Source: Acidobacteriota bacterium (lineage in GTDB: Bacteria; Acidobacteriota; CAIWXX01). Taken from it: a stretch of 64,000 nt of DNA. Of this stretch, positions 1 to 64,000 are shown one piece after another. The notes under the pieces were generated by a model. It was not told where the DNA came from. It did no database searches and saw only the letters and a program-made list of their open reading frames with translations. The translations under genes were made by a program, and so were the position numbers. The stretch covers positions 1 to 64,000 of the forward strand of contig JBFMAF010000004.1 of assembly GCA_040755995.1 (NCBI GenBank), written 5' to 3'. How positions within the stretch are numbered: the first letter of the stretch is position 1; each line of letters starts with the position of its first letter.

Positions 1-145
1 ACCATCGGCGTCACCCACCTCGATCCCCCAACGCCGCCCGAAAACGCCGAAACCATCATGTAGTGACCAAATCGAAAACCCGACCCAGGCTTTTCAATGA
101 CTTATGGCAGCCTCCAGCAAACATGCGTTAGTACGAAAGTAGAAC
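1..145 (+). mobile_element. Possible 3' end of an IS element (IS1634-like transposase C-terminus and end region)
   Basis: Frame 1 reads TIGVTHLDPPTPPENAETIM* followed by TGTAGTG...TTCAATGACTTA, which resembles IS1634-type right ends from memory. Truncated by the window edge. Confidence 0.25.
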
Positions 146-264
146 CGTGGCGCGGTGCACCTAGCTTTCTGCATGGCGAAGGGTGTTACCGCATCCGCGA
201 GCGACGAGTGTGTGTCTGCGACGGGTCGGGAGATCGTGACTTATCGGCGGGAGGGTAGCGTCAC

Positions 265-1701
265 CTATTTCTGATCGGTGTCCACCGGGCGTTCGTACCG
301 GCGGAGGCACTCGGGCTTGAAGCGGTGGCGGTCGAAGTTTAGCTTTTCGTACAGCACGCCCTGCGCGAAGGCCAGGAGCTGGAAGTAGTAGACGGGAGGC
401 GTCCGGTAGTCCTCGTGAAACTGCTGGGCGATCTTCGCCTGGCCGTAGTCGAACTGCCCGAAGCAGGTGGGGCAGATGAGGCACAGCAGGTCGGCGTGCT
501 CGTTCTGCACCGATCCCAGCAGGTCATGCATCATGTTCGAAGGGATGGACTCGGTCTGGCAGGCCTTTCCGCAGCAGAGATACCAGTTGCGGTGGCGCAC
601 CGGCGTGGCCCCGAGCGCGCTCACGAGCGCTTCCATCATGCTCGGGTCGTTGGGGTCATCGACCTGCATGATCTTGCTGGGTTTCAGCAGGTGGCAGCCG
701 TAGTGAATCGCGATCTTGAGCCCGTTCAACGGCCGCACCACCGACGCGCGAACGGCGTCGTAGCCGACCACGTCTCTCAGCAGCGTCGCGATGTGCCTCA
801 CGCGGCTCGTGCCTGCATACTCGCGCCCGATCCGCTTCAGCCGCCCGTTCACCTTCGCGCGCAGCGCCTCGTCATGGAGCAGGTGGTACGTCTCGGACAG
901 CGTCGCAGTACAGCCCGAGCAGCTCGTAAACAGATCGATATTCCGATCCTCCGCCAGCGTCAAGTTCCGCGCCGCAACCGACAGCCATGCCACCTTGTCT
1001 TTCGATTTGAAGTAGATCGGGTCCGGGCAGCATGACATCCCGTCGAGGTCGACTATCTCGATCCCGAGGCGCTGCATGGACTCCCTGATCGCGAACTCCA
1101 TGGCCGGATGGCGCGCCGGGATCAGGCATCCGGGAAACATTGCGAACCGCCTCGTTCCGGCCCGCCTGGCTTCAGGCGCCGCCCGCCGGAGCTCCACCTG
1201 CGCCCCACCCGTATCCTCCTCCGCCACTATCGCCTGGATCTCGTCCATGGGAACAGGGGGCAGCGGCGGCAGCCCGAATTGCGCCCTCTGCCGGTCGATA
1301 GTCGCGCCGATCGGTGTCGTGCGCCCGGTCTCCTCGAATGTCTTGATCACCCTGGCCACCGGGGAAGGACTCAACCCGCGATCAGTCAGCATGTTCTTGA
1401 GCGAGATGATCACCTCGACCGGCTTCACCTCCTGCGGGCACCTCTCGTGACAGTTGTAGCAGTTCGTGCACTGCCAGAGGATCGACTCCTTCGTGAGAAG
1501 CTCCTCGCCCAGCCCGTACAACACCTTCAGCATGATCTCGCGAGGGTTGAACTCGGCGCCGTACGTGGCCGAAGGGCAGTCGCCTACGCAGGCTCCACAC
1601 TGGTAACAGAAGCTTGCCAGGTTTCCTTCCACCTTCCGCGCCAGCTCACGGCGGAACTCGAAGTCGACCCTTACGACGTCGTCCTTGGTGGCGGTGGTCA
1701 T
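265..1701 (-). CDS. hdrCB: HdrC-HdrB fusion (heterodisulfide reductase 2x[4Fe-4S] subunit fused to CCG-domain catalytic subunit)
   Basis: N-terminal CYQCGACVGDCP and WQCTNCYNCHERCP (HdrC); C-terminal FPGC, SCCPDP, CSGC, HYGCH, CCG, CPTC (HdrB); RBS AAGGAG. Confidence 0.9.
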   Translation of the reverse strand: MTTATKDDVVRVDFEFRRELARKVEGNLASFCYQCGACVGDCPSATYGAEFNPREIMLKVLYGLGEELLTKESILWQCTNCYNCHERCPQEVKPVEVIISLKNMLTDRGLSPSPVARVIKTFEETGRTTPIGATIDRQRAQFGLPPLPPVPMDEIQAIVAEEDTGGAQVELRRAAPEARRAGTRRFAMFPGCLIPARHPAMEFAIRESMQRLGIEIVDLDGMSCCPDPIYFKSKDKVAWLSVAARNLTLAEDRNIDLFTSCSGCTATLSETYHLLHDEALRAKVNGRLKRIGREYAGTSRVRHIATLLRDVVGYDAVRASVVRPLNGLKIAIHYGCHLLKPSKIMQVDDPNDPSMMEALVSALGATPVRHRNWYLCCGKACQTESIPSNMMHDLLGSVQNEHADLLCLICPTCFGQFDYGQAKIAQQFHEDYRTPPVYYFQLLAFAQGVLYEKLNFDRHRFKPECLRRYERPVDTDQK

Positions 1702-1725
1702 CTCAGGCTCCTTTACGACCCATCC

Positions 1726-1896
1726 TCACTGCGCCCCGGCGGCCGCCGCCGGCTTCTTGACCGGCTTGAGGTGGCGAATGCTGTTCGACCGGCACACGGG
1801 GCAGGAACGCTCCTTGTCCTCCCCCTTCTCCACCTTCTCCTGATACTCGTGGCCGCACATCATGCACCGGAACGTCTCCGTGGTAGCGGTCTCCAT
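1726..1896 (-). CDS. 56-aa zinc-ribbon/rubredoxin-like protein (FmdB-like), absent from the ORF track
   Basis: Hand translation METATTETFRCMMCGHEYQEKVEKGEDKERSCPVCRSNSIRHLKPVKKPAAAAGAQ*; two CxxC pairs; RBS GGAGG upstream of the ATG. Confidence 0.85.
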   Translation of the reverse strand: METATTETFRCMMCGHEYQEKVEKGEDKERSCPVCRSNSIRHLKPVKKPAAAAGAQ

Positions 1897-1989
1897 CGTG
1901 TCCTCCGTCAGCGCCTCATGGATCGGTCACGCGGCACAGAGCGGGTGCGCGGGCACGGATCTCGGCCTCTGCCCTCGGAACTCGCCATG

Positions 1990-2068
1990 CCCATCATCTC
2001 CCCATCTCCGTCTCTCCGATTCCCCGGTTCTCCGATTCGCCGGTTCTCCGTTTCTCCGGTTCGCCGCG
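1990..2068. repeat. Degenerate 8-nt tandem repeat (TTCTCCG[G/A/T]-like), intergenic
   Basis: ...tctctccga ttccccgg ttctccga ttcgccgg ttctccgt ttctccgg ttcgccgc. Confidence 0.75.
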
Positions 2069-4540
2069 TCAAACAGTGGCTTCGGCGGGGGCGCCGGCGC
2101 CCGCGGCCGCCTCTTCTTTCTTCACGCTCTTCTTGGGCTTTGGTTTCAGCGCTTCCCTGGCATGTTTGATCTCGTCGAGCGTGACGGTCTTGCGCAACTC
2201 TTCCATCTGTCGCATCACCTTGGCGAACTTCTGTCCCTCGGCGGCGCTGATCCATTCGAGCTGCAGCCTTCCAGGGCGCACCCCGGCTTTCTCGAGCTTG
2301 TCCCAGAGCCGCTGCACTCGCTTTACCGTCTGCCGGTTCGCGTTGATGTAGTGGCAGTCGGCGTAGTGGCAACCCGAGACCAGCACCACCGGCGCGCCGC
2401 AGCGGAACGCTTCGAGCACCATCTCTTCGGAGACGCGCGCCGAGCACATGGTGCGGACCACGCGGTTGCTCGCAGGGTACTGCATGCGCGATATGCCGGC
2501 CATGTCGCCGCCGGCGTAGGAGCACCAGTTGCAGGCGAACACGAATACCTTGTCCTGCGACTCCTCGGCCAGTATGGCGCGGATCTGCGCCATGATCTGG
2601 TCGTCGGTGAAGTGCCGCATGATGATGGCGCCGAACTGGCACGAGGCTCCGCACGCGCCGCACCCCGCGCATGCAGCCTCGACCACGGCGGCGACTTCGC
2701 CCTTCTTCCAGATTATCGCTCCGTACGGGCATATCGGCGCGCAGACGCCGCACTTCGTGCAGAGCGACTCGACCACACGGCTCGTGATGGCCTCGATCTT
2801 GATCTGTCCGGCGTTCAGCAGCGCGCCGGATCGGGACGAGGCCGCGCCGGCCTGGCAGACGGAGTCCTTGATGTCCTTGGGGGATTCGCAGAAGCCCGCG
2901 ATGTACACGCCGCGCGTGGGCGCATCCACCGGCTTGAGCTTGGGGTGAGACTCCATGAAGAAGCCGTCCGATGTCCTCGACAGCGTCAACAGTCGCGAGA
3001 TCTTGTCGCTGTCCTTCGGCGGCACTACGCCGACCGAGAGCACGAGCATGTCGAGCTCGTGGCGCTCCACCTTCCCGCTCGTGGTGTTCTCGACCGTCAC
3101 CACCAGGTTTCTCGTCACGGGTTCTTCCTCGACGTCGCCCGGCAGGCCGCGGATGTATCGCGTCCCGGCCTCCTTCGATCGCTGGAACATGTCCTCGAAT
3201 GACTTGCCGAACGCGCGGATGTCCTGGTAGAAGACGTAGTTCTCGACGTCGGGGTAGTGGTCGGCGAGGAGCAGTGTGTCCTTGATGGTGTTCATGCAGC
3301 AGATGTTCGAGCAGTATGGCCGGCCGATCTTGGGGTTGCGCGAACCCACGCACTGGACGAACCCAATCCGCAGCGGGCGTTTGTGATCGCTGGGGCGGAC
3401 GAAATGGCCGGCGGTGGGGCCGCCCGCGCAGATCAGCCGCTCGAACTCCATCGACGTGATCACGTTCTCGAACCGCGTGTAGCCGTACTCGTCCATCTCC
3501 GTGGGATCGTACACGTCCAGCCCGATTGCCACGATGATGGCGCCTACCTGGCGCGTTATGATCTCGTCGTGGTCTTCGTAGTGGATCGCCTTTTTCTCAC
3601 AAACGTCGGCGCACTTGCCGCAGGCGATGGGGTTGTTGCCGAGGCAGTCTTGCATGTTGAGGATGTAGGAGCACGGCACGGCCTGCGGGAACGGGATGTA
3701 TATGGCCTTGCGCGACGAAAGCCCCATCTGGAACTCGTCCGGCTTCACCACCGGGCAGACCTTGGCGCACTCGCCGCACGCATTGCACAATTTCGGGTCG
3801 ACGTAGCGCGCCTTTCTGCGGATCTTGACGGTGAAGTTGCCGATGTAGCCCGACACGTCATCGACCTCGGCGAACGTCATCAGCTCGATATTTCGATGCC
3901 GACCGGCATCGATGGCCTTAGGCCCGAGTATTCATATCGAGCAGTCCATCGTGGGATAATTCTTGTCGAGCTGTGCCATTATCCCGCCGATGGACGGCGC
4001 CTTCTCCACTAATACCACTCGGTGCCCGGCGTCGGCCAGCTGGAGCGCTGCTTCGATGCCGGTGACACCGCCGCCGATGACGAGCGCCGATTTTGTCACC
4101 GGCACCGTCATCTCCTCTTGCGGCTGCAGAAACTGCGCGCGCGCCACCGCGCTCGCCACCAGATCCTTCGCCTTTCGCGTCGCGCCTTCCTTGTCTCCGG
4201 TGTGCACCCACGAACAGTGCTCGCGGAGGTTGGCCATCTCCATGAGGTATGGGTTCAGGCCGGCCTCGTGGACGCACTGCCGGAAGGTGGGCTCGTGCTG
4301 CCGCGGCGTGCACGACGCCACCACGACCCGATTCAGCTTGTGCTGGTGGATCGCCGCCTTGATCTCGTTCTGACCGGGATCGGCGCACGTGTACTTGTTG
4401 CGTACCACACACGCCACGTTCGGCAGATTTTTCGCGAATTCCGATACCGCCGCGCAATCCACCGACCCGGCGATGTTGAGCCCGCAATCGCACACGAAGA
4501 CACCTATGCGGCACTCGTCGGTTGTCGCTTTAGCTACCAT
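2069..4540 (-). CDS. hdrA: Selenocysteine-containing HdrA fused to a C-terminal MvhD domain (about 823 aa)
   Basis: ORFs 3932-4660 and 2069-3880 are in frame across TGA 3932-3934 (NYPTMDCSI-U-ILGPKAIDAGRH). GGGxxG FAD motif, CVGSR/CSNICC, ferredoxin motifs, C-terminal FACNWCSYAG/MCSARV/GCHYADCHY (MvhD). ATG at 4540 has RBS AAGGAG. Confidence 0.9.
3893..3912 (-). promoter_or_regulatory. Bacterial SECIS-type hairpin of the HdrA-MvhD gene
   Basis: mRNA UCGAUGCC-GGUC-GGCAUCGA; the loop starts 27 nt after the UGA and contains GU. Confidence 0.8.
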
Positions 4541-4663
4541 AGGTGAGCTCCTTTGGGGGAAAAAGTGCCGGGCATGAGGTCCGCCGTCTGCGCCACCACC
4601 GAACACCTCCTGCCCTTCATGGGTCCTATCGATCCGCGCGAGCAGAGCTGCTCGCGGCAAACG

Positions 4664-5806
4664 CTAGGCCAACGCCGCCGCGGCCAACTCAGCCACATCT
4701 CGGATCTCCATTTCGATTTCCTGTCTCCTCTTGTGGTCCTTCATCGTGCATCGGAAGTGGATCTGGCACTTGGGGCAGGCGGTCGCAAGAATGCCGGCAC
4801 CGGTCGCCTTCGCCTCTCGCAACCGCTCCACCTGTATCTGCTTTGACGCCCAATCGCAGCTGCTCCAGGTCCCTCCGGCGCAGCACACCGCAACGGCCTC
4901 GGCCCGTTGCATCTCCACGATCTCCACACCGGGAACGGCCGCGAGCACGTCGCGCGGCGGTTGATAGATGCCCAGGTGGCGTCCCATTCTGCACGGGTCC
5001 TGGAATGTGACTTTCTGGCGGCCCTCTGCTTTGAACTTGAGCCGGTCCATGAGCTCGCCGAGGAGCTCGGTGAAGTGCACTATCCGCGGCGGTTTCCCTT
5101 TGAAGTAAGGCGAGTAGTCGATCTTCCACGTTCTGAGGCATTCGGCGCAAGAAGTCACGAGCACCTTGGCTCCGCTGTCCTCCACCAGCTTCACGTTGAA
5201 TCTGGCAAGCAGCTCGAAGTTGCTCCGGTCGCCGTTCCACAGGAGATCGTGCCCGCAGCAGCGCTCGTCGGGCGATACGATCGGCTGGATCCCGGCCCGG
5301 TTCATGAGCAGGATGGCGGCCCGTGTCCCATCGAGCGTCTTCACGTCCAGCTGCGGGAAGAACGCGTCGTAGTACATGGAACAGCCGGTCCAGTAGAACA
5401 CATCGCCTTTCGTAGTCTCGGTCCTGAACCGATCGGTGAGCCAGCCCAGGCGCGCCTGCCTGGTGGTTCCGGCCGCCATGATGCGCATGGTCGAAAGGAG
5501 GGCGCCGCCGTGCGGGCACTCATGCTCGAAGCCGTCGCGATGGGCAAGCTCGCGCAGCTTCTGGACCAGGTCCGTATATCTCACCTCAGCCGGGCACCGC
5601 CGGTCGCACATCCGGCAGGTGAGGCACTGGTAGAGCGCCGCGTCGTGAACGATCTCGTCGCGCCGCCCCAGCACTGCGGCCAGCACCATCCCGCGGGGGC
5701 TGTACGTGCCGGTGACGCGCGAGATAGGACACGTCGCCGTGCACTTCCCGCAGTCGTAGCAGGCCCATGCGCGCGTCTGCTTCACGACCTGAGCCAGGTC
5801 TGTCAT
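4664..5806 (-). CDS. HdrD-like Fe-S protein (2x[4Fe-4S] plus two CCG domains)
   Basis: CYDCGKCTATCP, CLTCRMCDRRCP, YWTGC, ERCCG, CAEC, FQDPC, CCAG, CPKC; ATGA overlap with mvhD. Confidence 0.85.
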   Translation of the reverse strand: MTDLAQVVKQTRAWACYDCGKCTATCPISRVTGTYSPRGMVLAAVLGRRDEIVHDAALYQCLTCRMCDRRCPAEVRYTDLVQKLRELAHRDGFEHECPHGGALLSTMRIMAAGTTRQARLGWLTDRFRTETTKGDVFYWTGCSMYYDAFFPQLDVKTLDGTRAAILLMNRAGIQPIVSPDERCCGHDLLWNGDRSNFELLARFNVKLVEDSGAKVLVTSCAECLRTWKIDYSPYFKGKPPRIVHFTELLGELMDRLKFKAEGRQKVTFQDPCRMGRHLGIYQPPRDVLAAVPGVEIVEMQRAEAVAVCCAGGTWSSCDWASKQIQVERLREAKATGAGILATACPKCQIHFRCTMKDHKRRQEIEMEIRDVAELAAAALA

Positions 5807-6300
5807 CGTCCTACCCCCGCCTTGAAGCTGATCGCCTGCTTGTTGTTGAGGGGGCTCGGGCCCAAGGCGCGGACCTGATCGGTGAACTCGTTGATAACGT
5901 CGGCGAATCGCCCCCCCTCAGCAGCGCTGATCCACTCCAGCCTCAGCCGGCCGCCCTCGATCCCCAGCAGGCTCACCATGTTCTTCGTCTTCTCGAATTG
6001 CTCGACCGCCCGATGATTGCCGAAGATGTAGTGGCAGTCGCCGAAGTGGCATCCGGAAACCAGCACGCCATCCGCCCCTTTCTCGAATGCCCTCAGGACG
6101 AACCCGGGCTCGATACGCCCCGAGCACATCACCCGGATCATGCGGAAGTGAGGCTGGTGCTGGATTCGAGAGACGCCTGCGGTATCGGCTCCGGCGTACG
6201 AGCACCAGTTGCATGCGAATACGACGATCGATGGATTCCACGCACAGCTCTGGGCGGACACCGGCGCAGCCTCTGCGGTCCGATGGGGTGCGGTGCTCAT
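5803..6300 (-). CDS. mvhD: MvhD/FlpD [2Fe-2S] subunit (Cys form)
   Basis: FACNWCSYAGAD, VMCSGR, GCHFGDCHY, WISAAEG; ATG at 6300 overlaps the stop of the upstream hdrA (ATGA). Confidence 0.9.
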   Translation of the reverse strand: MSTAPHRTAEAAPVSAQSCAWNPSIVVFACNWCSYAGADTAGVSRIQHQPHFRMIRVMCSGRIEPGFVLRAFEKGADGVLVSGCHFGDCHYIFGNHRAVEQFEKTKNMVSLLGIEGGRLRLEWISAAEGGRFADVINEFTDQVRALGPSPLNNKQAISFKAGVGR

Positions 6301-9300
6301 GGCCGGCTCTCCTCGCTCAGCAGCGCATCGATCATGGCGTTGACCTGACGGCTCGTGAAATGCCGCGCCGATATGGCACCCGACGGACACCAGCTCGCAC
6401 ACGTCCCGCACCCCTTGCAGAGCGACGCGTTGATGCGCGCAGCGTAAATGCCCGGGGCACGCTCGATCAGCTCCGGCGCCCTGAACTCGCAGATGTCGAC
6501 GCAGTCACCGCACCCCCGGCAACGAATCTCGTCGACCATCGCCACGGCCGGATCGAGCTTCACCTTGTCGCTGGACAGGAATACCGACGCCTTAGCGGCG
6601 GCCGCCGATGCCTGCGCCACCGTATCCACAATGTCTTTGGGCCCTTGCACTGTGCCTGCAAGAAAGACTCCCTCGACTCCTGTCTCGACCGGCGCCAGCT
6701 CCGGGTGCCGCTCCAGGAAGAACCCGTCGAGCCCGAGGCTGGCCTTGAGCATGTCGTGGAACTTGTGGGTCTCCGGTTGGCGCGGGCGCATGCCGACGCT
6801 CAGCACCACGAGATCCGTCGGGACCTCCAGCCTGCGCGCCAAGAGCTCGTCATAGCACCGGACCGCCTCGGCGCGCTTTTCGCCAAGAACCTCGGCCTTC
6901 TCCCCCGGCGGAATGCGAACAAAAAGCACGCCCATGCCGCGCGCCTCCCGGTACATCTCCTCCGCCCCCGTCGAGATCGTCCGGATGTCCCTGTAGAAGA
7001 TCGTGGTGTCGGTGCCCTGGCGGCAGAGATGAATCGCCTGTTTTATGGCCGTCGGACAGCAGTAGCGCGAGCAGCCGGTGTAGCCGTTCGGGTCGCGCGA
7101 GCCGACGCAGAGAATGAACGAAGCGCTGCGGGGCACTTGCCCGTCGACTTTGATCCGTTCATCCTCGAACCACCGCCGCTCCAACTCCTGGCTCGTCCAC
7201 ACGTTCGAGAGCTCGCCGTGCCGGAATTCGCCCCGCGGATCATAGAGGTCCGCTCCAACCGCAAGGATCACCGCGCCGATTCGCAGCACTTCCGTGGCGG
7301 CGCCCTTCAGCGTCGCCTCGAAGCTTCCTACAAACCCCGTGATGTTTTCCACATCTGTATTCAGGAGCACCCGTGCCCCGCTCTTCTGCAACCTCCGCAG
7401 CTTCTGCTCCAGGACATCCGCGGCCAGCCGCAGATTCGGGTAGAGGTGCTTCAGATTCGGAGCCGCAAGGCGCCCGCCGAGCTGCCCCGTCTTCTCCACG
7501 AGCGTCACGGGGAAGCCCTGCACAGCCAGGTCGGTGGCTGCCTCGATCCCGGCGATGCCACCGCCGATCACCAGGGCCGAACGCACCATCGGAGCGAACC
7601 CGCCGTGGAGCGGCTCCAGATGGCGCGCCCGCGCGACTCCCATCCGGATCAGGTCGCGCGCCTTTTCCTGCGCTTCGCGCGGATACTTCGAATGGACCCA
7701 CGAACACTGGTCGCGGATATTGACCATCTCGAGCATGTACGGGTTGAATCCGATTCGCGCGCACGTCTCGCGGAAGATGGGCTCGTGCGTCCGCGGCGTG
7801 CACGCGGCCACCACGATGCGGTTGAGCTTGTGCTCGCGGATGAGATCGACCAGCTCCTGCTGGCCGGTGGCCGAGCAGGCGAAAATCTGAGTGCCCGAGT
7901 GGACCACACCGGACAGCGTGCCGGCATTCTTCGCGAGCGCCTCGACGTCGAGAAGGCCTGCGATGTTCACACCGCAGTGGCAGACCATGACGCCGACTCG
8001 GGGCGGCCCTGAGAGGTCGATCGGCTCCACCTTCTGCTCGACCTCCTCGACGCGGTGCCCCGTGAGGTAGAGCTGCGCGCGGGCGGCCGCAGCCGATGCC
8101 ATGGCCACGCAGTCCGGTATGACCTGCGGGCCGACGGCGCTGCCGCACACGAAGATAGCGTCGCGGGTGGTTTCGACGGCGGACACGGCCGGATCGGCGC
8201 GCGCGATGAATCCGTACTGGTCGGTGCCGATCCCCAGCACCTCGGCCAGCTTCATGGCGCCGTCGCTCGGCGCGGCCGCGACCGAGAGCACCACCATGTC
8301 GGCGGGGACGCGACGCTGCACGTGCGCGAGGGTGTCTTCGACGAAGACGACGAGCGAGTCGTCATCCGGGACGCGCTCGACCTTGGCCGGTCTGCCTCTA
8401 ATATACGTCGCGCTCTGCTCTTCGAGCGACCTCTGGACGAAGTCGTCGAACCCTTTGCCGAACGCCCGGAGGTCGGTGTAGAGGATCGTCACATCCTCCA
8501 CCTCCGGATCGTGCTGGCGGATGAGCCTCGAGTCCTTCACCGCGTTCATGCAGCAGAAGCGGCTGCAGTATGGCCGCCCGCCCTCGCCTCGCGCCCCGAC
8601 GCACTGGATGAATACGATGCGCCGTGGGGTCTTCCTGTCCGAGGGCCTTATGACGTGGCCCTGGGTGACGCCGGAGGCGTTGAGCAACCTCTCCAGCTCG
8701 AGGCTCGTCAGCACGTTCACGAAGCGGCCGTAGCCGTAGTTGCGGAGCACGCGGGCGTCGAACTCCTGGAAGCCGACCGCGACCAGAATCGACCCCACCT
8801 CCAGCTCACGCTCCTCCGCCCGCAGGTCGAAGTCTATGGCTCCGACCTCGCACGCTTCGGTGCAATGCTGGCAGGCCAGCAGCTGCGGGTGATAGGCCGC
8901 GTCCCTCCTCTTCTTGGCCGCCTGGATCTTCTTGAGCTTGACCGCCTGCTTCTCGGTGAGATAGCCGAGGTTGAGGCACGCATCCGGGTCGATGATGTAG
9001 GTGGCCGGCACGGATTGCGGGAACGGCCGGTAGATCGCCTTCCTCGCCTTCAGCCCCACGTCGAACTCGTTGGATACCTTCTGAGGGCACACGTCCACAC
9101 AGAGGCCGCAGGCCACACAGCGGTCCTCGCGCACGAATCTCGGATGCTTCACCACCCGCACGCGGAAATCCCCGGGCTTGCCCTCGCATGCGACCACCTC
9201 GGCGTTCGTGATCACCTCAATCAGTGGATGCCGACCGGCATCCATGGCCTTAGGCCCGAGTATTCATATCGCGCAGTCCATGGTGGGGAAGGTCTTGTCG

Positions 9301-9464
9301 AGCTGGGCCATACGGCCGCCCAGCGCCGGGGACTTCTCCACCAGGGTCACGCGGATGCGCGCGTTGGCGAGGTCCAGGGCTGCCTGGATGCCGGCGATGC
9401 CGCCGCCGATGACCAGCGCGCGTTTCGTCGGGTGGGGGCCCGAGGTAGATGTGTCCGCGTTCAT
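6297..9464 (-). CDS. hdrA: Selenocysteine-containing tandem (double) HdrA-like flavoprotein (about 1055 aa)
   Basis: ORFs 9264-9464 and 6297-9245 are in frame across TGA 9264-9266 ([22 protein letters not shown]). Two GGGIAG FAD motifs, internal CHCGVNIA HdrA N-domain, ferredoxin motifs; RBS GGAGG. Confidence 0.9.
9225..9244 (-). promoter_or_regulatory. Bacterial SECIS-type hairpin of the tandem HdrA gene
   Basis: mRNA UGGAUGCC-GGUC-GGCAUCCA; same 27-nt spacing from the UGA as the other copy, with one compensatory base-pair swap. Confidence 0.8.
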
Positions 9465-9537
9465 GTCCTCCTGCCTCTGTCCATCTGCTACGGTTTCGAT
9501 CTGAACCGACCACAGTGTGCGACCGCGGGGCCGTGAG

Positions 9538-10128
9538 CTACGGCGCTGCGGCCGCGGCCGTCACCGGTTCCTCCAGTCTCTTTTCCCCGTAAGTCTCCTG
9601 GTAGTACTGCCAGCCGGCGTCGAATGCCTTGAGGTTCAGCTCGTCGGTGCCGGCCGGGACCGACGCCTTGACCGCGTCGCGCAGGGCTTCGCGCGCGACG
9701 ATCCGCGTGACGGCGCCGAAGAAGCCCAGCATGACGATGTTCTGGACCATGGCGCGTCCGAGCGTCTCGGCGATGCGCGTGGAGGGGACTGCAAAGGCTT
9801 GCTGGCCCGGCTTCATCGCGGCCGGGTGCACAAGATCCTTCTCGTGGATAAGGATGCCGGCTTCTCTCAACGTGGGCTGGTATTTCTCGCAGCCGTCCGA
9901 CGACATTGCGACAAGGACGTCGGGGCGCCGGAGGTATGGGTAAAGCACCTCCCCTTCTGACACGACGACCGTGGCGCTGCAAGCCGCGCCTCGGGCCTCC
10001 GGCCCGAAGCTCTGCATCATCGTCGCGTGCATCCCGGCATTGACGGCGCAGCCGCGGCCGATGATGAAGCCGGAGAGCACGACGCCCTGGCCGCCGAAGC
10101 CGGTGATGCGGATTTCAGTCCTTTTCAT
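9538..10128 (-). CDS. korC: 2-oxoacid:ferredoxin oxidoreductase gamma subunit
   Basis: [35 protein letters not shown] motifs. Confidence 0.9.
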
Positions 10129-11017
10129 GGATCAGTCCTCCCTCGGGCGGAGTCGGCACGTAGCGCTCGCCGAGCAGCTTCCGATAGTGGTCGTGCATCA
10201 TTTCAATGAAGGTCGGCTTCTCTTCGTCTACGAATTTCCCGCAGATGATCTTGTCCTGGAATCCGATGTCGATGGTTCGGGTATCGGCGCCGTGCTGGAC
10301 CTCCGCGTTGTCGTGATAGAACTGCATGAGGCTGAGGCCCGTGCCCAGCTTGTTCAGACGGGCGTAGAGCGTAGCGCACGGCGCGATCACTTCAATGAAC
10401 CGGAACCCCTTGCGCCTGATCCCCTCCCCAAACGACTTGGTCAGCTGGCGCACGTGGAGGCTGGTCCATCTCGCCACGTATGTGGCGCCGCAGCTCGCCG
10501 CCAGGTACGGCAGACTGAAAGGCCGTTCGAAGTTGCCGAATGGCATCGTGGATGACTTGGCGGTCAGCGGTGTGGTCGGCGCGTTCTGGCCGCCTGTCAT
10601 GGCGTAGATGAAGTTGTTGACGAGGATGACCAGGAGGTCCATGTTGCGGCGAGCCGCGTGGATGAAGTGATTGCCGCCGATGCCCACCAGGTCGCCGTCG
10701 CCGGAGAAGACGGTGACCAGCAGCTCGGGACGCGCCAGCTTGAGCCCCGTGGCGAACGGCAGCGCCCGGCCGTGTGTCGTGTGGAAGGCGTCGAGCTTCA
10801 TGTAGCCGGCCACGCGGCCTGTACATCCGATGCCTGATACCATGCTCGTCTTGTCGATGTCGACCCCGCTGTCGCCCAGAGCCTGGGCGAAACACTTGAC
10901 GACCGTCCCGATTCCGCAGCCGGGGCACCAGATGTGCGGAATCCGGTCCATGCGGAGGTATGGAGCTATCGGGTGTTCTTCTATGGGGGTCTCTTTCAGC
11001 TCGACCTGTGTGCTCAT
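10115..11017 (-). CDS. korB: 2-oxoacid:ferredoxin oxidoreductase beta subunit (TPP-binding)
   Basis: WCPGCG, SGIGC, HTTHGRA, GDGD...NN TPP motif; start placed at the ATGA overlap with korA. Confidence 0.9.
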   Translation of the reverse strand: MSTQVELKETPIEEHPIAPYLRMDRIPHIWCPGCGIGTVVKCFAQALGDSGVDIDKTSMVSGIGCTGRVAGYMKLDAFHTTHGRALPFATGLKLARPELLVTVFSGDGDLVGIGGNHFIHAARRNMDLLVILVNNFIYAMTGGQNAPTTPLTAKSSTMPFGNFERPFSLPYLAASCGATYVARWTSLHVRQLTKSFGEGIRRKGFRFIEVIAPCATLYARLNKLGTGLSLMQFYHDNAEVQHGADTRTIDIGFQDKIICGKFVDEEKPTFIEMMHDHYRKLLGERYVPTPPEGGLIHEKD

Positions 11018-12171
11018 CGCGCAGCCTCCAGGATCTTTTGGCAAATCGCGTCCGGGTCATGCACGCCTCCACCGGCGTGCGGAATGCTGACGGTTGCGGC
11101 CTTGCCCGAGGCGCACCGCTGTACTTCGAGCACCATCTGCCCGTAGTTGATCTCGGGAACAACGAAGGCCTTGATGCGCCCGGCGAGCTCGGCTATCCGC
11201 CGCTCCGGGAAGGGCCAGACGGTGATGAGGCGAAGGAAGCCGACCTTGACGCCCCGTTCCCTGGCGAGGTCCATCCCGAGGCGCGCGACGCGCGCCGTGA
11301 TTCCGTAAGCGACGACCACGACGTCGGCACCGTCCGTGTCACGTTCCTCCAGGCGAACGATTCGGTCCACGTTCTTCCGGACCTTCTCGATCAGGCGGCT
11401 GACGCACTTCTGCTGGCACTCCTCGCTCATCACCGGGTAGCCGCGCTCGTCGTGCGTGAGGCCCGTGGTGTGGAAGCGGTAGCCGTCGCCCGCGCGCGCG
11501 AACTCGGGCACGATCTTCCCGTCGACACGGTACGGGAGGTAGCTTGCCGGAGGCTCCTTGGTCAGCCGGCGCGGGACGACCTCGATCTTGTCGGCCTTGG
11601 GGATCACCACCTTCTCGGTCATGTGGCCCACGCACTCGTCCATCATCATCAGCACGGGGAGGCGGTAGGTCTCGGAAAGGTTGAAGGCATCGATGGTGAG
11701 GTCGAATGCCTCCTGAGGCGACTGGGGGCTGAGGGCGATGATCTCGTAGTCGCCGTGCGAGCCCCAGCGCGCCTGCATCATGTCGGCCTGGCCGACCATG
11801 GTCGGCAGCCCGGTGGAGGGGCCGCCGCGCTGGACGTTCACGACGACGCACGGCGCTTCCATCATGGCCGCCAGTCCGATGTTCTCCATCATCAGGCTGA
11901 AGCCGGGACCGCTGGTGACGGTCATCGACTTCGTGCCGGTCCACGAGGCGCCGACCACCGCCGCCATGCTGGCAAGCTCGTCCTCCATCTGGATAAACGT
12001 GCCGCCCATGAACGGGAAGCGCCGCGAGATCCGCTCGACCACCTCCGTGGAAGGGGTGATTGGATAGCCGGCTACGAAGCGGCACCCTGCCGCCATGGCG
12101 CCTTCGCCGCAGGCGAAGTCGCCGTCGAGATAGTGAATGCCCGTGAGCACACCCGCAGGATCAGCTTTCAT
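11014..12171 (-). CDS. korA: 2-oxoacid:ferredoxin oxidoreductase alpha subunit
   Basis: AGYPITPSTE, QMEDE, TSGPGFSLMMEN, QRGGPSTGLPT, EINYGQ. Confidence 0.92.
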   Translation of the reverse strand: MKADPAGVLTGIHYLDGDFACGEGAMAAGCRFVAGYPITPSTEVVERISRRFPFMGGTFIQMEDELASMAAVVGASWTGTKSMTVTSGPGFSLMMENIGLAAMMEAPCVVVNVQRGGPSTGLPTMVGQADMMQARWGSHGDYEIIALSPQSPQEAFDLTIDAFNLSETYRLPVLMMMDECVGHMTEKVVIPKADKIEVVPRRLTKEPPASYLPYRVDGKIVPEFARAGDGYRFHTTGLTHDERGYPVMSEECQQKCVSRLIEKVRKNVDRIVRLEERDTDGADVVVVAYGITARVARLGMDLARERGVKVGFLRLITVWPFPERRIAELAGRIKAFVVPEINYGQMVLEVQRCASGKAATVSIPHAGGGVHDPDAICQKILEAAR

Positions 12172-12235
12172 GCAGGTTTCTCCTTAGAGAGATTTCTATG
12201 AGCAGGTCGTATCAGTTCGATTGCCGAGTCGTTAG

Positions 12236-12282
12236 TCACGAGACGCGGAGACGCGGGGACGCGGAGAGGCGGAGAGGGCGGG
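12236..12282. repeat. Degenerate 8-nt tandem repeat (GACGCGGA-like), intergenic
   Basis: gacgcgga gacgcggg gacgcgga gaggcgga gagggcgg. Confidence 0.7.
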
Positions 12283-12391
12283 TGCACACCACCGGCTGCT
12301 CGTGCAAAGGGGCGGTCGCGCGATGGTGCCCGATCTCTCATCGGCGCGGTATGAGGCGAGGTTCGCATCGGGGATCCGTGATTCCCGCCGA

Positions 12392-12709
12392 TCAGGCGCC
12401 GGCGGGCCGGGCGTCGATGTGATTGCCGCCTGTGGAGGGGGCGTCGGGCATGTCGCCGTCTGCCACGCTGAAGATCGCGAAATCCGGGCAGATCATTTCG
12501 CAGAGGTTGCAGTTGACGCACTCGCCGACCTTCACAACCACCGGCGGGTGGTACCCCTTGCGGTTGAACTCCAGCGACATAGCCAGCACGTCCTTGGGGC
12601 AGTATTCGACGCAGAAGCCGCAGCCCTTGCACCGATCCGCGATGATCCGCACGGTGCCGTGGGGAACTTTCACTTGATCGAAGTCCAACGGTTTTCGCCA
12701 GTACTTCAT
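12392..12709 (-). CDS. korD: 2-oxoacid:ferredoxin oxidoreductase delta subunit (2x[4Fe-4S] ferredoxin)
   Basis: CKGCGFCVEYCP, NRKGYHPP, CVNCNLCEMICPDFAI; start MKYWRK with RBS GGAG. Confidence 0.88.
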   Translation of the reverse strand: MKYWRKPLDFDQVKVPHGTVRIIADRCKGCGFCVEYCPKDVLAMSLEFNRKGYHPPVVVKVGECVNCNLCEMICPDFAIFSVADGDMPDAPSTGGNHIDARPAGA

Positions 12710-13303
12710 TGCCACTCCCGGAGTAAGCGGGTCGATGTCCTCGGTCAGCCGGTGCATGTTCTCGGAAGAGCCAGGGGCTAATCTGCGCGCCCTAGGTGAG
12801 GAGTCGATTCGTTACTGCTCGCATTGCATGGTGGATCGTAGCCACGGCCCACGCATCAAATCCTGGTTCCTGACTCCGCGTGAGACTATAGGCATACCCC
12901 GCGCCGTTGTCAAGAAGCGGAACTGTAGGAAAATCCGTGCCATGGCGCCGGGCAGAAGCGGGGGGATGCCGGGGAGAATGCTACAAGCGTAGTAATATCG
13001 TCAGCGGCCGGCCTCGACCTGCCACAGCCGGACCCCTCCGCCGCCGTGAGCTCTGAGCGGCGCGGAGGCGAGCGGGATGAGGCCGTGGGGTGCTGCGCGA
13101 ACTGCGGCGCGCGTTCCAGCGGGTACGTGCCGTCGATGAGATATGCGATATCGGCATCTCTCAGGTGTGCGTCGAATCGCCTCGCGCGGTAGCACGGTCG
13201 GATCGAGTTGTTCACGAGGCCGGCCCGGCGTCCTTCGGCCTGTGCCGAATCCTCGTCTATCCAGCGCGGCCCATGTCGCGCTGTATGGTACGCGTTCGGT
13301 TGG

Positions 13304-15664
13304 TCAGCGCGGAGCCTGCAGGGAGAGCTCCATGGAGTAGGCGAGGAACGGATCGGCCTCGTCCTTCCAGCTTCTCTGGAGCAGCTCGCAGTCCTCGACC
13401 AGCGGGCCCGCGAAGAGCTCCTTGCCGTTCCACTGCACGCGCAGAGGGCCGGGCTTGGGAAGCAGCTCGCGCCGCAGCAGCAGCTGGAGCCTCCGGACGC
13501 CCTTCGTCGAAAGCCGTACCGTGTTGTCGTCGCTGATCTCGCCCTTCACCTCGGCCACGCCGGGATCAATCTCGATGATGCGCAGCCAGTAGTGCCGCGG
13601 GAACTCGGTTGTTCGCGTCTGGAAGTCGATTCTGCGGGGGAATGGGCCGCGGGTGTATTTCGCGCAGAAGGCCATGGTGAGGCCGTCGTCTCGGTCGAGC
13701 CTCAGGTCGTGCTCGCGACCTTTCAGAATCCGCATCTCCGTCGGAGCCGCCCGCCACACCCCACGCAGCGCCTCGTACGTGTCTGTGCTCGATCCCGGCG
13801 CGACGACCTTGTCGCGATCGCCGTGGACGAAGAGCAGCGGAACGTGTGCGAGATTGGGGGTGAGAGGCGGAACCGGCGCCGGCATGAAAAGCCCTGCGCC
13901 CATCAGCGAGACCATGGCGGCGAGCCGGTGAGGCCACAGGGTCGCGAAGTAGAACGCGCCGCTCCCGCCATTGCTCATGCCGGCCACGTAGACCCGGTTC
14001 GGATCCACGTTGAACGAGCTGAGAGTCTCTTTCAGAAGATCTTCGACCAGCCTTGCCGAGGCAGGCGTCCACCAGGCTCCGCTGGCCTGGGGGAAGAGCA
14101 TCAGGTAGCCGCTGGTCTGCCGGGCCTGTATGGAGTCCTGGAGCGCATCGACGGCGAAGCCCGTTCCACCGCTCAGGTAGATCAGCAGCGGGAACGGCTC
14201 GTCGCCGCGGTAGTCCTCGGGGATGTGAATCATGTATGGCCAGCCGCGAAACGCGGGTGCCGTAACCGGACGGACGAACGTGCCGGGTGTCGCCGGCAGC
14301 AGAATCTGGGCGGCGATAGCCGGCGGCGGCAGTCCGGCCGACGCGCAGTCCCAGTGAGGGTCGATCTGCCCCGCACGCACCGCGGATGCGAGCGCCGCGA
14401 GCCGCGCAGCGCCCGTCTTTGTTGTCGCGCCCTCCCCGAGCGAGCTCCAAAGATCATCCAGGCTGGATGCATTGAGCTCGTGCACGGGGCTCTCGGCAGG
14501 GAGCCGGGCAGCCACCCACGAGCGCGCGGCTTCCCGCACGAACTGATCATCGTCCTTGAGCGCGTGTTCGATGAGCGGTCGCGCGCCGTCCTTCTTGTCC
14601 AGGCAGCGTACGGCGAGCCTCCGGACGAGCGGATCGGGACTGGACAGGAGCTTGGAGAGCATCTCCGGGGCGGGTGCCTCCATCCGCCGTCTGCAGATCA
14701 GCCCGAGCACGCGGCTCAATGTCGCCGGGTCGCCCGACTCGAGGAGCGAGTAGAGGCGGCGGGCGTCCATGGGGAGCTTGTCCATACGGGCTGCAGCGGC
14801 CAGAACGCCGAGGCGCAGGGTGGGCTCGCGGAGCCAGTCATCCATCTTCTCGTCACGCCGGCGCTCGACGAGCTCCATCACCAGCCTCTCCTTCGTCTCC
14901 ACCCCCGGCGGCTGCCCCTCGAACTCCAGCTTCACCAGCGCGCCCAGCTTCGGCGAGAACCAGTAGCGGACGCGCAAGCGGTCCCCGGCGCTCTTGCCTT
15001 CGACGCGCATGCAGTCCTCGTCGCGCATCCGCTCCCAGGCCGCGCCACTGTATGTGAAGTCCAGAATGCTCGCGCTTTTCCATGTGTCGCCAACCTGGAC
15101 GGGGTGGTCCGGGAGGGATTCGATCTCGTGGAGTCCCATCAGCAGGCGTCCGCCGCCTGACTCGCGCGCGGCCGACCAAGGGCCGGCAGGCCACCCGAGC
15201 AGGTCGAATGTGTTGGCCTCCGCAAACGACACCGGCCGGTCCCTGAGCTCCTGCGCCAGCTCCTTGCGAACCTGTTCGAGTCGATCCTTACCGCTCTCCT
15301 TGTAGCGCAACATCTCGGCCGTCACTCTGTTCCGCTGGAAGCCCACGCTCAACCTGCCGCTCTCCTCGGCAATCACAAGCACATCATTGTTCCATTGCGC
15401 CCGCGTCAAGAAGTCGATCTCCTCTGTGACCGCTTCGCGCTCGAATCGCTCGGTGTACATGAGATGATCTCCGGGTCGAAGGTCGTAGCGGAGATCGACG
15501 CGCGAGTCCTCGGAATGCAGCAACGACGACAGCAGCGTGAGCCCTGCCACGACGGCTCGCCCGAGAGTTCGCGTGGCGGGCACTGCGGAGCCTGTCATCG
15601 TCCGTGCCCCTGATGAACCTCTCTGCCTGCCTCCACACGCTGGCACGACCATCTGAGGTTCCAC
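13304..15664 (-). CDS. Secreted protein with HEAT-like repeats and a C-terminal alpha/beta-hydrolase (esterase) domain
   Basis: Hydrophobic N-terminal segment; D..VRR.A HEAT-like motifs; RVYVAGMSNGG nucleophile elbow, HGDRD, GREH; AGGAGG before GTG 15664 (alternative start 15598). Confidence 0.7.
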   Translation of the reverse strand: MEPQMVVPACGGRQRGSSGARTMTGSAVPATRTLGRAVVAGLTLLSSLLHSEDSRVDLRYDLRPGDHLMYTERFEREAVTEEIDFLTRAQWNNDVLVIAEESGRLSVGFQRNRVTAEMLRYKESGKDRLEQVRKELAQELRDRPVSFAEANTFDLLGWPAGPWSAARESGGGRLLMGLHEIESLPDHPVQVGDTWKSASILDFTYSGAAWERMRDEDCMRVEGKSAGDRLRVRYWFSPKLGALVKLEFEGQPPGVETKERLVMELVERRRDEKMDDWLREPTLRLGVLAAAARMDKLPMDARRLYSLLESGDPATLSRVLGLICRRRMEAPAPEMLSKLLSSPDPLVRRLAVRCLDKKDGARPLIEHALKDDDQFVREAARSWVAARLPAESPVHELNASSLDDLWSSLGEGATTKTGAARLAALASAVRAGQIDPHWDCASAGLPPPAIAAQILLPATPGTFVRPVTAPAFRGWPYMIHIPEDYRGDEPFPLLIYLSGGTGFAVDALQDSIQARQTSGYLMLFPQASGAWWTPASARLVEDLLKETLSSFNVDPNRVYVAGMSNGGSGAFYFATLWPHRLAAMVSLMGAGLFMPAPVPPLTPNLAHVPLLFVHGDRDKVVAPGSSTDTYEALRGVWRAAPTEMRILKGREHDLRLDRDDGLTMAFCAKYTRGPFPRRIDFQTRTTEFPRHYWLRIIEIDPGVAEVKGEISDDNTVRLSTKGVRRLQLLLRRELLPKPGPLRVQWNGKELFAGPLVEDCELLQRSWKDEADPFLAYSMELSLQAPR

Positions 15665-15761
15665 AACACCACCTCCTGCTGCGCGTCCTTTGCCGAGGGG
15701 TCGCTCGGCCGCTTGCTCAGATCACCAATCTGGACTCAACCGGCATCGCTCCCCCGGAGCG

Positions 15762-16580
15762 CTATTGAGCGAAGCGTTCGAATCCGTTCCACTCGACTCG
15801 CTGCCGCTCGTGGATCGAGCTGAACAGGACCCTCCCCTCCACGAGCATGTCGAATCGTGCTGGGAACCATGGACCGCTATCGATCTCCTGCTGCTGCAGG
15901 CTGAACTCGATGTGACGGATCGAGGCGAGTATGCCCAGCCAGAGCCTGACCGGCTCTGTGAGGTGCACGTCCACCTTTGCGATCTCGTAGGCTTGCTCGT
16001 CGATCCAGATCTTGCCGGCCAGGCGGTTCAGGATATTGTCGACCTTCTTCCGGACGGGCAGCTTACCCTTCTTGGGCTCGAGGGAGAGCACGAAGGCGGA
16101 GCGGCCGTTGATGGACTCACGCGCGAGGACCTCGAAGCGGAACCTGGAGGCCGTCTCTTCGTCGAGCCTGATCGTCATCTCGTCTTCCTCGCCCGCGCCC
16201 TTCTTCTGGCTCCGGGCCTGCCGCAGCTTCCTCAGCCGCTCCTCCTGCTTCTTCCGCTCCTTGTCCGAAAGCGGCGCCCCGTTTCGCTCTACGAGCTCCT
16301 GGAACGGCAACCCTTCCACGGGGTAGACTCGGTAGAGCTCCTCGCTTCTCTCCTTGACGGCACCGCGTTCGTCGAGCTTCTCAACGACTGCACGCTGGGA
16401 AAACGTGTAGTGCGCGTAGTACTGCTCGGCGTCGGCCTCTTTCATCCGGTCTAGCGCCTTGCGCACGATCTCTTCCGCCCGAGGCAGCGAGGCCGATTCG
16501 TCAGCGCGCGAGGCCGCGGGCGGAACGGCCAGCACGAGCGCGGCCACGACCACCATCAGCACCTTCTCTCTTGCGTACAA
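15762..16580 (-). CDS. Secreted hypothetical protein (LolA/lipoprotein-sorting-like fold suspected)
   Basis: Signal peptide; GKIWIDEQAYEIAKV beta-rich motif; AAGGAG before TTG. Confidence 0.65.
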   Translation of the reverse strand: MYAREKVLMVVVAALVLAVPPAASRADESASLPRAEEIVRKALDRMKEADAEQYYAHYTFSQRAVVEKLDERGAVKERSEELYRVYPVEGLPFQELVERNGAPLSDKERKKQEERLRKLRQARSQKKGAGEEDEMTIRLDEETASRFRFEVLARESINGRSAFVLSLEPKKGKLPVRKKVDNILNRLAGKIWIDEQAYEIAKVDVHLTEPVRLWLGILASIRHIEFSLQQQEIDSGPWFPARFDMLVEGRVLFSSIHERQRVEWNGFERFAQ

Positions 16581-16613
16581 ACTCTCACTCCTTGCCGTGT
16601 GTACGGTCCCAGA

Positions 16614-17753
16614 CTACTTCATCGACAGGATCAAATCCAACAGGACGCGGTCCAGAAGCTCCCTCCCCGGCGACGACTCCGCCGTCCCGTACCGGTACTG
16701 CTTCGTGACGAGCAACGCGGCGACCCGCCGCGATGCTGCGCCGGGGCTCCATTCCGCAGCCTGAAACACGCCCTCCCCGGTGTAGAAGCCGCTCTGTTCC
16801 TCTGCAGGAGCCTCCTTGAACCCGCACGTTCCCCAGATCCGTCCGATCTTCTTGTTACCAACGTAGTAATTCTCGAATCCGTGCACCCTGATCTCGTCGA
16901 CGTCGGATTGCGATGCCATGTCGTCCCGGAGACGCCTGGTCGCGACCGGATCGCCCATCGGGGACGACTCGCCTTCGCCGGAGAGATTCGGCCCCCACTT
17001 GAGTGTGACGCGGATGTTCTCGTCGGAACAGAGAGCGAGGAGCGACCCGAGTCGCTGCCCGCGGACTCCTTCATACTGCGGGAAGGGAACATAGTACGGG
17101 CTCTCGAAGAGGAACCACCGGCTGGGATAGCGGAATGAGAATCCGTAGGTATCCGCCGAATAGGCTGTGGCGAGGTCTGGATCCGGATCCGATGCGAAGG
17201 GGGCATGGCATCGGATGGTCTTGGCTGACCGCGTCTCGATCTCGAAATCGTTCACCGGGGTCTTTCGGGCCGTGTTGTAGTTCGTGTCTGCGATGAACTC
17301 GCGGTTGCTCTCGGGGCAGTTCCAGGCGATGAAACGCGTGTAAAACATGCGGTTGGTGCCATGGGCCTCGACCATCACGGCCTCGTGCCCGTTCACCGTC
17401 GTCGGTCCTTCCGCGCCCGTGAATTCGAAGTTCACTCCCCACATCTTCGACATGCGGGCCCGCACGTAGTCAACGGTAACCTGCGGCCGCTGGATCGGGC
17501 CCCAATGGATCAGGTACATGAGCCACTTGGCGTCGGAGAAGGTGATCTCACCCCGGTCGGGCGTCCCCTGGACGTCTGCCTCCTTCCACTGCCACCCGGC
17601 GTCGGGCAGCCTGACGGACAGACCCGATCGGCTCTTGATCAGCGACATCAGGTCGTCGACTGCCTGCACCTGGGGTGCCTGCGCGAAAACGTTCGAGCAC
17701 GCAGCGACACCTGAGATCAGCAGGACCGGGATGAATCTTGCGGAATTGCTCAT
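16614..17753 (-). CDS. Secreted hypothetical protein (PsbP-like segments suspected)
   Basis: Signal peptide ending AQA; YGFSFRYPSRW; long coherent ORF with RBS. Confidence 0.6.
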   Translation of the reverse strand: MSNSARFIPVLLISGVAACSNVFAQAPQVQAVDDLMSLIKSRSGLSVRLPDAGWQWKEADVQGTPDRGEITFSDAKWLMYLIHWGPIQRPQVTVDYVRARMSKMWGVNFEFTGAEGPTTVNGHEAVMVEAHGTNRMFYTRFIAWNCPESNREFIADTNYNTARKTPVNDFEIETRSAKTIRCHAPFASDPDPDLATAYSADTYGFSFRYPSRWFLFESPYYVPFPQYEGVRGQRLGSLLALCSDENIRVTLKWGPNLSGEGESSPMGDPVATRRLRDDMASQSDVDEIRVHGFENYYVGNKKIGRIWGTCGFKEAPAEEQSGFYTGEGVFQAAEWSPGAASRRVAALLVTKQYRYGTAESSPGRELLDRVLLDLILSMK

Positions 17754-17930
17754 TGTCTCGCCCCCTTGCTAGCGCCCCGGCGCGCCCTGCCGGACTCACA
17801 GGCGGCTCGCGCCGACAAGGCACATGGGCGGTTCGGGGAGATCCTATCGGTGGTCGACAGTGTGCCGCCATCGAGTTGGGAGGAAGCGGCCGTTACAGGG
17901 GACCCGCATGCCCGAATACGGGATGCGTCA

Positions 17931-17995
17931 GTCCTCAGCGCTCGGTTCTGGGTCCTCAGTGCTCGGTTCTGGGTCCTCAGTGCTCGGTGCTCGGA
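17931..17995. repeat. About 3 copies of a 21-bp unit GTCCTCAGTGCTCGGTTCTGG (7-mer based)
   Basis: Read directly from the sequence. Confidence 0.8.
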
Positions 17996-18037
17996 CCTGA
18001 GCGCCGAGGGCGAAATTGCGCCTCCGCTCTGTCGATT

Positions 18038-18104
18038 TCTCTGGGTCTCCCCGCTTCTCCCTTTCCCCGATTCCCCGTTTCTCCGCGCCTCCGCGTCTCC
18101 GCGT
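18038..18104. repeat. Degenerate 8-nt pyrimidine-rich tandem repeat after the tricorn stop codon
   Basis: ttctccct ttccccga ttccccgt ttctccgc gcctccgc gtctccgc gtc. Confidence 0.7.
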
Positions 18105-21100
18105 CTACTTGATCTTCACTGGATCCGGCGGGCGGCTGGGCAGCTTTCTCGGTTCGCGCTCCATCGCCTTCAACACCTCCCCGATGCCGCGTTCGAGCTG
18201 TAGATCGCGCCCGGCGATCACTGAGGCCGGGTCGTTCTCCACCTCGATATCCGGCGGCACCCCGACTCCCTCGATAATCCAGCTCCCGTCCGTGTCGTTT
18301 GTGCCCTGCATAGGCACAAACGCGTTTCCACCGTCGATCAGCGGCCCGATCCCCGAGATGCCGACGACACCGCCCCAGGTGCGTTTGCCGATGAGCGGGC
18401 CGAGCCCGGCTTTCTTGAACCGCGCGGGGAAGATGTCGCCGTCAGAGGCCGACGTCTCGCTAATCAGGCAGACCATGTGCCCGTAGAATACCGTGTTCGG
18501 GTAGGTGAAGGGGTGGTCCGAGCGGTTGCCGAAGCGGGTGCCGAGCAGCTTCGAGTCAAGTCGCTCGATGATCCACTGCGAGATGTTGCCACCGCCGTTG
18601 GATCGCACGTCCACGACCAGCCCTTCTCTGCGGATCTGCGGGTAGTACCACTTGATGAACTCGTAGGCTCCCTCGGCGCCCATGTCAGGGATGTGGATGT
18701 AGCCGACGCGGCCATTGGTGCTCTTCACTACTCTCTCGCGGCACTCGTTCACCCACCCCAGGTAGAGCAGAGGGGCTTCTTCGAAGATCGGATTGAAGGT
18801 GACCTTGCGACCTCCTTCCAAGACCGGCTTCGAGTTGACCATGAGAGTCACGGGATCCTTTTTATCTTTCAGCAGCCGGTACGGGTCGTCGTTGGCCTTC
18901 AGCTCCACACCGTCGATTGCCAGCACATACTCGCCCTCCTTCACATTCACTCCGACTTCGGTCAGCGGCGAGCGGTACTTCTCCTCTTCGTTCTGCCCAG
19001 CGAAGATCTTTGCAATCAGGTAGCGCCCGCTCTTCTCGTCGAGCGCGAATCGCGCGCCGGGCAGGGCCACTTTCGGGCGATCCGGAATCTTGATATCACC
19101 GCCCTCGATGTATGCGTGTCCCACGTTCAGCTCCGCCACCATCTCGCCGAGGACGTAGTTCAGATCGGCGCGGTGAGCGACGTACGGAAGAAGCTGGCGA
19201 TATCGGTCACCTGTCGCCTTCCAGTCGTATCCGTGCATGTTCTTCACGTAGAAGAAATCGCGGTAGCGACGCCACACCTCGTCGAAGATCTCCGCCCACT
19301 CGTCTGCCGGCACGCGATCGACGCTGAGCCCCTTCGTCGACACCGTTTTCGGATCCTTGGCCTTGGGCTTGGCATCGTATAGCTTGTAAGCCTCGCCCTC
19401 GTGGACGAGCACCTTCGAGCCGTCGGAGGACAGCGCATAGCCCGACACGTCTTCGACCAGCACCGTCGCCTCGCGCTCCTTCATATCGAAGATCCAGAGC
19501 TTGTCCTTCTGGTAGCTGTCGCGACCGTAGAACGGTGCGCCCGAGACGACGTACAGGAGATAGCCTTTGGCGGCCGACAGCCCGTCGATGTTGTCAGTGT
19601 CGACGGGGACTCGGCTGACCCTCGTCGCGAGTCCGTCGAAGTCGATCTTGACCGGCTTCTTCTCTTCGGCCTTCGTCTCATCCCCCTTCTTCTCGTCCTT
19701 GTCTTTGGCGGCCTTCTCGTCCCTCTTGCCCTCATCCTTCTCGTCCTTCTTCGCTCCGTCCACGGTCACCTCGTCCGACTCCGGAGCGAACGGATGCTTC
19801 ACGTCGCCGCGAAGCGCCGCGGCGAAGATGCCCGTGGTCCTGTTGCCGGCGAAATTCCACTCGACATTCGATATCTGCGGCGCGAACTGCCGGTCGGAGA
19901 GGAAGAACAGGTAGTCGCCCTGGGGATCCCAAGACGGTCCGTACTCGTTGAACATCTCGCCGGTGATCCGACGGAGCTTGGATTCGGTCACCGACCAGAT
20001 GTAGAGCGACTGGTACCCGGTATGCTCTCCCATGGAGAAGGCGAGCCACTGGCCGTCGGGCGACCAGGCGTAGTCGAAGATCCCGCCGAACTCGTCATCT
20101 GCCACCTGCGTGACCTTCTTCGTGGCGAGCTCGACAACGTAGAGCTTGCCGTCCTTGTCAGAAAGCGCGACGCGTTTGCCGTCAGCGGCCCAGGCCGGCG
20201 CGTTCAGCATCGCACGAAACTGCGTTGTGACCTGTTCGGGCTTGCCGGAGCCGTCCTGGTCGATGAGGCAGACCTGGTCCTCGCCGGACATGTCCGAGAT
20301 GAATGCGATCTTCTTGCCGTCTGGAGACCATCGCGCCCAGCGCTCGTGCGAGCGCGACGAGTCCGTCAGGTTGCGCGTGGCTCCCTTCTCGATCGGAAGC
20401 GTGAAGACGTCGCCTCGCGCGATGAACACGGCGCGCTCGGCTTTCGGCGAGAGCTCGAAATCTTCGATGTTCTTTTCGACCGAGTAATGCGACGGCCGTC
20501 GGGAGAGCCCATCGTCGGGGACGAGGATGTCGAGCTTCACGTCCTTGCGCGCGCTGGTGTCGTAGACGTGCAGCTCTCCATCGAGCTCGTACACAACGCG
20601 GCTCGTGTTGTCCGACGACGCCCAGCGCACGTCCCAGGTCGTCTCGTGAGTCAGTTGTTCGACCTGGCCGCCCGGCATGTCGAAGCGGTAGAGGTTCAGG
20701 GTGGCGTCCCGATCCGAGACGAAGTAGATGGCGTCGCCGATCCACATGGGGTCACGCTCGGTGCGCTTCGAATGCGCCACCGGCGTGACGGCGTAGCTGG
20801 CGAGATCGAAGAGATAGAGGTTCTGGGCCCATCCTCCTTGGTAGCGCTTCCATGTGCGGAAGTCGCGGAAGAGAGGCGAGTAGACCATTCTCTTGCCGTC
20901 CGGCGAGATGTCGCCGGCGCCGGAGGTCGGCATCGGCAGCTTGACCGCAAGCCCGCCTTCGCGGGGCACCGTGTAGAGGGCCGACTCTGTGCGCGCGCCG
21001 TCGGCGTCGCGGAGCGATCTGAAAAGAATCTTCGCGCCGTCGGGGGTCCAGCCGTAGACCTGGTTGTCGTAGCCCCAGCGCGGCGCAAGCGGGCCGCGCG

Positions 21101-21437
21101 CGGGGTAGTACGTGAGCTGGGTCGGGACCCCGCCCGAGGACGGGATGACATACACCTGCTCGTCGCCGTCGTACTGCCCGGTGAATGCGATCCACTTCCC
21201 GTCGGGAGAGAACTTCGCGAAGAGCTCGAGGCCCGGATGCGCCGTGAGCCGCACGGCTGTGCCTCCTGCCGACGGCGCCTTCCACAGGTCGCCGCCGTAG
21301 GTAAAGACGACCTCAGTTCCGTAGATGTCGGGGAATCTGAGCAGTTTGGTTTGCGCTGCGGCAGGTGCTGCCGCCACAACCAGTGCCGCTATTGCGCCAC
21401 ACAGCGCCATCGGGATGCGTATCCTCGTCACGGGCAT
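18105..21437 (-). CDS. Tricorn protease (S41 family, beta-propellers plus PDZ), secreted
   Basis: LLRFPDIYG...[10 protein letters not shown]40 repeats, [44 protein letters not shown] 21437 with AGGAGG RBS and a signal peptide. Confidence 0.92.
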
Positions 21438-21755
21438 ACTTCTTCCTCCTGTCATAGATAAGTGAATACGAGTATGAACGTGCTGATGTTGCATCCGGAC
21501 AAGCGCGGATTGCAGAGAACCAGTTGCGTGCCGGACGAGCGGCATGCCCTGATGGCCACAGGACCTGTTTGACGAACGGCACCCGGAGACCGAGAATCTC
21601 AGAAGAGGCACCGGTGCAGAGGGTGGCACGAAAGCGTGTCGGTGCCGGCACAGGGTCAAAGTGCTCGTGGAATGCTTCGTGCCACGAGCCGGCCGTTCTC
21701 GCAAGCGATGATGCCGCTGCCGACCGATCCGGTATTCATCTGAACGGGAAACTGC

Positions 21756-22612
21756 CGCGGAGCCCAATGGCGTACCGTCGTCGTAGTAACCGCGCCCGTA
21801 CCACTCTCCATCCCACGCTTCCTCGAGGACCGTCCCGAGGCGACTCGCCTCGCTGCGGTAGCGCTCGGCCCGAGCCTCATCTCCATGCGCCTCGCACAAG
21901 GGCGCGAACTCTTCGAGAACGCTGTGGAGAAAGAAGCCGAGCCAAGTGCTCTCCCCGCGTCCTCCATGCCCCACCCGGTTCATGCCGTCGTTCCAGTCGC
22001 CGGCACCCATCAGCGGAAGTCCGTGGGCCCCACTCGTGATCCCCTTGTCGATTGCGCGCAGGCAATGTTCGAAGAGCGTTCCCTGCTCGGCTGAGATGCG
22101 CGGTTGAGCGTAGGCATCCAGCGCATCGGCGGCGAGCACCGGCGCTTCCAGGAACTGTTGGCGCTCGTCCAGGACGCCCGCGTCTCCCGTCGCCCGAATG
22201 TAGTGGGCCACCGCGTACGGAAGCCACAGCAAGTCGTCCGAGCAGCGGGTGCGTGTGCCCCGGCCACTCGGTTCATGCCACCAGTGCGGGACGTCACCTT
22301 CGATGAACTGCCGGCCGGCGGCTCGCAGCAGGTGCTCCCTCATGAGATCCGGCCGCGCCAGCGACAGGGCCAGGACGTCCTGCAGCTGGTCGCGGAAACC
22401 GAACGCGCCACCGGGCTGATAGTAACCAGATCGTGCCCACAGGCGACAGCTTGCATCCTGATAGAGAAGCCACCGGTTCATCAACAGGTCGAAGGAGTCG
22501 TCCGGCGTGCGCACCTGAATGGCGTCGAGGGTTCGATCCCATGATCGGCGCACGGCTTCGAGCGCGGCCTCCGCGGCCGCAACATCACCGTGCCGGCGCA
22601 CCAGCTCGCGCG
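21756..22612 (-). pseudogene. cgs fragment F1 (GH94 region), colinear with 29247-30103
   Basis: Same 7491-bp offset at both ends; [23 protein letters not shown]...GDWNDGMN. Confidence 0.92.
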
Positions 22613-22725
22613 GGGATGTCACGCCAATTCCGTGTGAAAAGTCAAGACGCGGTCCGTACGTACCTTCCGGTCCCTACCTTCTACGCTTGGTCCACGTTTG
22701 GTGAGGAAACCCCGCCTGGACCTAG

Positions 22726-23625
22726 CTATTCCTCCAAAAAGTAGTCGGAGTCCAGCTTCTTTACTTCGTAAGTATTGACGGTCGAGACTCCGACATTGTG
22801 CTCGATCATCAACTGGGCCAACGCCTCGCCATCGATGAGCACCACCTTGGCGTCGATGTGAGATACGTATTCCTCGGCCTCGGAGGAGAAATCTGAGGAT
22901 GTGATGAACAGGCCCTTTTTGGCGCGTTGGCCGGTGAGCGCTCCCACGAATTTCTGTATCTCCGGTCGACCCACTGTGCTGTCCCACCGCTTGGCCTGAA
23001 TGTAGATGGCGTCCAGCCCCAGCCTATCCTCCTTGATGATGCCATCAATCCCACCATCACCGGTCTTGCCTATGGCCTTGCCCGCATCTTGTCGCGTGCC
23101 TCCGTAGCCCATCTTGACAATCACTTCCACAACCAGGTGTTCGAAGAACCCCGGGGAGCACGTCCTTAGTCGTTGGAGCAATTCCGATGCGAGTTCATCC
23201 CGCAATCTCTGATGGGCGAGTTCAAGCGACTCCTCTGGTGTCCGACCATCCGCCTCAGACTCTGTTTCCTCCCTCGAATGCCTCAGAGCGCGGAAATCCG
23301 TGAATTCCCGGAACTGTGAGAGGAAGACTACGTCGATCTTCTGGGGCTTCTGTTTGAGGACATCGAGACCACGTGAGGTGATCCTGTTCATACCGCGCTT
23401 GGGCGATTCGATCAGGCCGGCTTTCTTCAGATATGTGCGGGCCCAGCCGACGCGATTGATGAAGACTTGCTGTTGTCCACTGGGTAACATCTCGCGCCTT
23501 TCCTCTTCCGTCAGCTTGAACCCCTTGGCAACGGCTTCCGCGGCCTCGCGAAAAAGGTGCTCTCGGCCGTCCGAGTAGAACTTAAGGAGCGGTAGCATAC
23601 ATGCTTGGTAGTCCGGTATGCGCAT
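22726..23625 (-). CDS. mrr: Mrr type IV restriction endonuclease
   Basis: Mrr_N (IPDYQ..MLPLL, NRVGWARTYLKKAG) plus DGGIDG...YIQAKRW catalytic motif. Confidence 0.92.
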   Translation of the reverse strand: MRIPDYQACMLPLLKFYSDGREHLFREAAEAVAKGFKLTEEERREMLPSGQQQVFINRVGWARTYLKKAGLIESPKRGMNRITSRGLDVLKQKPQKIDVVFLSQFREFTDFRALRHSREETESEADGRTPEESLELAHQRLRDELASELLQRLRTCSPGFFEHLVVEVIVKMGYGGTRQDAGKAIGKTGDGGIDGIIKEDRLGLDAIYIQAKRWDSTVGRPEIQKFVGALTGQRAKKGLFITSSDFSSEAEEYVSHIDAKVVLIDGEALAQLMIEHNVGVSTVNTYEVKKLDSDYFLEE

Positions 23626-24107
23626 GTCATCTTCCCCTCGAAAGGACACCCAACCACTTCCGAAGCACCAACTCGCGTGGTGCTTGGATCATGGAAGCCA
23701 GTATACACGGGGTCTTGGTCGCGTCAAGCGGCGCTTTTCCCAAGAGATATGCTCCCTGGGCTCGGGACCGTGCGGCTCGCAGCGGCACGCATTCGACTCG
23801 CAAACGCACGTCAGTTTGACGATGCAGCGACCCAGGCTCACATCTGTAGTTACTGGACGAAGGCCGATGTCACGAGCCTACTGGAGCGGGTCGCGGCGGC
23901 TGCGGATGTGTACAAGCGTATGAGAGCTCGCGAGCCGATCACATAAGGAAACCGATGGGATACCCCAACGCCAAGCGGTCCTGGATGAAGCTCATGCATG
24001 CCACGCCGAGCGCTTCCTCCGCTGCCGGCCCGTTCCACCTAAGCTCCTCGAAGCCGTTTGGATCAACCCGCCAGCCACGGAGGATGTTTCGAGTCAGCCG
24101 ACGCACA

Positions 24108-24863
24108 CTAGTTTCCAGCTGTCAGTGTCTCAAAATGCTTGACACGTTCCGGCCGGTCGGCGGGCATCTGATCCCACGTTCGTCCGTCCAGTAGGCGCCC
24201 TGCCTGTTTCTTATTCTTCCCTCCCCACTGCTTAAAGAAGAAGGGCACTTTCGCTCGCTTGCACTGGTCGCGGACATCTATTACCCAAGCAGGATCCATC
24301 GGCCGTGCGCATGCCCCGGACTCGCCGCCCACAATCACCCAGTCGATGTCTCGAAAGTCGATGCGCTGAAATGGCCCAAGCAACGGTTCGAAGGAGAGGA
24401 ACTTGAGCATCGCACGTGTCGAGCGGAGGTCATCGATACGCCACTTGTATCTGTCGCTCTCAACGCTCACACCCATCCAAATATTCGGCGCCCAGGTCAG
24501 TTTGGCATCAAGTTCAACCAGCCGCTCGGAGCGCTTCGTAAGAATCTGAAATCGATGCCAGTCGGCACGCCGCATAACGTCAAAGATCCGGTGGATATAT
24601 TCCAGTGGCACATCTTCGTGGAAGATGTCGCTCATAGAGTTCACAAATATCATCTGTGGCTTCTTCCATCGCAACGGAAGATCCAGCATGCGCGGTTGGA
24701 GCGTGAGCTCGAACCCGTTCCGGTAGTTCTCCTGTCCCATCATCTGCAGCCGTTCGGCCATTCGCTCCGCGTAACAGAACTTGCAGCCAGGGCTGATTTT
24801 CGTGCACCCTGTCACCGGGTTCCAGGTCGACTCGGTCCATTCGATGCCTGTTATCAAACCCAT
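24108..24863 (-). CDS. DUF5131 (phage Gp37/Gp68-like) three-Cys protein
   Basis: IEWTESTWNPVTGCTKISPGCKFCYA, FVNSMSD, DWVIVGGESG, FFFKQWGG. Confidence 0.9.
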   Translation of the reverse strand: MGLITGIEWTESTWNPVTGCTKISPGCKFCYAERMAERLQMMGQENYRNGFELTLQPRMLDLPLRWKKPQMIFVNSMSDIFHEDVPLEYIHRIFDVMRRADWHRFQILTKRSERLVELDAKLTWAPNIWMGVSVESDRYKWRIDDLRSTRAMLKFLSFEPLLGPFQRIDFRDIDWVIVGGESGACARPMDPAWVIDVRDQCKRAKVPFFFKQWGGKNKKQAGRLLDGRTWDQMPADRPERVKHFETLTAGN

Positions 24864-25945
24864 GTCAACTTCGCATCGTCGGGGTAACTGTTTGCCCGGC
24901 GTTTAGTGCCGTCCAACTTCTGTGGCTCCACTCGAAGCCTCCTGTCCTCTTCTTCCTGCCTTAGAGCGGCAGTCATGTCCTTCTTGAGATATGCTGTATT
25001 ATTCTCAACGAACGTTCGTATTTGGCTCCCGGTCACCATCCCTTTGCGGCAGAACTCGTTGCGCAACTGTTCTATTAGAATCAGCGTTGGATCAGTCTCG
25101 AAGAGAACGAGCTGGTTGGGGTTCGTTGCATCTGAGAACTTGAACTCACCGTCCGGGTCTGCCTTCCACATTGCCTCCTTCATTCTCAAGTGACCCAATT
25201 CGTGGTTCGTCGCGAAGAAAAGGTAGTATTGGGTCCTGTTCTGCCGGTCGCGCATCTCGAAATAGCGAACATACCTGGCGACCTGCTCCAGTTTCGACTG
25301 GTAGAGCTCCCGGAGCTTCTTGACGCGGTCGCCAGACCCCTTCGCGATCTGACCGGCCTCTGGATCACCGAAGGCATCCATAATATGCTGTACAATCCTG
25401 CCATCTGGGTGTTCGAGGAATCGGTTGATGGCCTCGACCATGAACGTGATCAAAGTCTCCGACCTCGGGCAGCTGAGAAGCCGCTGGATCTGAGCGAATG
25501 GGATGCCGGAAAATCCGAATGGATCGATGAACGCAAACGTCGGGGCAAGCGTCTTCTTGTCCACCGCCATTGATTCTAACATCTCGTCGAGCCTCTCATG
25601 GAACTTCCCCGATTTGGTGATCAGTTTGAAATGCGGAGGGAAGGTGATCCCGCTGAGCTCCTGCTGCAAGTGCTCCAGGCGGTCCAGGCGCTCCTCGATG
25701 AACCAAAACACGATCTCACCTTTCATTGACTTTCGATGGTTGAGCGCCACATCCAGGGCGATAATAGGAGAGCCCTTTTCACCCCCCTTGTACCGACCCG
25801 GTCCTGCGAATCCGTCGATGTAGATGATGCGCCTATAGTGGGTACTGAGGATAGGAAACCACGCCGAAAGATACCGTCGTAGTATCTGGTGCTTGGCTTT
25901 CGTATGTGGGTCAAGTTCCCACAGCGTTTCCTTTGGGGTGGTCAT
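24854..25945 (-). CDS. tcmP: Three-Cys-motif partner protein TcmP (SAM-methyltransferase-like)
   Basis: HTKAKH.IL..YL.AW, YIDGFAGPG, GSP, FAFIDPFG, YYLFFAT, MKEAMW; overlaps DUF5131. Confidence 0.88.
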   Translation of the reverse strand: MTTPKETLWELDPHTKAKHQILRRYLSAWFPILSTHYRRIIYIDGFAGPGRYKGGEKGSPIIALDVALNHRKSMKGEIVFWFIEERLDRLEHLQQELSGITFPPHFKLITKSGKFHERLDEMLESMAVDKKTLAPTFAFIDPFGFSGIPFAQIQRLLSCPRSETLITFMVEAINRFLEHPDGRIVQHIMDAFGDPEAGQIAKGSGDRVKKLRELYQSKLEQVARYVRYFEMRDRQNRTQYYLFFATNHELGHLRMKEAMWKADPDGEFKFSDATNPNQLVLFETDPTLILIEQLRNEFCRKGMVTGSQIRTFVENNTAYLKKDMTAALRQEEEDRRLRVEPQKLDGTKRRANSYPDDAKLTWV

Positions 25946-25996
25946 TTCTGTCGAATATACAAGAAACCTGCGACTGGAACAACCATCAGGAGCCCT

Positions 25997-27227
25997 TCAT
26001 GTCCTCGGTCCGACCGGCCGAGGATCGTCGCCGATGATCAGCTGCACGTGGTGAGTGGCGGCGTCGTCGACGAGAGGGATGGCGCGGGGGTCGACGGGCG
26101 CGCCGTCTAGTTGGGCGTCGGCGATGCCTCGGCAGCGGCGATCCGGGTTCGAGACGGAGATCTCGTAGCGCGTCTCGCCGAAGCGCCAGATGATCTCGTA
26201 CTCGGGCCATGACGCGGGGATGCAGGGGTCCATCTCGAAGGTCGTGCCGCGGCGCCTGAGGCCGAGGATGCTCTCGATGCCCGCGCGGTACATCCAACCC
26301 GCGGAGCCGGTGTACCAGGTCCAGCCACCGCGCCCGGCATGGGCTGGGTGGGCGCAGACGTCGCCGGCGATCACGTAGGGCTCGGCCTTGTAGTGCTCGA
26401 CGTCGGCCGCGGTCCGCGTGTGGTTGATCGGGTTGAGCATGTGGAACAGCTCAGCCGCTTCGTCTCCACTGCCCAGTTTGGCCAGCGCCATGACGATCCA
26501 CACGGCCGCATGAGTGTACTGGCCGCCGTTCTCCCGCACTCCGGGCGGGTAGCCCTTGATGTATCCGGGGTCCTGCGTCGATTGATCAAAGGGCGGGGTG
26601 AGCAGCGGCAGAATTTGTGGCCCTCGCCGGACCAGGTGCGTGCGGACCGCGTCCATTGCGCGCTCGGTGCGCCGCACTGGAACCGCTCCAGAAAGCACCG
26701 CCCAGGACTGAGCGATCGAGTCGATCTTGCATTCGTCGTTCTGCGCGGAGCCCAAGGGCGAGCCGTCGTCGTAATAGCCGCGCCGGTACCACTCGCCATC
26801 CCACGCTTGCTCGAGGACCGTCGCGAGCCGACTCGCCTCGATGCGGTAGCGCTCGGCCCGAGCCTGGTCCCCGCGGGTCTCGCACAACGGCGCGAAGTCT
26901 TCGAGAACACTGTGGAGGAAGAAGCCTAGCCACGTGCTCTCACCGCGCCCTCCACGTCCCACCCGGTTCATGCCGTCGTTCCAGTCTCCGGCACCCATGA
27001 GCGGAAGTCCGTGGGCCCCACTCGTGATCCCCTTGTCGATTGCGCGCAGGCAATGTTCGAAGAGCGTCCCCTGCTCGGCTGAGATGCGCGGTTGAGCGTA
27101 GGCATCCAGCGCATCGGCGGCGAGCACCGGCGCTTCCAGGAAGTGTTGGCGCTCGTCCAGGACGCCCGCGTCTCCCGTCGCCCGAATGTAGTGGGCCACC
27201 GCGTAGGGGAGCCACAGCAGGTCGTCC
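25997..27227 (-). pseudogene. cgs fragment F2 (3' end with its own stop codon); 26012-27227 colinear with 28515-29730
   Basis: Same 2503-bp offset at both ends; DDLLWLPY...RENGGQYTH...GWTWYTGSA. Confidence 0.93.
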
Positions 27228-27246
27228 CTCTCGCGGTCCGTAATTC

Positions 27247-27275
27247 TTGACACGACCCCCAGGACCCCGTACTCT
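27247..27275 (+). promoter_or_regulatory. Sigma70-type promoter, probably driving a leaderless transcript
   Basis: TTGACA-17bp-TACTCT, with ATG 27282 starting 7 nt after the -10 box. Confidence 0.65.
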
Positions 27276-27281
27276 GAACGC

Positions 27282-27524
27282 ATGTTTCAGATGCACGCCG
27301 CCAAAAACGCCGCACCCTGGCCACCAGGGATGATCCCGCTGATGCGGTACTACTACAGCGGGAGCGTTTTCAATATCCGGTCGAAAAACGAAATTCCTGG
27401 TTTGGCCGTTCTCGCGGGCAGCGACGGGACGGCAATACTGAGTTGGAGCAGGCAATTGAGCAAGGAGCCGTTCATCGGGGCCGGTGCAGAGTGGGTTGAC
27501 GCCGAACTCTCGTACCGAGGGTGA
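27282..27524 (+). CDS. Hypothetical protein, 80 aa (leaderless)
   Basis: ATG falls at the predicted TSS; no recognised motif. Confidence 0.5.
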
Positions 27525-27552
27525 TTTCACCACATCAGAGGAAGAGCATCCT

Positions 27553-27909
27553 ATGTCAAGCATTGCGTGCGAGGTTATCATCCCGTACAACTCTGGACTT
27601 ACGAGCATGCCTTGGCCACCGAACAAGATTCCCGACTGGGAAAAGGCGGTCGCATTTCTTTTCGGGGGAATCTCGCCGCTGGCGATCAGCGTCGTGGGGC
27701 TCTGGACGAAGCCGAGTCCGACAGGGTCAACGCTGATGCCGGATCCGCAGAACCGATACGAGATCGCGATCGACCACAGCCGGGTCGCGGAGCTTCGCGA
27801 GCTCATCCGCTTCACCTGCGCCCACTTTGAGCAGGAATGTGTGTACTTCAAGAACGGAGTCAGTGTCGAAGTCATCGACAATCCTCTGGGCTGGCCACCG
27901 GCGCCTTGA
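27553..27909 (+). CDS. Hypothetical protein, 118 aa (C-terminal F-x-Q-x-x-V-Y motif, DUF3574-like)
   Basis: GAGG RBS; HFEQECVYF motif. Confidence 0.55.
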   Translation: MSSIACEVIIPYNSGLTSMPWPPNKIPDWEKAVAFLFGGISPLAISVVGLWTKPSPTGSTLMPDPQNRYEIAIDHSRVAELRELIRFTCAHFEQECVYFKNGVSVEVIDNPLGWPPAP

Positions 27910-27934
27910 CAAATATCAACCAGAGCGTTAGGTT
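27906..27934 (+). promoter_or_regulatory. Sigma70-type promoter for the HTH gene
   Basis: TTGACA-17bp-TAGGTT. Confidence 0.55.
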
Positions 27935-27960
27935 TATATTCGTAAAGCGTGAGGTGAGCC

Positions 27961-28446
27961 ATGGATAGTTACACACTCCTTTCGGGTGAGATCGTGGACC
28001 TGCGGAGTCTCAGTCCTGAAGGGCGCAGATTCCTTTCCCGCCTGAAGGCCACGGCGCGGAAAAAAGGAGAGGAAGACTACTTCGATCTCCTGCGAGCTGT
28101 GAAGGGGCCCGGCGCCTTTCCTCTCCGCGGCGGTCCAATCACACCTGAGGTCGCGGTGAGCCCTCTCTACCGTGTCGCGCACGACATTGTCGATAGGGTT
28201 GGGATCGAGCAAGGGTATCTTCTGCCTCCAGGTGCTGCGGTGGACATGCCACGAACTGGTGAATGGATCAGCATGACCCAAGCGGCCGAGCTGATCGGTG
28301 TCTCGCGTACCGCCGTTCATCAAGCCCTTCTTGAGAAGCGCTTGGAGGGGCTGCGGGTCGGGAACGCGTGGACTATCGAACGGCGGAGAGCGATTGCGTA
28401 CAAGGAACGGCGCGAAGCCAAGATTCCAGCGGAAGTCGGTGTCTGA
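27961..28446 (+). CDS. Protein with a C-terminal excisionase-like HTH_17 DNA-binding domain
   Basis: WISMTQAAELIGVSRTAVHQAL..KRL.G.RVGNAWTI; GAGGTG RBS. Confidence 0.75.
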   Translation: MDSYTLLSGEIVDLRSLSPEGRRFLSRLKATARKKGEEDYFDLLRAVKGPGAFPLRGGPITPEVAVSPLYRVAHDIVDRVGIEQGYLLPPGAAVDMPRTGEWISMTQAAELIGVSRTAVHQALLEKRLEGLRVGNAWTIERRRAIAYKERREAKIPAEVGV

Positions 28447-28502
28447 AGAACGGTAGCGTAGGAGCCTCTGCAGGGGAGCAGGCATCGAAGAAGGCGCGCC
28501 TC

Positions 28503-31500
28503 TCAGAGCTGCTTGACCGGGCGCGGGTCGTCGCCGATGAGCAGGCGCAGGTGGTGCGCGGCGGCGTCATCGACGAGAGGGATGGCGTGGGGGTCGACGG
28601 GGGTGCCGTCCAGTTGGGCGTCGGCGATGCCTCGGCAGCGGCCGTGCGGGTTCGAGACCGTGATCTGGTAACGCGTTTGGCCGAAGCGCCATGTGATCTC
28701 GTACTCGGGCCATGACGCGGGGATGCAGGGGTCAAGCTCGAAGGTCGCGCCGCGGCGCCTGAGGCCCAGGATGCTCTCGATGCCCGCGCGGTACATCCAG
28801 CCCGCGGAGCCGGTGTACCAGGTCCAGCCACCGCGCCCGGCATGGGCTGGGTGGGCGCAGACGTCGCCGGCGATCACGTAGGGCTCGGCCTTGTAGTGCT
28901 CGACGTCGGCCGCGGTCCGCGTGTGGTTGATCGGGTTGAGCATGTGGAACAGCTCAGCCGCTTCGTCTCCACTGCCCAGCTTGGCCAGCGCCATGACGAT
29001 CCACACGGCCGCATGCGTGTACTGGCCGCCGTTCTCCCGCACTCCGGGCGGGTAGCCCTTGATGTAACCGGGGTCCTGCGCCGATTGATCAAGTGGTGGT
29101 GTGAGCAGCGGCAGAACTTGTGGCCCTCGCCGGACCAGGTGGGTGCGAATCGCGTCCATGGCACGTTCCATGTGGCGCAGCAGAACCGCTCCAGAGAGGA
29201 CGGCCCAAGACTGAGCGACCGAGTCGATCTTGCACTCGTCGTTTTGCGCGGAGCCCAAGGGCGTGCCGTCGTCATAGTAACCGCGCCGGTACCATTCCCC
29301 GTCCCACGCTTGTTCGAGCACGGTCGCGAGGCGACTGGCCTCGGTGCGGTATCGCTCGGCCCGAGCCTGGTCCGCGCGGCCCTCGCACAAGGGCGCGAAC
29401 TCTTCGAGAACACTGTGGAGGAAGAACCCGAGCCACGTGCTCTCCCCGCTCCCTCCACGTCCCACCCGGTTCATGCCGTCGTTCCAGTCGCCGCTGCCCA
29501 TGAGCGGAAGTCCGTGTGCCCCACTCGTGAGCCCCTTGTCGATTGCACGCAGGCAATGCTCGAAGAGCGGTTCCTGCTCCGTTGAGACCCGCGGTTGAGC
29601 GTAGGCCTCCAGAGCGTCGGCGGCGAGCAGCGGCGCTTCCAGGAAGGGCACGCCTTCATCCAGGACGCCCGCGTCTCCCGTCACCCGAACGTAGTGGGCC
29701 ACCGCGTACGGAAGCCACAGCAGGTCGTCCGAGCAGCGGGTGCGCGTGCCCCGGCCACTCGGTTCGTGCCACCAGTGCTGGACGTCACCTTCGAGAAACT
29801 GCCGGCTGGCGGCTCGCAGCAGGTGCTCCCTCATGAGATCCGGCCGCGCCAACGAGAGGGCCATGACGTCCTGCAACTGGTCGCGGAAACCGAACGCGCC
29901 GCCCGGCTGATAGTAAGCAGATCGTGCCCACAGCCGGCAGCTCACGTCCTGATAGAGAAGCCACCGGTTCATCAACAGGTCGAAGGAGTCGTCCGGTGTG
30001 CGCACCTGAACCGCGTCGAGGGAAGAATCCCATGATCGGCGCACGGCTTCCAGCGCGGCCTCCGCGGCAGCAACATTACCGTGCCGGCGCACCAGCTCGC
30101 GCGCATGGTCCACATCCTTCCCCTGGCCGAGGAGAAACACGAGTCGGCGGCTCTCGCCAGGGGCCAGCGTTAGCGATAGGTGTAACGCCGCACACGGATC
30201 GAGCCCCGCTCCGAAGCACCCGGAGAGCGCTTCGCAGCGCAGGCCCGCCGGTCGCGCCAGGGAGCCGTTGCGGCCGAGAAAGGACAACCGATCTCCCGTC
30301 GCCGATCGGAGATCCTCGCTCGCGCGCGCGAACGCCACGCGTCCGGCGAACTCCTGGTTGTATGGGTTCCTGGCCAGGACGGCCCCGCTCGCGCTGTCAA
30401 TCGAAGTGACCACGTGCGCCTGCTGGCCGGCCCGCGGCCGCCCCATCACCCACTCGTTATAAGCGAAGACGCTCAGGCGACGCGTCACATCGCTTTCGTT
30501 TGTCAGTGTGAGCAGCGAGAACTTCACCGGATCCTTCGCCTCAACAAAGACGTCGAGCTCGTGACGAATGCCTTGCGCCACGCGCGCGAAGCGGGACACA
30601 CCGGCGGAATGCCGAATCACAAATCGGCCGCTCGTGCGCGTACGGGGCATCGGGCCCGGCGTCGGTGACCATGCCTCTCCCGTCTCATCATCGCGAACGA
30701 ACAGCGCCTCGGCCGTTGGGTCGGTGACGGGGTCGTTCGCGAAGGGCGTGAGGCGGTTCTCACGGCTGTTCTCCGACCAGGTGTAGGCCGACCCCGAGGC
30801 CGTGACCACCGTCCCGAAATCGGGGTTGGCAATCACGTTGGCCCACGGCATGGGCGTCTCCTGGTCCCCTTCCAGGACGATGACGTATTCTCGTCCATCC
30901 TCCGCGAAGCCGCCGAGCCCGTTGGCCATGGCGAGAGGAGGCACCGGCACCTCTGTTTGTGGGGATGAGAACGCGACGGTGGAGTGCGACGTCCCGGGGG
31001 CCGTGAGCTCGTCCGGCCCCGTGCCCGACCACTCGGGATAGGGCCAGTCCAGTTGCATGGCCAGGTCGCCACGCTCTCCGCTGAGCACCGCCCGCGCGAC
31101 ACTCGCGAGCAGAACGCGCTCGGCTTCAGGCATGCGGTCGCCGCGCAGCAGGTACGCTCCGCCGGGCCGGTGCTTCCACGTTCTCCATGGACCGTTATCG
31201 AGCAGCGCCGTAAGCAGCGAGTGCATCTCATCGAGGTAGCTGACGGGGTGTTCGTTGACGATCACGACATCCGCACTCAGCCCCTTGAGCCGCCAGTACT
31301 CTTGAGCCTGCAGTACTTGCCGCACCAGCGGCAGGTCGTCCTCCTCGACGACGCGCACCAAGAGGATGGGGAGGTCGCCGGAGATGCTGTGAGGCCACAA
31401 TCCCTCCTGGCCAAGCTCGTTGCGGGCGAGGAGCGCCGGGCTCGCGCGGAGCGATTCGTCGGCATAGAGCACCCGCGAAGCCAGGCGCTCGAAGAGCTGT

Positions 31501-34500
31501 GCCTCTTCGTTCGAGATGCCCAGGTGCCGCAGGCCGCTCTGCGCATGCGCGTGGGCCAGGACGAAGGTCCGCGCCGTGGCGCTCGGGTCATGGTACTTCT
31601 GAGCGAGGGCCACGGCCGTCTCGCGGCTCGACGCCATCCCCGTCGCGAAGGACAGCCTCACGAAGCCGCCGGGCGCGAGGCGAATGCGCTGCCGTAGGCT
31701 GACGATGGGGTCGATCATGATCCCTGTGGTGCCCGAGAGCGAGCGCCCGTCGAGCGCTTGCGGATCCTCGGGACCGCGCCCGCGGCCCAGGAAGCGCGCG
31801 CGGTCGCTCTCCCATTCCACCGGCCCCTGCGTCCGGCCTTCGAGGCTCAGGACATGTACTGCCCACATCGCGGCCTCGTCCGGGGCGCGCGAACGCCGCC
31901 GGCAGAGCAGGGCGGCGCTCTCGGGGAGGTACTCCGTCTCGACAAAGAGCTTGCCGAAGGCGGGGTGGGCCAGATCGTCGGCCGGCGGGGCGAGGACGAT
32001 CTCGGCGTAGCTCGTGACCTCGATCTCGCGGGCTCGATCGCTGTTGTTGGTCACGGCCAGCCGGCGCACCTCGACGTCATGCTCGTTCGAGACCGCAATG
32101 TCGAGCTGCGTCACGATGTCGTCGTCGCGGCGCCGGAAGGTGGCTTTCTCCGGCAGGAAGGTGACCACGTAATCCTCGGCCTCTTTCCCTACAGGGTGGT
32201 AGGCGGCTGACCACACCGACCCGCTCCGCACGTCACGCAGATAGATGAACTGGCTTCCCGGGTCGCGCGTAGCATCCTGCCGGTATCGCGTCACGCCGCG
32301 GCCCCGGCAGAAGCTGGCGCCTCCTCCCGCGTTCGTCACGACGGCGGTGTAGTTGCCGTTGGACAGGAACTGCGCGTGCGGGAAGAGCGTGTGCGGCGAC
32401 CGTAAGCGGCGAACCGCCGCGGCGGGAACGAGCGCCGGCACACGCGTCTCCTCGACGGGCCGCGGCTGAATGATGGGCGCCAGGCGCGGCACGCGCTCCT
32501 GCAGCAGCAGCTCCGTCGCCTGCACACGCGGGTCGGCATGGAAGCGCTCCACCATCGGGTGGCCGAGAAGGGCGTTGGTGAGTGAGACGAGGCTCATACC
32601 CTGGTGATGGGCCAGGAAGGTCCGCAGGACGACTCCCGGCGAAGGGCCCGTATCACTCGCAGCGCGCTCGATCTCCTCGGCCTTCCCGTGCGTGTAATCG
32701 ACGGCTTCGTAGTAGCCATAAGCACCATCGAGCCCTTCACGGGACATGCGCCGCATGTTCCGGGAGGCCTGCCAGGGATCGATCATCGCACCGAGCGCGG
32801 TGGCGTACGGAGCCACCACGAGCTCGTCGCCCAGGCCCCGTTTCAGGCCGAGGCCTGGAACGCCGAATGCTTTGTACTGGTAGTTGTCGTGCCGGTCCAC
32901 GAGGTTGTAGGCGGACTCCGAGATCCCCCAGGGCACCCCACGCTCGGTCGCGTACTGCATCTGCCTGCGCACGGCCATGCGGCACGACTGGTCGAGCAGC
33001 GTTTTTGGATAACTCTTCATCATGAGGAGCGGCATCAGGTACTCGAACATGGTTGCACCCCACGACAGAAGCGTGGGGGTCCCGTCGACACTGGTGACGA
33101 GCCGCCCCAGGTGGAACCAGTGCGTCTCGGGAAGATCGCCCTTGGCGATGGCGATGAAGCTAGCTAGCCGCGATTCGGAGGCCAGGAGGTCATAGTACGA
33201 AGGATCGAGACGGCCCGGTCCCTCTGCGTCCGCGAGACGATAGCCGATCGAGAGTATCCGGCGCTGCGGGCTGTAAAGGAAGCGGAAGCTCATTCCGTCC
33301 GCGAACAGGGCGGCGCGCCTCGACAGGCTCTCGATGCGCGCGGAGAGCTCGGATTGCGGCTCGCGGCTCAGTCGGCGCAGCCCTTCGGCGAGAGTTATCA
33401 GCGCGCCTGCGAGATTGCCACTGTCGACTGTCGAGACGTACCGCGGCGGAAGCGGAGCCAGGCTCAGCGTGTCGTACCAGTTGAGCAGGTGGCCTTCGTA
33501 GCGTTCCAGGCCTTCCATGGTGAGCAGCGTGGCATCGATCCTCTCGACCAGCTCCTCCGTTGGGATGAAGCCGAGGTCGTGCGCCGCAAGGGTCGCGAGC
33601 AGCCCCATGCCGATGTTCGTGGGGGATGTCCGGTGGGCCACTCGTGGATCGGGTGTCTCCTGGAAGTTGTCCGCGGGCAAGCCGTGGTCCTCGGGGCCCA
33701 TGAACGTCTCGAAATATCGCCATGTCTTACGGGCGACGAGAAGGAGAAACTCGCGGTCCTCTGCATTGAGAGGGGCGCTTCGCTGAGTTGTCGGCTGGCT
33801 CAACCAGTAGGCCATGAGCGGTGCCGCAGCCCAGATGGCCAGCACGGGGACGGCCTCGATGAGCGCGCCTGGGCGTTGCACGGCAACCAGGAGGAGGCCG
33901 GCGAGCGCGATCGAAGGGCTCGCGATCATCTCAACAAGGAATGACTTAGCACCGGTCCGCCTCGCCACGCCGGAACCCCTGGCCGCACTGGCCGCGGCCG
34001 TCTCCCACTCGAGCAGGCCGCGCTGGGTGAACGCGAGGCGCACGAGCGTGACGACGATCGCGTGCACCATCTCATAGGCCTGGTTGGCGACGAACGTGAG
34101 CTGCAGGAGTGTGCGAGCGAGGGCGGTCTTGGCGTCCTCCGACATCGCTCGAACAAACACGCGCCACCCCTGTTGCGGCTCGGGGCCGGCGATAGCTTCG
34201 AGAAGCAGCGGATAGAGCGGAAATGCGAGGGCGGCCAGGACGGCAGCCGTCCACACTGCCGGGCTTCCCGGCAGGAGCGTCCAGGCCAGCAGAAGCAGAG
34301 CGACGGTTGCGGGGGCAGCGAGGCTGCGGCGCAGGTTGTCGAATATCTTCCAGCGCGAGATGAGAGGCAGGCGGTTGCGCTGCCACCCCGTGCGTGTGGG
34401 GACGAAGGGAAACAGCCACAAGAGGATCTGCCAATCGCCCCTCACCCAGCGGTGCTGGCGCCGCGCATGGGCAAGGACGCTCGAAGGATAGTCGTCCACC

Positions 34501-36788
34501 AGCTCGACGTCCGTGACCAGCGCCGTGCGGGCATGGACGCCCTCGAAGAGGTCGTGCGACAGCAGGGCGTTTTCGGGCACGCGCCCCTCGAGGGCTGCCA
34601 TGAAGGCGTCCACATCGTAGAGCCCTTTGCCCGCGAAGATCCCCTCACCGAACAGGTCTTGGTATGTGTCCGACACGGCGGTCGTGTACGGGTCGACTCC
34701 GGTGTGGCCGGCGTAGATGCGAGCGAAGAGCGAGCCGGCGGCGCTCGACATCGTCACGCTGACCCGCGGCTGCAGGATCCCGTAGCCTTCGGTCACGCGG
34801 TCGCGGTCCGGGTCGAAGTGAGGGCGGTTCAAGGGGTGGGCGATAATCCCGATCAGCTTCTTCGCGGCGTCGCGCGGCAGGCGCGTGTCGGAGTCGAGGG
34901 TGATACAGTAGCGCACGCTGGAGAGGATCGCCGGGTCGCCGACCTGTATGTGGTAGCTCGTGTCCGTGGCCCCTCGCAAAAGGCGATTGAGCTCCTCGAT
35001 CTTCCCGCGCTTGCGCTCCCAGCCCATCCACACGCTCTCCATCGGGTTCCAGAGTCGCACGCGATGGAAGAGATAGAACCGGTCCGATCGCCCTTCGCCG
35101 AACCGGATATTCAAGGCCTCGATGCCCGCCCTGGCGGCGGAGAGGATCGCGTCGTCTTGCGGCATCTCGCGAGCGGGAGCGTCGGCAAAGTCGCCAAGGA
35201 TCGCGAAGTGGATGCGCGGGTCGAGGTTCCCGAGAGCCAGGACCTCGACGTGCTCGATCAGCTTGTTCACCTCGGCAACACTCGTCAGCAGGGTGGGCAC
35301 GACGACCATGGTTCGCGCGTTCTCGGGAATTCCCGCCTGGAAATCGATTCGTGGGAGGCGCCGCGGCGGCGCCAGACGAACGACCAGGCGCTGAACAAAG
35401 GCGATGGCCACCTCGCTCGCGGGCAGCAGCAGGAGCATCACCACCCCTGCTTGTGCCCAAACTGCTCCGCCGTGGTAGCGGACGTAGGCGAGTCCGAGGC
35501 CGAGCAGAAACGCAGTCACGAATGCGATCGATCCGAGGTATGCGCAAGTGGCATGAGCGAAGACCAAGCGGCGGGCCCGTTTGGTGAGGCGGGGACGATA
35601 GCCGAGGTCGGTCTCGAGGTCGCGACGGCCTTTGCCGATGAGATGCCAGCCGACGTGCGCGGCACGCTCGGCGGTCGAGCCGCTTTCTGCGGCCAGGCGT
35701 GCGCTCTCGACCGCCCGCAGGGCCACGCGCAATTGTGCCTCTCCGGTGGGCTCGGCGAGCTCCTCCACGGCCTGCCGGTAGCGGTCCCGGCTCAGAAAGT
35801 CCATGTTGCTGTACGCACCGGCCGGGTCGCGTTGCAGCACCCGCTCGACGGGGCTCACGTCTTCGAAGTACTGGCTCCAGTCGAGAGTTGAGCAGAGCCG
35901 GAGGCTGGTTATGACGTTGGCCACGGAGACCTGGGCTGCGGCCTGCCGCTGGTGCTCGCCTCGGATCGCGTCCTCCGAGGTCATGTTCTGGGCGGCCAGG
36001 TGCTCGTCCACGGCCAGGCGGACAGCGGAAAGGCGCGGGCCGTACTCGCGCATGAGCTGGAGCAGCTGGACGACGTAGGCTGTGTGGAGGACAGGCGGCA
36101 ACGGCCGCGGCGCCTTCCGCCCGCCATTGTCGATCTGAGCCACATAGGCGACTGCGGCGCGGCGAGCCTCGTGAGATTCGAGCATCTCCTCCGCCAGCCG
36201 CCGCAGGTTCTCGATGAGCGCGAGCTTCAGCATGCTCGGCCATGCCCACAGCTCGCCGATCGTCAGCGGCGCCACGGTCTGGTAGCTGTTCATGAAGCGC
36301 AAGAGCTGTTGCCGGTCCAGGCGGCTGTCGCTGTGGCGAATGAGCTCGACGGCCATGGCGTAGACACGGGCGTGGCCCGCCAGCTCGCGCAGGGCGAGCT
36401 TGGGCAGCTCACGGTAGTAGCCGCGCGGGAGATTCCGGCGGATATCCCGGATCTCCGATGCCACGAGGTGGAAGTTGTCGAGGAGCCACTCCGCCGCCGG
36501 CGGAACGAACTCCCCCCGGTGCACATCGTCGGCCATGGTGCGGTAGGCCTCGCGCAGGAGGCGAGCGTTGTCGTCGAATCGCGGGAAGACATTCCGCGCC
36601 ATGCGCCGCGGATTCGGGTGGACCGTGAATCGGGCCGCGAGGGCCTTGGCCCTCTCTTCCAGCCGCTCGATGCTCAGCAGCTCGTCGCGCAGGGGCGCCT
36701 CGGCCCTCGGCGGACGGCCTCCGAGCAGACTGAGCAGCGCCTTGAACGTCTCAACCACGGCTGATCGCAGTGGCGATATCGACCTCAT
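28503..36788 (-). CDS. ndvB: Cyclic beta-1,2-glucan synthase Cgs/NdvB (GT84 + glucoamylase-like cyclising domain + GH94), intact, 2761 aa
   Basis: [87 protein letters not shown]. Confidence 0.95.
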
Positions 36789-36838
36789 CCTCGCTCATCC
36801 AGTCCCCTCTCTTCACCGCATGCTGCCAAAGCGCGGCA

Positions 36839-37195
36839 GAGGTGTCAACTCCCCATTCGTCTGTCCCCGTTCGGCACAGCCACCGATTCCGTCTGCGACC
36901 TATGGGAACGGCCCCACGCCGGGTCATCACCGTGGCCGACGACTTCAAGGATGTGACGAGCGGGATCCGCAAGGGCCGCGAACCGATCGGATTTGAGTTT
37001 CGCCACTTTCGTGGGCACCGGCAAGTAGCTTGTGGCTCGGTCGAGGAGTCGGGTGTAGATCCGCCCTCCACCGTCAGCACCGTAGAGCTCGATCCACTCA
37101 GCCAGAGCCGCAGACGCCTCGATGTTGATGCGCGCCATCTCCCCGTCGCTGATGCGACCGACATTCTCCGAGGTCACCTCGGGCAAGGCGCGAAT
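36839..37195 (-). pseudogene. 5'-truncated hypothetical gene upstream of cgs (source of repeats C and D)
   Basis: RISDGEMARINIEASAALAEWIELY...; partial copies at 55369-55531 and 58167-58297. Confidence 0.55.
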
Positions 37196-37384
37196 GCAGT
37201 CAGATGTCGTCGCGAGAATCCTGAAACACATCAAATACCATTTCGAGGTCCTCCAGCTCCCCGCTCGCGCCCCCCCCGTCTCATTCCTCTCCCCGGAGCC
37301 CCAGCCGGACCTTTCTGATTCCTATTACCTGTAGCCCCACTCACAGGTTCTGCCGCGAGAGCTCTGCCCGGCTTTCGGAAACAC

Positions 37385-37413
37385 TTGACACAAAGGCACC
37401 TCAGCCCTACCCT
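37385..37413 (+). promoter_or_regulatory. Sigma70-type promoter
   Basis: TTGACA-17bp-TACCCT. Confidence 0.5.
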
Positions 37414-37459
37414 CTAGCCGTGTCTTCCCCCAATCGCCGCAAGTTCATAGCCAAACGCG

Positions 37460-37497
37460 CCCATCCTCCGTCCCCGGGGACGGAGGATGGGTCTCTC
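37460..37497 (+). terminator. Perfect 32-bp palindrome plus pyrimidine tail (terminator or oriIS hairpin)
   Basis: CCCATCCTCCGTCCCC|GGGGACGGAGGATGGG followed by TCTCTC. Confidence 0.55.
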
Positions 37498-37703
37498 TGC
37501 CGTTATCTCCATGCCGGAGTTACTACTTCAGTAGTATTTCCGCTCTCCGGTCGGAAAAGCAAGTTCTTATGTTCATCCTAGTAGTTAGTTTGGGCAATGA
37601 GTCAGGTACCAGCATGACCATGTGGGGAACAAAGCTTCGTGATGCGAGAGTGTAGTTCACGGAACATCGCCGCGGAACGGCGTGCAGGCAGCGGGAGGGT
37701 GCG

Positions 37704-39734
37704 ATGACAAGACGACTGGGCGCGACGGCAGTGTTCTGCCTGGGACTGGCACTGGTGGTTGCTGCGGGGACTCCGGCTGCGGCCGATTTGCCACCGCTCA
37801 TTCCCAGAGACGTGCTCTTCGGGAATCCGGTGAAGGATGTGCCCTGCATCTCGCCGCACGGATCCCTGCTCGCCTATCTCGCCCCTTCAAAGGAAGGTGT
37901 GCTGAACGTCTGGATCAAGACCATCGGCCGGGATGACGACAGGATGGTGACGGAAGATCGAGGCAGCGGAGTTGTCATCTGTGGATGGGCTTTCGACAGC
38001 AGGCATATTCTCTTCATGCAGGATACGGAGGGGGATGAGGACTACCATCTCTTCTCCGTGGACATCGAGAGTACAAACATTCGCGACCTTACGCCGTTCA
38101 AGGGCGTGACGGCCGAGAACCTGATGATGGATTTGAACCACCCGAACGAAGTCATGATCGGGATGAATCTGCGCGACCGAGCGCTCTACGACATGTACCG
38201 TGTTGACCTGACGAGCGGTGCGGTGACGCTAGAGGCGACCAATCCCGGCGACGTGCTCGGATGGACCGCCGATGCCGGGTTCGTCATCCGGGCGGCGACC
38301 GCCTTCCGGCCTTCGGATCTGGCCACCGTGATCCGTGTCCGCGACACCAAGGACGGGCCATGGAGGGATCTCGTGGTGATGCCGTTCGAAGAGGCGCCGT
38401 TCCTGGGGCAGGTCAACGGAGGAAACCTGGTGAGCGGCTTCGCGCCCGATGGCAAGTCTCTATACCTCGCCACATTCGGCCGGACTGACACCATGCGGCT
38501 CGTCAGTGTGGACGTCGCGACCGGAGAGGAGATCGAGACGCTGGCCTATGACGGCCGCGGCGACCTCAAGCAGGTCTGGACCTCCGAGGGCAGCCTGCGC
38601 TACAGCGTGCTCATCCACCCCCGGACGCACAAGGTGCAGGCGGCCACGTTCGAGTACCTCAAGCCTGAGGTGAAGGTAATCGATCTTGACATCGGTCCGG
38701 ACTTCCAGTTCTTGGGTAACTCTCACCCAGGGTTCTTCTTCCTCGGGAGCCGCGACACCAGCGACCGCAGGTGGGTTGTGGGATACGAAGTGGACAACGG
38801 CCCGGTCTCTTACTACCTCTACGATCGAGGACGCCGGAGCCTGGAACTCCTTTTCGATGATCAGCCCGCGCTCAAGGGCTATCGGATGCCCCATATGGAG
38901 CCGCTGGTCATCCGGGCCCGGGACGGAGTGGAGCTGGTGAGCTATCTGACGCTGCCACTGGGGGTACCTGCAGAGGGACTGCCGATGGTACTCGATCCGC
39001 ACGGCGGGCCCTGGTGGCGCTATTCGTGGGGGTACGATCCCCGGGTTCAGTGGCTGGCGAACCGTGGCTATGCGGTTCTGCAGGTGAACTTCCGGGGATC
39101 AACTGGATTCGGCAAGACGCACTTCAACGCGGGTACCGGGCAGTGGGGCGTGGGCGGCATGCAGAACGATCTGACCGATGCCGTCAAGTGGGCGATCGGC
39201 AAGGGCATCGCAGACCCCAAACGAGTTGCGATCATGGGGGCCTCGTACGGCGGCTATGCGACACTGGCCGGTCTGGCGTTCACACCGGACCTCTACGCCT
39301 GCGGAGTGGAGTCGGTGGGCATGTCGAATGTCGCCACAGACCTCGAGTCGATCCCTGCCTATTGGGGACCCGTAAAGAAGCGCTGGTTCCGCCGCATCGG
39401 CTTTGTGGAGGGCGACGACGAGCTCAACGACGAGCTCAATCGTCGGATCTCTCCGCTCTTCCATGTTGATCGGATCCGGGCACCGCTCCTGGTCGCCCAC
39501 GGCGCCAACGATGTCCGATGCAAGCTCAGTGAGTCGGAGCAGATCGTGAAGAGCATGCGCGAGCGCCATCTCCCGGTCAGCCTCGTGGTGTACCCCGACG
39601 AAGGGCATGTCTTCGCACGACCGGAAAACAAACAGGACTTCTACGGACGTGCCGAGGAGTTCCTGGCCAAGTACCTGGGAGGCAGGGCGGAGCCTTGGAA
39701 CGAGGTCAAGGGGACGTCGGCGCAGCTCAGGTGA
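37704..39734 (+). CDS. S9 family dipeptidyl aminopeptidase/acylaminoacyl peptidase, secreted
   Basis: Signal peptide; PLIPR.VLFGNP, HGGPW, NFRGSTG, GASYGGY, GAND, YPDEGH. Confidence 0.92.
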   Translation: MTRRLGATAVFCLGLALVVAAGTPAAADLPPLIPRDVLFGNPVKDVPCISPHGSLLAYLAPSKEGVLNVWIKTIGRDDDRMVTEDRGSGVVICGWAFDSRHILFMQDTEGDEDYHLFSVDIESTNIRDLTPFKGVTAENLMMDLNHPNEVMIGMNLRDRALYDMYRVDLTSGAVTLEATNPGDVLGWTADAGFVIRAATAFRPSDLATVIRVRDTKDGPWRDLVVMPFEEAPFLGQVNGGNLVSGFAPDGKSLYLATFGRTDTMRLVSVDVATGEEIETLAYDGRGDLKQVWTSEGSLRYSVLIHPRTHKVQAATFEYLKPEVKVIDLDIGPDFQFLGNSHPGFFFLGSRDTSDRRWVVGYEVDNGPVSYYLYDRGRRSLELLFDDQPALKGYRMPHMEPLVIRARDGVELVSYLTLPLGVPAEGLPMVLDPHGGPWWRYSWGYDPRVQWLANRGYAVLQVNFRGSTGFGKTHFNAGTGQWGVGGMQNDLTDAVKWAIGKGIADPKRVAIMGASYGGYATLAGLAFTPDLYACGVESVGMSNVATDLESIPAYWGPVKKRWFRRIGFVEGDDELNDELNRRISPLFHVDRIRAPLLVAHGANDVRCKLSESEQIVKSMRERHLPVSLVVYPDEGHVFARPENKQDFYGRAEEFLAKYLGGRAEPWNEVKGTSAQLR

Positions 39735-39786
39735 GTATGCTGCCCCGCGCACTCCGCTTGGCGGGCCTGATGCAGGCGAGCGGCTC

Positions 39787-40194
39787 GTGGCATGAGCGAA
39801 CACGAAGCGGCGGGCGCGTTTGGCGAGGCGGGGACGATAGCCGAGGTCGGTCTCGAGGTCGCGACGGCCTTTGCCGATGAGATGCCAGCCGACGTGCGCG
39901 GCACGCTCGGCGGTCGAGCCGCTTTCTGCGGCCAGGCGTGCGCTCTCGACCGCCCGCAGGGCCACGCGCAAATGCGCCTCTCCGGTGGGCTCGGCGAGCT
40001 CCTCCACGGCTTGCCGGTAGCGGTCCCGGCTCAGAAAGTCCATGTTACTGTACGCACCGGCCGGGTCGCGTTGCAGCACCCGCTCGACCGGGCTCACGTC
40101 TTCGAAGTACTGGCTCCAGTCGAGAGTGGAGCAGAGCCGGAGGCTGGTGATGACGTTCGCCACCGAGACCTGGGCTGCGGCCTGCCGCTGGTGC
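39787..40194 (-). pseudogene. cgs fragment F4, colinear with 35548-35955
   Basis: Same 4239-bp offset at both ends; [18 protein letters not shown]. Confidence 0.92.
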
Positions 40195-40238
40195 GTGAAT
40201 GCATGGTGCTATGACTATGAATATGAATGCATGGATCG

Positions 40239-40267
40239 TTGACAATCTACTCGCTGTAGCCTATGTT
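40239..40267 (+). promoter_or_regulatory. Sigma70-type promoter upstream of hsdM
   Basis: TTGACA-17bp-TATGTT. Confidence 0.6.
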
Positions 40268-40433
40268 CTGACGGTGAGCCTCTGTCCTGTCGGCGAAGCG
40301 CCGACCGGCGTCCATCGCCCCCGGGAGGACAGAACGATGAGAGCATTTGATTATTCTCCGGCGGGCCGGCATTCTCTCCTCCGAAGGCGATAGTGGCAGC
40401 TTTGTGTGTCACACGGCGCACAGGAGCTCCTGA

Positions 40434-42893
40434 TTGGCCCTGAAGAAATCCGAGCTCTACTCATCGCTCTGGGCCTCCTGCGACGAGCTGCGCGGCGGCA
40501 TGGATGCCAGCCAGTACAAGGACTACGTCCTCGTGCTGCTGTTCGTGAAGTACGTCAGCGACCGTTACGCCGGCCAACCCTACGCTGCCATCACCATCCC
40601 CAAAGGCGCGAGTTTTGCCGACATGGTGGCGCTCAAGGGCAAACCCGACATCGGCGACCAGATCAACAAGAAGACCCTCGGACCGCTCGCTCAGGCCAAC
40701 AATCTCTCCGACATGCCGGACTTCAACGACCCGGCCAAGCTCGGCAGCGGGAAGGAGATGGTCGAGCGGCTCACGAACCTCATCGCCATCTTCGAGAACC
40801 CGGCGCTCGACTTTTCGAAGAACCGCGCCGACGGCGACGACCTGCTCGGCGACGCCTACGAATACCTGATGCGGCACTTCGCCACCGAGAGCGGCAAGAG
40901 CAAGGGTCAGTTCTACACGCCGGCCGAGGTGAGCCGCGTCATCGCGCAAATCCTGGGCATCCGCCAAGCGAAGGCCACGGCCAACACCACCGTCTACGAC
41001 CCCACCTGCGGCTCCGGGTCGCTCCTGCTCAAGGTGGGTGCTGAAGCCGCCCACGGCCGCGATGTGCGCGTGACGCTCTACGGGCAGGAGAAGGACAACG
41101 CCACCGCCGGCCTCGCCCGCATGAACATGATCCTGCACGACTACGCGACGGCCGACATCAAGCAGGGCAACACACTTGCCAGCCCGCTCTTTCTCGATGG
41201 CGACAGGCTCAAGACCTTCGACTACGTCGCCGCCAATCCGCCTTTTTCCGACAAGCGATGGAGCACGGGTCTCGACGCCGAGCACGACACGCACCAGCGC
41301 TTCCAGCCATACGGCGTGCCGCCCGCCAAGCAGGGCGACTACGCCTATCTGCTGCACATTCTGCGATCGCTGAAGAGCGGCGGCAGGGGCGCCTGCATCC
41401 TGCCGCACGGCGTGCTGTTCCGCGGCGCTGCCGAGGCTGCCATCCGACGCAACCTCATCCAGCGCGGTTACATCAAGGGCATCATCGGCCTGCCGGCGAA
41501 CCTCTTCTATGGGACCGGCATCCCCGCCTGCATCGTCGTGCTCGACAAGGAAGGCGCCGCCGCCCGCAAGGGCATCTTCATGATCGACGCCTCCAAGGGC
41601 TTCGTGAAGGACGGCCCCAAGAACCGCCTGCGCGAACAGGACATTCACCGCATCGTGGATACATTCACGAAACAGACGGACGTGCCGCGCTATGCCCGCC
41701 TGGTCCCGGTGGCCGAAATCGCCGACCCGAAGAACGACTACAACCTCAACCTGCCGCGTTACATCGATTCGACTGAACCCGAAGACCTACAGGACATTGA
41801 TGCACACCTGCGCGGAGGCCTCCCCGAGCGCGACATCGACGCGCTCGATCGATTCTGGCAGGTGATCCCCGGCGTGCGCATCACGCTTTTCGAGGCGGCC
41901 GGCCGACCCGGCTACTCCCGGTTGCGGCTTCCCATAGCCGAAGTGAAGCCCGCGATCCTCCGCCACGCCGAGTTCACAACGTTCACCGAATCCGTGAACA
42001 GGCTCTTCGGCGAGTGGAAGAGGGCCAGCACGCCGGCGCTCAAGAGCTTCGCCCAGGACGGCCATCCCAAGGCGATCATCGAAGACATCGCCGAGAGCCT
42101 GCTCGCGACCTTCAAGGCCGCGCCGCTGCTCGATGCCTACGATGTCTATCAGCACCTGCTGGACTACTGGGCCGAGACCATGCAGGACGACTGCTACCTC
42201 ATCGCCGCCGACGGCTGGAAGGTGGCCGCCCAGCCCAGGCTCATCGTCGAGGACAAGAACAGGAAGACGAAGACCAGGCCGGACTTCACCCTGGGCAAGA
42301 AGAAGTACCAGGCCGAGCTGATCCCGCCCGCACTCGTCATCGCCCGCTGGTTCGCGAAGGAGCAAGCCGCGGTCGATGCGCTGGAGGCGCAGGTCGCCGC
42401 GCTCGAGCAGCAGATGGAGGAGATGGCTGAGGAGCACGGCGGTGAAAACGGGCTGCTGGCCGAAGCTGCAAACGACAAGGGCAAAATCACGAATGCCAGC
42501 GCCGCGACTCGCCTCAAGGAGATCAAGGACGACGCGGAAGCAACTGATGAACACAAGGCGCTCAGCGAGTACCTTGCCCTTGCCGAACAGGAAGCCGATG
42601 CCTCCGCGAAGCTCAAGGCTGCGCAAGAAGCCCTGACCGAACAGGTTGCCGCGAAATACCCCAAGCTCACCGAGGACGAGATCAAGACGCTTGTGGTGGA
42701 CGACAAGTGGCTGGCCACGCTCGCCGCCGCGGTGCAGAGCGAGCTAGACCGCGTTTCGCAGACCCTCACCGGCCGCATCCGCCAGCTCGCCGAACGCTAC
42801 GCGACGCCGTTGCCGCAGCTTGTTGACGAGGTGGGGGAGCTTTCCAGGCGCGTTGACGAGCATCTGAAGAAGATGGGGGCGGTGTGGAAGTGA
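40434..42893 (+). CDS. hsdM: Type I R-M methyltransferase subunit with a long C-terminal extension
   Basis: LWASCDELRGGMDASQYKDY, GQFYTP, YDPTCGSG, NPPF, LPHGVLFRG; TTG start with AGGAG. Confidence 0.93.
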   Translation: MALKKSELYSSLWASCDELRGGMDASQYKDYVLVLLFVKYVSDRYAGQPYAAITIPKGASFADMVALKGKPDIGDQINKKTLGPLAQANNLSDMPDFNDPAKLGSGKEMVERLTNLIAIFENPALDFSKNRADGDDLLGDAYEYLMRHFATESGKSKGQFYTPAEVSRVIAQILGIRQAKATANTTVYDPTCGSGSLLLKVGAEAAHGRDVRVTLYGQEKDNATAGLARMNMILHDYATADIKQGNTLASPLFLDGDRLKTFDYVAANPPFSDKRWSTGLDAEHDTHQRFQPYGVPPAKQGDYAYLLHILRSLKSGGRGACILPHGVLFRGAAEAAIRRNLIQRGYIKGIIGLPANLFYGTGIPACIVVLDKEGAAARKGIFMIDASKGFVKDGPKNRLREQDIHRIVDTFTKQTDVPRYARLVPVAEIADPKNDYNLNLPRYIDSTEPEDLQDIDAHLRGGLPERDIDALDRFWQVIPGVRITLFEAAGRPGYSRLRLPIAEVKPAILRHAEFTTFTESVNRLFGEWKRASTPALKSFAQDGHPKAIIEDIAESLLATFKAAPLLDAYDVYQHLLDYWAETMQDDCYLIAADGWKVAAQPRLIVEDKNRKTKTRPDFTLGKKKYQAELIPPALVIARWFAKEQAAVDALEAQVAALEQQMEEMAEEHGGENGLLAEAANDKGKITNASAATRLKEIKDDAEATDEHKALSEYLALAEQEADASAKLKAAQEALTEQVAAKYPKLTEDEIKTLVVDDKWLATLAAAVQSELDRVSQTLTGRIRQLAERYATPLPQLVDEVGELSRRVDEHLKKMGAVWK

Positions 42894-44071
42894 GACCGGG
42901 CTATTCGCTTACCGATCTTGGCATGCTCCCGTCTGAGTGGCAAGTTGATGAGCTCGGCTCTCTGGACCCATTCGTGACAAGTGGGTCCCGCGGTTGGGCC
43001 ACGTATTGCGCCGACAGTGGGGCGCCTTTCATTCGAATCACGAATCTGTCGCGCGACTCAATCTACATCGACCTGACCCATTTGAAGCTGGTGGACCTTC
43101 CTCCTGATGACCGAGAGGGCATCCGAACACGACTTGACGCCGGAGATCTGCTCTTCTCGATCACAGCTGACATCGGGATCGTCGGGTACGTTGACAGCCG
43201 CATACCGCGGCCAGCGTACATCAATCAGCATATAGCTCTCGTGCGGTTCGATAGGTCCAAGATCGACACGCAGTTCCTAGCCTACTTTCTGGCCGGCGCG
43301 AATGCGCAGAGGGTGTTCCGCGCGTCGACTGACCAAGGCGCCAAGGCCGGGATGAACCTTGCCGGAGTTCGGAAGATTAGAGCCGCATTCCCACCGCTCC
43401 CCGAACAATGTGCCATCGCGAAGGCGCTCGGGGATGTGGATGCGCTGCTGGGCGGGCTGGAGCGGCTGATCACCAAGAAGCGCGACCTCAAACAGGCTGC
43501 CATGCAGCAGCTCCTCACCGGCCAAACCCGCCTGCCCGGGTTTGGCGGCCAGTGGGAGGTGAGGCAGTTGAGGGACATTTGTCGGATGAAGAGCGGTGAA
43601 GGGATTACTAGCGCTGATATTGATGAGTATTCACCGTTTCCCTGCTATGGTGGCAATGGGCTGCGTGGATACACGAAGCGATTCACTCATGACGGGGACT
43701 ATGCCCTCATCGGGCGACAAGGCGCTTTATGCGGCAACGTGGTTCTCGCTGCGGGGAGCTTCTTCGCTTCCGAGCATGCTGTCGTGGTCACTGCGAACAG
43801 GCAAACGGACATTCACTGGCTATATCGAGTTCTCATCCGCATGAACTTGAACCAGTACACAGAGTCTACGGCCCAGCCCGGGCTATCGGTTGCCAAGTTG
43901 TTACTCCTTGAGTGCCCCGCCCCGTCTTATGAGGAACAAACCGCGATAGGCGCGGTGCTCTCCGACATGGACGCGGAGCTGGCGGCGCTGGAAGCGCGAC
44001 GTGACAAGACCCGGGCGCTCAAGCAGGCCATGATGCAGGAACTGCTCACCGGCAGGACGCGGCTCATATGA
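42884..44071 (+). CDS. hsdS: Type I R-M specificity subunit
   Basis: Two TRDs with PPLPEQCAIA and PSYEEQTAIG spacers, ending KQAMMQELLTG. Confidence 0.92.
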   Translation: MEVRPGYSLTDLGMLPSEWQVDELGSLDPFVTSGSRGWATYCADSGAPFIRITNLSRDSIYIDLTHLKLVDLPPDDREGIRTRLDAGDLLFSITADIGIVGYVDSRIPRPAYINQHIALVRFDRSKIDTQFLAYFLAGANAQRVFRASTDQGAKAGMNLAGVRKIRAAFPPLPEQCAIAKALGDVDALLGGLERLITKKRDLKQAAMQQLLTGQTRLPGFGGQWEVRQLRDICRMKSGEGITSADIDEYSPFPCYGGNGLRGYTKRFTHDGDYALIGRQGALCGNVVLAAGSFFASEHAVVVTANRQTDIHWLYRVLIRMNLNQYTESTAQPGLSVAKLLLLECPAPSYEEQTAIGAVLSDMDAELAALEARRDKTRALKQAMMQELLTGRTRLI

Positions 44072-45486
44072 GAGAAGCTCACAACGTCGAATGGAAGGAG
44101 TCGTGGCGCGACGAGTATCTCCGCTGGATCTGCGGCTTCGCCAACGCCGAGGGCGGCGTGCTACACATCGGGCGGAACGAGAAGGGCGAAGTGGTCGGCC
44201 TGTCCCATGCGGCGAAGCTTCTGCAGGACATCCCGAACAAGGTGCGCGACATCCTCGGCATCCTCGTGAAGGTAAACCTGCGCACGCAGCGGGGCAAGGA
44301 GTGGCTGGAGATCGTCGTGGAGCCCTATCCCTACCCGGTGAGCTACAAGGGCGAGTACCACTTGCGCAGCGGGAGCACGAAGCAGGAGTTGAAGGGCGCG
44401 GCCCTGGACCGATTCCTGTTGCGCAAGCAGGGGCGCACCTGGGATGGAGTGCCGGTGCCCGGTGTGTCTCCCCGCGACTTGTCCAAGGAACCGATGGCGA
44501 CATTTCGCAAGTTGGCGAAGGATAGCCGCCGGCTGGACACCACGGCGTTGCGCGAGCCCGCCGCCGGGCTGCTCGACAAGCTCAACCTCTTCGATGGCGA
44601 TCGCCTCAAGCGCGCGGCGCTGTTGCTGTTTCATCCCGACCCCGAGCGTTTCGTCACCGGAGCGTTCGTGAAAATCGGCTATTTTCGTACCGAATCGGAG
44701 CTGCTCTACCACGACGAAGTGCATGGCGACCTGTTCACCCAGGCGCAGCAGACGATGGACCGATTGCTTACCAAGTATCTCAAGGCGGCGATCAGCTACC
44801 GGGGCATCCAGCGGGTGGAAGCGCTGCCTGTGCCGGAGGCGGCGCTGCGGGAGGCCCTGCTCAACGCAATCATCCACAAGGACTACGCCAGCGGATCGCC
44901 GATACAGATCCGGGTTTACGCAGACAAGCTGAAGATCTGGAACGCTGGAGAGCTGCCGGGCAACTGGACGGTCGAAGACTTGCGCAAGCACCACCCGTCA
45001 CGTCCGTTCAATCCATCCGTGGCCAACGCTTTCTTTCGTTCGGGGCAGATCGAAGCGTGGGGGCGAGGCTTCCAGCTTATCTTCGATGCCTGCCGGGAAG
45101 AGGGGGTGCCCGAGCCCGCGATCGGCTACCAGCCCGGTGACGTGTGGATTGAGTTCCCCTTCCGGGCCGCCTATCTGGCGGTGATCCCCACGGAGACCAC
45201 CGAAGTCGCCACCGAAGTCACCACCGAAGTCACCACCGAAGTCGCCGCCGCGAGGCGCCTCCTGGCCGCCCTGCGCGGAGAGATGAGTCGGCAAGCGCTG
45301 CAGGCCGCGCTGGGGCTGGCGAACGACACGCACTTCCGCAAAGCCTACCTGCAGCCTGCGCTGGCCGCGGGCTTGATTGAAATGACAATCCCCGAGAAGC
45401 CTACGAGCCGGATGCAGCGATACCGCCTGACGAAGAAGGGAAGCGCTGCACTGAAGGGCGGCGCCCAGAGTGGAGGCGAAATGTGA
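44068..45486 (+). CDS. AlbA_2 (Schlafen-like) + RecG-C/HATPase_c_4 + wHTH protein
   Basis: EAHNVEWKESW...GFANAEGG, ALREALLNAIIHKDY, IEAWGRG, PEKPTSRMQRY. Confidence 0.85.
   Translation: MREAHNVEWKESWRDEYLRWICGFANAEGGVLHIGRNEKGEVVGLSHAAKLLQDIPNKVRDILGILVKVNLRTQRGKEWLEIVVEPYPYPVSYKGEYHLRSGSTKQELKGAALDRFLLRKQGRTWDGVPVPGVSPRDLSKEPMATFRKLAKDSRRLDTTALREPAAGLLDKLNLFDGDRLKRAALLLFHPDPERFVTGAFVKIGYFRTESELLYHDEVHGDLFTQAQQTMDRLLTKYLKAAISYRGIQRVEALPVPEAALREALLNAIIHKDYASGSPIQIRVYADKLKIWNAGELPGNWTVEDLRKHHPSRPFNPSVANAFFRSGQIEAWGRGFQLIFDACREEGVPEPAIGYQPGDVWIEFPFRAAYLAVIPTETTEVATEVTTEVTTEVAAARRLLAALRGEMSRQALQAALGLANDTHFRKAYLQPALAAGLIEMTIPEKPTSRMQRYRLTKKGSAALKGGAQSGGEM
45196..45243 (+). repeat. 12-bp in-frame repeat x4 (T/A-TEV linker)
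   Basis: [a/g]ccaccgaagtc x4. Confidence 0.8.
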
Positions 45487-48400
45487 GTGCCATCGGCAAG
45501 CCCGAACGTGTCACGCAAGACCGCGTTATTGCGCTCTTTCGCAAGAACCTCGGCTACCGCTACCTTGGCAACCGGACTGACAGCGAGAACCGCCATATCG
45601 ACGAAGACCTGCTCGCGGATTGGTTGAAGGGTCGCGGCCTTTCCCCGGAACGGATCAGCCGCGCGCTGGACATCTTCAGTCGCGAGGCCAACAACCCCGC
45701 TCGCAGCCTCTACGACAACAACCAGGCCGTCTACAGCCTGCTGCGCTACGGCGTTCCGGTGAAGACAGCAGCCGACGAGAACACCGAAACCGTCTGGCTC
45801 ATCGACTGGCGCAACCCGGAGGCCAATGATTTAGCGCTGGCCGAGGAAGTGACCCTGAAGGGCACGCACGAGAGGCGGCCGGACCTGGTCCTTTACGTCA
45901 ACGGTCTTGCCGTCGGTGTGATCGAATTGAAGCGCAGCGCCGTGAGCATCGGCGACGGCATCCGCCAGCTCATTTCGAATCAGTCGCCGGAGTTCAACGC
46001 ATGGTTCTTCAGCACCGTGCAAATCGTCTTCGCCGGCAACGACAGCGAAGGGCTGCGCTACGGGGCCATCGGCACGCCGGAGAAGATGTTCCTCGCCTGG
46101 AAAGAAGACGAGGCCGACAACGCCGGCTACAAGCTCGACAAGTACCTTCTGAAGCTCTGCAACAAGTCGCGCCTGATCGAGCTGATGCGGGACTTCGTGC
46201 TTTTCGACGGCGGCGTGAAGAAGCTGCCGCGCGTGCATCAGTATTTCGGTGTCAAGGCCGCGCAGCGCCACGCGCGCGAGTACAAAGGCGGGATCATCTG
46301 GCACACCCAGGGCAGCGGCAAGAGCATCGTCATGGTGCTGCTCGCCAAGTGGATTCTCGAGAATCTCCCGAAAGCGCGCGTGCTGATCGTCACCGACCGC
46401 GAGGAGCTCGACAAGCAGATCGAGCGAGTTTTCCAGGGAGGGGGCGAAGCCATCTACCGTACCCGGAGCGGGGCGGACCTCATGGCGCAGCTCGGTCAGG
46501 CAAAGCCGCGCCTGCTCTGTTCCCTCGTGCACAAGTTCGGCCGGAGAGGGGTGGAGAACTTCGATGCGTTCATCGAGGAGCTGAAGCAGAAGCCCAGTCC
46601 CGCCGTTGGCGAGCTATTCATTTTCGTGGACGAGTGCCATCGCACGCAGAGCGGCAAGTTGCACAAGACGATGAAGGCGCTGCTACCAGGAGCGGTGTTC
46701 ATCGGCTTCACCGGCACGCCGCTGCTGAAGGCCGACCGGCAGACCAGCCTGGAGGTTTTCGGCGGCTACATCCACACGTACAAGTTCGGGGAGGCGGTGG
46801 AGGACGGCGTCGTGCTTGATCTCGTCTACGAGGCCCGTGACATCCCGCAGGAGCTCGGTTCCCAGGACAAGGTCGACCAGTGGTTTGACGTGAAGACCAA
46901 AGGACTGAATGACTGGCAGAAGGCGGTCTTGCGCGAACAGTGGGGCACGATGCAGAAGGTGCTGAGCTCACGCTCGCGCATGGAACGCGTGGTCGAGGAC
47001 ATCGTCTTCGACTTCAGCGTCAAGCCCCGACTGGCGAGCCAGCGGGGCAACGCGATGCTCGTGGCCTCCAGCATCTACGAAGCATGCCGCTACTTCGAGC
47101 TGTTCGAGAAGACCGCATTCAAGGGCCGTTGCGCCGTCATCACGTCCTACGATCCGAAAGCACAGGACGTGACCAAAGAGGACACCGGCGCGAATACTGA
47201 GACCGAGAAACAGTTCCTCTACAATGCGTACACTGCCCTGCTGAAGGACGTCGTGCCGAAGCCCGGCAAGACAAAGACTGAGACCTACGAGGACGAGGCG
47301 AAGGAGAAGTTCGTCAAGCAGCCGGCCAGCATGCAGCTGCTCATCGTGGTGGACAAACTGCTCACCGGTTTCGACGCGCCGAGCTGCACCTATCTCTACA
47401 TCGACAAGTCCATGCAGGACCATGGCCTGTTCCAGTCCATCTGCCGCACCAACCGGCTCGACGGGGAAGACAAGCCCTTCGGTTACATCGTGGACTACAA
47501 GGACCTCTTCAAAAAGGTGCAGGGTGCGATGGCCGTATACACGTCCGAGCTCGACACGGCCGACGGCGGCGTGAGCCCGGAGATCCTGCTGGGGGACCGG
47601 CTGGCCAAGGGCCGCGAGCGGCTGGAGGAGGCGCGCGAGGCTCTCGCGTTGCTGTGCGAACAGGTGCAGCCTCCGAAGAGTGACCTGGAGCAGATCCACT
47701 ATTTCTGCGGCAATACCGAGATCACAGACGATCTGGCGCAACACGAACCGCAACGAGTCGCGCTCTACAAGGGTGTGGCGTCGCTGGTGCGCGCCTATGC
47801 GTCCATCGCCGACAACCTCCCGGAAGCAGGCTACTCGGTAGTCGAGGCCAGAGCCATCGAGAAGGAGCTTGCGCGCGCTGTCGAGCTACGCGAGGCGATA
47901 CGCAGGGCGAGCGGCGAAACGCTCGACCTGAAGCCATACGAAGCCGACATGCGTCACCTGATCGACACCTACATCAAAGCGGAAGAGGCGCGCAAGATAT
48001 CGGACTTCGGTGAGATGGGCTTGCTCGATCTGATCGTGAAGAGCGGCATCGCCGAAGCGATCAACAGCCTCCCCAAGGGCATCAGGGGCGACCGGGACGC
48101 GGTTGCCGAGACGATTGGCAACAACGTGCGCAGCAAGATCATCCGCGAACATCTTCACGATCCGGCCTTCTACGACAAGATGTCCAGGCTGCTCGCCGAG
48201 GTGCTGGCCGACCTGAAGGCACGGCGCATCGACTACGAGGAATTCCTGAAGCGCGTGGCCGCGCTGGCCGCGCAGGTCCATGCCGGCAGGGCGGCCGACA
48301 CACCGGAGGCACTGAGGCGGAGCCGGGGGCTTCGAGCCATCTACAACCTGCTGGAATCTCCACCATCGAATCGAGCCGGTGAGGGCGAGCCGGCCTACGA

Positions 48401-48593
48401 GGGCATAGCGTCAACCAAGAGGCTGGATCTCGCGCAAAGCATCGATACGAAACTTCGTGGAAGTGCCCCTGATGGATGGCGCGGCGTGCTGGCCAAGGAG
48501 CAGGTGGTGAAGCACCTCATCTACGATGTGGTGCAGGACATTGCACTGGTCGAGCAGCTATTCCCAGTGATCAAGGCGCAAGCGGAATACTGA
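45483..48593 (+). CDS. hsdR: Type I restriction endonuclease subunit R
   Basis: RPDLVLYVNG...IELK, WHTQGSGKS, DECHR, FTGTP, LLTGFDAP. Confidence 0.94.
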   Translation: MSAIGKPERVTQDRVIALFRKNLGYRYLGNRTDSENRHIDEDLLADWLKGRGLSPERISRALDIFSREANNPARSLYDNNQAVYSLLRYGVPVKTAADENTETVWLIDWRNPEANDLALAEEVTLKGTHERRPDLVLYVNGLAVGVIELKRSAVSIGDGIRQLISNQSPEFNAWFFSTVQIVFAGNDSEGLRYGAIGTPEKMFLAWKEDEADNAGYKLDKYLLKLCNKSRLIELMRDFVLFDGGVKKLPRVHQYFGVKAAQRHAREYKGGIIWHTQGSGKSIVMVLLAKWILENLPKARVLIVTDREELDKQIERVFQGGGEAIYRTRSGADLMAQLGQAKPRLLCSLVHKFGRRGVENFDAFIEELKQKPSPAVGELFIFVDECHRTQSGKLHKTMKALLPGAVFIGFTGTPLLKADRQTSLEVFGGYIHTYKFGEAVEDGVVLDLVYEARDIPQELGSQDKVDQWFDVKTKGLNDWQKAVLREQWGTMQKVLSSRSRMERVVEDIVFDFSVKPRLASQRGNAMLVASSIYEACRYFELFEKTAFKGRCAVITSYDPKAQDVTKEDTGANTETEKQFLYNAYTALLKDVVPKPGKTKTETYEDEAKEKFVKQPASMQLLIVVDKLLTGFDAPSCTYLYIDKSMQDHGLFQSICRTNRLDGEDKPFGYIVDYKDLFKKVQGAMAVYTSELDTADGGVSPEILLGDRLAKGRERLEEAREALALLCEQVQPPKSDLEQIHYFCGNTEITDDLAQHEPQRVALYKGVASLVRAYASIADNLPEAGYSVVEARAIEKELARAVELREAIRRASGETLDLKPYEADMRHLIDTYIKAEEARKISDFGEMGLLDLIVKSGIAEAINSLPKGIRGDRDAVAETIGNNVRSKIIREHLHDPAFYDKMSRLLAEVLADLKARRIDYEEFLKRVAALAAQVHAGRAADTPEALRRSRGLRAIYNLLESPPSNRAGEGEPAYEGIASTKRLDLAQSIDTKLRGSAPDGWRGVLAKEQVVKHLIYDVVQDIALVEQLFPVIKAQAEY

Positions 48594-48604
48594 CGGGTGT
48601 TGCG

Positions 48605-49309
48605 GTGCAGTTGGGCGAGATCCGCATCGAGGTGCGGCGCAAGGACATCAGAAATGTCCACCTGAGCGTCCATCCCCCGTCCGGGCGGGTACGCATCGCT
48701 GCGCCGCGGCACCTGAGCGACGACGCCATCCGGTCTTTCGCTATCGGCAGGCTCGGATGGATTCGGAAACAACAGAAGAAACTGCAGGAGCAGGAACGTG
48801 AGACGCAGCGCGAGTACCTCGATCGCGAGACTCACTACGTGTGGGGCCGCCGCTGCTTGCTCAGGGTCGTCGAAAGGCAAGCGCCTCCGTCGGTCGAGTG
48901 GCGGGCCCACCGGTTGACGCTCTGCCTGCGACCGGGCACTGGGACCGCCCGACGCGCTGGGTTACTGGAGGCGTGGTACCGTGCACAAGTCAGGAAAGCC
49001 GCAGCGCCGATCGTCGCCAAGTGGGAAGGTCTCATGGGTGTCACCGTGAGCAGGGTCTTCGTTCGGCGGATGAAGACCAAATGGGGGAGCTGCAATCACT
49101 CCGCTGGCAACATCCGCCTGAACACCGACCTCGCCAAGAAGCCGCGGCAGTGCCTCGAGTACCTTGTCGTCCACGAGCTGGCGCATCTGCTGGAACGGAC
49201 GCACAACGTGCGCTTCCTGGCGCTGATGGACCGGTTTCTTCCCTCGTGGAGATCCGTCCGCCTGGATCTCAACCGCCTGCCCGTTCGGCACGAGAACTGG
49301 GAATACTGA
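48605..49309 (+). CDS. M48/YgjP (SprT-like) metallopeptidase associated with type I R-M
   Basis: MKTKWGSC, YLVVHELAHL..H...F; start uncertain. Confidence 0.85.
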   Translation: MQLGEIRIEVRRKDIRNVHLSVHPPSGRVRIAAPRHLSDDAIRSFAIGRLGWIRKQQKKLQEQERETQREYLDRETHYVWGRRCLLRVVERQAPPSVEWRAHRLTLCLRPGTGTARRAGLLEAWYRAQVRKAAAPIVAKWEGLMGVTVSRVFVRRMKTKWGSCNHSAGNIRLNTDLAKKPRQCLEYLVVHELAHLLERTHNVRFLALMDRFLPSWRSVRLDLNRLPVRHENWEY

Positions 49310-49349
49310 CCCACTGCAGCGAAGCGCCCGAAGCTCGGTACTCGGGAGA

Positions 49350-50051
49350 TCACCTGCGCCCGGCAAAGAGCTCCGGCTTCATCGTGCGCAGCGATGTGTA
49401 GCACGAGCTCCCGAGCACGATGTGGTCCAGGAAGCGCAGGCCGGCGGCGGTGAGCGCGCATGCCACGGCGGCCGTCAGGGCTTCGTCCGCCCCAGAGGGC
49501 GCCGGATCGCCAGATGGGTGGTTGTGTGCGATCAGGACGGCCGAGGCGCGCACGGCCAGAGCGCGTTCGAGGATCTTGCGCGGGCGGAGCATAGCCTCGT
49601 CCGGGGTCCCACCCGCGATCACCTCGTGCGCGAGCACGCCGTTCTTCGCATCGAGAAAGAGCAGGTGCACCTGTTCCTCGCGGTCCTCGACCAGGAACTG
49701 TCCAAGGTAGCTTGCAGCGTCTTCAGCCGATGCAATGCGCAGGCGCGTGCAGCGCCGTTCGGGTCGTGATGCCTCGGACCGCAGAGCCGATGCCAGGCGG
49801 AGCAGCACGAGCGCTGACGGGCCCAGACCCGGAACCTGGAGCAGAACTTCGTCCGGTGCGCCGAGGACGCCTGACATGCTCCCGCACTCGGCAAGCAATC
49901 GCTTGGCCAAGGGCTTCACGTCGCGCCTGGGAATAGCATATGTGAGCAGCAGCTCGATCAGCTCATGGTCGGAGAACGCACCTGCCCCGCAGCTCAGAAA
50001 TCGCTTGCGAAGGCGATCCCTGTGGCCTGATGTATCTACAGCGTCTTTCAT
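49350..50051 (-). CDS. radC: RadC-like JAB domain protein
   Basis: GHRDRLR.RF, ELLLTYAIPRRDVKPLAK, AHNHPSGDPAPSGAD, LDHIV. Confidence 0.9.
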   Translation of the reverse strand: MKDAVDTSGHRDRLRKRFLSCGAGAFSDHELIELLLTYAIPRRDVKPLAKRLLAECGSMSGVLGAPDEVLLQVPGLGPSALVLLRLASALRSEASRPERRCTRLRIASAEDAASYLGQFLVEDREEQVHLLFLDAKNGVLAHEVIAGGTPDEAMLRPRKILERALAVRASAVLIAHNHPSGDPAPSGADEALTAAVACALTAAGLRFLDHIVLGSSCYTSLRTMKPELFAGRR

Positions 50052-50174
50052 GTTCCTACCGGCTCTGTTGGGCGGGAGACATTGTAGCACCGATACCATG
50101 CAGGAGCGCGACCTCCCGCAGGGGGGCTCGCGTCAGCTCCGCCTGATCAACATTCCCATCAGATGGCACCGCGC

Positions 50175-50305
50175 GGGGGCGGAATGATGTTCCATCGTGT
50201 TCGATCCGCTCCATCGAGGCCAGCAGCATTATCGGTTTGTGTGGTGCCTTGAGCCCTTGCATCCGCCCTACGCCCGGCGCGCGCCTGATTGATGCCAGTC
50301 TCTCG
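50175..50305 (-). pseudogene. Shard of an SBD/HNH-type endonuclease N-terminus
   Basis: RLASIRRA...KAPHKPIMLLA resembles the APHKPxLLL motif; no further homology. Confidence 0.45.
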
Positions 50306-51884
50306 CAGGTCCTGGTACGTGTCCGACACGGCGGTCGTGTAGGGGTCGACTCCGGTGTGGCCGGCGTAAAGGCGAGCGAAGAGCGAGCCCGCGGCGCTCG
50401 ACATCGTCACGCTGACGCGCGGCTGCAAGATCCCGTAGCCTTCGGTCACGCGGTCGCGGTGCGGGTCGAAGTGAGGGCGGTTCAACGGGTGGGCGATAAT
50501 CCCGATCAGCTTCTTCGCGGCGTCGCGCGGCAGGCGCGTGTCGGAGTCGAGGGTGATACAGTAGCGCACGCTGGGGAGGATCGCCGGATCGCCGACCTGT
50601 ATCTGGTAGCTCGTGTCCGCGGCCCCTCGCAACAGGCGATTGAACTCCTCGATCTTCCCGCGCTTGCGCTCCCAGCCCATCCACACGCTCTCCATTGCGT
50701 TCCACTGTCGCACGCGATGGAAGAGATAGAACCGGTCCGATCGCCCTTCGCCGAACCGGACATTCAGGGCATCAATGCCGGCCTTGGCAGCGGAAAGGAT
50801 CGCGTCGTCTTGCGGCATCTCGCGAGCGGGAGCGTCGGCGAAGTCGCCAAGGATCGCGAAGTGGATGCGCGAATCGAGGTTCCCGAGAGCCAGGACCTCG
50901 ACGTGCTCGATCAGCTTGTTCACTTCGGCAACACTCGTCAGCAGCGTGGGCACGACGACCATGGTCCGTGCGTTCTCGGGGATTCCCGCCCGGAGCTCGA
51001 TGCGCGGGAGGCGCCGCGGCGGTGCCAGACGAACGACCAGGCGCTGGACAAAGGCGATGGCCACCTCGCTCGATGGCAGCAGCAGGAGCAACGCCACACC
51101 TATCTGTGCCCAAACTGATCCGCCCTGGTAGCGGGCGTAGGCGAGCCCGAGGCCGAGCAGAAAGGCTGTCACGAATGAGATCGATCCAAGGTAGGCGCAA
51201 GTGGCATGCGCGAAGACGAAGCGGCGGGCCCGTTTGGCGAGGCGGGGACGATAGGCGAGGTCGGTCTCGAGGTCGCGACGGCCTTTGCCGATGAGATGCC
51301 AGCCGACGTGCGCGGCACGCTCGGCAGTCGAGCCGCTTTCTGCTGCAAGGCGTGCGCTCTCGACCGCCCGCAGGGCCACGCGCAATTGCGCCTCGCCGGT
51401 GGGCTCGGCGAGCTCCTCCACGGCTTGCCGGTAGCGGTCCCGGCTCAGAAAGTCCATGTTGCTGTACGCACCGGCCGGGTCGCGTTGGAGCACCCGCTCG
51501 ACCGGGCTCACGTCTTCGAAGTACTGGCTCCAGTCGAGAGTGGAGCATAGCCGGAGGCTGGTGATGACGTTGGCCACCGAGACCTGGGCTGCGGCCTGCC
51601 GCTGGTGCTCGCTCCGGATCGCGTCCTCCGAGGTCATGTTCTGGGCGGCCAGGTGCTCGTCGACGGCCAGGCGGACAGCCGAAAGGCGCGGGCCGTACTC
51701 GCGCATGAGTTGGAGGAGCTGCACGACGTAGGCCGTGTGGAGGACCGGCGGCAACGGCCGCGGCGCCTTGCGCGGGCCATTGTCGATCTGCGCGACATAG
51801 GCGTCGGCGGCCCGGCGAGCCTCGTGGGATTCGAGCATCTCCTCCGCCAGCCGCCGCAGATTCTCGATCAGCGCCAGCTTCAGC
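50306..51884 (-). pseudogene. cgs fragment F5, colinear with 34653-36231
   Basis: Same 15653-bp offset at both ends; ends at DTYQDL. Confidence 0.93.
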
Positions 51885-52035
51885 CCTGGCCGGCGATGAG
51901 GGCGCATCTGCTGCGTCGCCCGCGTCGCTGCGGTGCTCACGTACAAGGGCGTACGCTGCGCTCCTCGCTCCTTGGCTCCTTGCAACTGCACCCTTCTCGC
52001 CGGCCAGGGTGCGTTGTTGCGGGATTAAGGTTCAG
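51885..52035. mobile_element. REP/MITE-like palindromic insertion (net 153 bp) splitting F5 and F6
   Basis: 13-bp perfect IR CCCTGGCCGGCGA (51884-51896) / TCGCCGGCCAGGG (51997-52009); absent from intact cgs; GC on both sides. Confidence 0.65.
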
Positions 52036-52571
52036 GCATGCTCGGCCATGCCCACAGCTCGCCGATCGTCAGCGGGGCCACTGTCTGGTAGCTGTTCATG
52101 AAGCGCAGGAGCTGTTGCCGGTCCAGGCGGCTGTCGCTGTGGCGAATGAGCTCGACGGCCATGGCGTAGACACGGGCGTGGCCCGCCAGCTCGCGCAGGG
52201 CGAGCTTGGGCAGCTCACGGTAGTAGCCGCGCGGGAGATTGTGGCGGATATCCCGGATCTCCGAGGCCACGAGGTGGAAGTTGTCGAGGAGCCACTCGGC
52301 CGCCGGCGGAACGAACTCCCCCTTGTGCACATCGTCTGCCATGGTGCGGTAGGCTTCGCGCAGGAGGCGAGCGTTGTCGTCGAATCGCGGGAAGACATTC
52401 CGCGCCATGCGCCGCGGATTCGGGTGGACCGTGAATCGTGCCGCGAGGGCCTTGGCCCTCTCTTCCAGCCGCTCGATGCTCAGCAGCTCGTCGCGCAGGG
52501 GCTTCTCGGCCCTCGGCGGCTGACGGCCTCCGAGCAGACTGAATAGCGCCTTGAACGTCTCAACCACGGCT
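52036..52571 (-). pseudogene. cgs fragment F6 (5' end), colinear with 36230-36762 with one extra codon
   Basis: VVETFKAL...ELWAWPSM. Confidence 0.92.
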
Positions 52572-52919
52572 ACGCCTGCTCACCGGCCGTACACGTTGAG
52601 CGGCTATTCTTGGGTCCCGGGTCTGGCACTAGGCACATCCTACTCTTGGCGCTGCCTGCGGGCTCATGTCGTAGAGTAAGGGATACCTGCACAGAGCAGC
52701 TGGCCTATTCCTAATCCTATACTACTTTGGCTGACTCTGTGAACGATGTCGCATCGCGTGGGACCCGGAGCCTCCTGGATGTCCAGCTGCTTCATTACAC
52801 TTTCTGAATCGGGGGGGCCGGGGCGTGAGAAGCCGGCGGGCACTTCTTGCGGAAAGAAACGCTGCGTGTCTTGTTGGTGTGGATGGGCTGAGTCGATATG
52901 GCCTCCTTGCCTGGCAGGT

Positions 52920-53170
52920 TGATTTTCCTCAAGGATGCGGTACATCGTGCGGATCGAGCAGAAGTAGCTACCCTCATCGAGCGGCCTGGCGTAGGCCTCG
53001 GCCGGAGCCTTGTGCACGAAGCGCTCCGAATGCAGGGCATCGAGGACCTGGTGTCTCTCAGCAGGAGTGAGCGCGCGCTCCGGGATCGGGCGTGGTGTTG
53101 GTACAGGCTGGGTCCGACGGCGACGGTAAGCCGTGGCTCGCGCCACGCTCAGGCCGGCGCCGATGCAATG
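52920..53170 (-). mobile_element. IS3-family transposase OrfB N-terminal shard
   Basis: RALTPAER..VLDALHSERF...PAE.YA..LDEG.YFCSIRTMYRIL; no DDE domain. Confidence 0.7.
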
Positions 53171-53338
53171 GCGGGAGGTTCGCTCACTCGGCGATACGCC
53201 ATGGTGACGGCCGAGGGACTTCGCGCCAATCGCCGTCCGATCTCGACACAGGATTGAGCTGCAGGTCCCTCGTCCCAAGCGAATACCTTCCGAGCCATGA
53301 CAACTCGTGACGAGAAGAGAAGACAGGCTGAGCGGAAT

Positions 53339-53608
53339 TCAACGACGCGAGAACGCTACCCCAGGAACCTGGATCTGCCGTATTGGGGGACGCATGTCGT
53401 AAGGGAAATCCTCTTGCGCCGGGATCCACGACGGGAGGGACGGAAGTAGGAATTGCTGGCCTACATCCTCAACCCGAACGGTCCCCCGCTGGACGTTTCC
53501 AATCCGGAACGACTGGCATTTCTCCTCTGATGTTCTCGCGAATTCGTAAGGAGACAGCCCGTGAACGTCCATCCACTCAGAGTTTCCAAGCGGCCCCATC
53601 TGCCTCAT
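53339..53608 (-). CDS. Possible small hypothetical protein downstream of the SDH protease
   Basis: ATG with AAGGGA upstream; no motif. Confidence 0.3.
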   Translation of the reverse strand: MRQMGPLGNSEWMDVHGLSPYEFARTSEEKCQSFRIGNVQRGTVRVEDVGQQFLLPSLPSWIPAQEDFPYDMRPPIRQIQVPGVAFSRR

Positions 53609-53643
53609 AGCGTGTCCCTTGCGGCTAAAACGTAGCACACCAC

Positions 53644-54771
53644 CTAGGCCTTCGCAACCAGGGGGAGTGGGGAGAGGGAGATCCTCCTCCACCGGGCTTC
53701 CTCGTCAGTCATGGATAATCTGATTTCGCCAGATGGCAGGCGAGCAGCAGATACCTTACCACTCGAACGAAATTCGGCGGCGACTCGTGGGCCCTCAATG
53801 ATGGCGTTCACGATGGAATAGGCAACCTCCACCCCGGAACACTGGGAGTTTTGGAGAGCTCGATTCACCGCAGCATTCCACACCTGCTCAGCCACCTGAG
53901 GCGGAGTGTTCGCAGGTAGCAAGAGGGGGGCTGAGGGCGTAAGGGAGGCGGCGGCTCTTGGGTCAGAGAGGAACAGCGCGAGAGGGTTGAACGGAATCCG
54001 CAACTCCATGTAGTCCTCGATCCCCAAGTACGCATCCCAGAGAAGCTTCTCAAGGACAGGGTCGGGCCCGGCTACCTGCAGATCAAGCTTGCGCGCACGC
54101 TTTCTCGTCACAGCGTCACCGTGGGCAAAGAAACTCTTGTTCAAGTTCAGAGCAATTTGTCTTGCCTTGCGATCATCGTCGAGATGCGTCGAGAGTAGGC
54201 GCTCCCCGACCTCTGCAGACAACTCGCTCGCCCGCTTGGCAGCACCAACGATCAGCGGATCCATAGCCGAAAAGAGCTTCTCCACCACCGTGGTCACGTG
54301 TTGCTGCTCAGTCAAACGAACATCGTGATGGAGGAAGCTGAGAAAAGCCCCCATGTCTTCGTAGGCGAATTGCCGGGCAGTGCCATCGGGGAGTCTGACC
54401 GCGATCTGGGGGTCGATAGGGCCGAGTGACGCGTATGGATGCATCACGATCTCGTCGGCTCCGAGCGAGAATACAGTGGCTGCACTGAAGGCCGCAAAAG
54501 GAACGAGAACCCCGATCTTGACAAACCGCTCGCGTAGGGTGGCCATGAGCTTCCAGGCGGTCAACGCGTCACCGCCCATGCTGTTGATAAGCACGTCAAT
54601 CGCATCGATTCCCAGAGGAATCGCCTCCACTTGATCAATGAATTCACGCACAGCATCGCCCGCCATTGCAGCCCGGACACCAGCGCGCGTCGAGGTGGCG
54701 TAAACGATCAACGGGCGCTTTCGGTAGTCCTCGATTGCTGTGTAACGCTGAATACGTTCCTCGATCTTCAA
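53644..54771 (-). CDS. SDH-family (DUF114) Clp-fold serine protease
   Basis: DVLINSMGGD, VPFAAFSAATVFSLGADEIVM..ASLGPIDPQ, FAHG; TTG start with RBS. Confidence 0.85.
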   Translation of the reverse strand: MKIEERIQRYTAIEDYRKRPLIVYATSTRAGVRAAMAGDAVREFIDQVEAIPLGIDAIDVLINSMGGDALTAWKLMATLRERFVKIGVLVPFAAFSAATVFSLGADEIVMHPYASLGPIDPQIAVRLPDGTARQFAYEDMGAFLSFLHHDVRLTEQQHVTTVVEKLFSAMDPLIVGAAKRASELSAEVGERLLSTHLDDDRKARQIALNLNKSFFAHGDAVTRKRARKLDLQVAGPDPVLEKLLWDAYLGIEDYMELRIPFNPLALFLSDPRAAASLTPSAPLLLPANTPPQVAEQVWNAAVNRALQNSQCSGVEVAYSIVNAIIEGPRVAAEFRSSGKVSAARLPSGEIRLSMTDEEARWRRISLSPLPLVAKA

Positions 54772-55331
54772 CCCCGTGCCTTCCTCTCAAACTGCGTGAA
54801 TATGGTGGTCGACAACCAACAGCAACTACAGACTACTGAAATCGCGTCGGATTTGTCAATGACTACAAAGACTGCCGAGGGACGCCACCGTCGTAATGAC
54901 ATCCCCACGCGGACGGGGCGAGCGTCTCAGGCTCCGACCCAGGAACGGGTCTCCATCGAGCTTGAAAGGGCACGGCTGCGCACGCCCCCGCCCGATGGAA
55001 ACTCCGCCCAGGTGCCCGCTCCGGTTCTCTGGATCGCATCTGCACATTTCATGCTAGCCCGCCATCACGAGTCAATTCGGCCGAAACACGAATCAATCCG
55101 CTGGCTAGCAGGTTTCCGTCATACGAGAACCTTGGTCCATCACGCCAGTTCGTCTCCGCGTCCTGGTGGTGCAACCGTGCCCGGCCGCGCCAAGGCTCTC
55201 ATGTTCGCTCCGACCCTTTGCGTGGCGCCCACAGGGGCCTTGACGCGTCCCCTGGGCGAACAGATTTCAAGGCGCGGAGCAAAATCACGGCCGAGTGTTC
55301 GAATTCAAGGCGTCATCGATGATCATCAGCT

Positions 55332-55369
55332 GTAGAGCCCCTTGCCAGCGAAGATCCCCTCACCGAACA
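55332..55369 (-). repeat. 38-bp cgs micro-fragment F7 (36/38 identical to 34617-34654; [12 protein letters not shown])
   Basis: Direct alignment. Confidence 0.85.
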
Positions 55370-55531
55370 TGTGACGAGCGTGATCCCCAAGGGCCGCGAA
55401 GCGATCAGACTTGAGCTTCGCCACTTTCGTGGGCATCGGCAAGTAGCTGATGGCTCGATCGACGAGTCGCGTGTAGATCCGCCCTCCACCGTCAGCACGG
55501 TAGAGCTCGATCAACTCAGCCAGAGCCGCAG
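55369..55531 (-). repeat. Repeat C: diverged copy of 36951-37113
   Basis: Same 18418-bp offset at both ends. Confidence 0.9.
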
Positions 55532-55908
55532 CGAGCCCCTCCATCGCCGGGATGTGCACACACGCTGCAACCTCGGCGGACGTCATCGGTGGGCCATCGA
55601 ATCCGGGTTTCTCGTCGAGAGGCGTCATGGCTGTAACTACGAACACTGCTTCTCGTTCGACTGGAAAGCCATGAAGGGATATCACTAATGCCGCACGAGT
55701 GTTCCAGAGTGAGCGTGAGTCACATGAAGCCAATTACTACGCTATGTTGACTGCGGCCGACGAGGCCGGCGAAATGGCTCGCATTCCGCGAAAGGAACAT
55801 ACATTGCGAGACGCCGAGGAGCCCGAGGTAAGTGATGACGCCCCGGAGCGTTCGCTTGCCGAGCGCCGATTCGCTTGCCGTGGACGGTCCTCCTGATGGT
55901 GAGATTGG

Positions 55909-57546
55909 CTAGCCCGAGCGCTCGGCCTGGGCGAGCAAGTCAACGATCGCGGCATGGCCCAAAGTCTGAGCCCATTGACGTGCCGTCTCACCCTTTTCAT
56001 CACGTGCGTGCGGATCAGCGCCCGCATAAAGCAGCAGTCGTACCGCATCTTCTTTCCCGGAACGGGCCGCCTGCATCAGAGCCGTAGAGCCGTATTGAGA
56101 TTTCAGGCCCACGTTTGCCCGGGCATCGATAAGCACACGCGCGACTGCCGCACTTCCCTTGACCATCATCAGGGCCGTTTCACCGGAGTTGTTCACGGCA
56201 TCGACATCCGCTCCGCCGGTAACGAGCGCCTGCACAATGTCCGCTTTTCCGTCCAGTGCTGCAGACATCAAGGCGGTCGCCCCGACATTGTTGCGCGCGT
56301 TGGCATTTGCGCCATGGCTCAGCAGGAACTCTATATCCGTTGGCTTCCCTCTACTGGCGGCTGTCATTAGCGCGGTGAAACCGAGCGACTGCTTCGCGTT
56401 GACATCGGCGCCGTCCTTCACTGCAGCGATCGCAGCATCAACATCACCGTTGTCGACCGCTTCGAGCAATCTTCGTGTGGCTTCTTCAGTCATGCGCTGG
56501 CCGGGAGGCGCCGCAGGCTTTGCGGCACTTGCTGCGCGGTAGCGGATCCGCGCCGTCGCCGGCGTCACGAGATCCGCGAACTGCTTGACACGCCACATTA
56601 CCTGCACCTCCACGTAGTATGTTCTGGGCTTTCTGCCAATTCCGAGGAATCCGGAGGAGCCTTTCTGCACGCACTCGTACTTTCGGATCGAGATGTCCTC
56701 CCACGGCACGTCGTCGAACTGCGAGCGCACCTGTTCCCTAATGAGATTGCCGACCTGCGCTTCGTTGTTCGCACGGCTGAGGTCCAGGTTCATTTCCAGG
56801 GATCGAATAGTCCCTTGTCGAATTATCTCCCGATCCGTGACTATCTCACCCCGGGCAAAGCACTTCCTCGCCCGCTCCGTAGCTTCATCCGCCGTGCTCC
56901 CGCTGCCTGTGGCACAGACTCGCTTTGTATTGCCGGGCACCGCCTCTTCCGACTGAATCTCTGCACCGGCCGGCAGCAGTGCCCGTCCAGCCTGAAGAGC
57001 CTCTTCGGGCGACGCGCCCGATGCGACTTGCTCCTGGGGCACACGCGCCAGCACGGAGGCATTGAAGGCCTGATCGTGCCCTACAATGCTGTAAACGTGC
57101 TCGTCGAACAGTTTGCCATAGGAATCGAAGCTCTCGCCGCATGCCAGGCAGCGGTAACTCTGCGACTTCAGCCCCTCGCTCAAGAAGAATTCGACAACCA
57201 TTGCCGATCCGAGCAGGCGCTCAAATCCTGGGAAACGCTTTGACGGCCACTCTTTCCAATCGTCTTGCGGTGGCAACCCGACGGATCTGAAATAGTCATA
57301 CCATGACCAGGTATGGTCCAGCGGCTTCGGCAGCTCGGGGACGCGGAAGCCAGTGCCAATAAACATTAGAATGCTGTACCCACAGCCGTCGCGTATCAAA
57401 GCTACCGCTGACTTCAGTGGAATCGGGACTTCATTGTTCAGCATGGCCAAGTAGACATATCGTGCTGTTTCCTCATTGCGAAACTCGAATAGCTGGACAT
57501 AGTGAAGCTCGTCGCGATCTATCATCGACCTCAGAATCTCGCTCAT
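55909..57546 (-). CDS. Ankyrin-repeat protein with an uncharacterised N-terminal region
   Basis: About five GxTALMxAA...GADVNA repeats at the C-terminus; GGAGG RBS. Confidence 0.85.
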   Translation of the reverse strand: MSEILRSMIDRDELHYVQLFEFRNEETARYVYLAMLNNEVPIPLKSAVALIRDGCGYSILMFIGTGFRVPELPKPLDHTWSWYDYFRSVGLPPQDDWKEWPSKRFPGFERLLGSAMVVEFFLSEGLKSQSYRCLACGESFDSYGKLFDEHVYSIVGHDQAFNASVLARVPQEQVASGASPEEALQAGRALLPAGAEIQSEEAVPGNTKRVCATGSGSTADEATERARKCFARGEIVTDREIIRQGTIRSLEMNLDLSRANNEAQVGNLIREQVRSQFDDVPWEDISIRKYECVQKGSSGFLGIGRKPRTYYVEVQVMWRVKQFADLVTPATARIRYRAASAAKPAAPPGQRMTEEATRRLLEAVDNGDVDAAIAAVKDGADVNAKQSLGFTALMTAASRGKPTDIEFLLSHGANANARNNVGATALMSAALDGKADIVQALVTGGADVDAVNNSGETALMMVKGSAAVARVLIDARANVGLKSQYGSTALMQAARSGKEDAVRLLLYAGADPHARDEKGETARQWAQTLGHAAIVDLLAQAERSG

Positions 57547-57589
57547 TGCCCCTCCTATCTCACCGGCCTGGAAAGTCTGCTTGACATGC

Positions 57590-58125
57590 TTAAAATGTAG
57601 GACGAGACGATTGAAGCGTCAAGCTCATGTGGATTTTCGGATGAAGTTGAGAGAGCGCTCGCTGAAGACGTTGAAGGGCTATGCCCAAGCTCACATGTTG
57701 AGCAAACGCGTCGACAGCCCAAGCTTCGGGAGGCTGCAGCATCTCATAATGATGCGATCCGGGCTGCTCCAACGCATCAAAGAACTCGTCCAAGCCGACG
57801 TAGTCAAGTAGTGACTTCTTGCTCCATGCCCGTTGCGGATCGGGCACTGACTGGAATTTGGGGGCAATCATGGGTACATCTCCATGAATGACGACGTGTC
57901 GATGAAAGGAAAAAGGTCGACGGCAGTGGGGTCACTGGACTCCGATGAGCGCGGGCAACCCACAATCGCATGATACTCGGCAAGATACGCCACCATAATG
58001 CACTCCTGGTACTCGGCGGGAACGTTTGCGAACTGCGGCTCGATCGCGAGCGCGGCGAGCTTGAGTAGCAGGGACGCGAACAGCCCAACAGGAATCTTTC
58101 TACATCTTAACCAAATCAGGCGCAT
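57590..58125 (-). other. Two short coupled ORFs or remnants (57868-58125, 57590-57871)
   Basis: ATGA overlap, lower GC, no motif recognised. Confidence 0.3.
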
Positions 58126-58166
58126 CCAGCCCCGTTCTGCCGACTACTCCAAACGCGAATGCCTAC

Positions 58167-58297
58167 GAGGTGTCAACTCCCCATTCGTGCGTCCCCATTC
58201 GGCACAGCCACCGATTCCGTCTACGACCCATGGGAACGGCCCCATGCCGGGTCATCACTGTGGCCGACGACCTCCAGGATATGACGAGGGGGATCCG
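58167..58297 (-). repeat. Repeat D: diverged copy of 36839-36969
   Basis: Same 21328-bp offset at both ends. Confidence 0.9.
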
Positions 58298-58356
58298 GCA
58301 GACCGCACCCTGAATGCGTCCCGGGGGGTGCGCCGGCAAAAGATCATTTTCGCCCC

Positions 58357-58403
58357 TTGACAGACGGAGCTTTTCCGCCTATATTTAACCGAGCGGTTAG
58401 TTA
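58357..58403 (+). promoter_or_regulatory. tetR promoter and operator
   Basis: TTGACA-17bp-TATATT immediately followed by the IR TAACCG-AG-CGGTTA. Confidence 0.7.
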
Positions 58404-58445
58404 TATAACCGCGTCGGAACGAAGCCGGGATGCAAAGGAGTGGGC

Positions 58446-59093
58446 ATGCCAAGGACAGGCGGTGAGAAGACGCGCAGACGGATACTGGAGGTCGCGGAGA
58501 GGCTCTTTGCCGAAAAGGGCTTCAGTGCGACCAGCGTGAACCAGATCGCCCGCCATGCCCGCGTGAACAAGGCGCTGATCTATTACCACTTCAAGGACAA
58601 GAGGGATCTCATCCTCAAGCTCTTCACGAGCATCATGGACGAGCTCGGCCAGAAGCCCCATGCGCCCGCAGACACGAGTCCTGCCGGGGATTCGGGACCC
58701 GGTCTGAAGCAGGAGATGCGGAAGGAGCTCGAGTTCCTGGCGAGCCGGGGGAGGATCCTCTCCCTGATGCTCGCGGAGGCCCTGCGCACTGCGGATCGTG
58801 ACGATTACCTCTTCCGCTGTGCCGAGATGGTGGCGGAGCGCGAACATCCCGGAGCCGAGGAGACCGGCGGGAAAGGACGGCGGCGCCCGGGGCAGCGCGG
58901 CCTGACCCGGGAGCAGCAGCGGTACTGGGTCCATGAATTCTTCACGGGGTTCATTCCGGTGATCGCCTTCTCCGCGCTGCGCGAAAAATGGTGCCGGTAT
59001 TTTCAAGCCGATCCCGCGTCGGTGCAGGAGCACTTTCTCGATGCGTTCGAGAGCACTCACGTGGCGTCGCAGCTGAAACGCCCGCGGGCGTGA
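58446..59093 (+). CDS. TetR/AcrR family regulator
   Basis: RILEVAERLFAEKGFSATSV..IA..A.VNKALIYYHFKDK; AAGGAG RBS. Confidence 0.92.
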   Translation: MPRTGGEKTRRRILEVAERLFAEKGFSATSVNQIARHARVNKALIYYHFKDKRDLILKLFTSIMDELGQKPHAPADTSPAGDSGPGLKQEMRKELEFLASRGRILSLMLAEALRTADRDDYLFRCAEMVAEREHPGAEETGGKGRRRPGQRGLTREQQRYWVHEFFTGFIPVIAFSALREKWCRYFQADPASVQEHFLDAFESTHVASQLKRPRA

Positions 59094-59129
59094 GGTGAGC
59101 AGAATGTGCCATCAGGCATTTTTGGAAAC

Positions 59130-59152
59130 TATAACTAACTGGCCGGATAGTA
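59130..59152 (+). promoter_or_regulatory. Second putative TetR operator
   Basis: TATAACTAACTGGCCGGATAG resembles the reverse complement of operator 1 (TATAACTAACCGCTCGGTTAA). Confidence 0.5.
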
Positions 59153-59204
59153 AACAACAAGCCGGCGACCACGGCGTTCGCGCGGGGAGGAAAGGAGAAG
59201 AAGA

Positions 59205-60350
59205 ATGCAACCCGAAGTCATGATCGAGGAGTCAGAGGAGCGGACCGCGAAGAGGACCTCCCTGACGGTCGCCGCATTCTATGCGCTGATCGCATTCGAG
59301 TTCTTCTACATGGCGAGTCCATTCGCCGCTTACTTCTACGCCGGCTACCTGCCGGGACTCAAGATTCTCCAGCTGTCTTCCGTGACGGCCAGGCTCACCG
59401 GCTTCTTCCTCCCGCATCTCGTCACCGACACTTCCTCCTTTCTGGTCAATTCCGCGCCCTTCCTGGGAGCTTTCCTGACTGCCGTCGGCCTGGCGGGCTT
59501 TGCATTCGGCGCCGTGCAGATCTACTCCCGCAAGCTCCGCAAGATGGGAGCAGCCACCGGGGGAGTCTACAAGGTCCTGCGGCATCCGCAATATGCATCG
59601 CTGATCGTCGCGGGAGCCGGCCTCCTGCTGCTCTGGCCCCGCAATTTGATGGCCGTTCTTTTCGTGACAATGCTGTTCGTGTATACGATTCTGGCCAGGA
59701 TCGAAGAACAGGAATGCCTGCGTCTTTATGGCGATTCTTATCGTGATTACATGATGCGGGTTCCGGGGATCCTGCCGGTGAAAATACCTCTGATCGGGTG
59801 CATTCCGAAGCCGCGGACCGGAGTCGGGCGGGTCGCAGCCCTCCTGGTTCTCTATGTTGCTGCTCAGGCACTGACCCTCGCCACGGTCTTCGCCGTTCAG
59901 AACTACACGATTGCGCAGCTGCATGCCGTTGCCGGCAGGGATTCCGTCTATGTGGCGCTCGACCGGGTCGAAGCCTCACGAATTCGGGACCTGGCCGGAA
60001 TGGCCGAGACGGATCCCGGTGTTCGAAGCCGCTTGTCGGCATTGCGGCAAGACGGCGTCCGTTTCGTGAATTATGTCATGCCGCAGGAGTGGGCCGTCTC
60101 GGAGATCCAGATGAACGGGCCGAGGACTCATGAGACGCCTGCTGAATACAACAGGAGCAAGTTCAAGATTATCTACACTCGTGCTATTCTTCCGGCCCCG
60201 GGCGATGTCAGCGGGCAGGCCATCCTGAAACAGGCCTCGGGGACCAGAGCTCTGTTCGAAGCCTGGGTCGGTGAGGACGGACAGATCGAGAAGATTCTGG
60301 AACCGCCGGCGAAGGCCTTCTATGGAGATGTACCTGTTCCAGTCTATTAG
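59205..60350 (+). CDS. ICMT/PEMT-family membrane methyltransferase with a C-terminal extension
   Basis: TM helices; TGGVYKVLRHPQY, IEEQ..L..YG..YRDY...VP. Confidence 0.8.
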   Translation: MQPEVMIEESEERTAKRTSLTVAAFYALIAFEFFYMASPFAAYFYAGYLPGLKILQLSSVTARLTGFFLPHLVTDTSSFLVNSAPFLGAFLTAVGLAGFAFGAVQIYSRKLRKMGAATGGVYKVLRHPQYASLIVAGAGLLLLWPRNLMAVLFVTMLFVYTILARIEEQECLRLYGDSYRDYMMRVPGILPVKIPLIGCIPKPRTGVGRVAALLVLYVAAQALTLATVFAVQNYTIAQLHAVAGRDSVYVALDRVEASRIRDLAGMAETDPGVRSRLSALRQDGVRFVNYVMPQEWAVSEIQMNGPRTHETPAEYNRSKFKIIYTRAILPAPGDVSGQAILKQASGTRALFEAWVGEDGQIEKILEPPAKAFYGDVPVPVY

Positions 60351-60377
60351 CGTCCTACGAGCGGAATCCTGACACTA

Positions 60378-60433
60378 GCGAGGCGGGGCCTCAGACCGAT
60401 GAACCATGCCAGGCCGCTTTGGCCCCGCCTCGC
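60378..60433. repeat. 13-bp inverted repeat (possible terminator or REP)
   Basis: GCGAGGCGGGGCC ... GGCCCCGCCTCGC. Confidence 0.5.
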
Positions 60434-60576
60434 GTCGAGAGTCGACAGTCGAGAGTTGGGAGTGACTACCGTGGGAATTCAGAGCCAATGACGCGACGTG
60501 GCAAACTTGACTCAATCGCAACATTTTTTTCCCCTGAAGCCCGCTAGGCGCTAACGCGCCTAGATGGCAAGACCCC

Positions 60577-60646
60577 GTTCACCGCGGAGACGCAGAGGAC
60601 GCAGAGTCGAATGAACCCTCTGCGCACTACGCGCCTCTGCGGTGAA
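60577..60646. repeat. REP-like imperfect hairpin
   Basis: TTCACCGCGGAGACGCAGAGGACGCAGAG ... CTCTGCGCACTACGCGCCTCTGCGGTGAA. Confidence 0.6.
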
Positions 60647-60706
60647 AGGGCATGCTCATTGAACCTCCCTGTTTGGTTGCGGCTGTGCCGCGTTAGGAGT
60701 GGATCG

Positions 60707-61795
60707 ATGATGACCCGAAATCTCTTCATTCTCCTTCTTCTCGCGGTGTGCGCAGTGCTTCTGATCGCTGCTGCGATCAGCATGCGGCCACGGGCCTACA
60801 GGGGGCCTGTTTCGGATCACTTCGACGGCGCCCGCTTCTTCAACGCCGAGCCGGAACACTCGGCAGGCGACACGATCAAGTGGCTCTGGGAGATGAAGAC
60901 CGTGGATTGGCCCGGCTGGATCGACGACCCTCACCACCCGCCCCCGCCCGAAACGGTGCCCGCTGGCGCGCTGAGAGTCACGCACATCAACCATGCCACG
61001 GTCCTGTTGCAGCTGGACGGGTTGAACATCCTGACCGATCCGATTTGGTCGAAGCGGGCGGGTATCGCGCCCTGGCTCGGCGTGCGGAGGGTACGGGATC
61101 CCGGAGTTGCATTCGACGATCTCCCGCCGATTGACGTCGTCCTGATTTCGCACGATCATTTCGACCATCTGGACGTCCCGACGGTGAAAAGGCTGAATGA
61201 GATTCACCACCCGCTTTTCATAGTCGGGCTTGGGGTGCGAGCCTTTCTGGAGTCGAAGGGCGTTCAGCGGGTGATCGAGCTGGATTGGTGGCAGCCGCAC
61301 GAGCTCCCGGGGAGCACCCTCCGGCTCACCTTCGTTCCGGCCCGGCACGGGTCCGGCCGGATGCCTCTCAGCGCGAACCGCACGCTCTGGGGGGGCTTCC
61401 TCATCGATTCACCTGGCGGCCAGGTCTATTTCGCGGGCGACTCGGGGTGGGGGTCTTCTATCGACAAGCTGGCGCAGGAATTCGATCGCATCAGGCTGGC
61501 GGTGCTGCCGATCGGCAGCTATGAAAAGCGATGGTTCATGAAATCACAGCATTTCAATCCTGAAGATGCCGTCCGGCTGCTCTTGAAGACGAACGCCCGA
61601 CAAGCCGTCGGAATGCATTACGGAACATTTGCGGAACACCCCGAACAGGATATCCAGGCTCACGAATTGGATCTCGCCCGGGCGCTGCGCGAATGCAAAG
61701 TCCCGCCGTCGAGATTCTGGATTCTCTCTTTCGGGGAGGGACGTGATGTGCCGCCCCTGGCGGAAGACGGCGTTACCGGGGGTCCATGTCCATAG
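60707..61795 (+). CDS. MBL-fold metallo-hydrolase (NAPE-PLD/RomA-like)
   Basis: SDHFDG.RFFN, LTDPIWS, SHDHFDHLD, ELDWW, YFAGDSG, LPIGSY, MHYGTF; AGGAG RBS. Confidence 0.9.
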   Translation: MMTRNLFILLLLAVCAVLLIAAAISMRPRAYRGPVSDHFDGARFFNAEPEHSAGDTIKWLWEMKTVDWPGWIDDPHHPPPPETVPAGALRVTHINHATVLLQLDGLNILTDPIWSKRAGIAPWLGVRRVRDPGVAFDDLPPIDVVLISHDHFDHLDVPTVKRLNEIHHPLFIVGLGVRAFLESKGVQRVIELDWWQPHELPGSTLRLTFVPARHGSGRMPLSANRTLWGGFLIDSPGGQVYFAGDSGWGSSIDKLAQEFDRIRLAVLPIGSYEKRWFMKSQHFNPEDAVRLLLKTNARQAVGMHYGTFAEHPEQDIQAHELDLARALRECKVPPSRFWILSFGEGRDVPPLAEDGVTGGPCP

Positions 61796-61819
61796 AGTCC
61801 ATCCAGAATTCCGACAGCT

Positions 61820-62042
61820 GGCGATGGTGAGGCGGGCACCCAGCGAGCGCTCGATCCAGTCGCATAGCCGCGATGTTTGATCTTCCGTCCACGGCGTATT
61901 GATGAGTGCCGCCTCCTTCCCCTCGATCACCACCAGTCCGTTCGACGGAAATTCTCCGTTGAAGCCCGGTGTCTCGAACCAGAAGACGTGCCGCCAGATC
62001 CCCGGCGCCAGCTGTTCGACATCCAGGTCGTCGGCGAGATGA
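61820..62042 (-). pseudogene. Subclass B1 metallo-beta-lactamase N-terminal shard
   Basis: HLADDLDVEQLAPGIWRHVFWFETPGFNGEFPSNGLVVIEGKEAALINTPWTEDQTSRLCDWIE; homology stops before HxHxD. Confidence 0.7.
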
Positions 62043-62044
62043 CT

Positions 62045-62480
62045 CGACGATACGGCCCGCGCTGTCGATAACCGTGCCCGACAGCTTGTACCCCTTCTTC
62101 AGCTTCAAGTTGAGTGTCTTGTCGCCACTGATCGTGAAGTTGCTCGTTGTAAAGGCCGCCGGCACCGGCTGAAAGCTGCTCGAGAACACCATCACGGGGA
62201 TCAGACGAGTCTTGTAGCTGCCGGAGGGGAGGGCGATAGCATACTGAGCGAAGTTGGTGGCGTCCGTGCCGAACTGTGCGAGATGGTATGCGAAGGTGCC
62301 GCCATTTGTGGCAAGAGTCCACAGGAGGGCGGTCAAGACGCTCACGCTGCCAGAAGGCGGCAGCACCTTGCCGCTCAGGATGTGGCCCGATGGAATCGTG
62401 ATTGTGCCGGCCGACGAGATGCTACCACATGGCTGCTTTGCAGCAGGCACCGGAAGAGAGCATAATACCGCCGCCGGCCC
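62045..62480 (-). pseudogene. Shard of a beta-sandwich (carboxypeptidase-regulatory-like) secreted protein
   Basis: LSGKV...YAIALPSGSY...LNLKLKKGYKLSGTVIDSAG. Confidence 0.45.
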
Positions 62481-62593
62481 GAGGCTGCGGGTACCGCTGG
62501 TGATCCACGGGAGTGGAGCAAATGGATACCCAGCTCGGGCGATGCGGCTCGTGTGTGGGTGCACAGGCTTGCGGTTACCGCGGAGGAGGTATC

Positions 62594-63043
62594 GTGCGCA
62601 GAGTAATTCTGACCGTCTCGATTGTCATCATCGTATGCGTGGTGGCGACTTCTGTTCTTGCGGCGGACGAACGTAAGGTGTTCTATTTGGGCGAGAAGCC
62701 CGCCGATCTCCCGTTCAGCCCGGCGGTTCTGGCTGACGACACGCTTTACGTCTCCGGGCTCCTCGCCGTGAATCCCGAGACGGGGAAGTTCGAAGGCGGA
62801 ACGATGACGCAGCAGGCCGAGCGTGTGCTGGCGAACATGGAGATCCTCCTGAAGAAGGCCGGAATGGGGCTGGAGGACGTCGTTCAGGCGACCGTCTACA
62901 TCACGGACTTCGCGGAGTTCGCCGAGTTCAACGCCGTCTTCCGCAAGGTATTTCCACAGGCACCGCCGGCTCGGGCCACCGTGCAGGTGGCCAGGCTGGC
63001 CATGGATGCCAAGATCGAGATCTCGGCGATCGCGGTGAAATAG
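62594..63043 (+). CDS. RidA/YjgF family protein with an N-terminal signal peptide
   Basis: PFSPAV, LYVSG, FAEFNAVF, PPARATVQV..L...KIEI; GGAGGAGG before GTG. Confidence 0.88.
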   Translation: MRRVILTVSIVIIVCVVATSVLAADERKVFYLGEKPADLPFSPAVLADDTLYVSGLLAVNPETGKFEGGTMTQQAERVLANMEILLKKAGMGLEDVVQATVYITDFAEFAEFNAVFRKVFPQAPPARATVQVARLAMDAKIEISAIAVK

Positions 63044-63129
63044 CCGCCGGCCGGCTGGATGCGTGACGGAGCAGCCATACAGAGGCGCACTTTCCGGCCG
63101 CGCCACCCGGCGCCACGGCGGGTCCAAAT

Positions 63130-63816
63130 GTGATGGGCGGCGATAACACTTACTATGACGAGAAGCTCGCCGCGGAGCGCTTGAGGCGCTGCTACGAGAT
63201 CGCGCCGCCCAGGGTACAGCAGTACTTGAGGGCCGAGGTGGCCCACGTCCTCAGCAGCGTTCGCCCGCACGATCTGGTGCTCGACCTCGGATGCGGATTC
63301 GGCCGGGTCATGCCGCGGCTGGCCGCGGCGGGGCGGCGGGTAATCGGAATCGACACTTCGCATGCAAGCCTGAGGATGGCCGGGAACCTGCTCGAGCATC
63401 TCAGCAACTGCACGCTGTTGGAGATGAACGCGGTACAGTTGGCATTTCGCGATTCGGTGTTCGACGTGGTGCTCTGCGTTCAAAACGGAATCTCGGCGTT
63501 CCACGTGGACCAGCTCGCGCTGATCCGCGAGAGCCTGCGCGTCACGAGAGCAGGCGGCACCGTGCTGTTCTCGTCGTATGCCGGCGGCTTCTGGGAACAC
63601 CGGCTGCGATGGTTCGAGTTGCAGTCGGAGGCCGGACTGCTCGGAGAGATCGACTACGCCAAGACGCGCGATGGCGTGATCGCGTGCAAGGATGGCTTCC
63701 GAGCCACGACGGTCGACTCGCGCCGGTTCATGGAGCTCACGTCAGGCTTGGCGGCTGAGGTGAGTGTCGAAGAGGTTGACGAATCGAGTCTCCTCTGCCG
63801 TCTGGTCAAGCGCTGA
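63130..63816 (+). CDS. Class I SAM-dependent methyltransferase
   Basis: VLDLGCGFGR, GIDTS, FDVVLC, LRVTRAGG. Confidence 0.88.
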   Translation: MMGGDNTYYDEKLAAERLRRCYEIAPPRVQQYLRAEVAHVLSSVRPHDLVLDLGCGFGRVMPRLAAAGRRVIGIDTSHASLRMAGNLLEHLSNCTLLEMNAVQLAFRDSVFDVVLCVQNGISAFHVDQLALIRESLRVTRAGGTVLFSSYAGGFWEHRLRWFELQSEAGLLGEIDYAKTRDGVIACKDGFRATTVDSRRFMELTSGLAAEVSVEEVDESSLLCRLVKR

Positions 63817-63994
63817 ACTCCATCGTCGAGTCGGCGATCAATCCTGGGAGCCGGCGCTTCCCGAGCCTGAGGTATTCCGGCTCGATCTCAATGCCGATCG
63901 AAGATCTGTGCATGTGAATGGCTGCAAGGGTCGTGTTGCCGGTACCCCAGAAGGGGTCAAGCACGTCACGATCAGATGCACCAAGGTGCCGCTC
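63806..63994 (-). pseudogene. C-terminal shard of an N4/N6 DNA methyltransferase
   Basis: VLDPFWGTGNTTLAA....RSSIGIEIEPEY; an in-frame TGA lies just upstream (63995-63997). Confidence 0.6.
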
Positions 63995-64000
63995 TCAATC

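Follow-up and report, generated by a model that had tools for sequence, protein, structure and literature searches.

A two-sided displacement array at a cyclic beta-1,2-glucan synthase gene of an Acidobacteriota bacterium, likely built by integrase-free capture of relatives' DNA

We analysed a stretch of 64,000 nucleotides from an Acidobacteriota genome (GCA_040755995.1, contig JBFMAF010000004.1, positions 1 to 64,000), referred to here as the window. We found that its gene for cyclic beta-1,2-glucan synthase (cgs) is present as one intact copy with diverged partial copies on both sides and six blocks of unrelated genes set between them. The locus is likely a two-sided displacement array, formed by repeated capture of DNA from relatives with no integrase taking part.

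Anatomy of the cgs array

The anchor gene was identified by a sequence search of a structure database, in which the solved chains 8rf0 and 8rf9 were matched at E=0. Its Pfam architecture (GT, glycoamylase-like and GH94) agrees with the pattern of the ~2800-aa Cgs/NdvB proteins. Self-BLAST of the window recovered all eight same-orientation partial copies of the locus listed in the original prediction, each at the coordinates given there. A whole-genome search placed every cgs piece of the 7.7-Mb assembly inside the window. On alignment, the eight pieces collapse to six remnants, with F5 and F6 forming one and C and F7 another. The features are as follows.

18105..21755, minus strand: tricorn-type protease, the outer 3' neighbour, downstream of F1
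21756..22612, minus strand: F1, internal cgs piece, aa 2229-2514 (self-BLAST)
22613..26011, minus strand: cargo 1, 3.4 kb, 55.8% GC; TcmP, DUF5131 and an Mrr type IV restriction enzyme
26012..27227, minus strand: F2, complete cgs 3' end of another allele, aa 2353-2758
27228..28502, plus strand: cargo 2, 1.3 kb, 58.7% GC; three small ORFs with no family matches
28503..36788, minus strand: intact cgs, cyclic beta-1,2-glucan synthase, 2761 aa, the array anchor (structure-database match and Pfam)
36845..37138, minus strand: 97-aa ORF 5' of cgs, parent of pieces C and D
37169..37577, unstranded: dispersed non-coding repeat of ~400 bp, separating the S9 cargo from the intact locus
37578..39786, plus strand: cargo 3, S9 peptidase
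39787..40194, minus strand: F4, internal cgs piece, aa 278-414
40195..50305, unstranded: cargo 4, 10.1 kb; type I restriction-modification (RM) hsdM, hsdS, AlbA/Fic-C gene, hsdR, YgjP and RadC
50306..52571, minus strand: F6+F5, single 5' cgs remnant, aa 9-712, split by a MITE
51884..52026, minus strand: truncated MITE-like hairpin inside F6+F5 (5-bp target duplication)
52572..55331, minus strand: cargo 5, SDH-family Clp-fold protease and unknown ORFs
55332..55531, minus strand: C+F7, upstream-ORF piece fused to a 41-bp cgs piece (4-bp microhomology)
55532..58166, minus strand: cargo 6, ankyrin-repeat protein
58167..58297, minus strand: D, 3' part of the upstream ORF, the outermost 5' remnant

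Read in the direction of the gene, the 5' side runs through D, ankyrin, C+F7, SDH protease, F6+F5, RadC with type I RM, F4 and S9 peptidase. It is followed on the 3' side by intact cgs, the small ORFs, F2, TcmP/DUF5131/Mrr, F1 and the tricorn protease. Identity to the intact locus was 89.7% for F1, 90.8% for F2, 96.8% for F4, 93.9% for F5 and 96.1% for F6, and for the short pieces 92.7% (F7, 41 bp), 91.4% (C) and 91.6% (D). All alignments were ungapped except that of F6, which contains one in-frame 3-bp indel. F2 keeps its own last codons and its own stop. F6+F5 is a continuous 2.1-kb piece interrupted by a truncated ~160-bp MITE, of which 15 strong copies are spread across the genome, while the joint of C+F7 marks a 2.3-kb deletion with 4 bp of microhomology. 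The 97-aa upstream ORF has one partial paralog elsewhere in the genome.

Once C+F7 and F6+F5 had been merged, the sequence of all six modules matched an insertion-duplication geometry: in each, the piece preceding the cargo ends downstream of the start of the piece following it. The predicted arm overlaps of 484, 1216, 408, 408 and 19 bp held on self-BLAST. For the SDH module, the predicted 2 bp is correct as seen but not as the original state; because C and F7 are one piece with a 2.3-kb deletion, this overlap was probably about 2.1 kb at first. Four of the six modules bear flanking direct overlaps of 408-1216 bp with no recombinase alongside. Breakpoints mostly differ, as the original prediction had noted, and do so both within and between genomes.

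The cargo genes are free-standing and mutually unrelated, with no fused toxin tip and immunity gene, and their blocks have a GC content of 56-63% compared with 67% for cgs. Recognised restriction or candidate defence genes are found in two of the six blocks; TcmP and DUF5131 of cargo 1 correspond to the PADLOC candidate PDC-M30 A/B. An in-frame fusion of F1 to the tricorn protease was judged to be due to chance (~105 non-homologous codons lie between F1 and the likely signal-peptide start).

Origin of the arms and occurrence in relatives

Pooled over 4521 bp, dN/dS between the remnants and intact cgs was 0.18; as a control, the cgs ortholog of G001, a genome of another genus in the same family (100% complete, 350 contigs), gave 0.12. 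Not one stop codon was found in 324 substitutions, where neutral decay predicts 9.5, and a zero-stop outcome was obtained in none of 300 simulations. The arms therefore derive from other working cgs alleles rather than decayed duplicates; their divergence arose before import, while the genes were still functional in other strains or species. Local duplication of the resident cgs followed by decay, with independent insertion of cargo, could account for the later deletions that do occur in remnants, but the dN/dS ratio and the lack of stops contradict it and make it barely credible. The related objection raised with the original prediction, one ancient duplication with simple decay and no variable cargo, failed on the same two observations and on the different cargo of a relative. 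A tree of a shared 226-bp piece gave no resolution within the family.

The 3' part of cgs was detected in 64 of 301 genomes of the phylum, and cgs is therefore a patchy accessory gene, not the housekeeping gene it had been taken for. In G002 (same family, 98% complete) no intact copy was found, and a deleted remnant alone is present. In the genome G167, cgs itself serves as cargo.

In G001, the 3' end of cgs is followed by six further cgs pieces; the cargo between them encodes a PIN protein, an AAA-DUF4143 protein and a GmrSD-HNH nuclease, and 5' cgs pieces are located at the end of a different contig. When its 20 kb downstream were compared with the window, only cgs, the MITE and one 135-bp stretch were in common. 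Thus, the prediction that relatives would hold different cargo between cgs fragments was confirmed in this genome.

Two runs from two studies that contain relatives (X1 and X2) were compared as assembled contigs. An X1 contig (1959 nt, 59 differences) spans the joint between the F2 end and TcmP and reaches 68 letters into F2, and X2 contigs span the D start and F5/MITE joints. Three window joints are thus bridged by contigs from independent runs, the remaining joints being unbridged in X1 and X2; an X2 contig at the F6 start was left out of this count, having just 27 letters on the cgs side. No X1 or X2 contig covered the RM, SDH or ankyrin cargo, a gap that was given no weight as evidence. 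Some of the window joints recur in these samples.

These comparisons bear on whether the array is a strain-chimeric assembly of a mixed population. The genome is likely a metagenome assembly with 3% contamination, and many cgs alleles and loose ends are found in X1 and X2. Against this, the joints are abrupt and lie mid-gene, the independent genome G001 is built alike, and three joints are bridged in other samples; a chimera is highly improbable. Mis-assembly in general appears unlikely because the sister genus has its own stack and contigs from two runs bridge three joints, and the chimera objection that accompanied the original prediction did not survive these results.

Outside the family, no cgs stack was observed at 80 cgs loci of other lineages (60 of them with at least 3 kb downstream), at any of the five closest homologs, or among 61 other genomes of the phylum with a match, where at most four candidates per genome were scored. 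Three of those 61 genomes (G025, G048 and G151) are unpublished and were used solely in this negative count. A metagenome motif scan produced 10 matches, five of them distant cgs genes and none an array.

Joints and the route of formation

Consistent with the earlier claim that the window has no integrase, none of the genome's 20 tyrosine recombinase matches lies on the array contig; resolvase was not found in the genome. The window contains no tRNA or structured-RNA anchor and gave no Rfam match. In a set of 30 hand-picked joints, none matched the MITE and no common motif could be seen by eye. An integrase-driven island or integron was rejected on these grounds together with the variable breakpoints.

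The joints might still be made by an enzyme supplied in trans, either a transposase or a site-specific recombinase, with the MITE as one conceivable substrate. A MITE copy lies within a cgs remnant in both this genome and G001, three deletion joints of G001 and G002 resume at one cgs site resembling the MITE inner repeat, and the 20 tyrosine recombinases could be a source of the enzyme. However, the 30 joints neither fit the MITE model nor share a motif, and the MITE of the window has a target duplication and was therefore inserted afterwards, which leaves this possibility very unlikely.

Of 35 joints tested, both parents could be seen at 13, among which several are deletion joints within remnants and only one lies in the window; one further joint with the left parent only was excluded from the microhomology count. 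Microhomology of at least 2 bp was found at 9 of the 13, compared with 29% of 597 simulated random joints (P=0.003), and of at least 4 bp at 5 of the 13 (P=0.03). At several joints, stretches of 60-140 bp derive from other loci; the asnB remnant, for instance, is preceded by 87 bp of another gene. Short-patch illegitimate recombination may bear on these filler patches. Ku was not found in any of the three family genomes, and Ku-type end joining was set aside. ComEC is present in all three, as it is in 10 of 14 control genomes, and MutS is likewise present in all three.

A core of one homologous exchange plus one illegitimate joint, on circular or linear DNA, is probable. Within it, a circularised fragment integrated by a single crossover is the best explanation, to which we assign a probability of roughly 0.4 with the uptake route, the circle and the order of events as its inferred parts. 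A fragment from a relative would bring part of cgs and an adjoining gene block. A short microhomology would link its free end to an internal position of cgs, most likely circularising the fragment, and one RecA crossover in the cgs arm would insert the circle and shunt the old gene end outward. One intact gene would remain if the arm includes a gene end, or if the target is an earlier remnant. Remnants would add a further harmless target, and later deletions and the MITE insertion would complete the present structure; recombination between the overlapping arms could release a finished module for another round of movement. The heavy load on cgs would reflect its 8.3 kb of conserved sequence with neighbours that differ among relatives, an arrangement in which a double crossover should rarely be possible, leaving one-ended capture.

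Linear homology-facilitated illegitimate recombination (HFIR) predicts the same anatomy. Here, the homologous exchange would take place upstream of the overlap and the illegitimate join inside the resident gene, so that the remnant consists of resident DNA throughout and no circle is formed. Many remnants of this genome are 100-250 bp long with 82-94% identity, which is short for RecA in the presence of MutS unless they were trimmed later; this counts against the circle, whereas HFIR needs no later trimming for these or for a 55-bp remnant in G167. The microhomology at the joints and the ComEC genes also fit HFIR, and it was proposed for Vibrio T6SS immunity arrays in the account of PMC5361080.

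The two routes differ in where the crossover falls: inside the overlap if the circle was closed first, and outside it for a linear fragment. The overlap of intact cgs with F2 holds a 179-bp identical run (intact 28979-28801; 0 of 2000 permutations), with 4 mismatches in 300 bp between flanks of ~12% divergence, and G001 shows 15 differences across the central 100 sites of this run. HFIR expects no crossover inside the overlap, yet this internal run is present. A weaker 147-bp run was found in the intact/F4 overlap (P about 0.035), and both long-run pairs adjoin the intact gene. The F1/F2 pair has a 74-bp common run, the adjacent F4/F5 pair has none, the three-way F1/F2/intact pattern shifts without a clean flip, and a genome-wide longest-run test gave few clear cases. 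The identical runs can be read as the trace of a crossover; gene conversion or mosaic alleles predict likewise. Furthermore, HFIR alone does not explain the filler patches, and it is reported as rare (PMC3240628, PMC5361080); according to PMC3240628, circularisation plus a single crossover outnumbered it tenfold in E. coli conjugation. We regard HFIR as possible, at about one chance in three.

Another suggestion is that the arrays are old and now spread mostly as ready-made modules by two-arm double crossover, with arms refreshed by allelic exchange. The freshly functional look of the arms and the recurrence of some joints in other samples favour it, an element-free hotspot model is set out in PMC5635113, and it would be compatible with circle integration as a later stage. 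It does not create the mid-gene joints, and breakpoints mostly differ within and between genomes; as an account of the whole array it is unlikely. Taken together, foreign-allele arms with cargo, one intact copy left and different cargo in a relative support the successive integrase-free, homology-guided additions originally proposed.

Other anchors, known systems and significance

The array is not special to cgs. Whole-genome self-comparison found the same remnant and cargo anatomy at more than 10 other genes of this genome, and the proposal of cgs as a special landing pad had to be given up. At metH the cargo is a full BREX system, and sat is present as two whole copies and two 3' remnants. 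Further anchors are asnB, an MMPL transporter, a GH9 gene, a nuoF/G-like pair, hydantoinase B, CdhD, an SNF2 helicase, a WYL protein and a LytTR pair. An rhs array on C16 and an IS110/integron array on C55 were set aside as known types. The sat and metH remnants were not found in G001 or G002, and single remnants were seen in the unrelated genomes L057 and G166. A crude scan of 20-kb tiles was positive for 40 of 387 tiles in this genome, 0 of 21 in G001, 1 of 21 in G002, 5 of 31 in three phylum controls and 2 of 80 at other cgs loci. The five control positives were inspected; two are IS copies and three are paralog-like or ambiguous. In a sample too small for the purpose, the scan demonstrated neither a family-wide excess of remnants nor an excess here over controls.

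The closest known system is the rhs array (Jackson et al. 2009, PMC2935791), for which the authors propose an episomal circle with a core piece of variable length whose single crossover shunts the old tip outward. The mechanism of a circle with a single crossover is thus not new, being in print for rhs. As at rhs, an intact gene is accompanied by same-orientation pieces of variable length, each with new DNA, and the pieces derive from other alleles and not from decay. In that description, each rhs cargo is a toxin tip in fusion and pieces accumulate on the 3' side only, whereas the cgs array has a metabolic-enzyme anchor, free-standing unrelated cargo and remnants on both sides. It works like an rhs displacement array without being a member of that class.

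HFIR, as treated in PMC3240628 and in the proposal of Kirchberger et al. for T6SS immunity arrays (PMC5361080), shares one homologous and one illegitimate end, the lack of an integrase and sequential displacement; in those accounts it is rare and in nature tied to effector-immunity loci, whereas here it would have acted six times at a single ordinary gene, and at many genes within one genome. Unconventional circularizable structures, as presented in PMC7843796 and PMC3742598, likewise lack a recombinase and have cargo flanked by long direct repeats, which can consist of gene sequence. In those structures the repeats are near-identical and circles were shown by PCR, whereas the cgs arms are foreign alleles, 3-10% diverged, and no circle was seen among the assembled contigs. 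Element-free transfer hotspots (Oliveira et al. 2017, PMC5635113), reported there as about half of bacterial transfer hotspots lacking recognisable mobile elements, also combine variable cargo beside a conserved gene with homologous recombination and no mobility proteins. The model given for them is replacement by double crossover with no duplicated pieces, and the cgs array is additive.

A search of the open-access literature yielded no account of a comparable array at cgs, nor of one that is two-sided at a non-toxin gene. What is new here is a displacement array that is two-sided, on a non-toxin gene and with unrelated cargo; the process was previously proposed mainly for toxin-gene arrays. 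We also considered a general class of gene-armed cassettes, a rather doubtful extension. Fragments would be end-joined into circles, some of them multi-locus patchworks, and would integrate beside any conserved gene by host enzymes alone, with arms renewed in each cycle, thereby circulating defence systems such as type I RM, Mrr, BREX and GmrSD within a population. In such a class cgs would be a self-reinforcing two-sided hub, itself gained likewise in another lineage.

The double-crossover model accounts for the swapping of cargo at hotspots, not for its addition. At an ordinary gene, the cgs locus has recorded additive gain without an integrase in six steps, and such gain is found in two genera with different cargo. 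The choice between circle integration and HFIR has long been proposed and little tested; the diverged arms carry allele markers and therefore make it testable in natural populations. The remnants also provide a simple signature for defence cargo that is missed by integrase-based island finders.

Remnants at other genes and in other genomes

The remnant anatomy of cgs, in which an intact gene is followed by cargo and then by a partial copy of the same gene, was also found at metH, asnB and sat in the same genome (G000):

Contig C33, 74102-93846: BREX cargo, with intact metH on one side and a metH 3' remnant on the other
Contig C41, 11242-17237: asnB event, 99.4% over 1224 bp
Contig C34, 70208-75120: sat cargo pair, a thymidine-phosphorylase-like gene adjoining a 1233-aa CARF/kinase/AAA protein

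The metH cargo is a complete BREX system (BrxA, B, C, PglX, PglZ and BrxL), and two shuffled short metH patches precede the 88% remnant. The asnB event is very recent; at its joint lie 87 bp that belong to a gene on contig C13, and the microhomology there is imperfect (5 bp). The sat cargo genes are a candidate defence pair.

Single remnants were found in unrelated genomes:

Burkholderiales MAG JBQMQE010000038.1 (locus L057), 12684-21551: Na/H exchanger tail, cargo, tail remnant

Here the cargo (8.4 kb) includes a MacAB-TolC-type exporter, and the exchanger remnant beyond it is 218 bp long (89%). G166 has a similar case, in which the remnant is 165 bp long and comes from the tail of an efflux-type gene.

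In G167, cgs is itself cargo (contig C17, joined loci L201/L202, 15382-23928). It is placed after a 206-aa gene, with a 55-bp copy of that gene's tail beyond it (93% identity, 4/4 mismatches in one codon position).

Breakpoints and repeats

One cgs site is the resumption point of three deletion joints in the same-family relatives G001 and G002, and is similar to the inner repeat of a MITE family. The joints and the repeats lie at these coordinates:

L001:4943, L001:7407 and L003:15936: deletion joints (window equivalent 29133-29139)
Window 51884-52026: MITE copy
Window 37169-37577: dispersed non-coding repeat of ~400 bp, containing a perfect 32-bp palindrome

Among the partial cgs copies, the end of F1 is no more than 6 bp away from a break in G001, and the F5 end coincides with the F7 start. 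F1 also reads in frame into the tricorn protease gene downstream of it, forming an ORF of 1505 aa (window 18105-22622), an arrangement that is probably due to chance.

The MITE family (~160 bp) has terminal repeats of 12 bp and a strong hairpin (z -5.0), and its target duplications are 5 bp long; there are 15 strong copies in G000 and 3 in the pieces of G001 that were covered. The dispersed repeat sits upstream of several secreted-protein genes and had no Rfam match.

Probable sulfur redox genes

Window 265-12632: heterodisulfide-reductase-like and 2-oxoacid:ferredoxin oxidoreductase genes

Together with qmo-sat on contig C34, this cluster points to sulfur redox metabolism.
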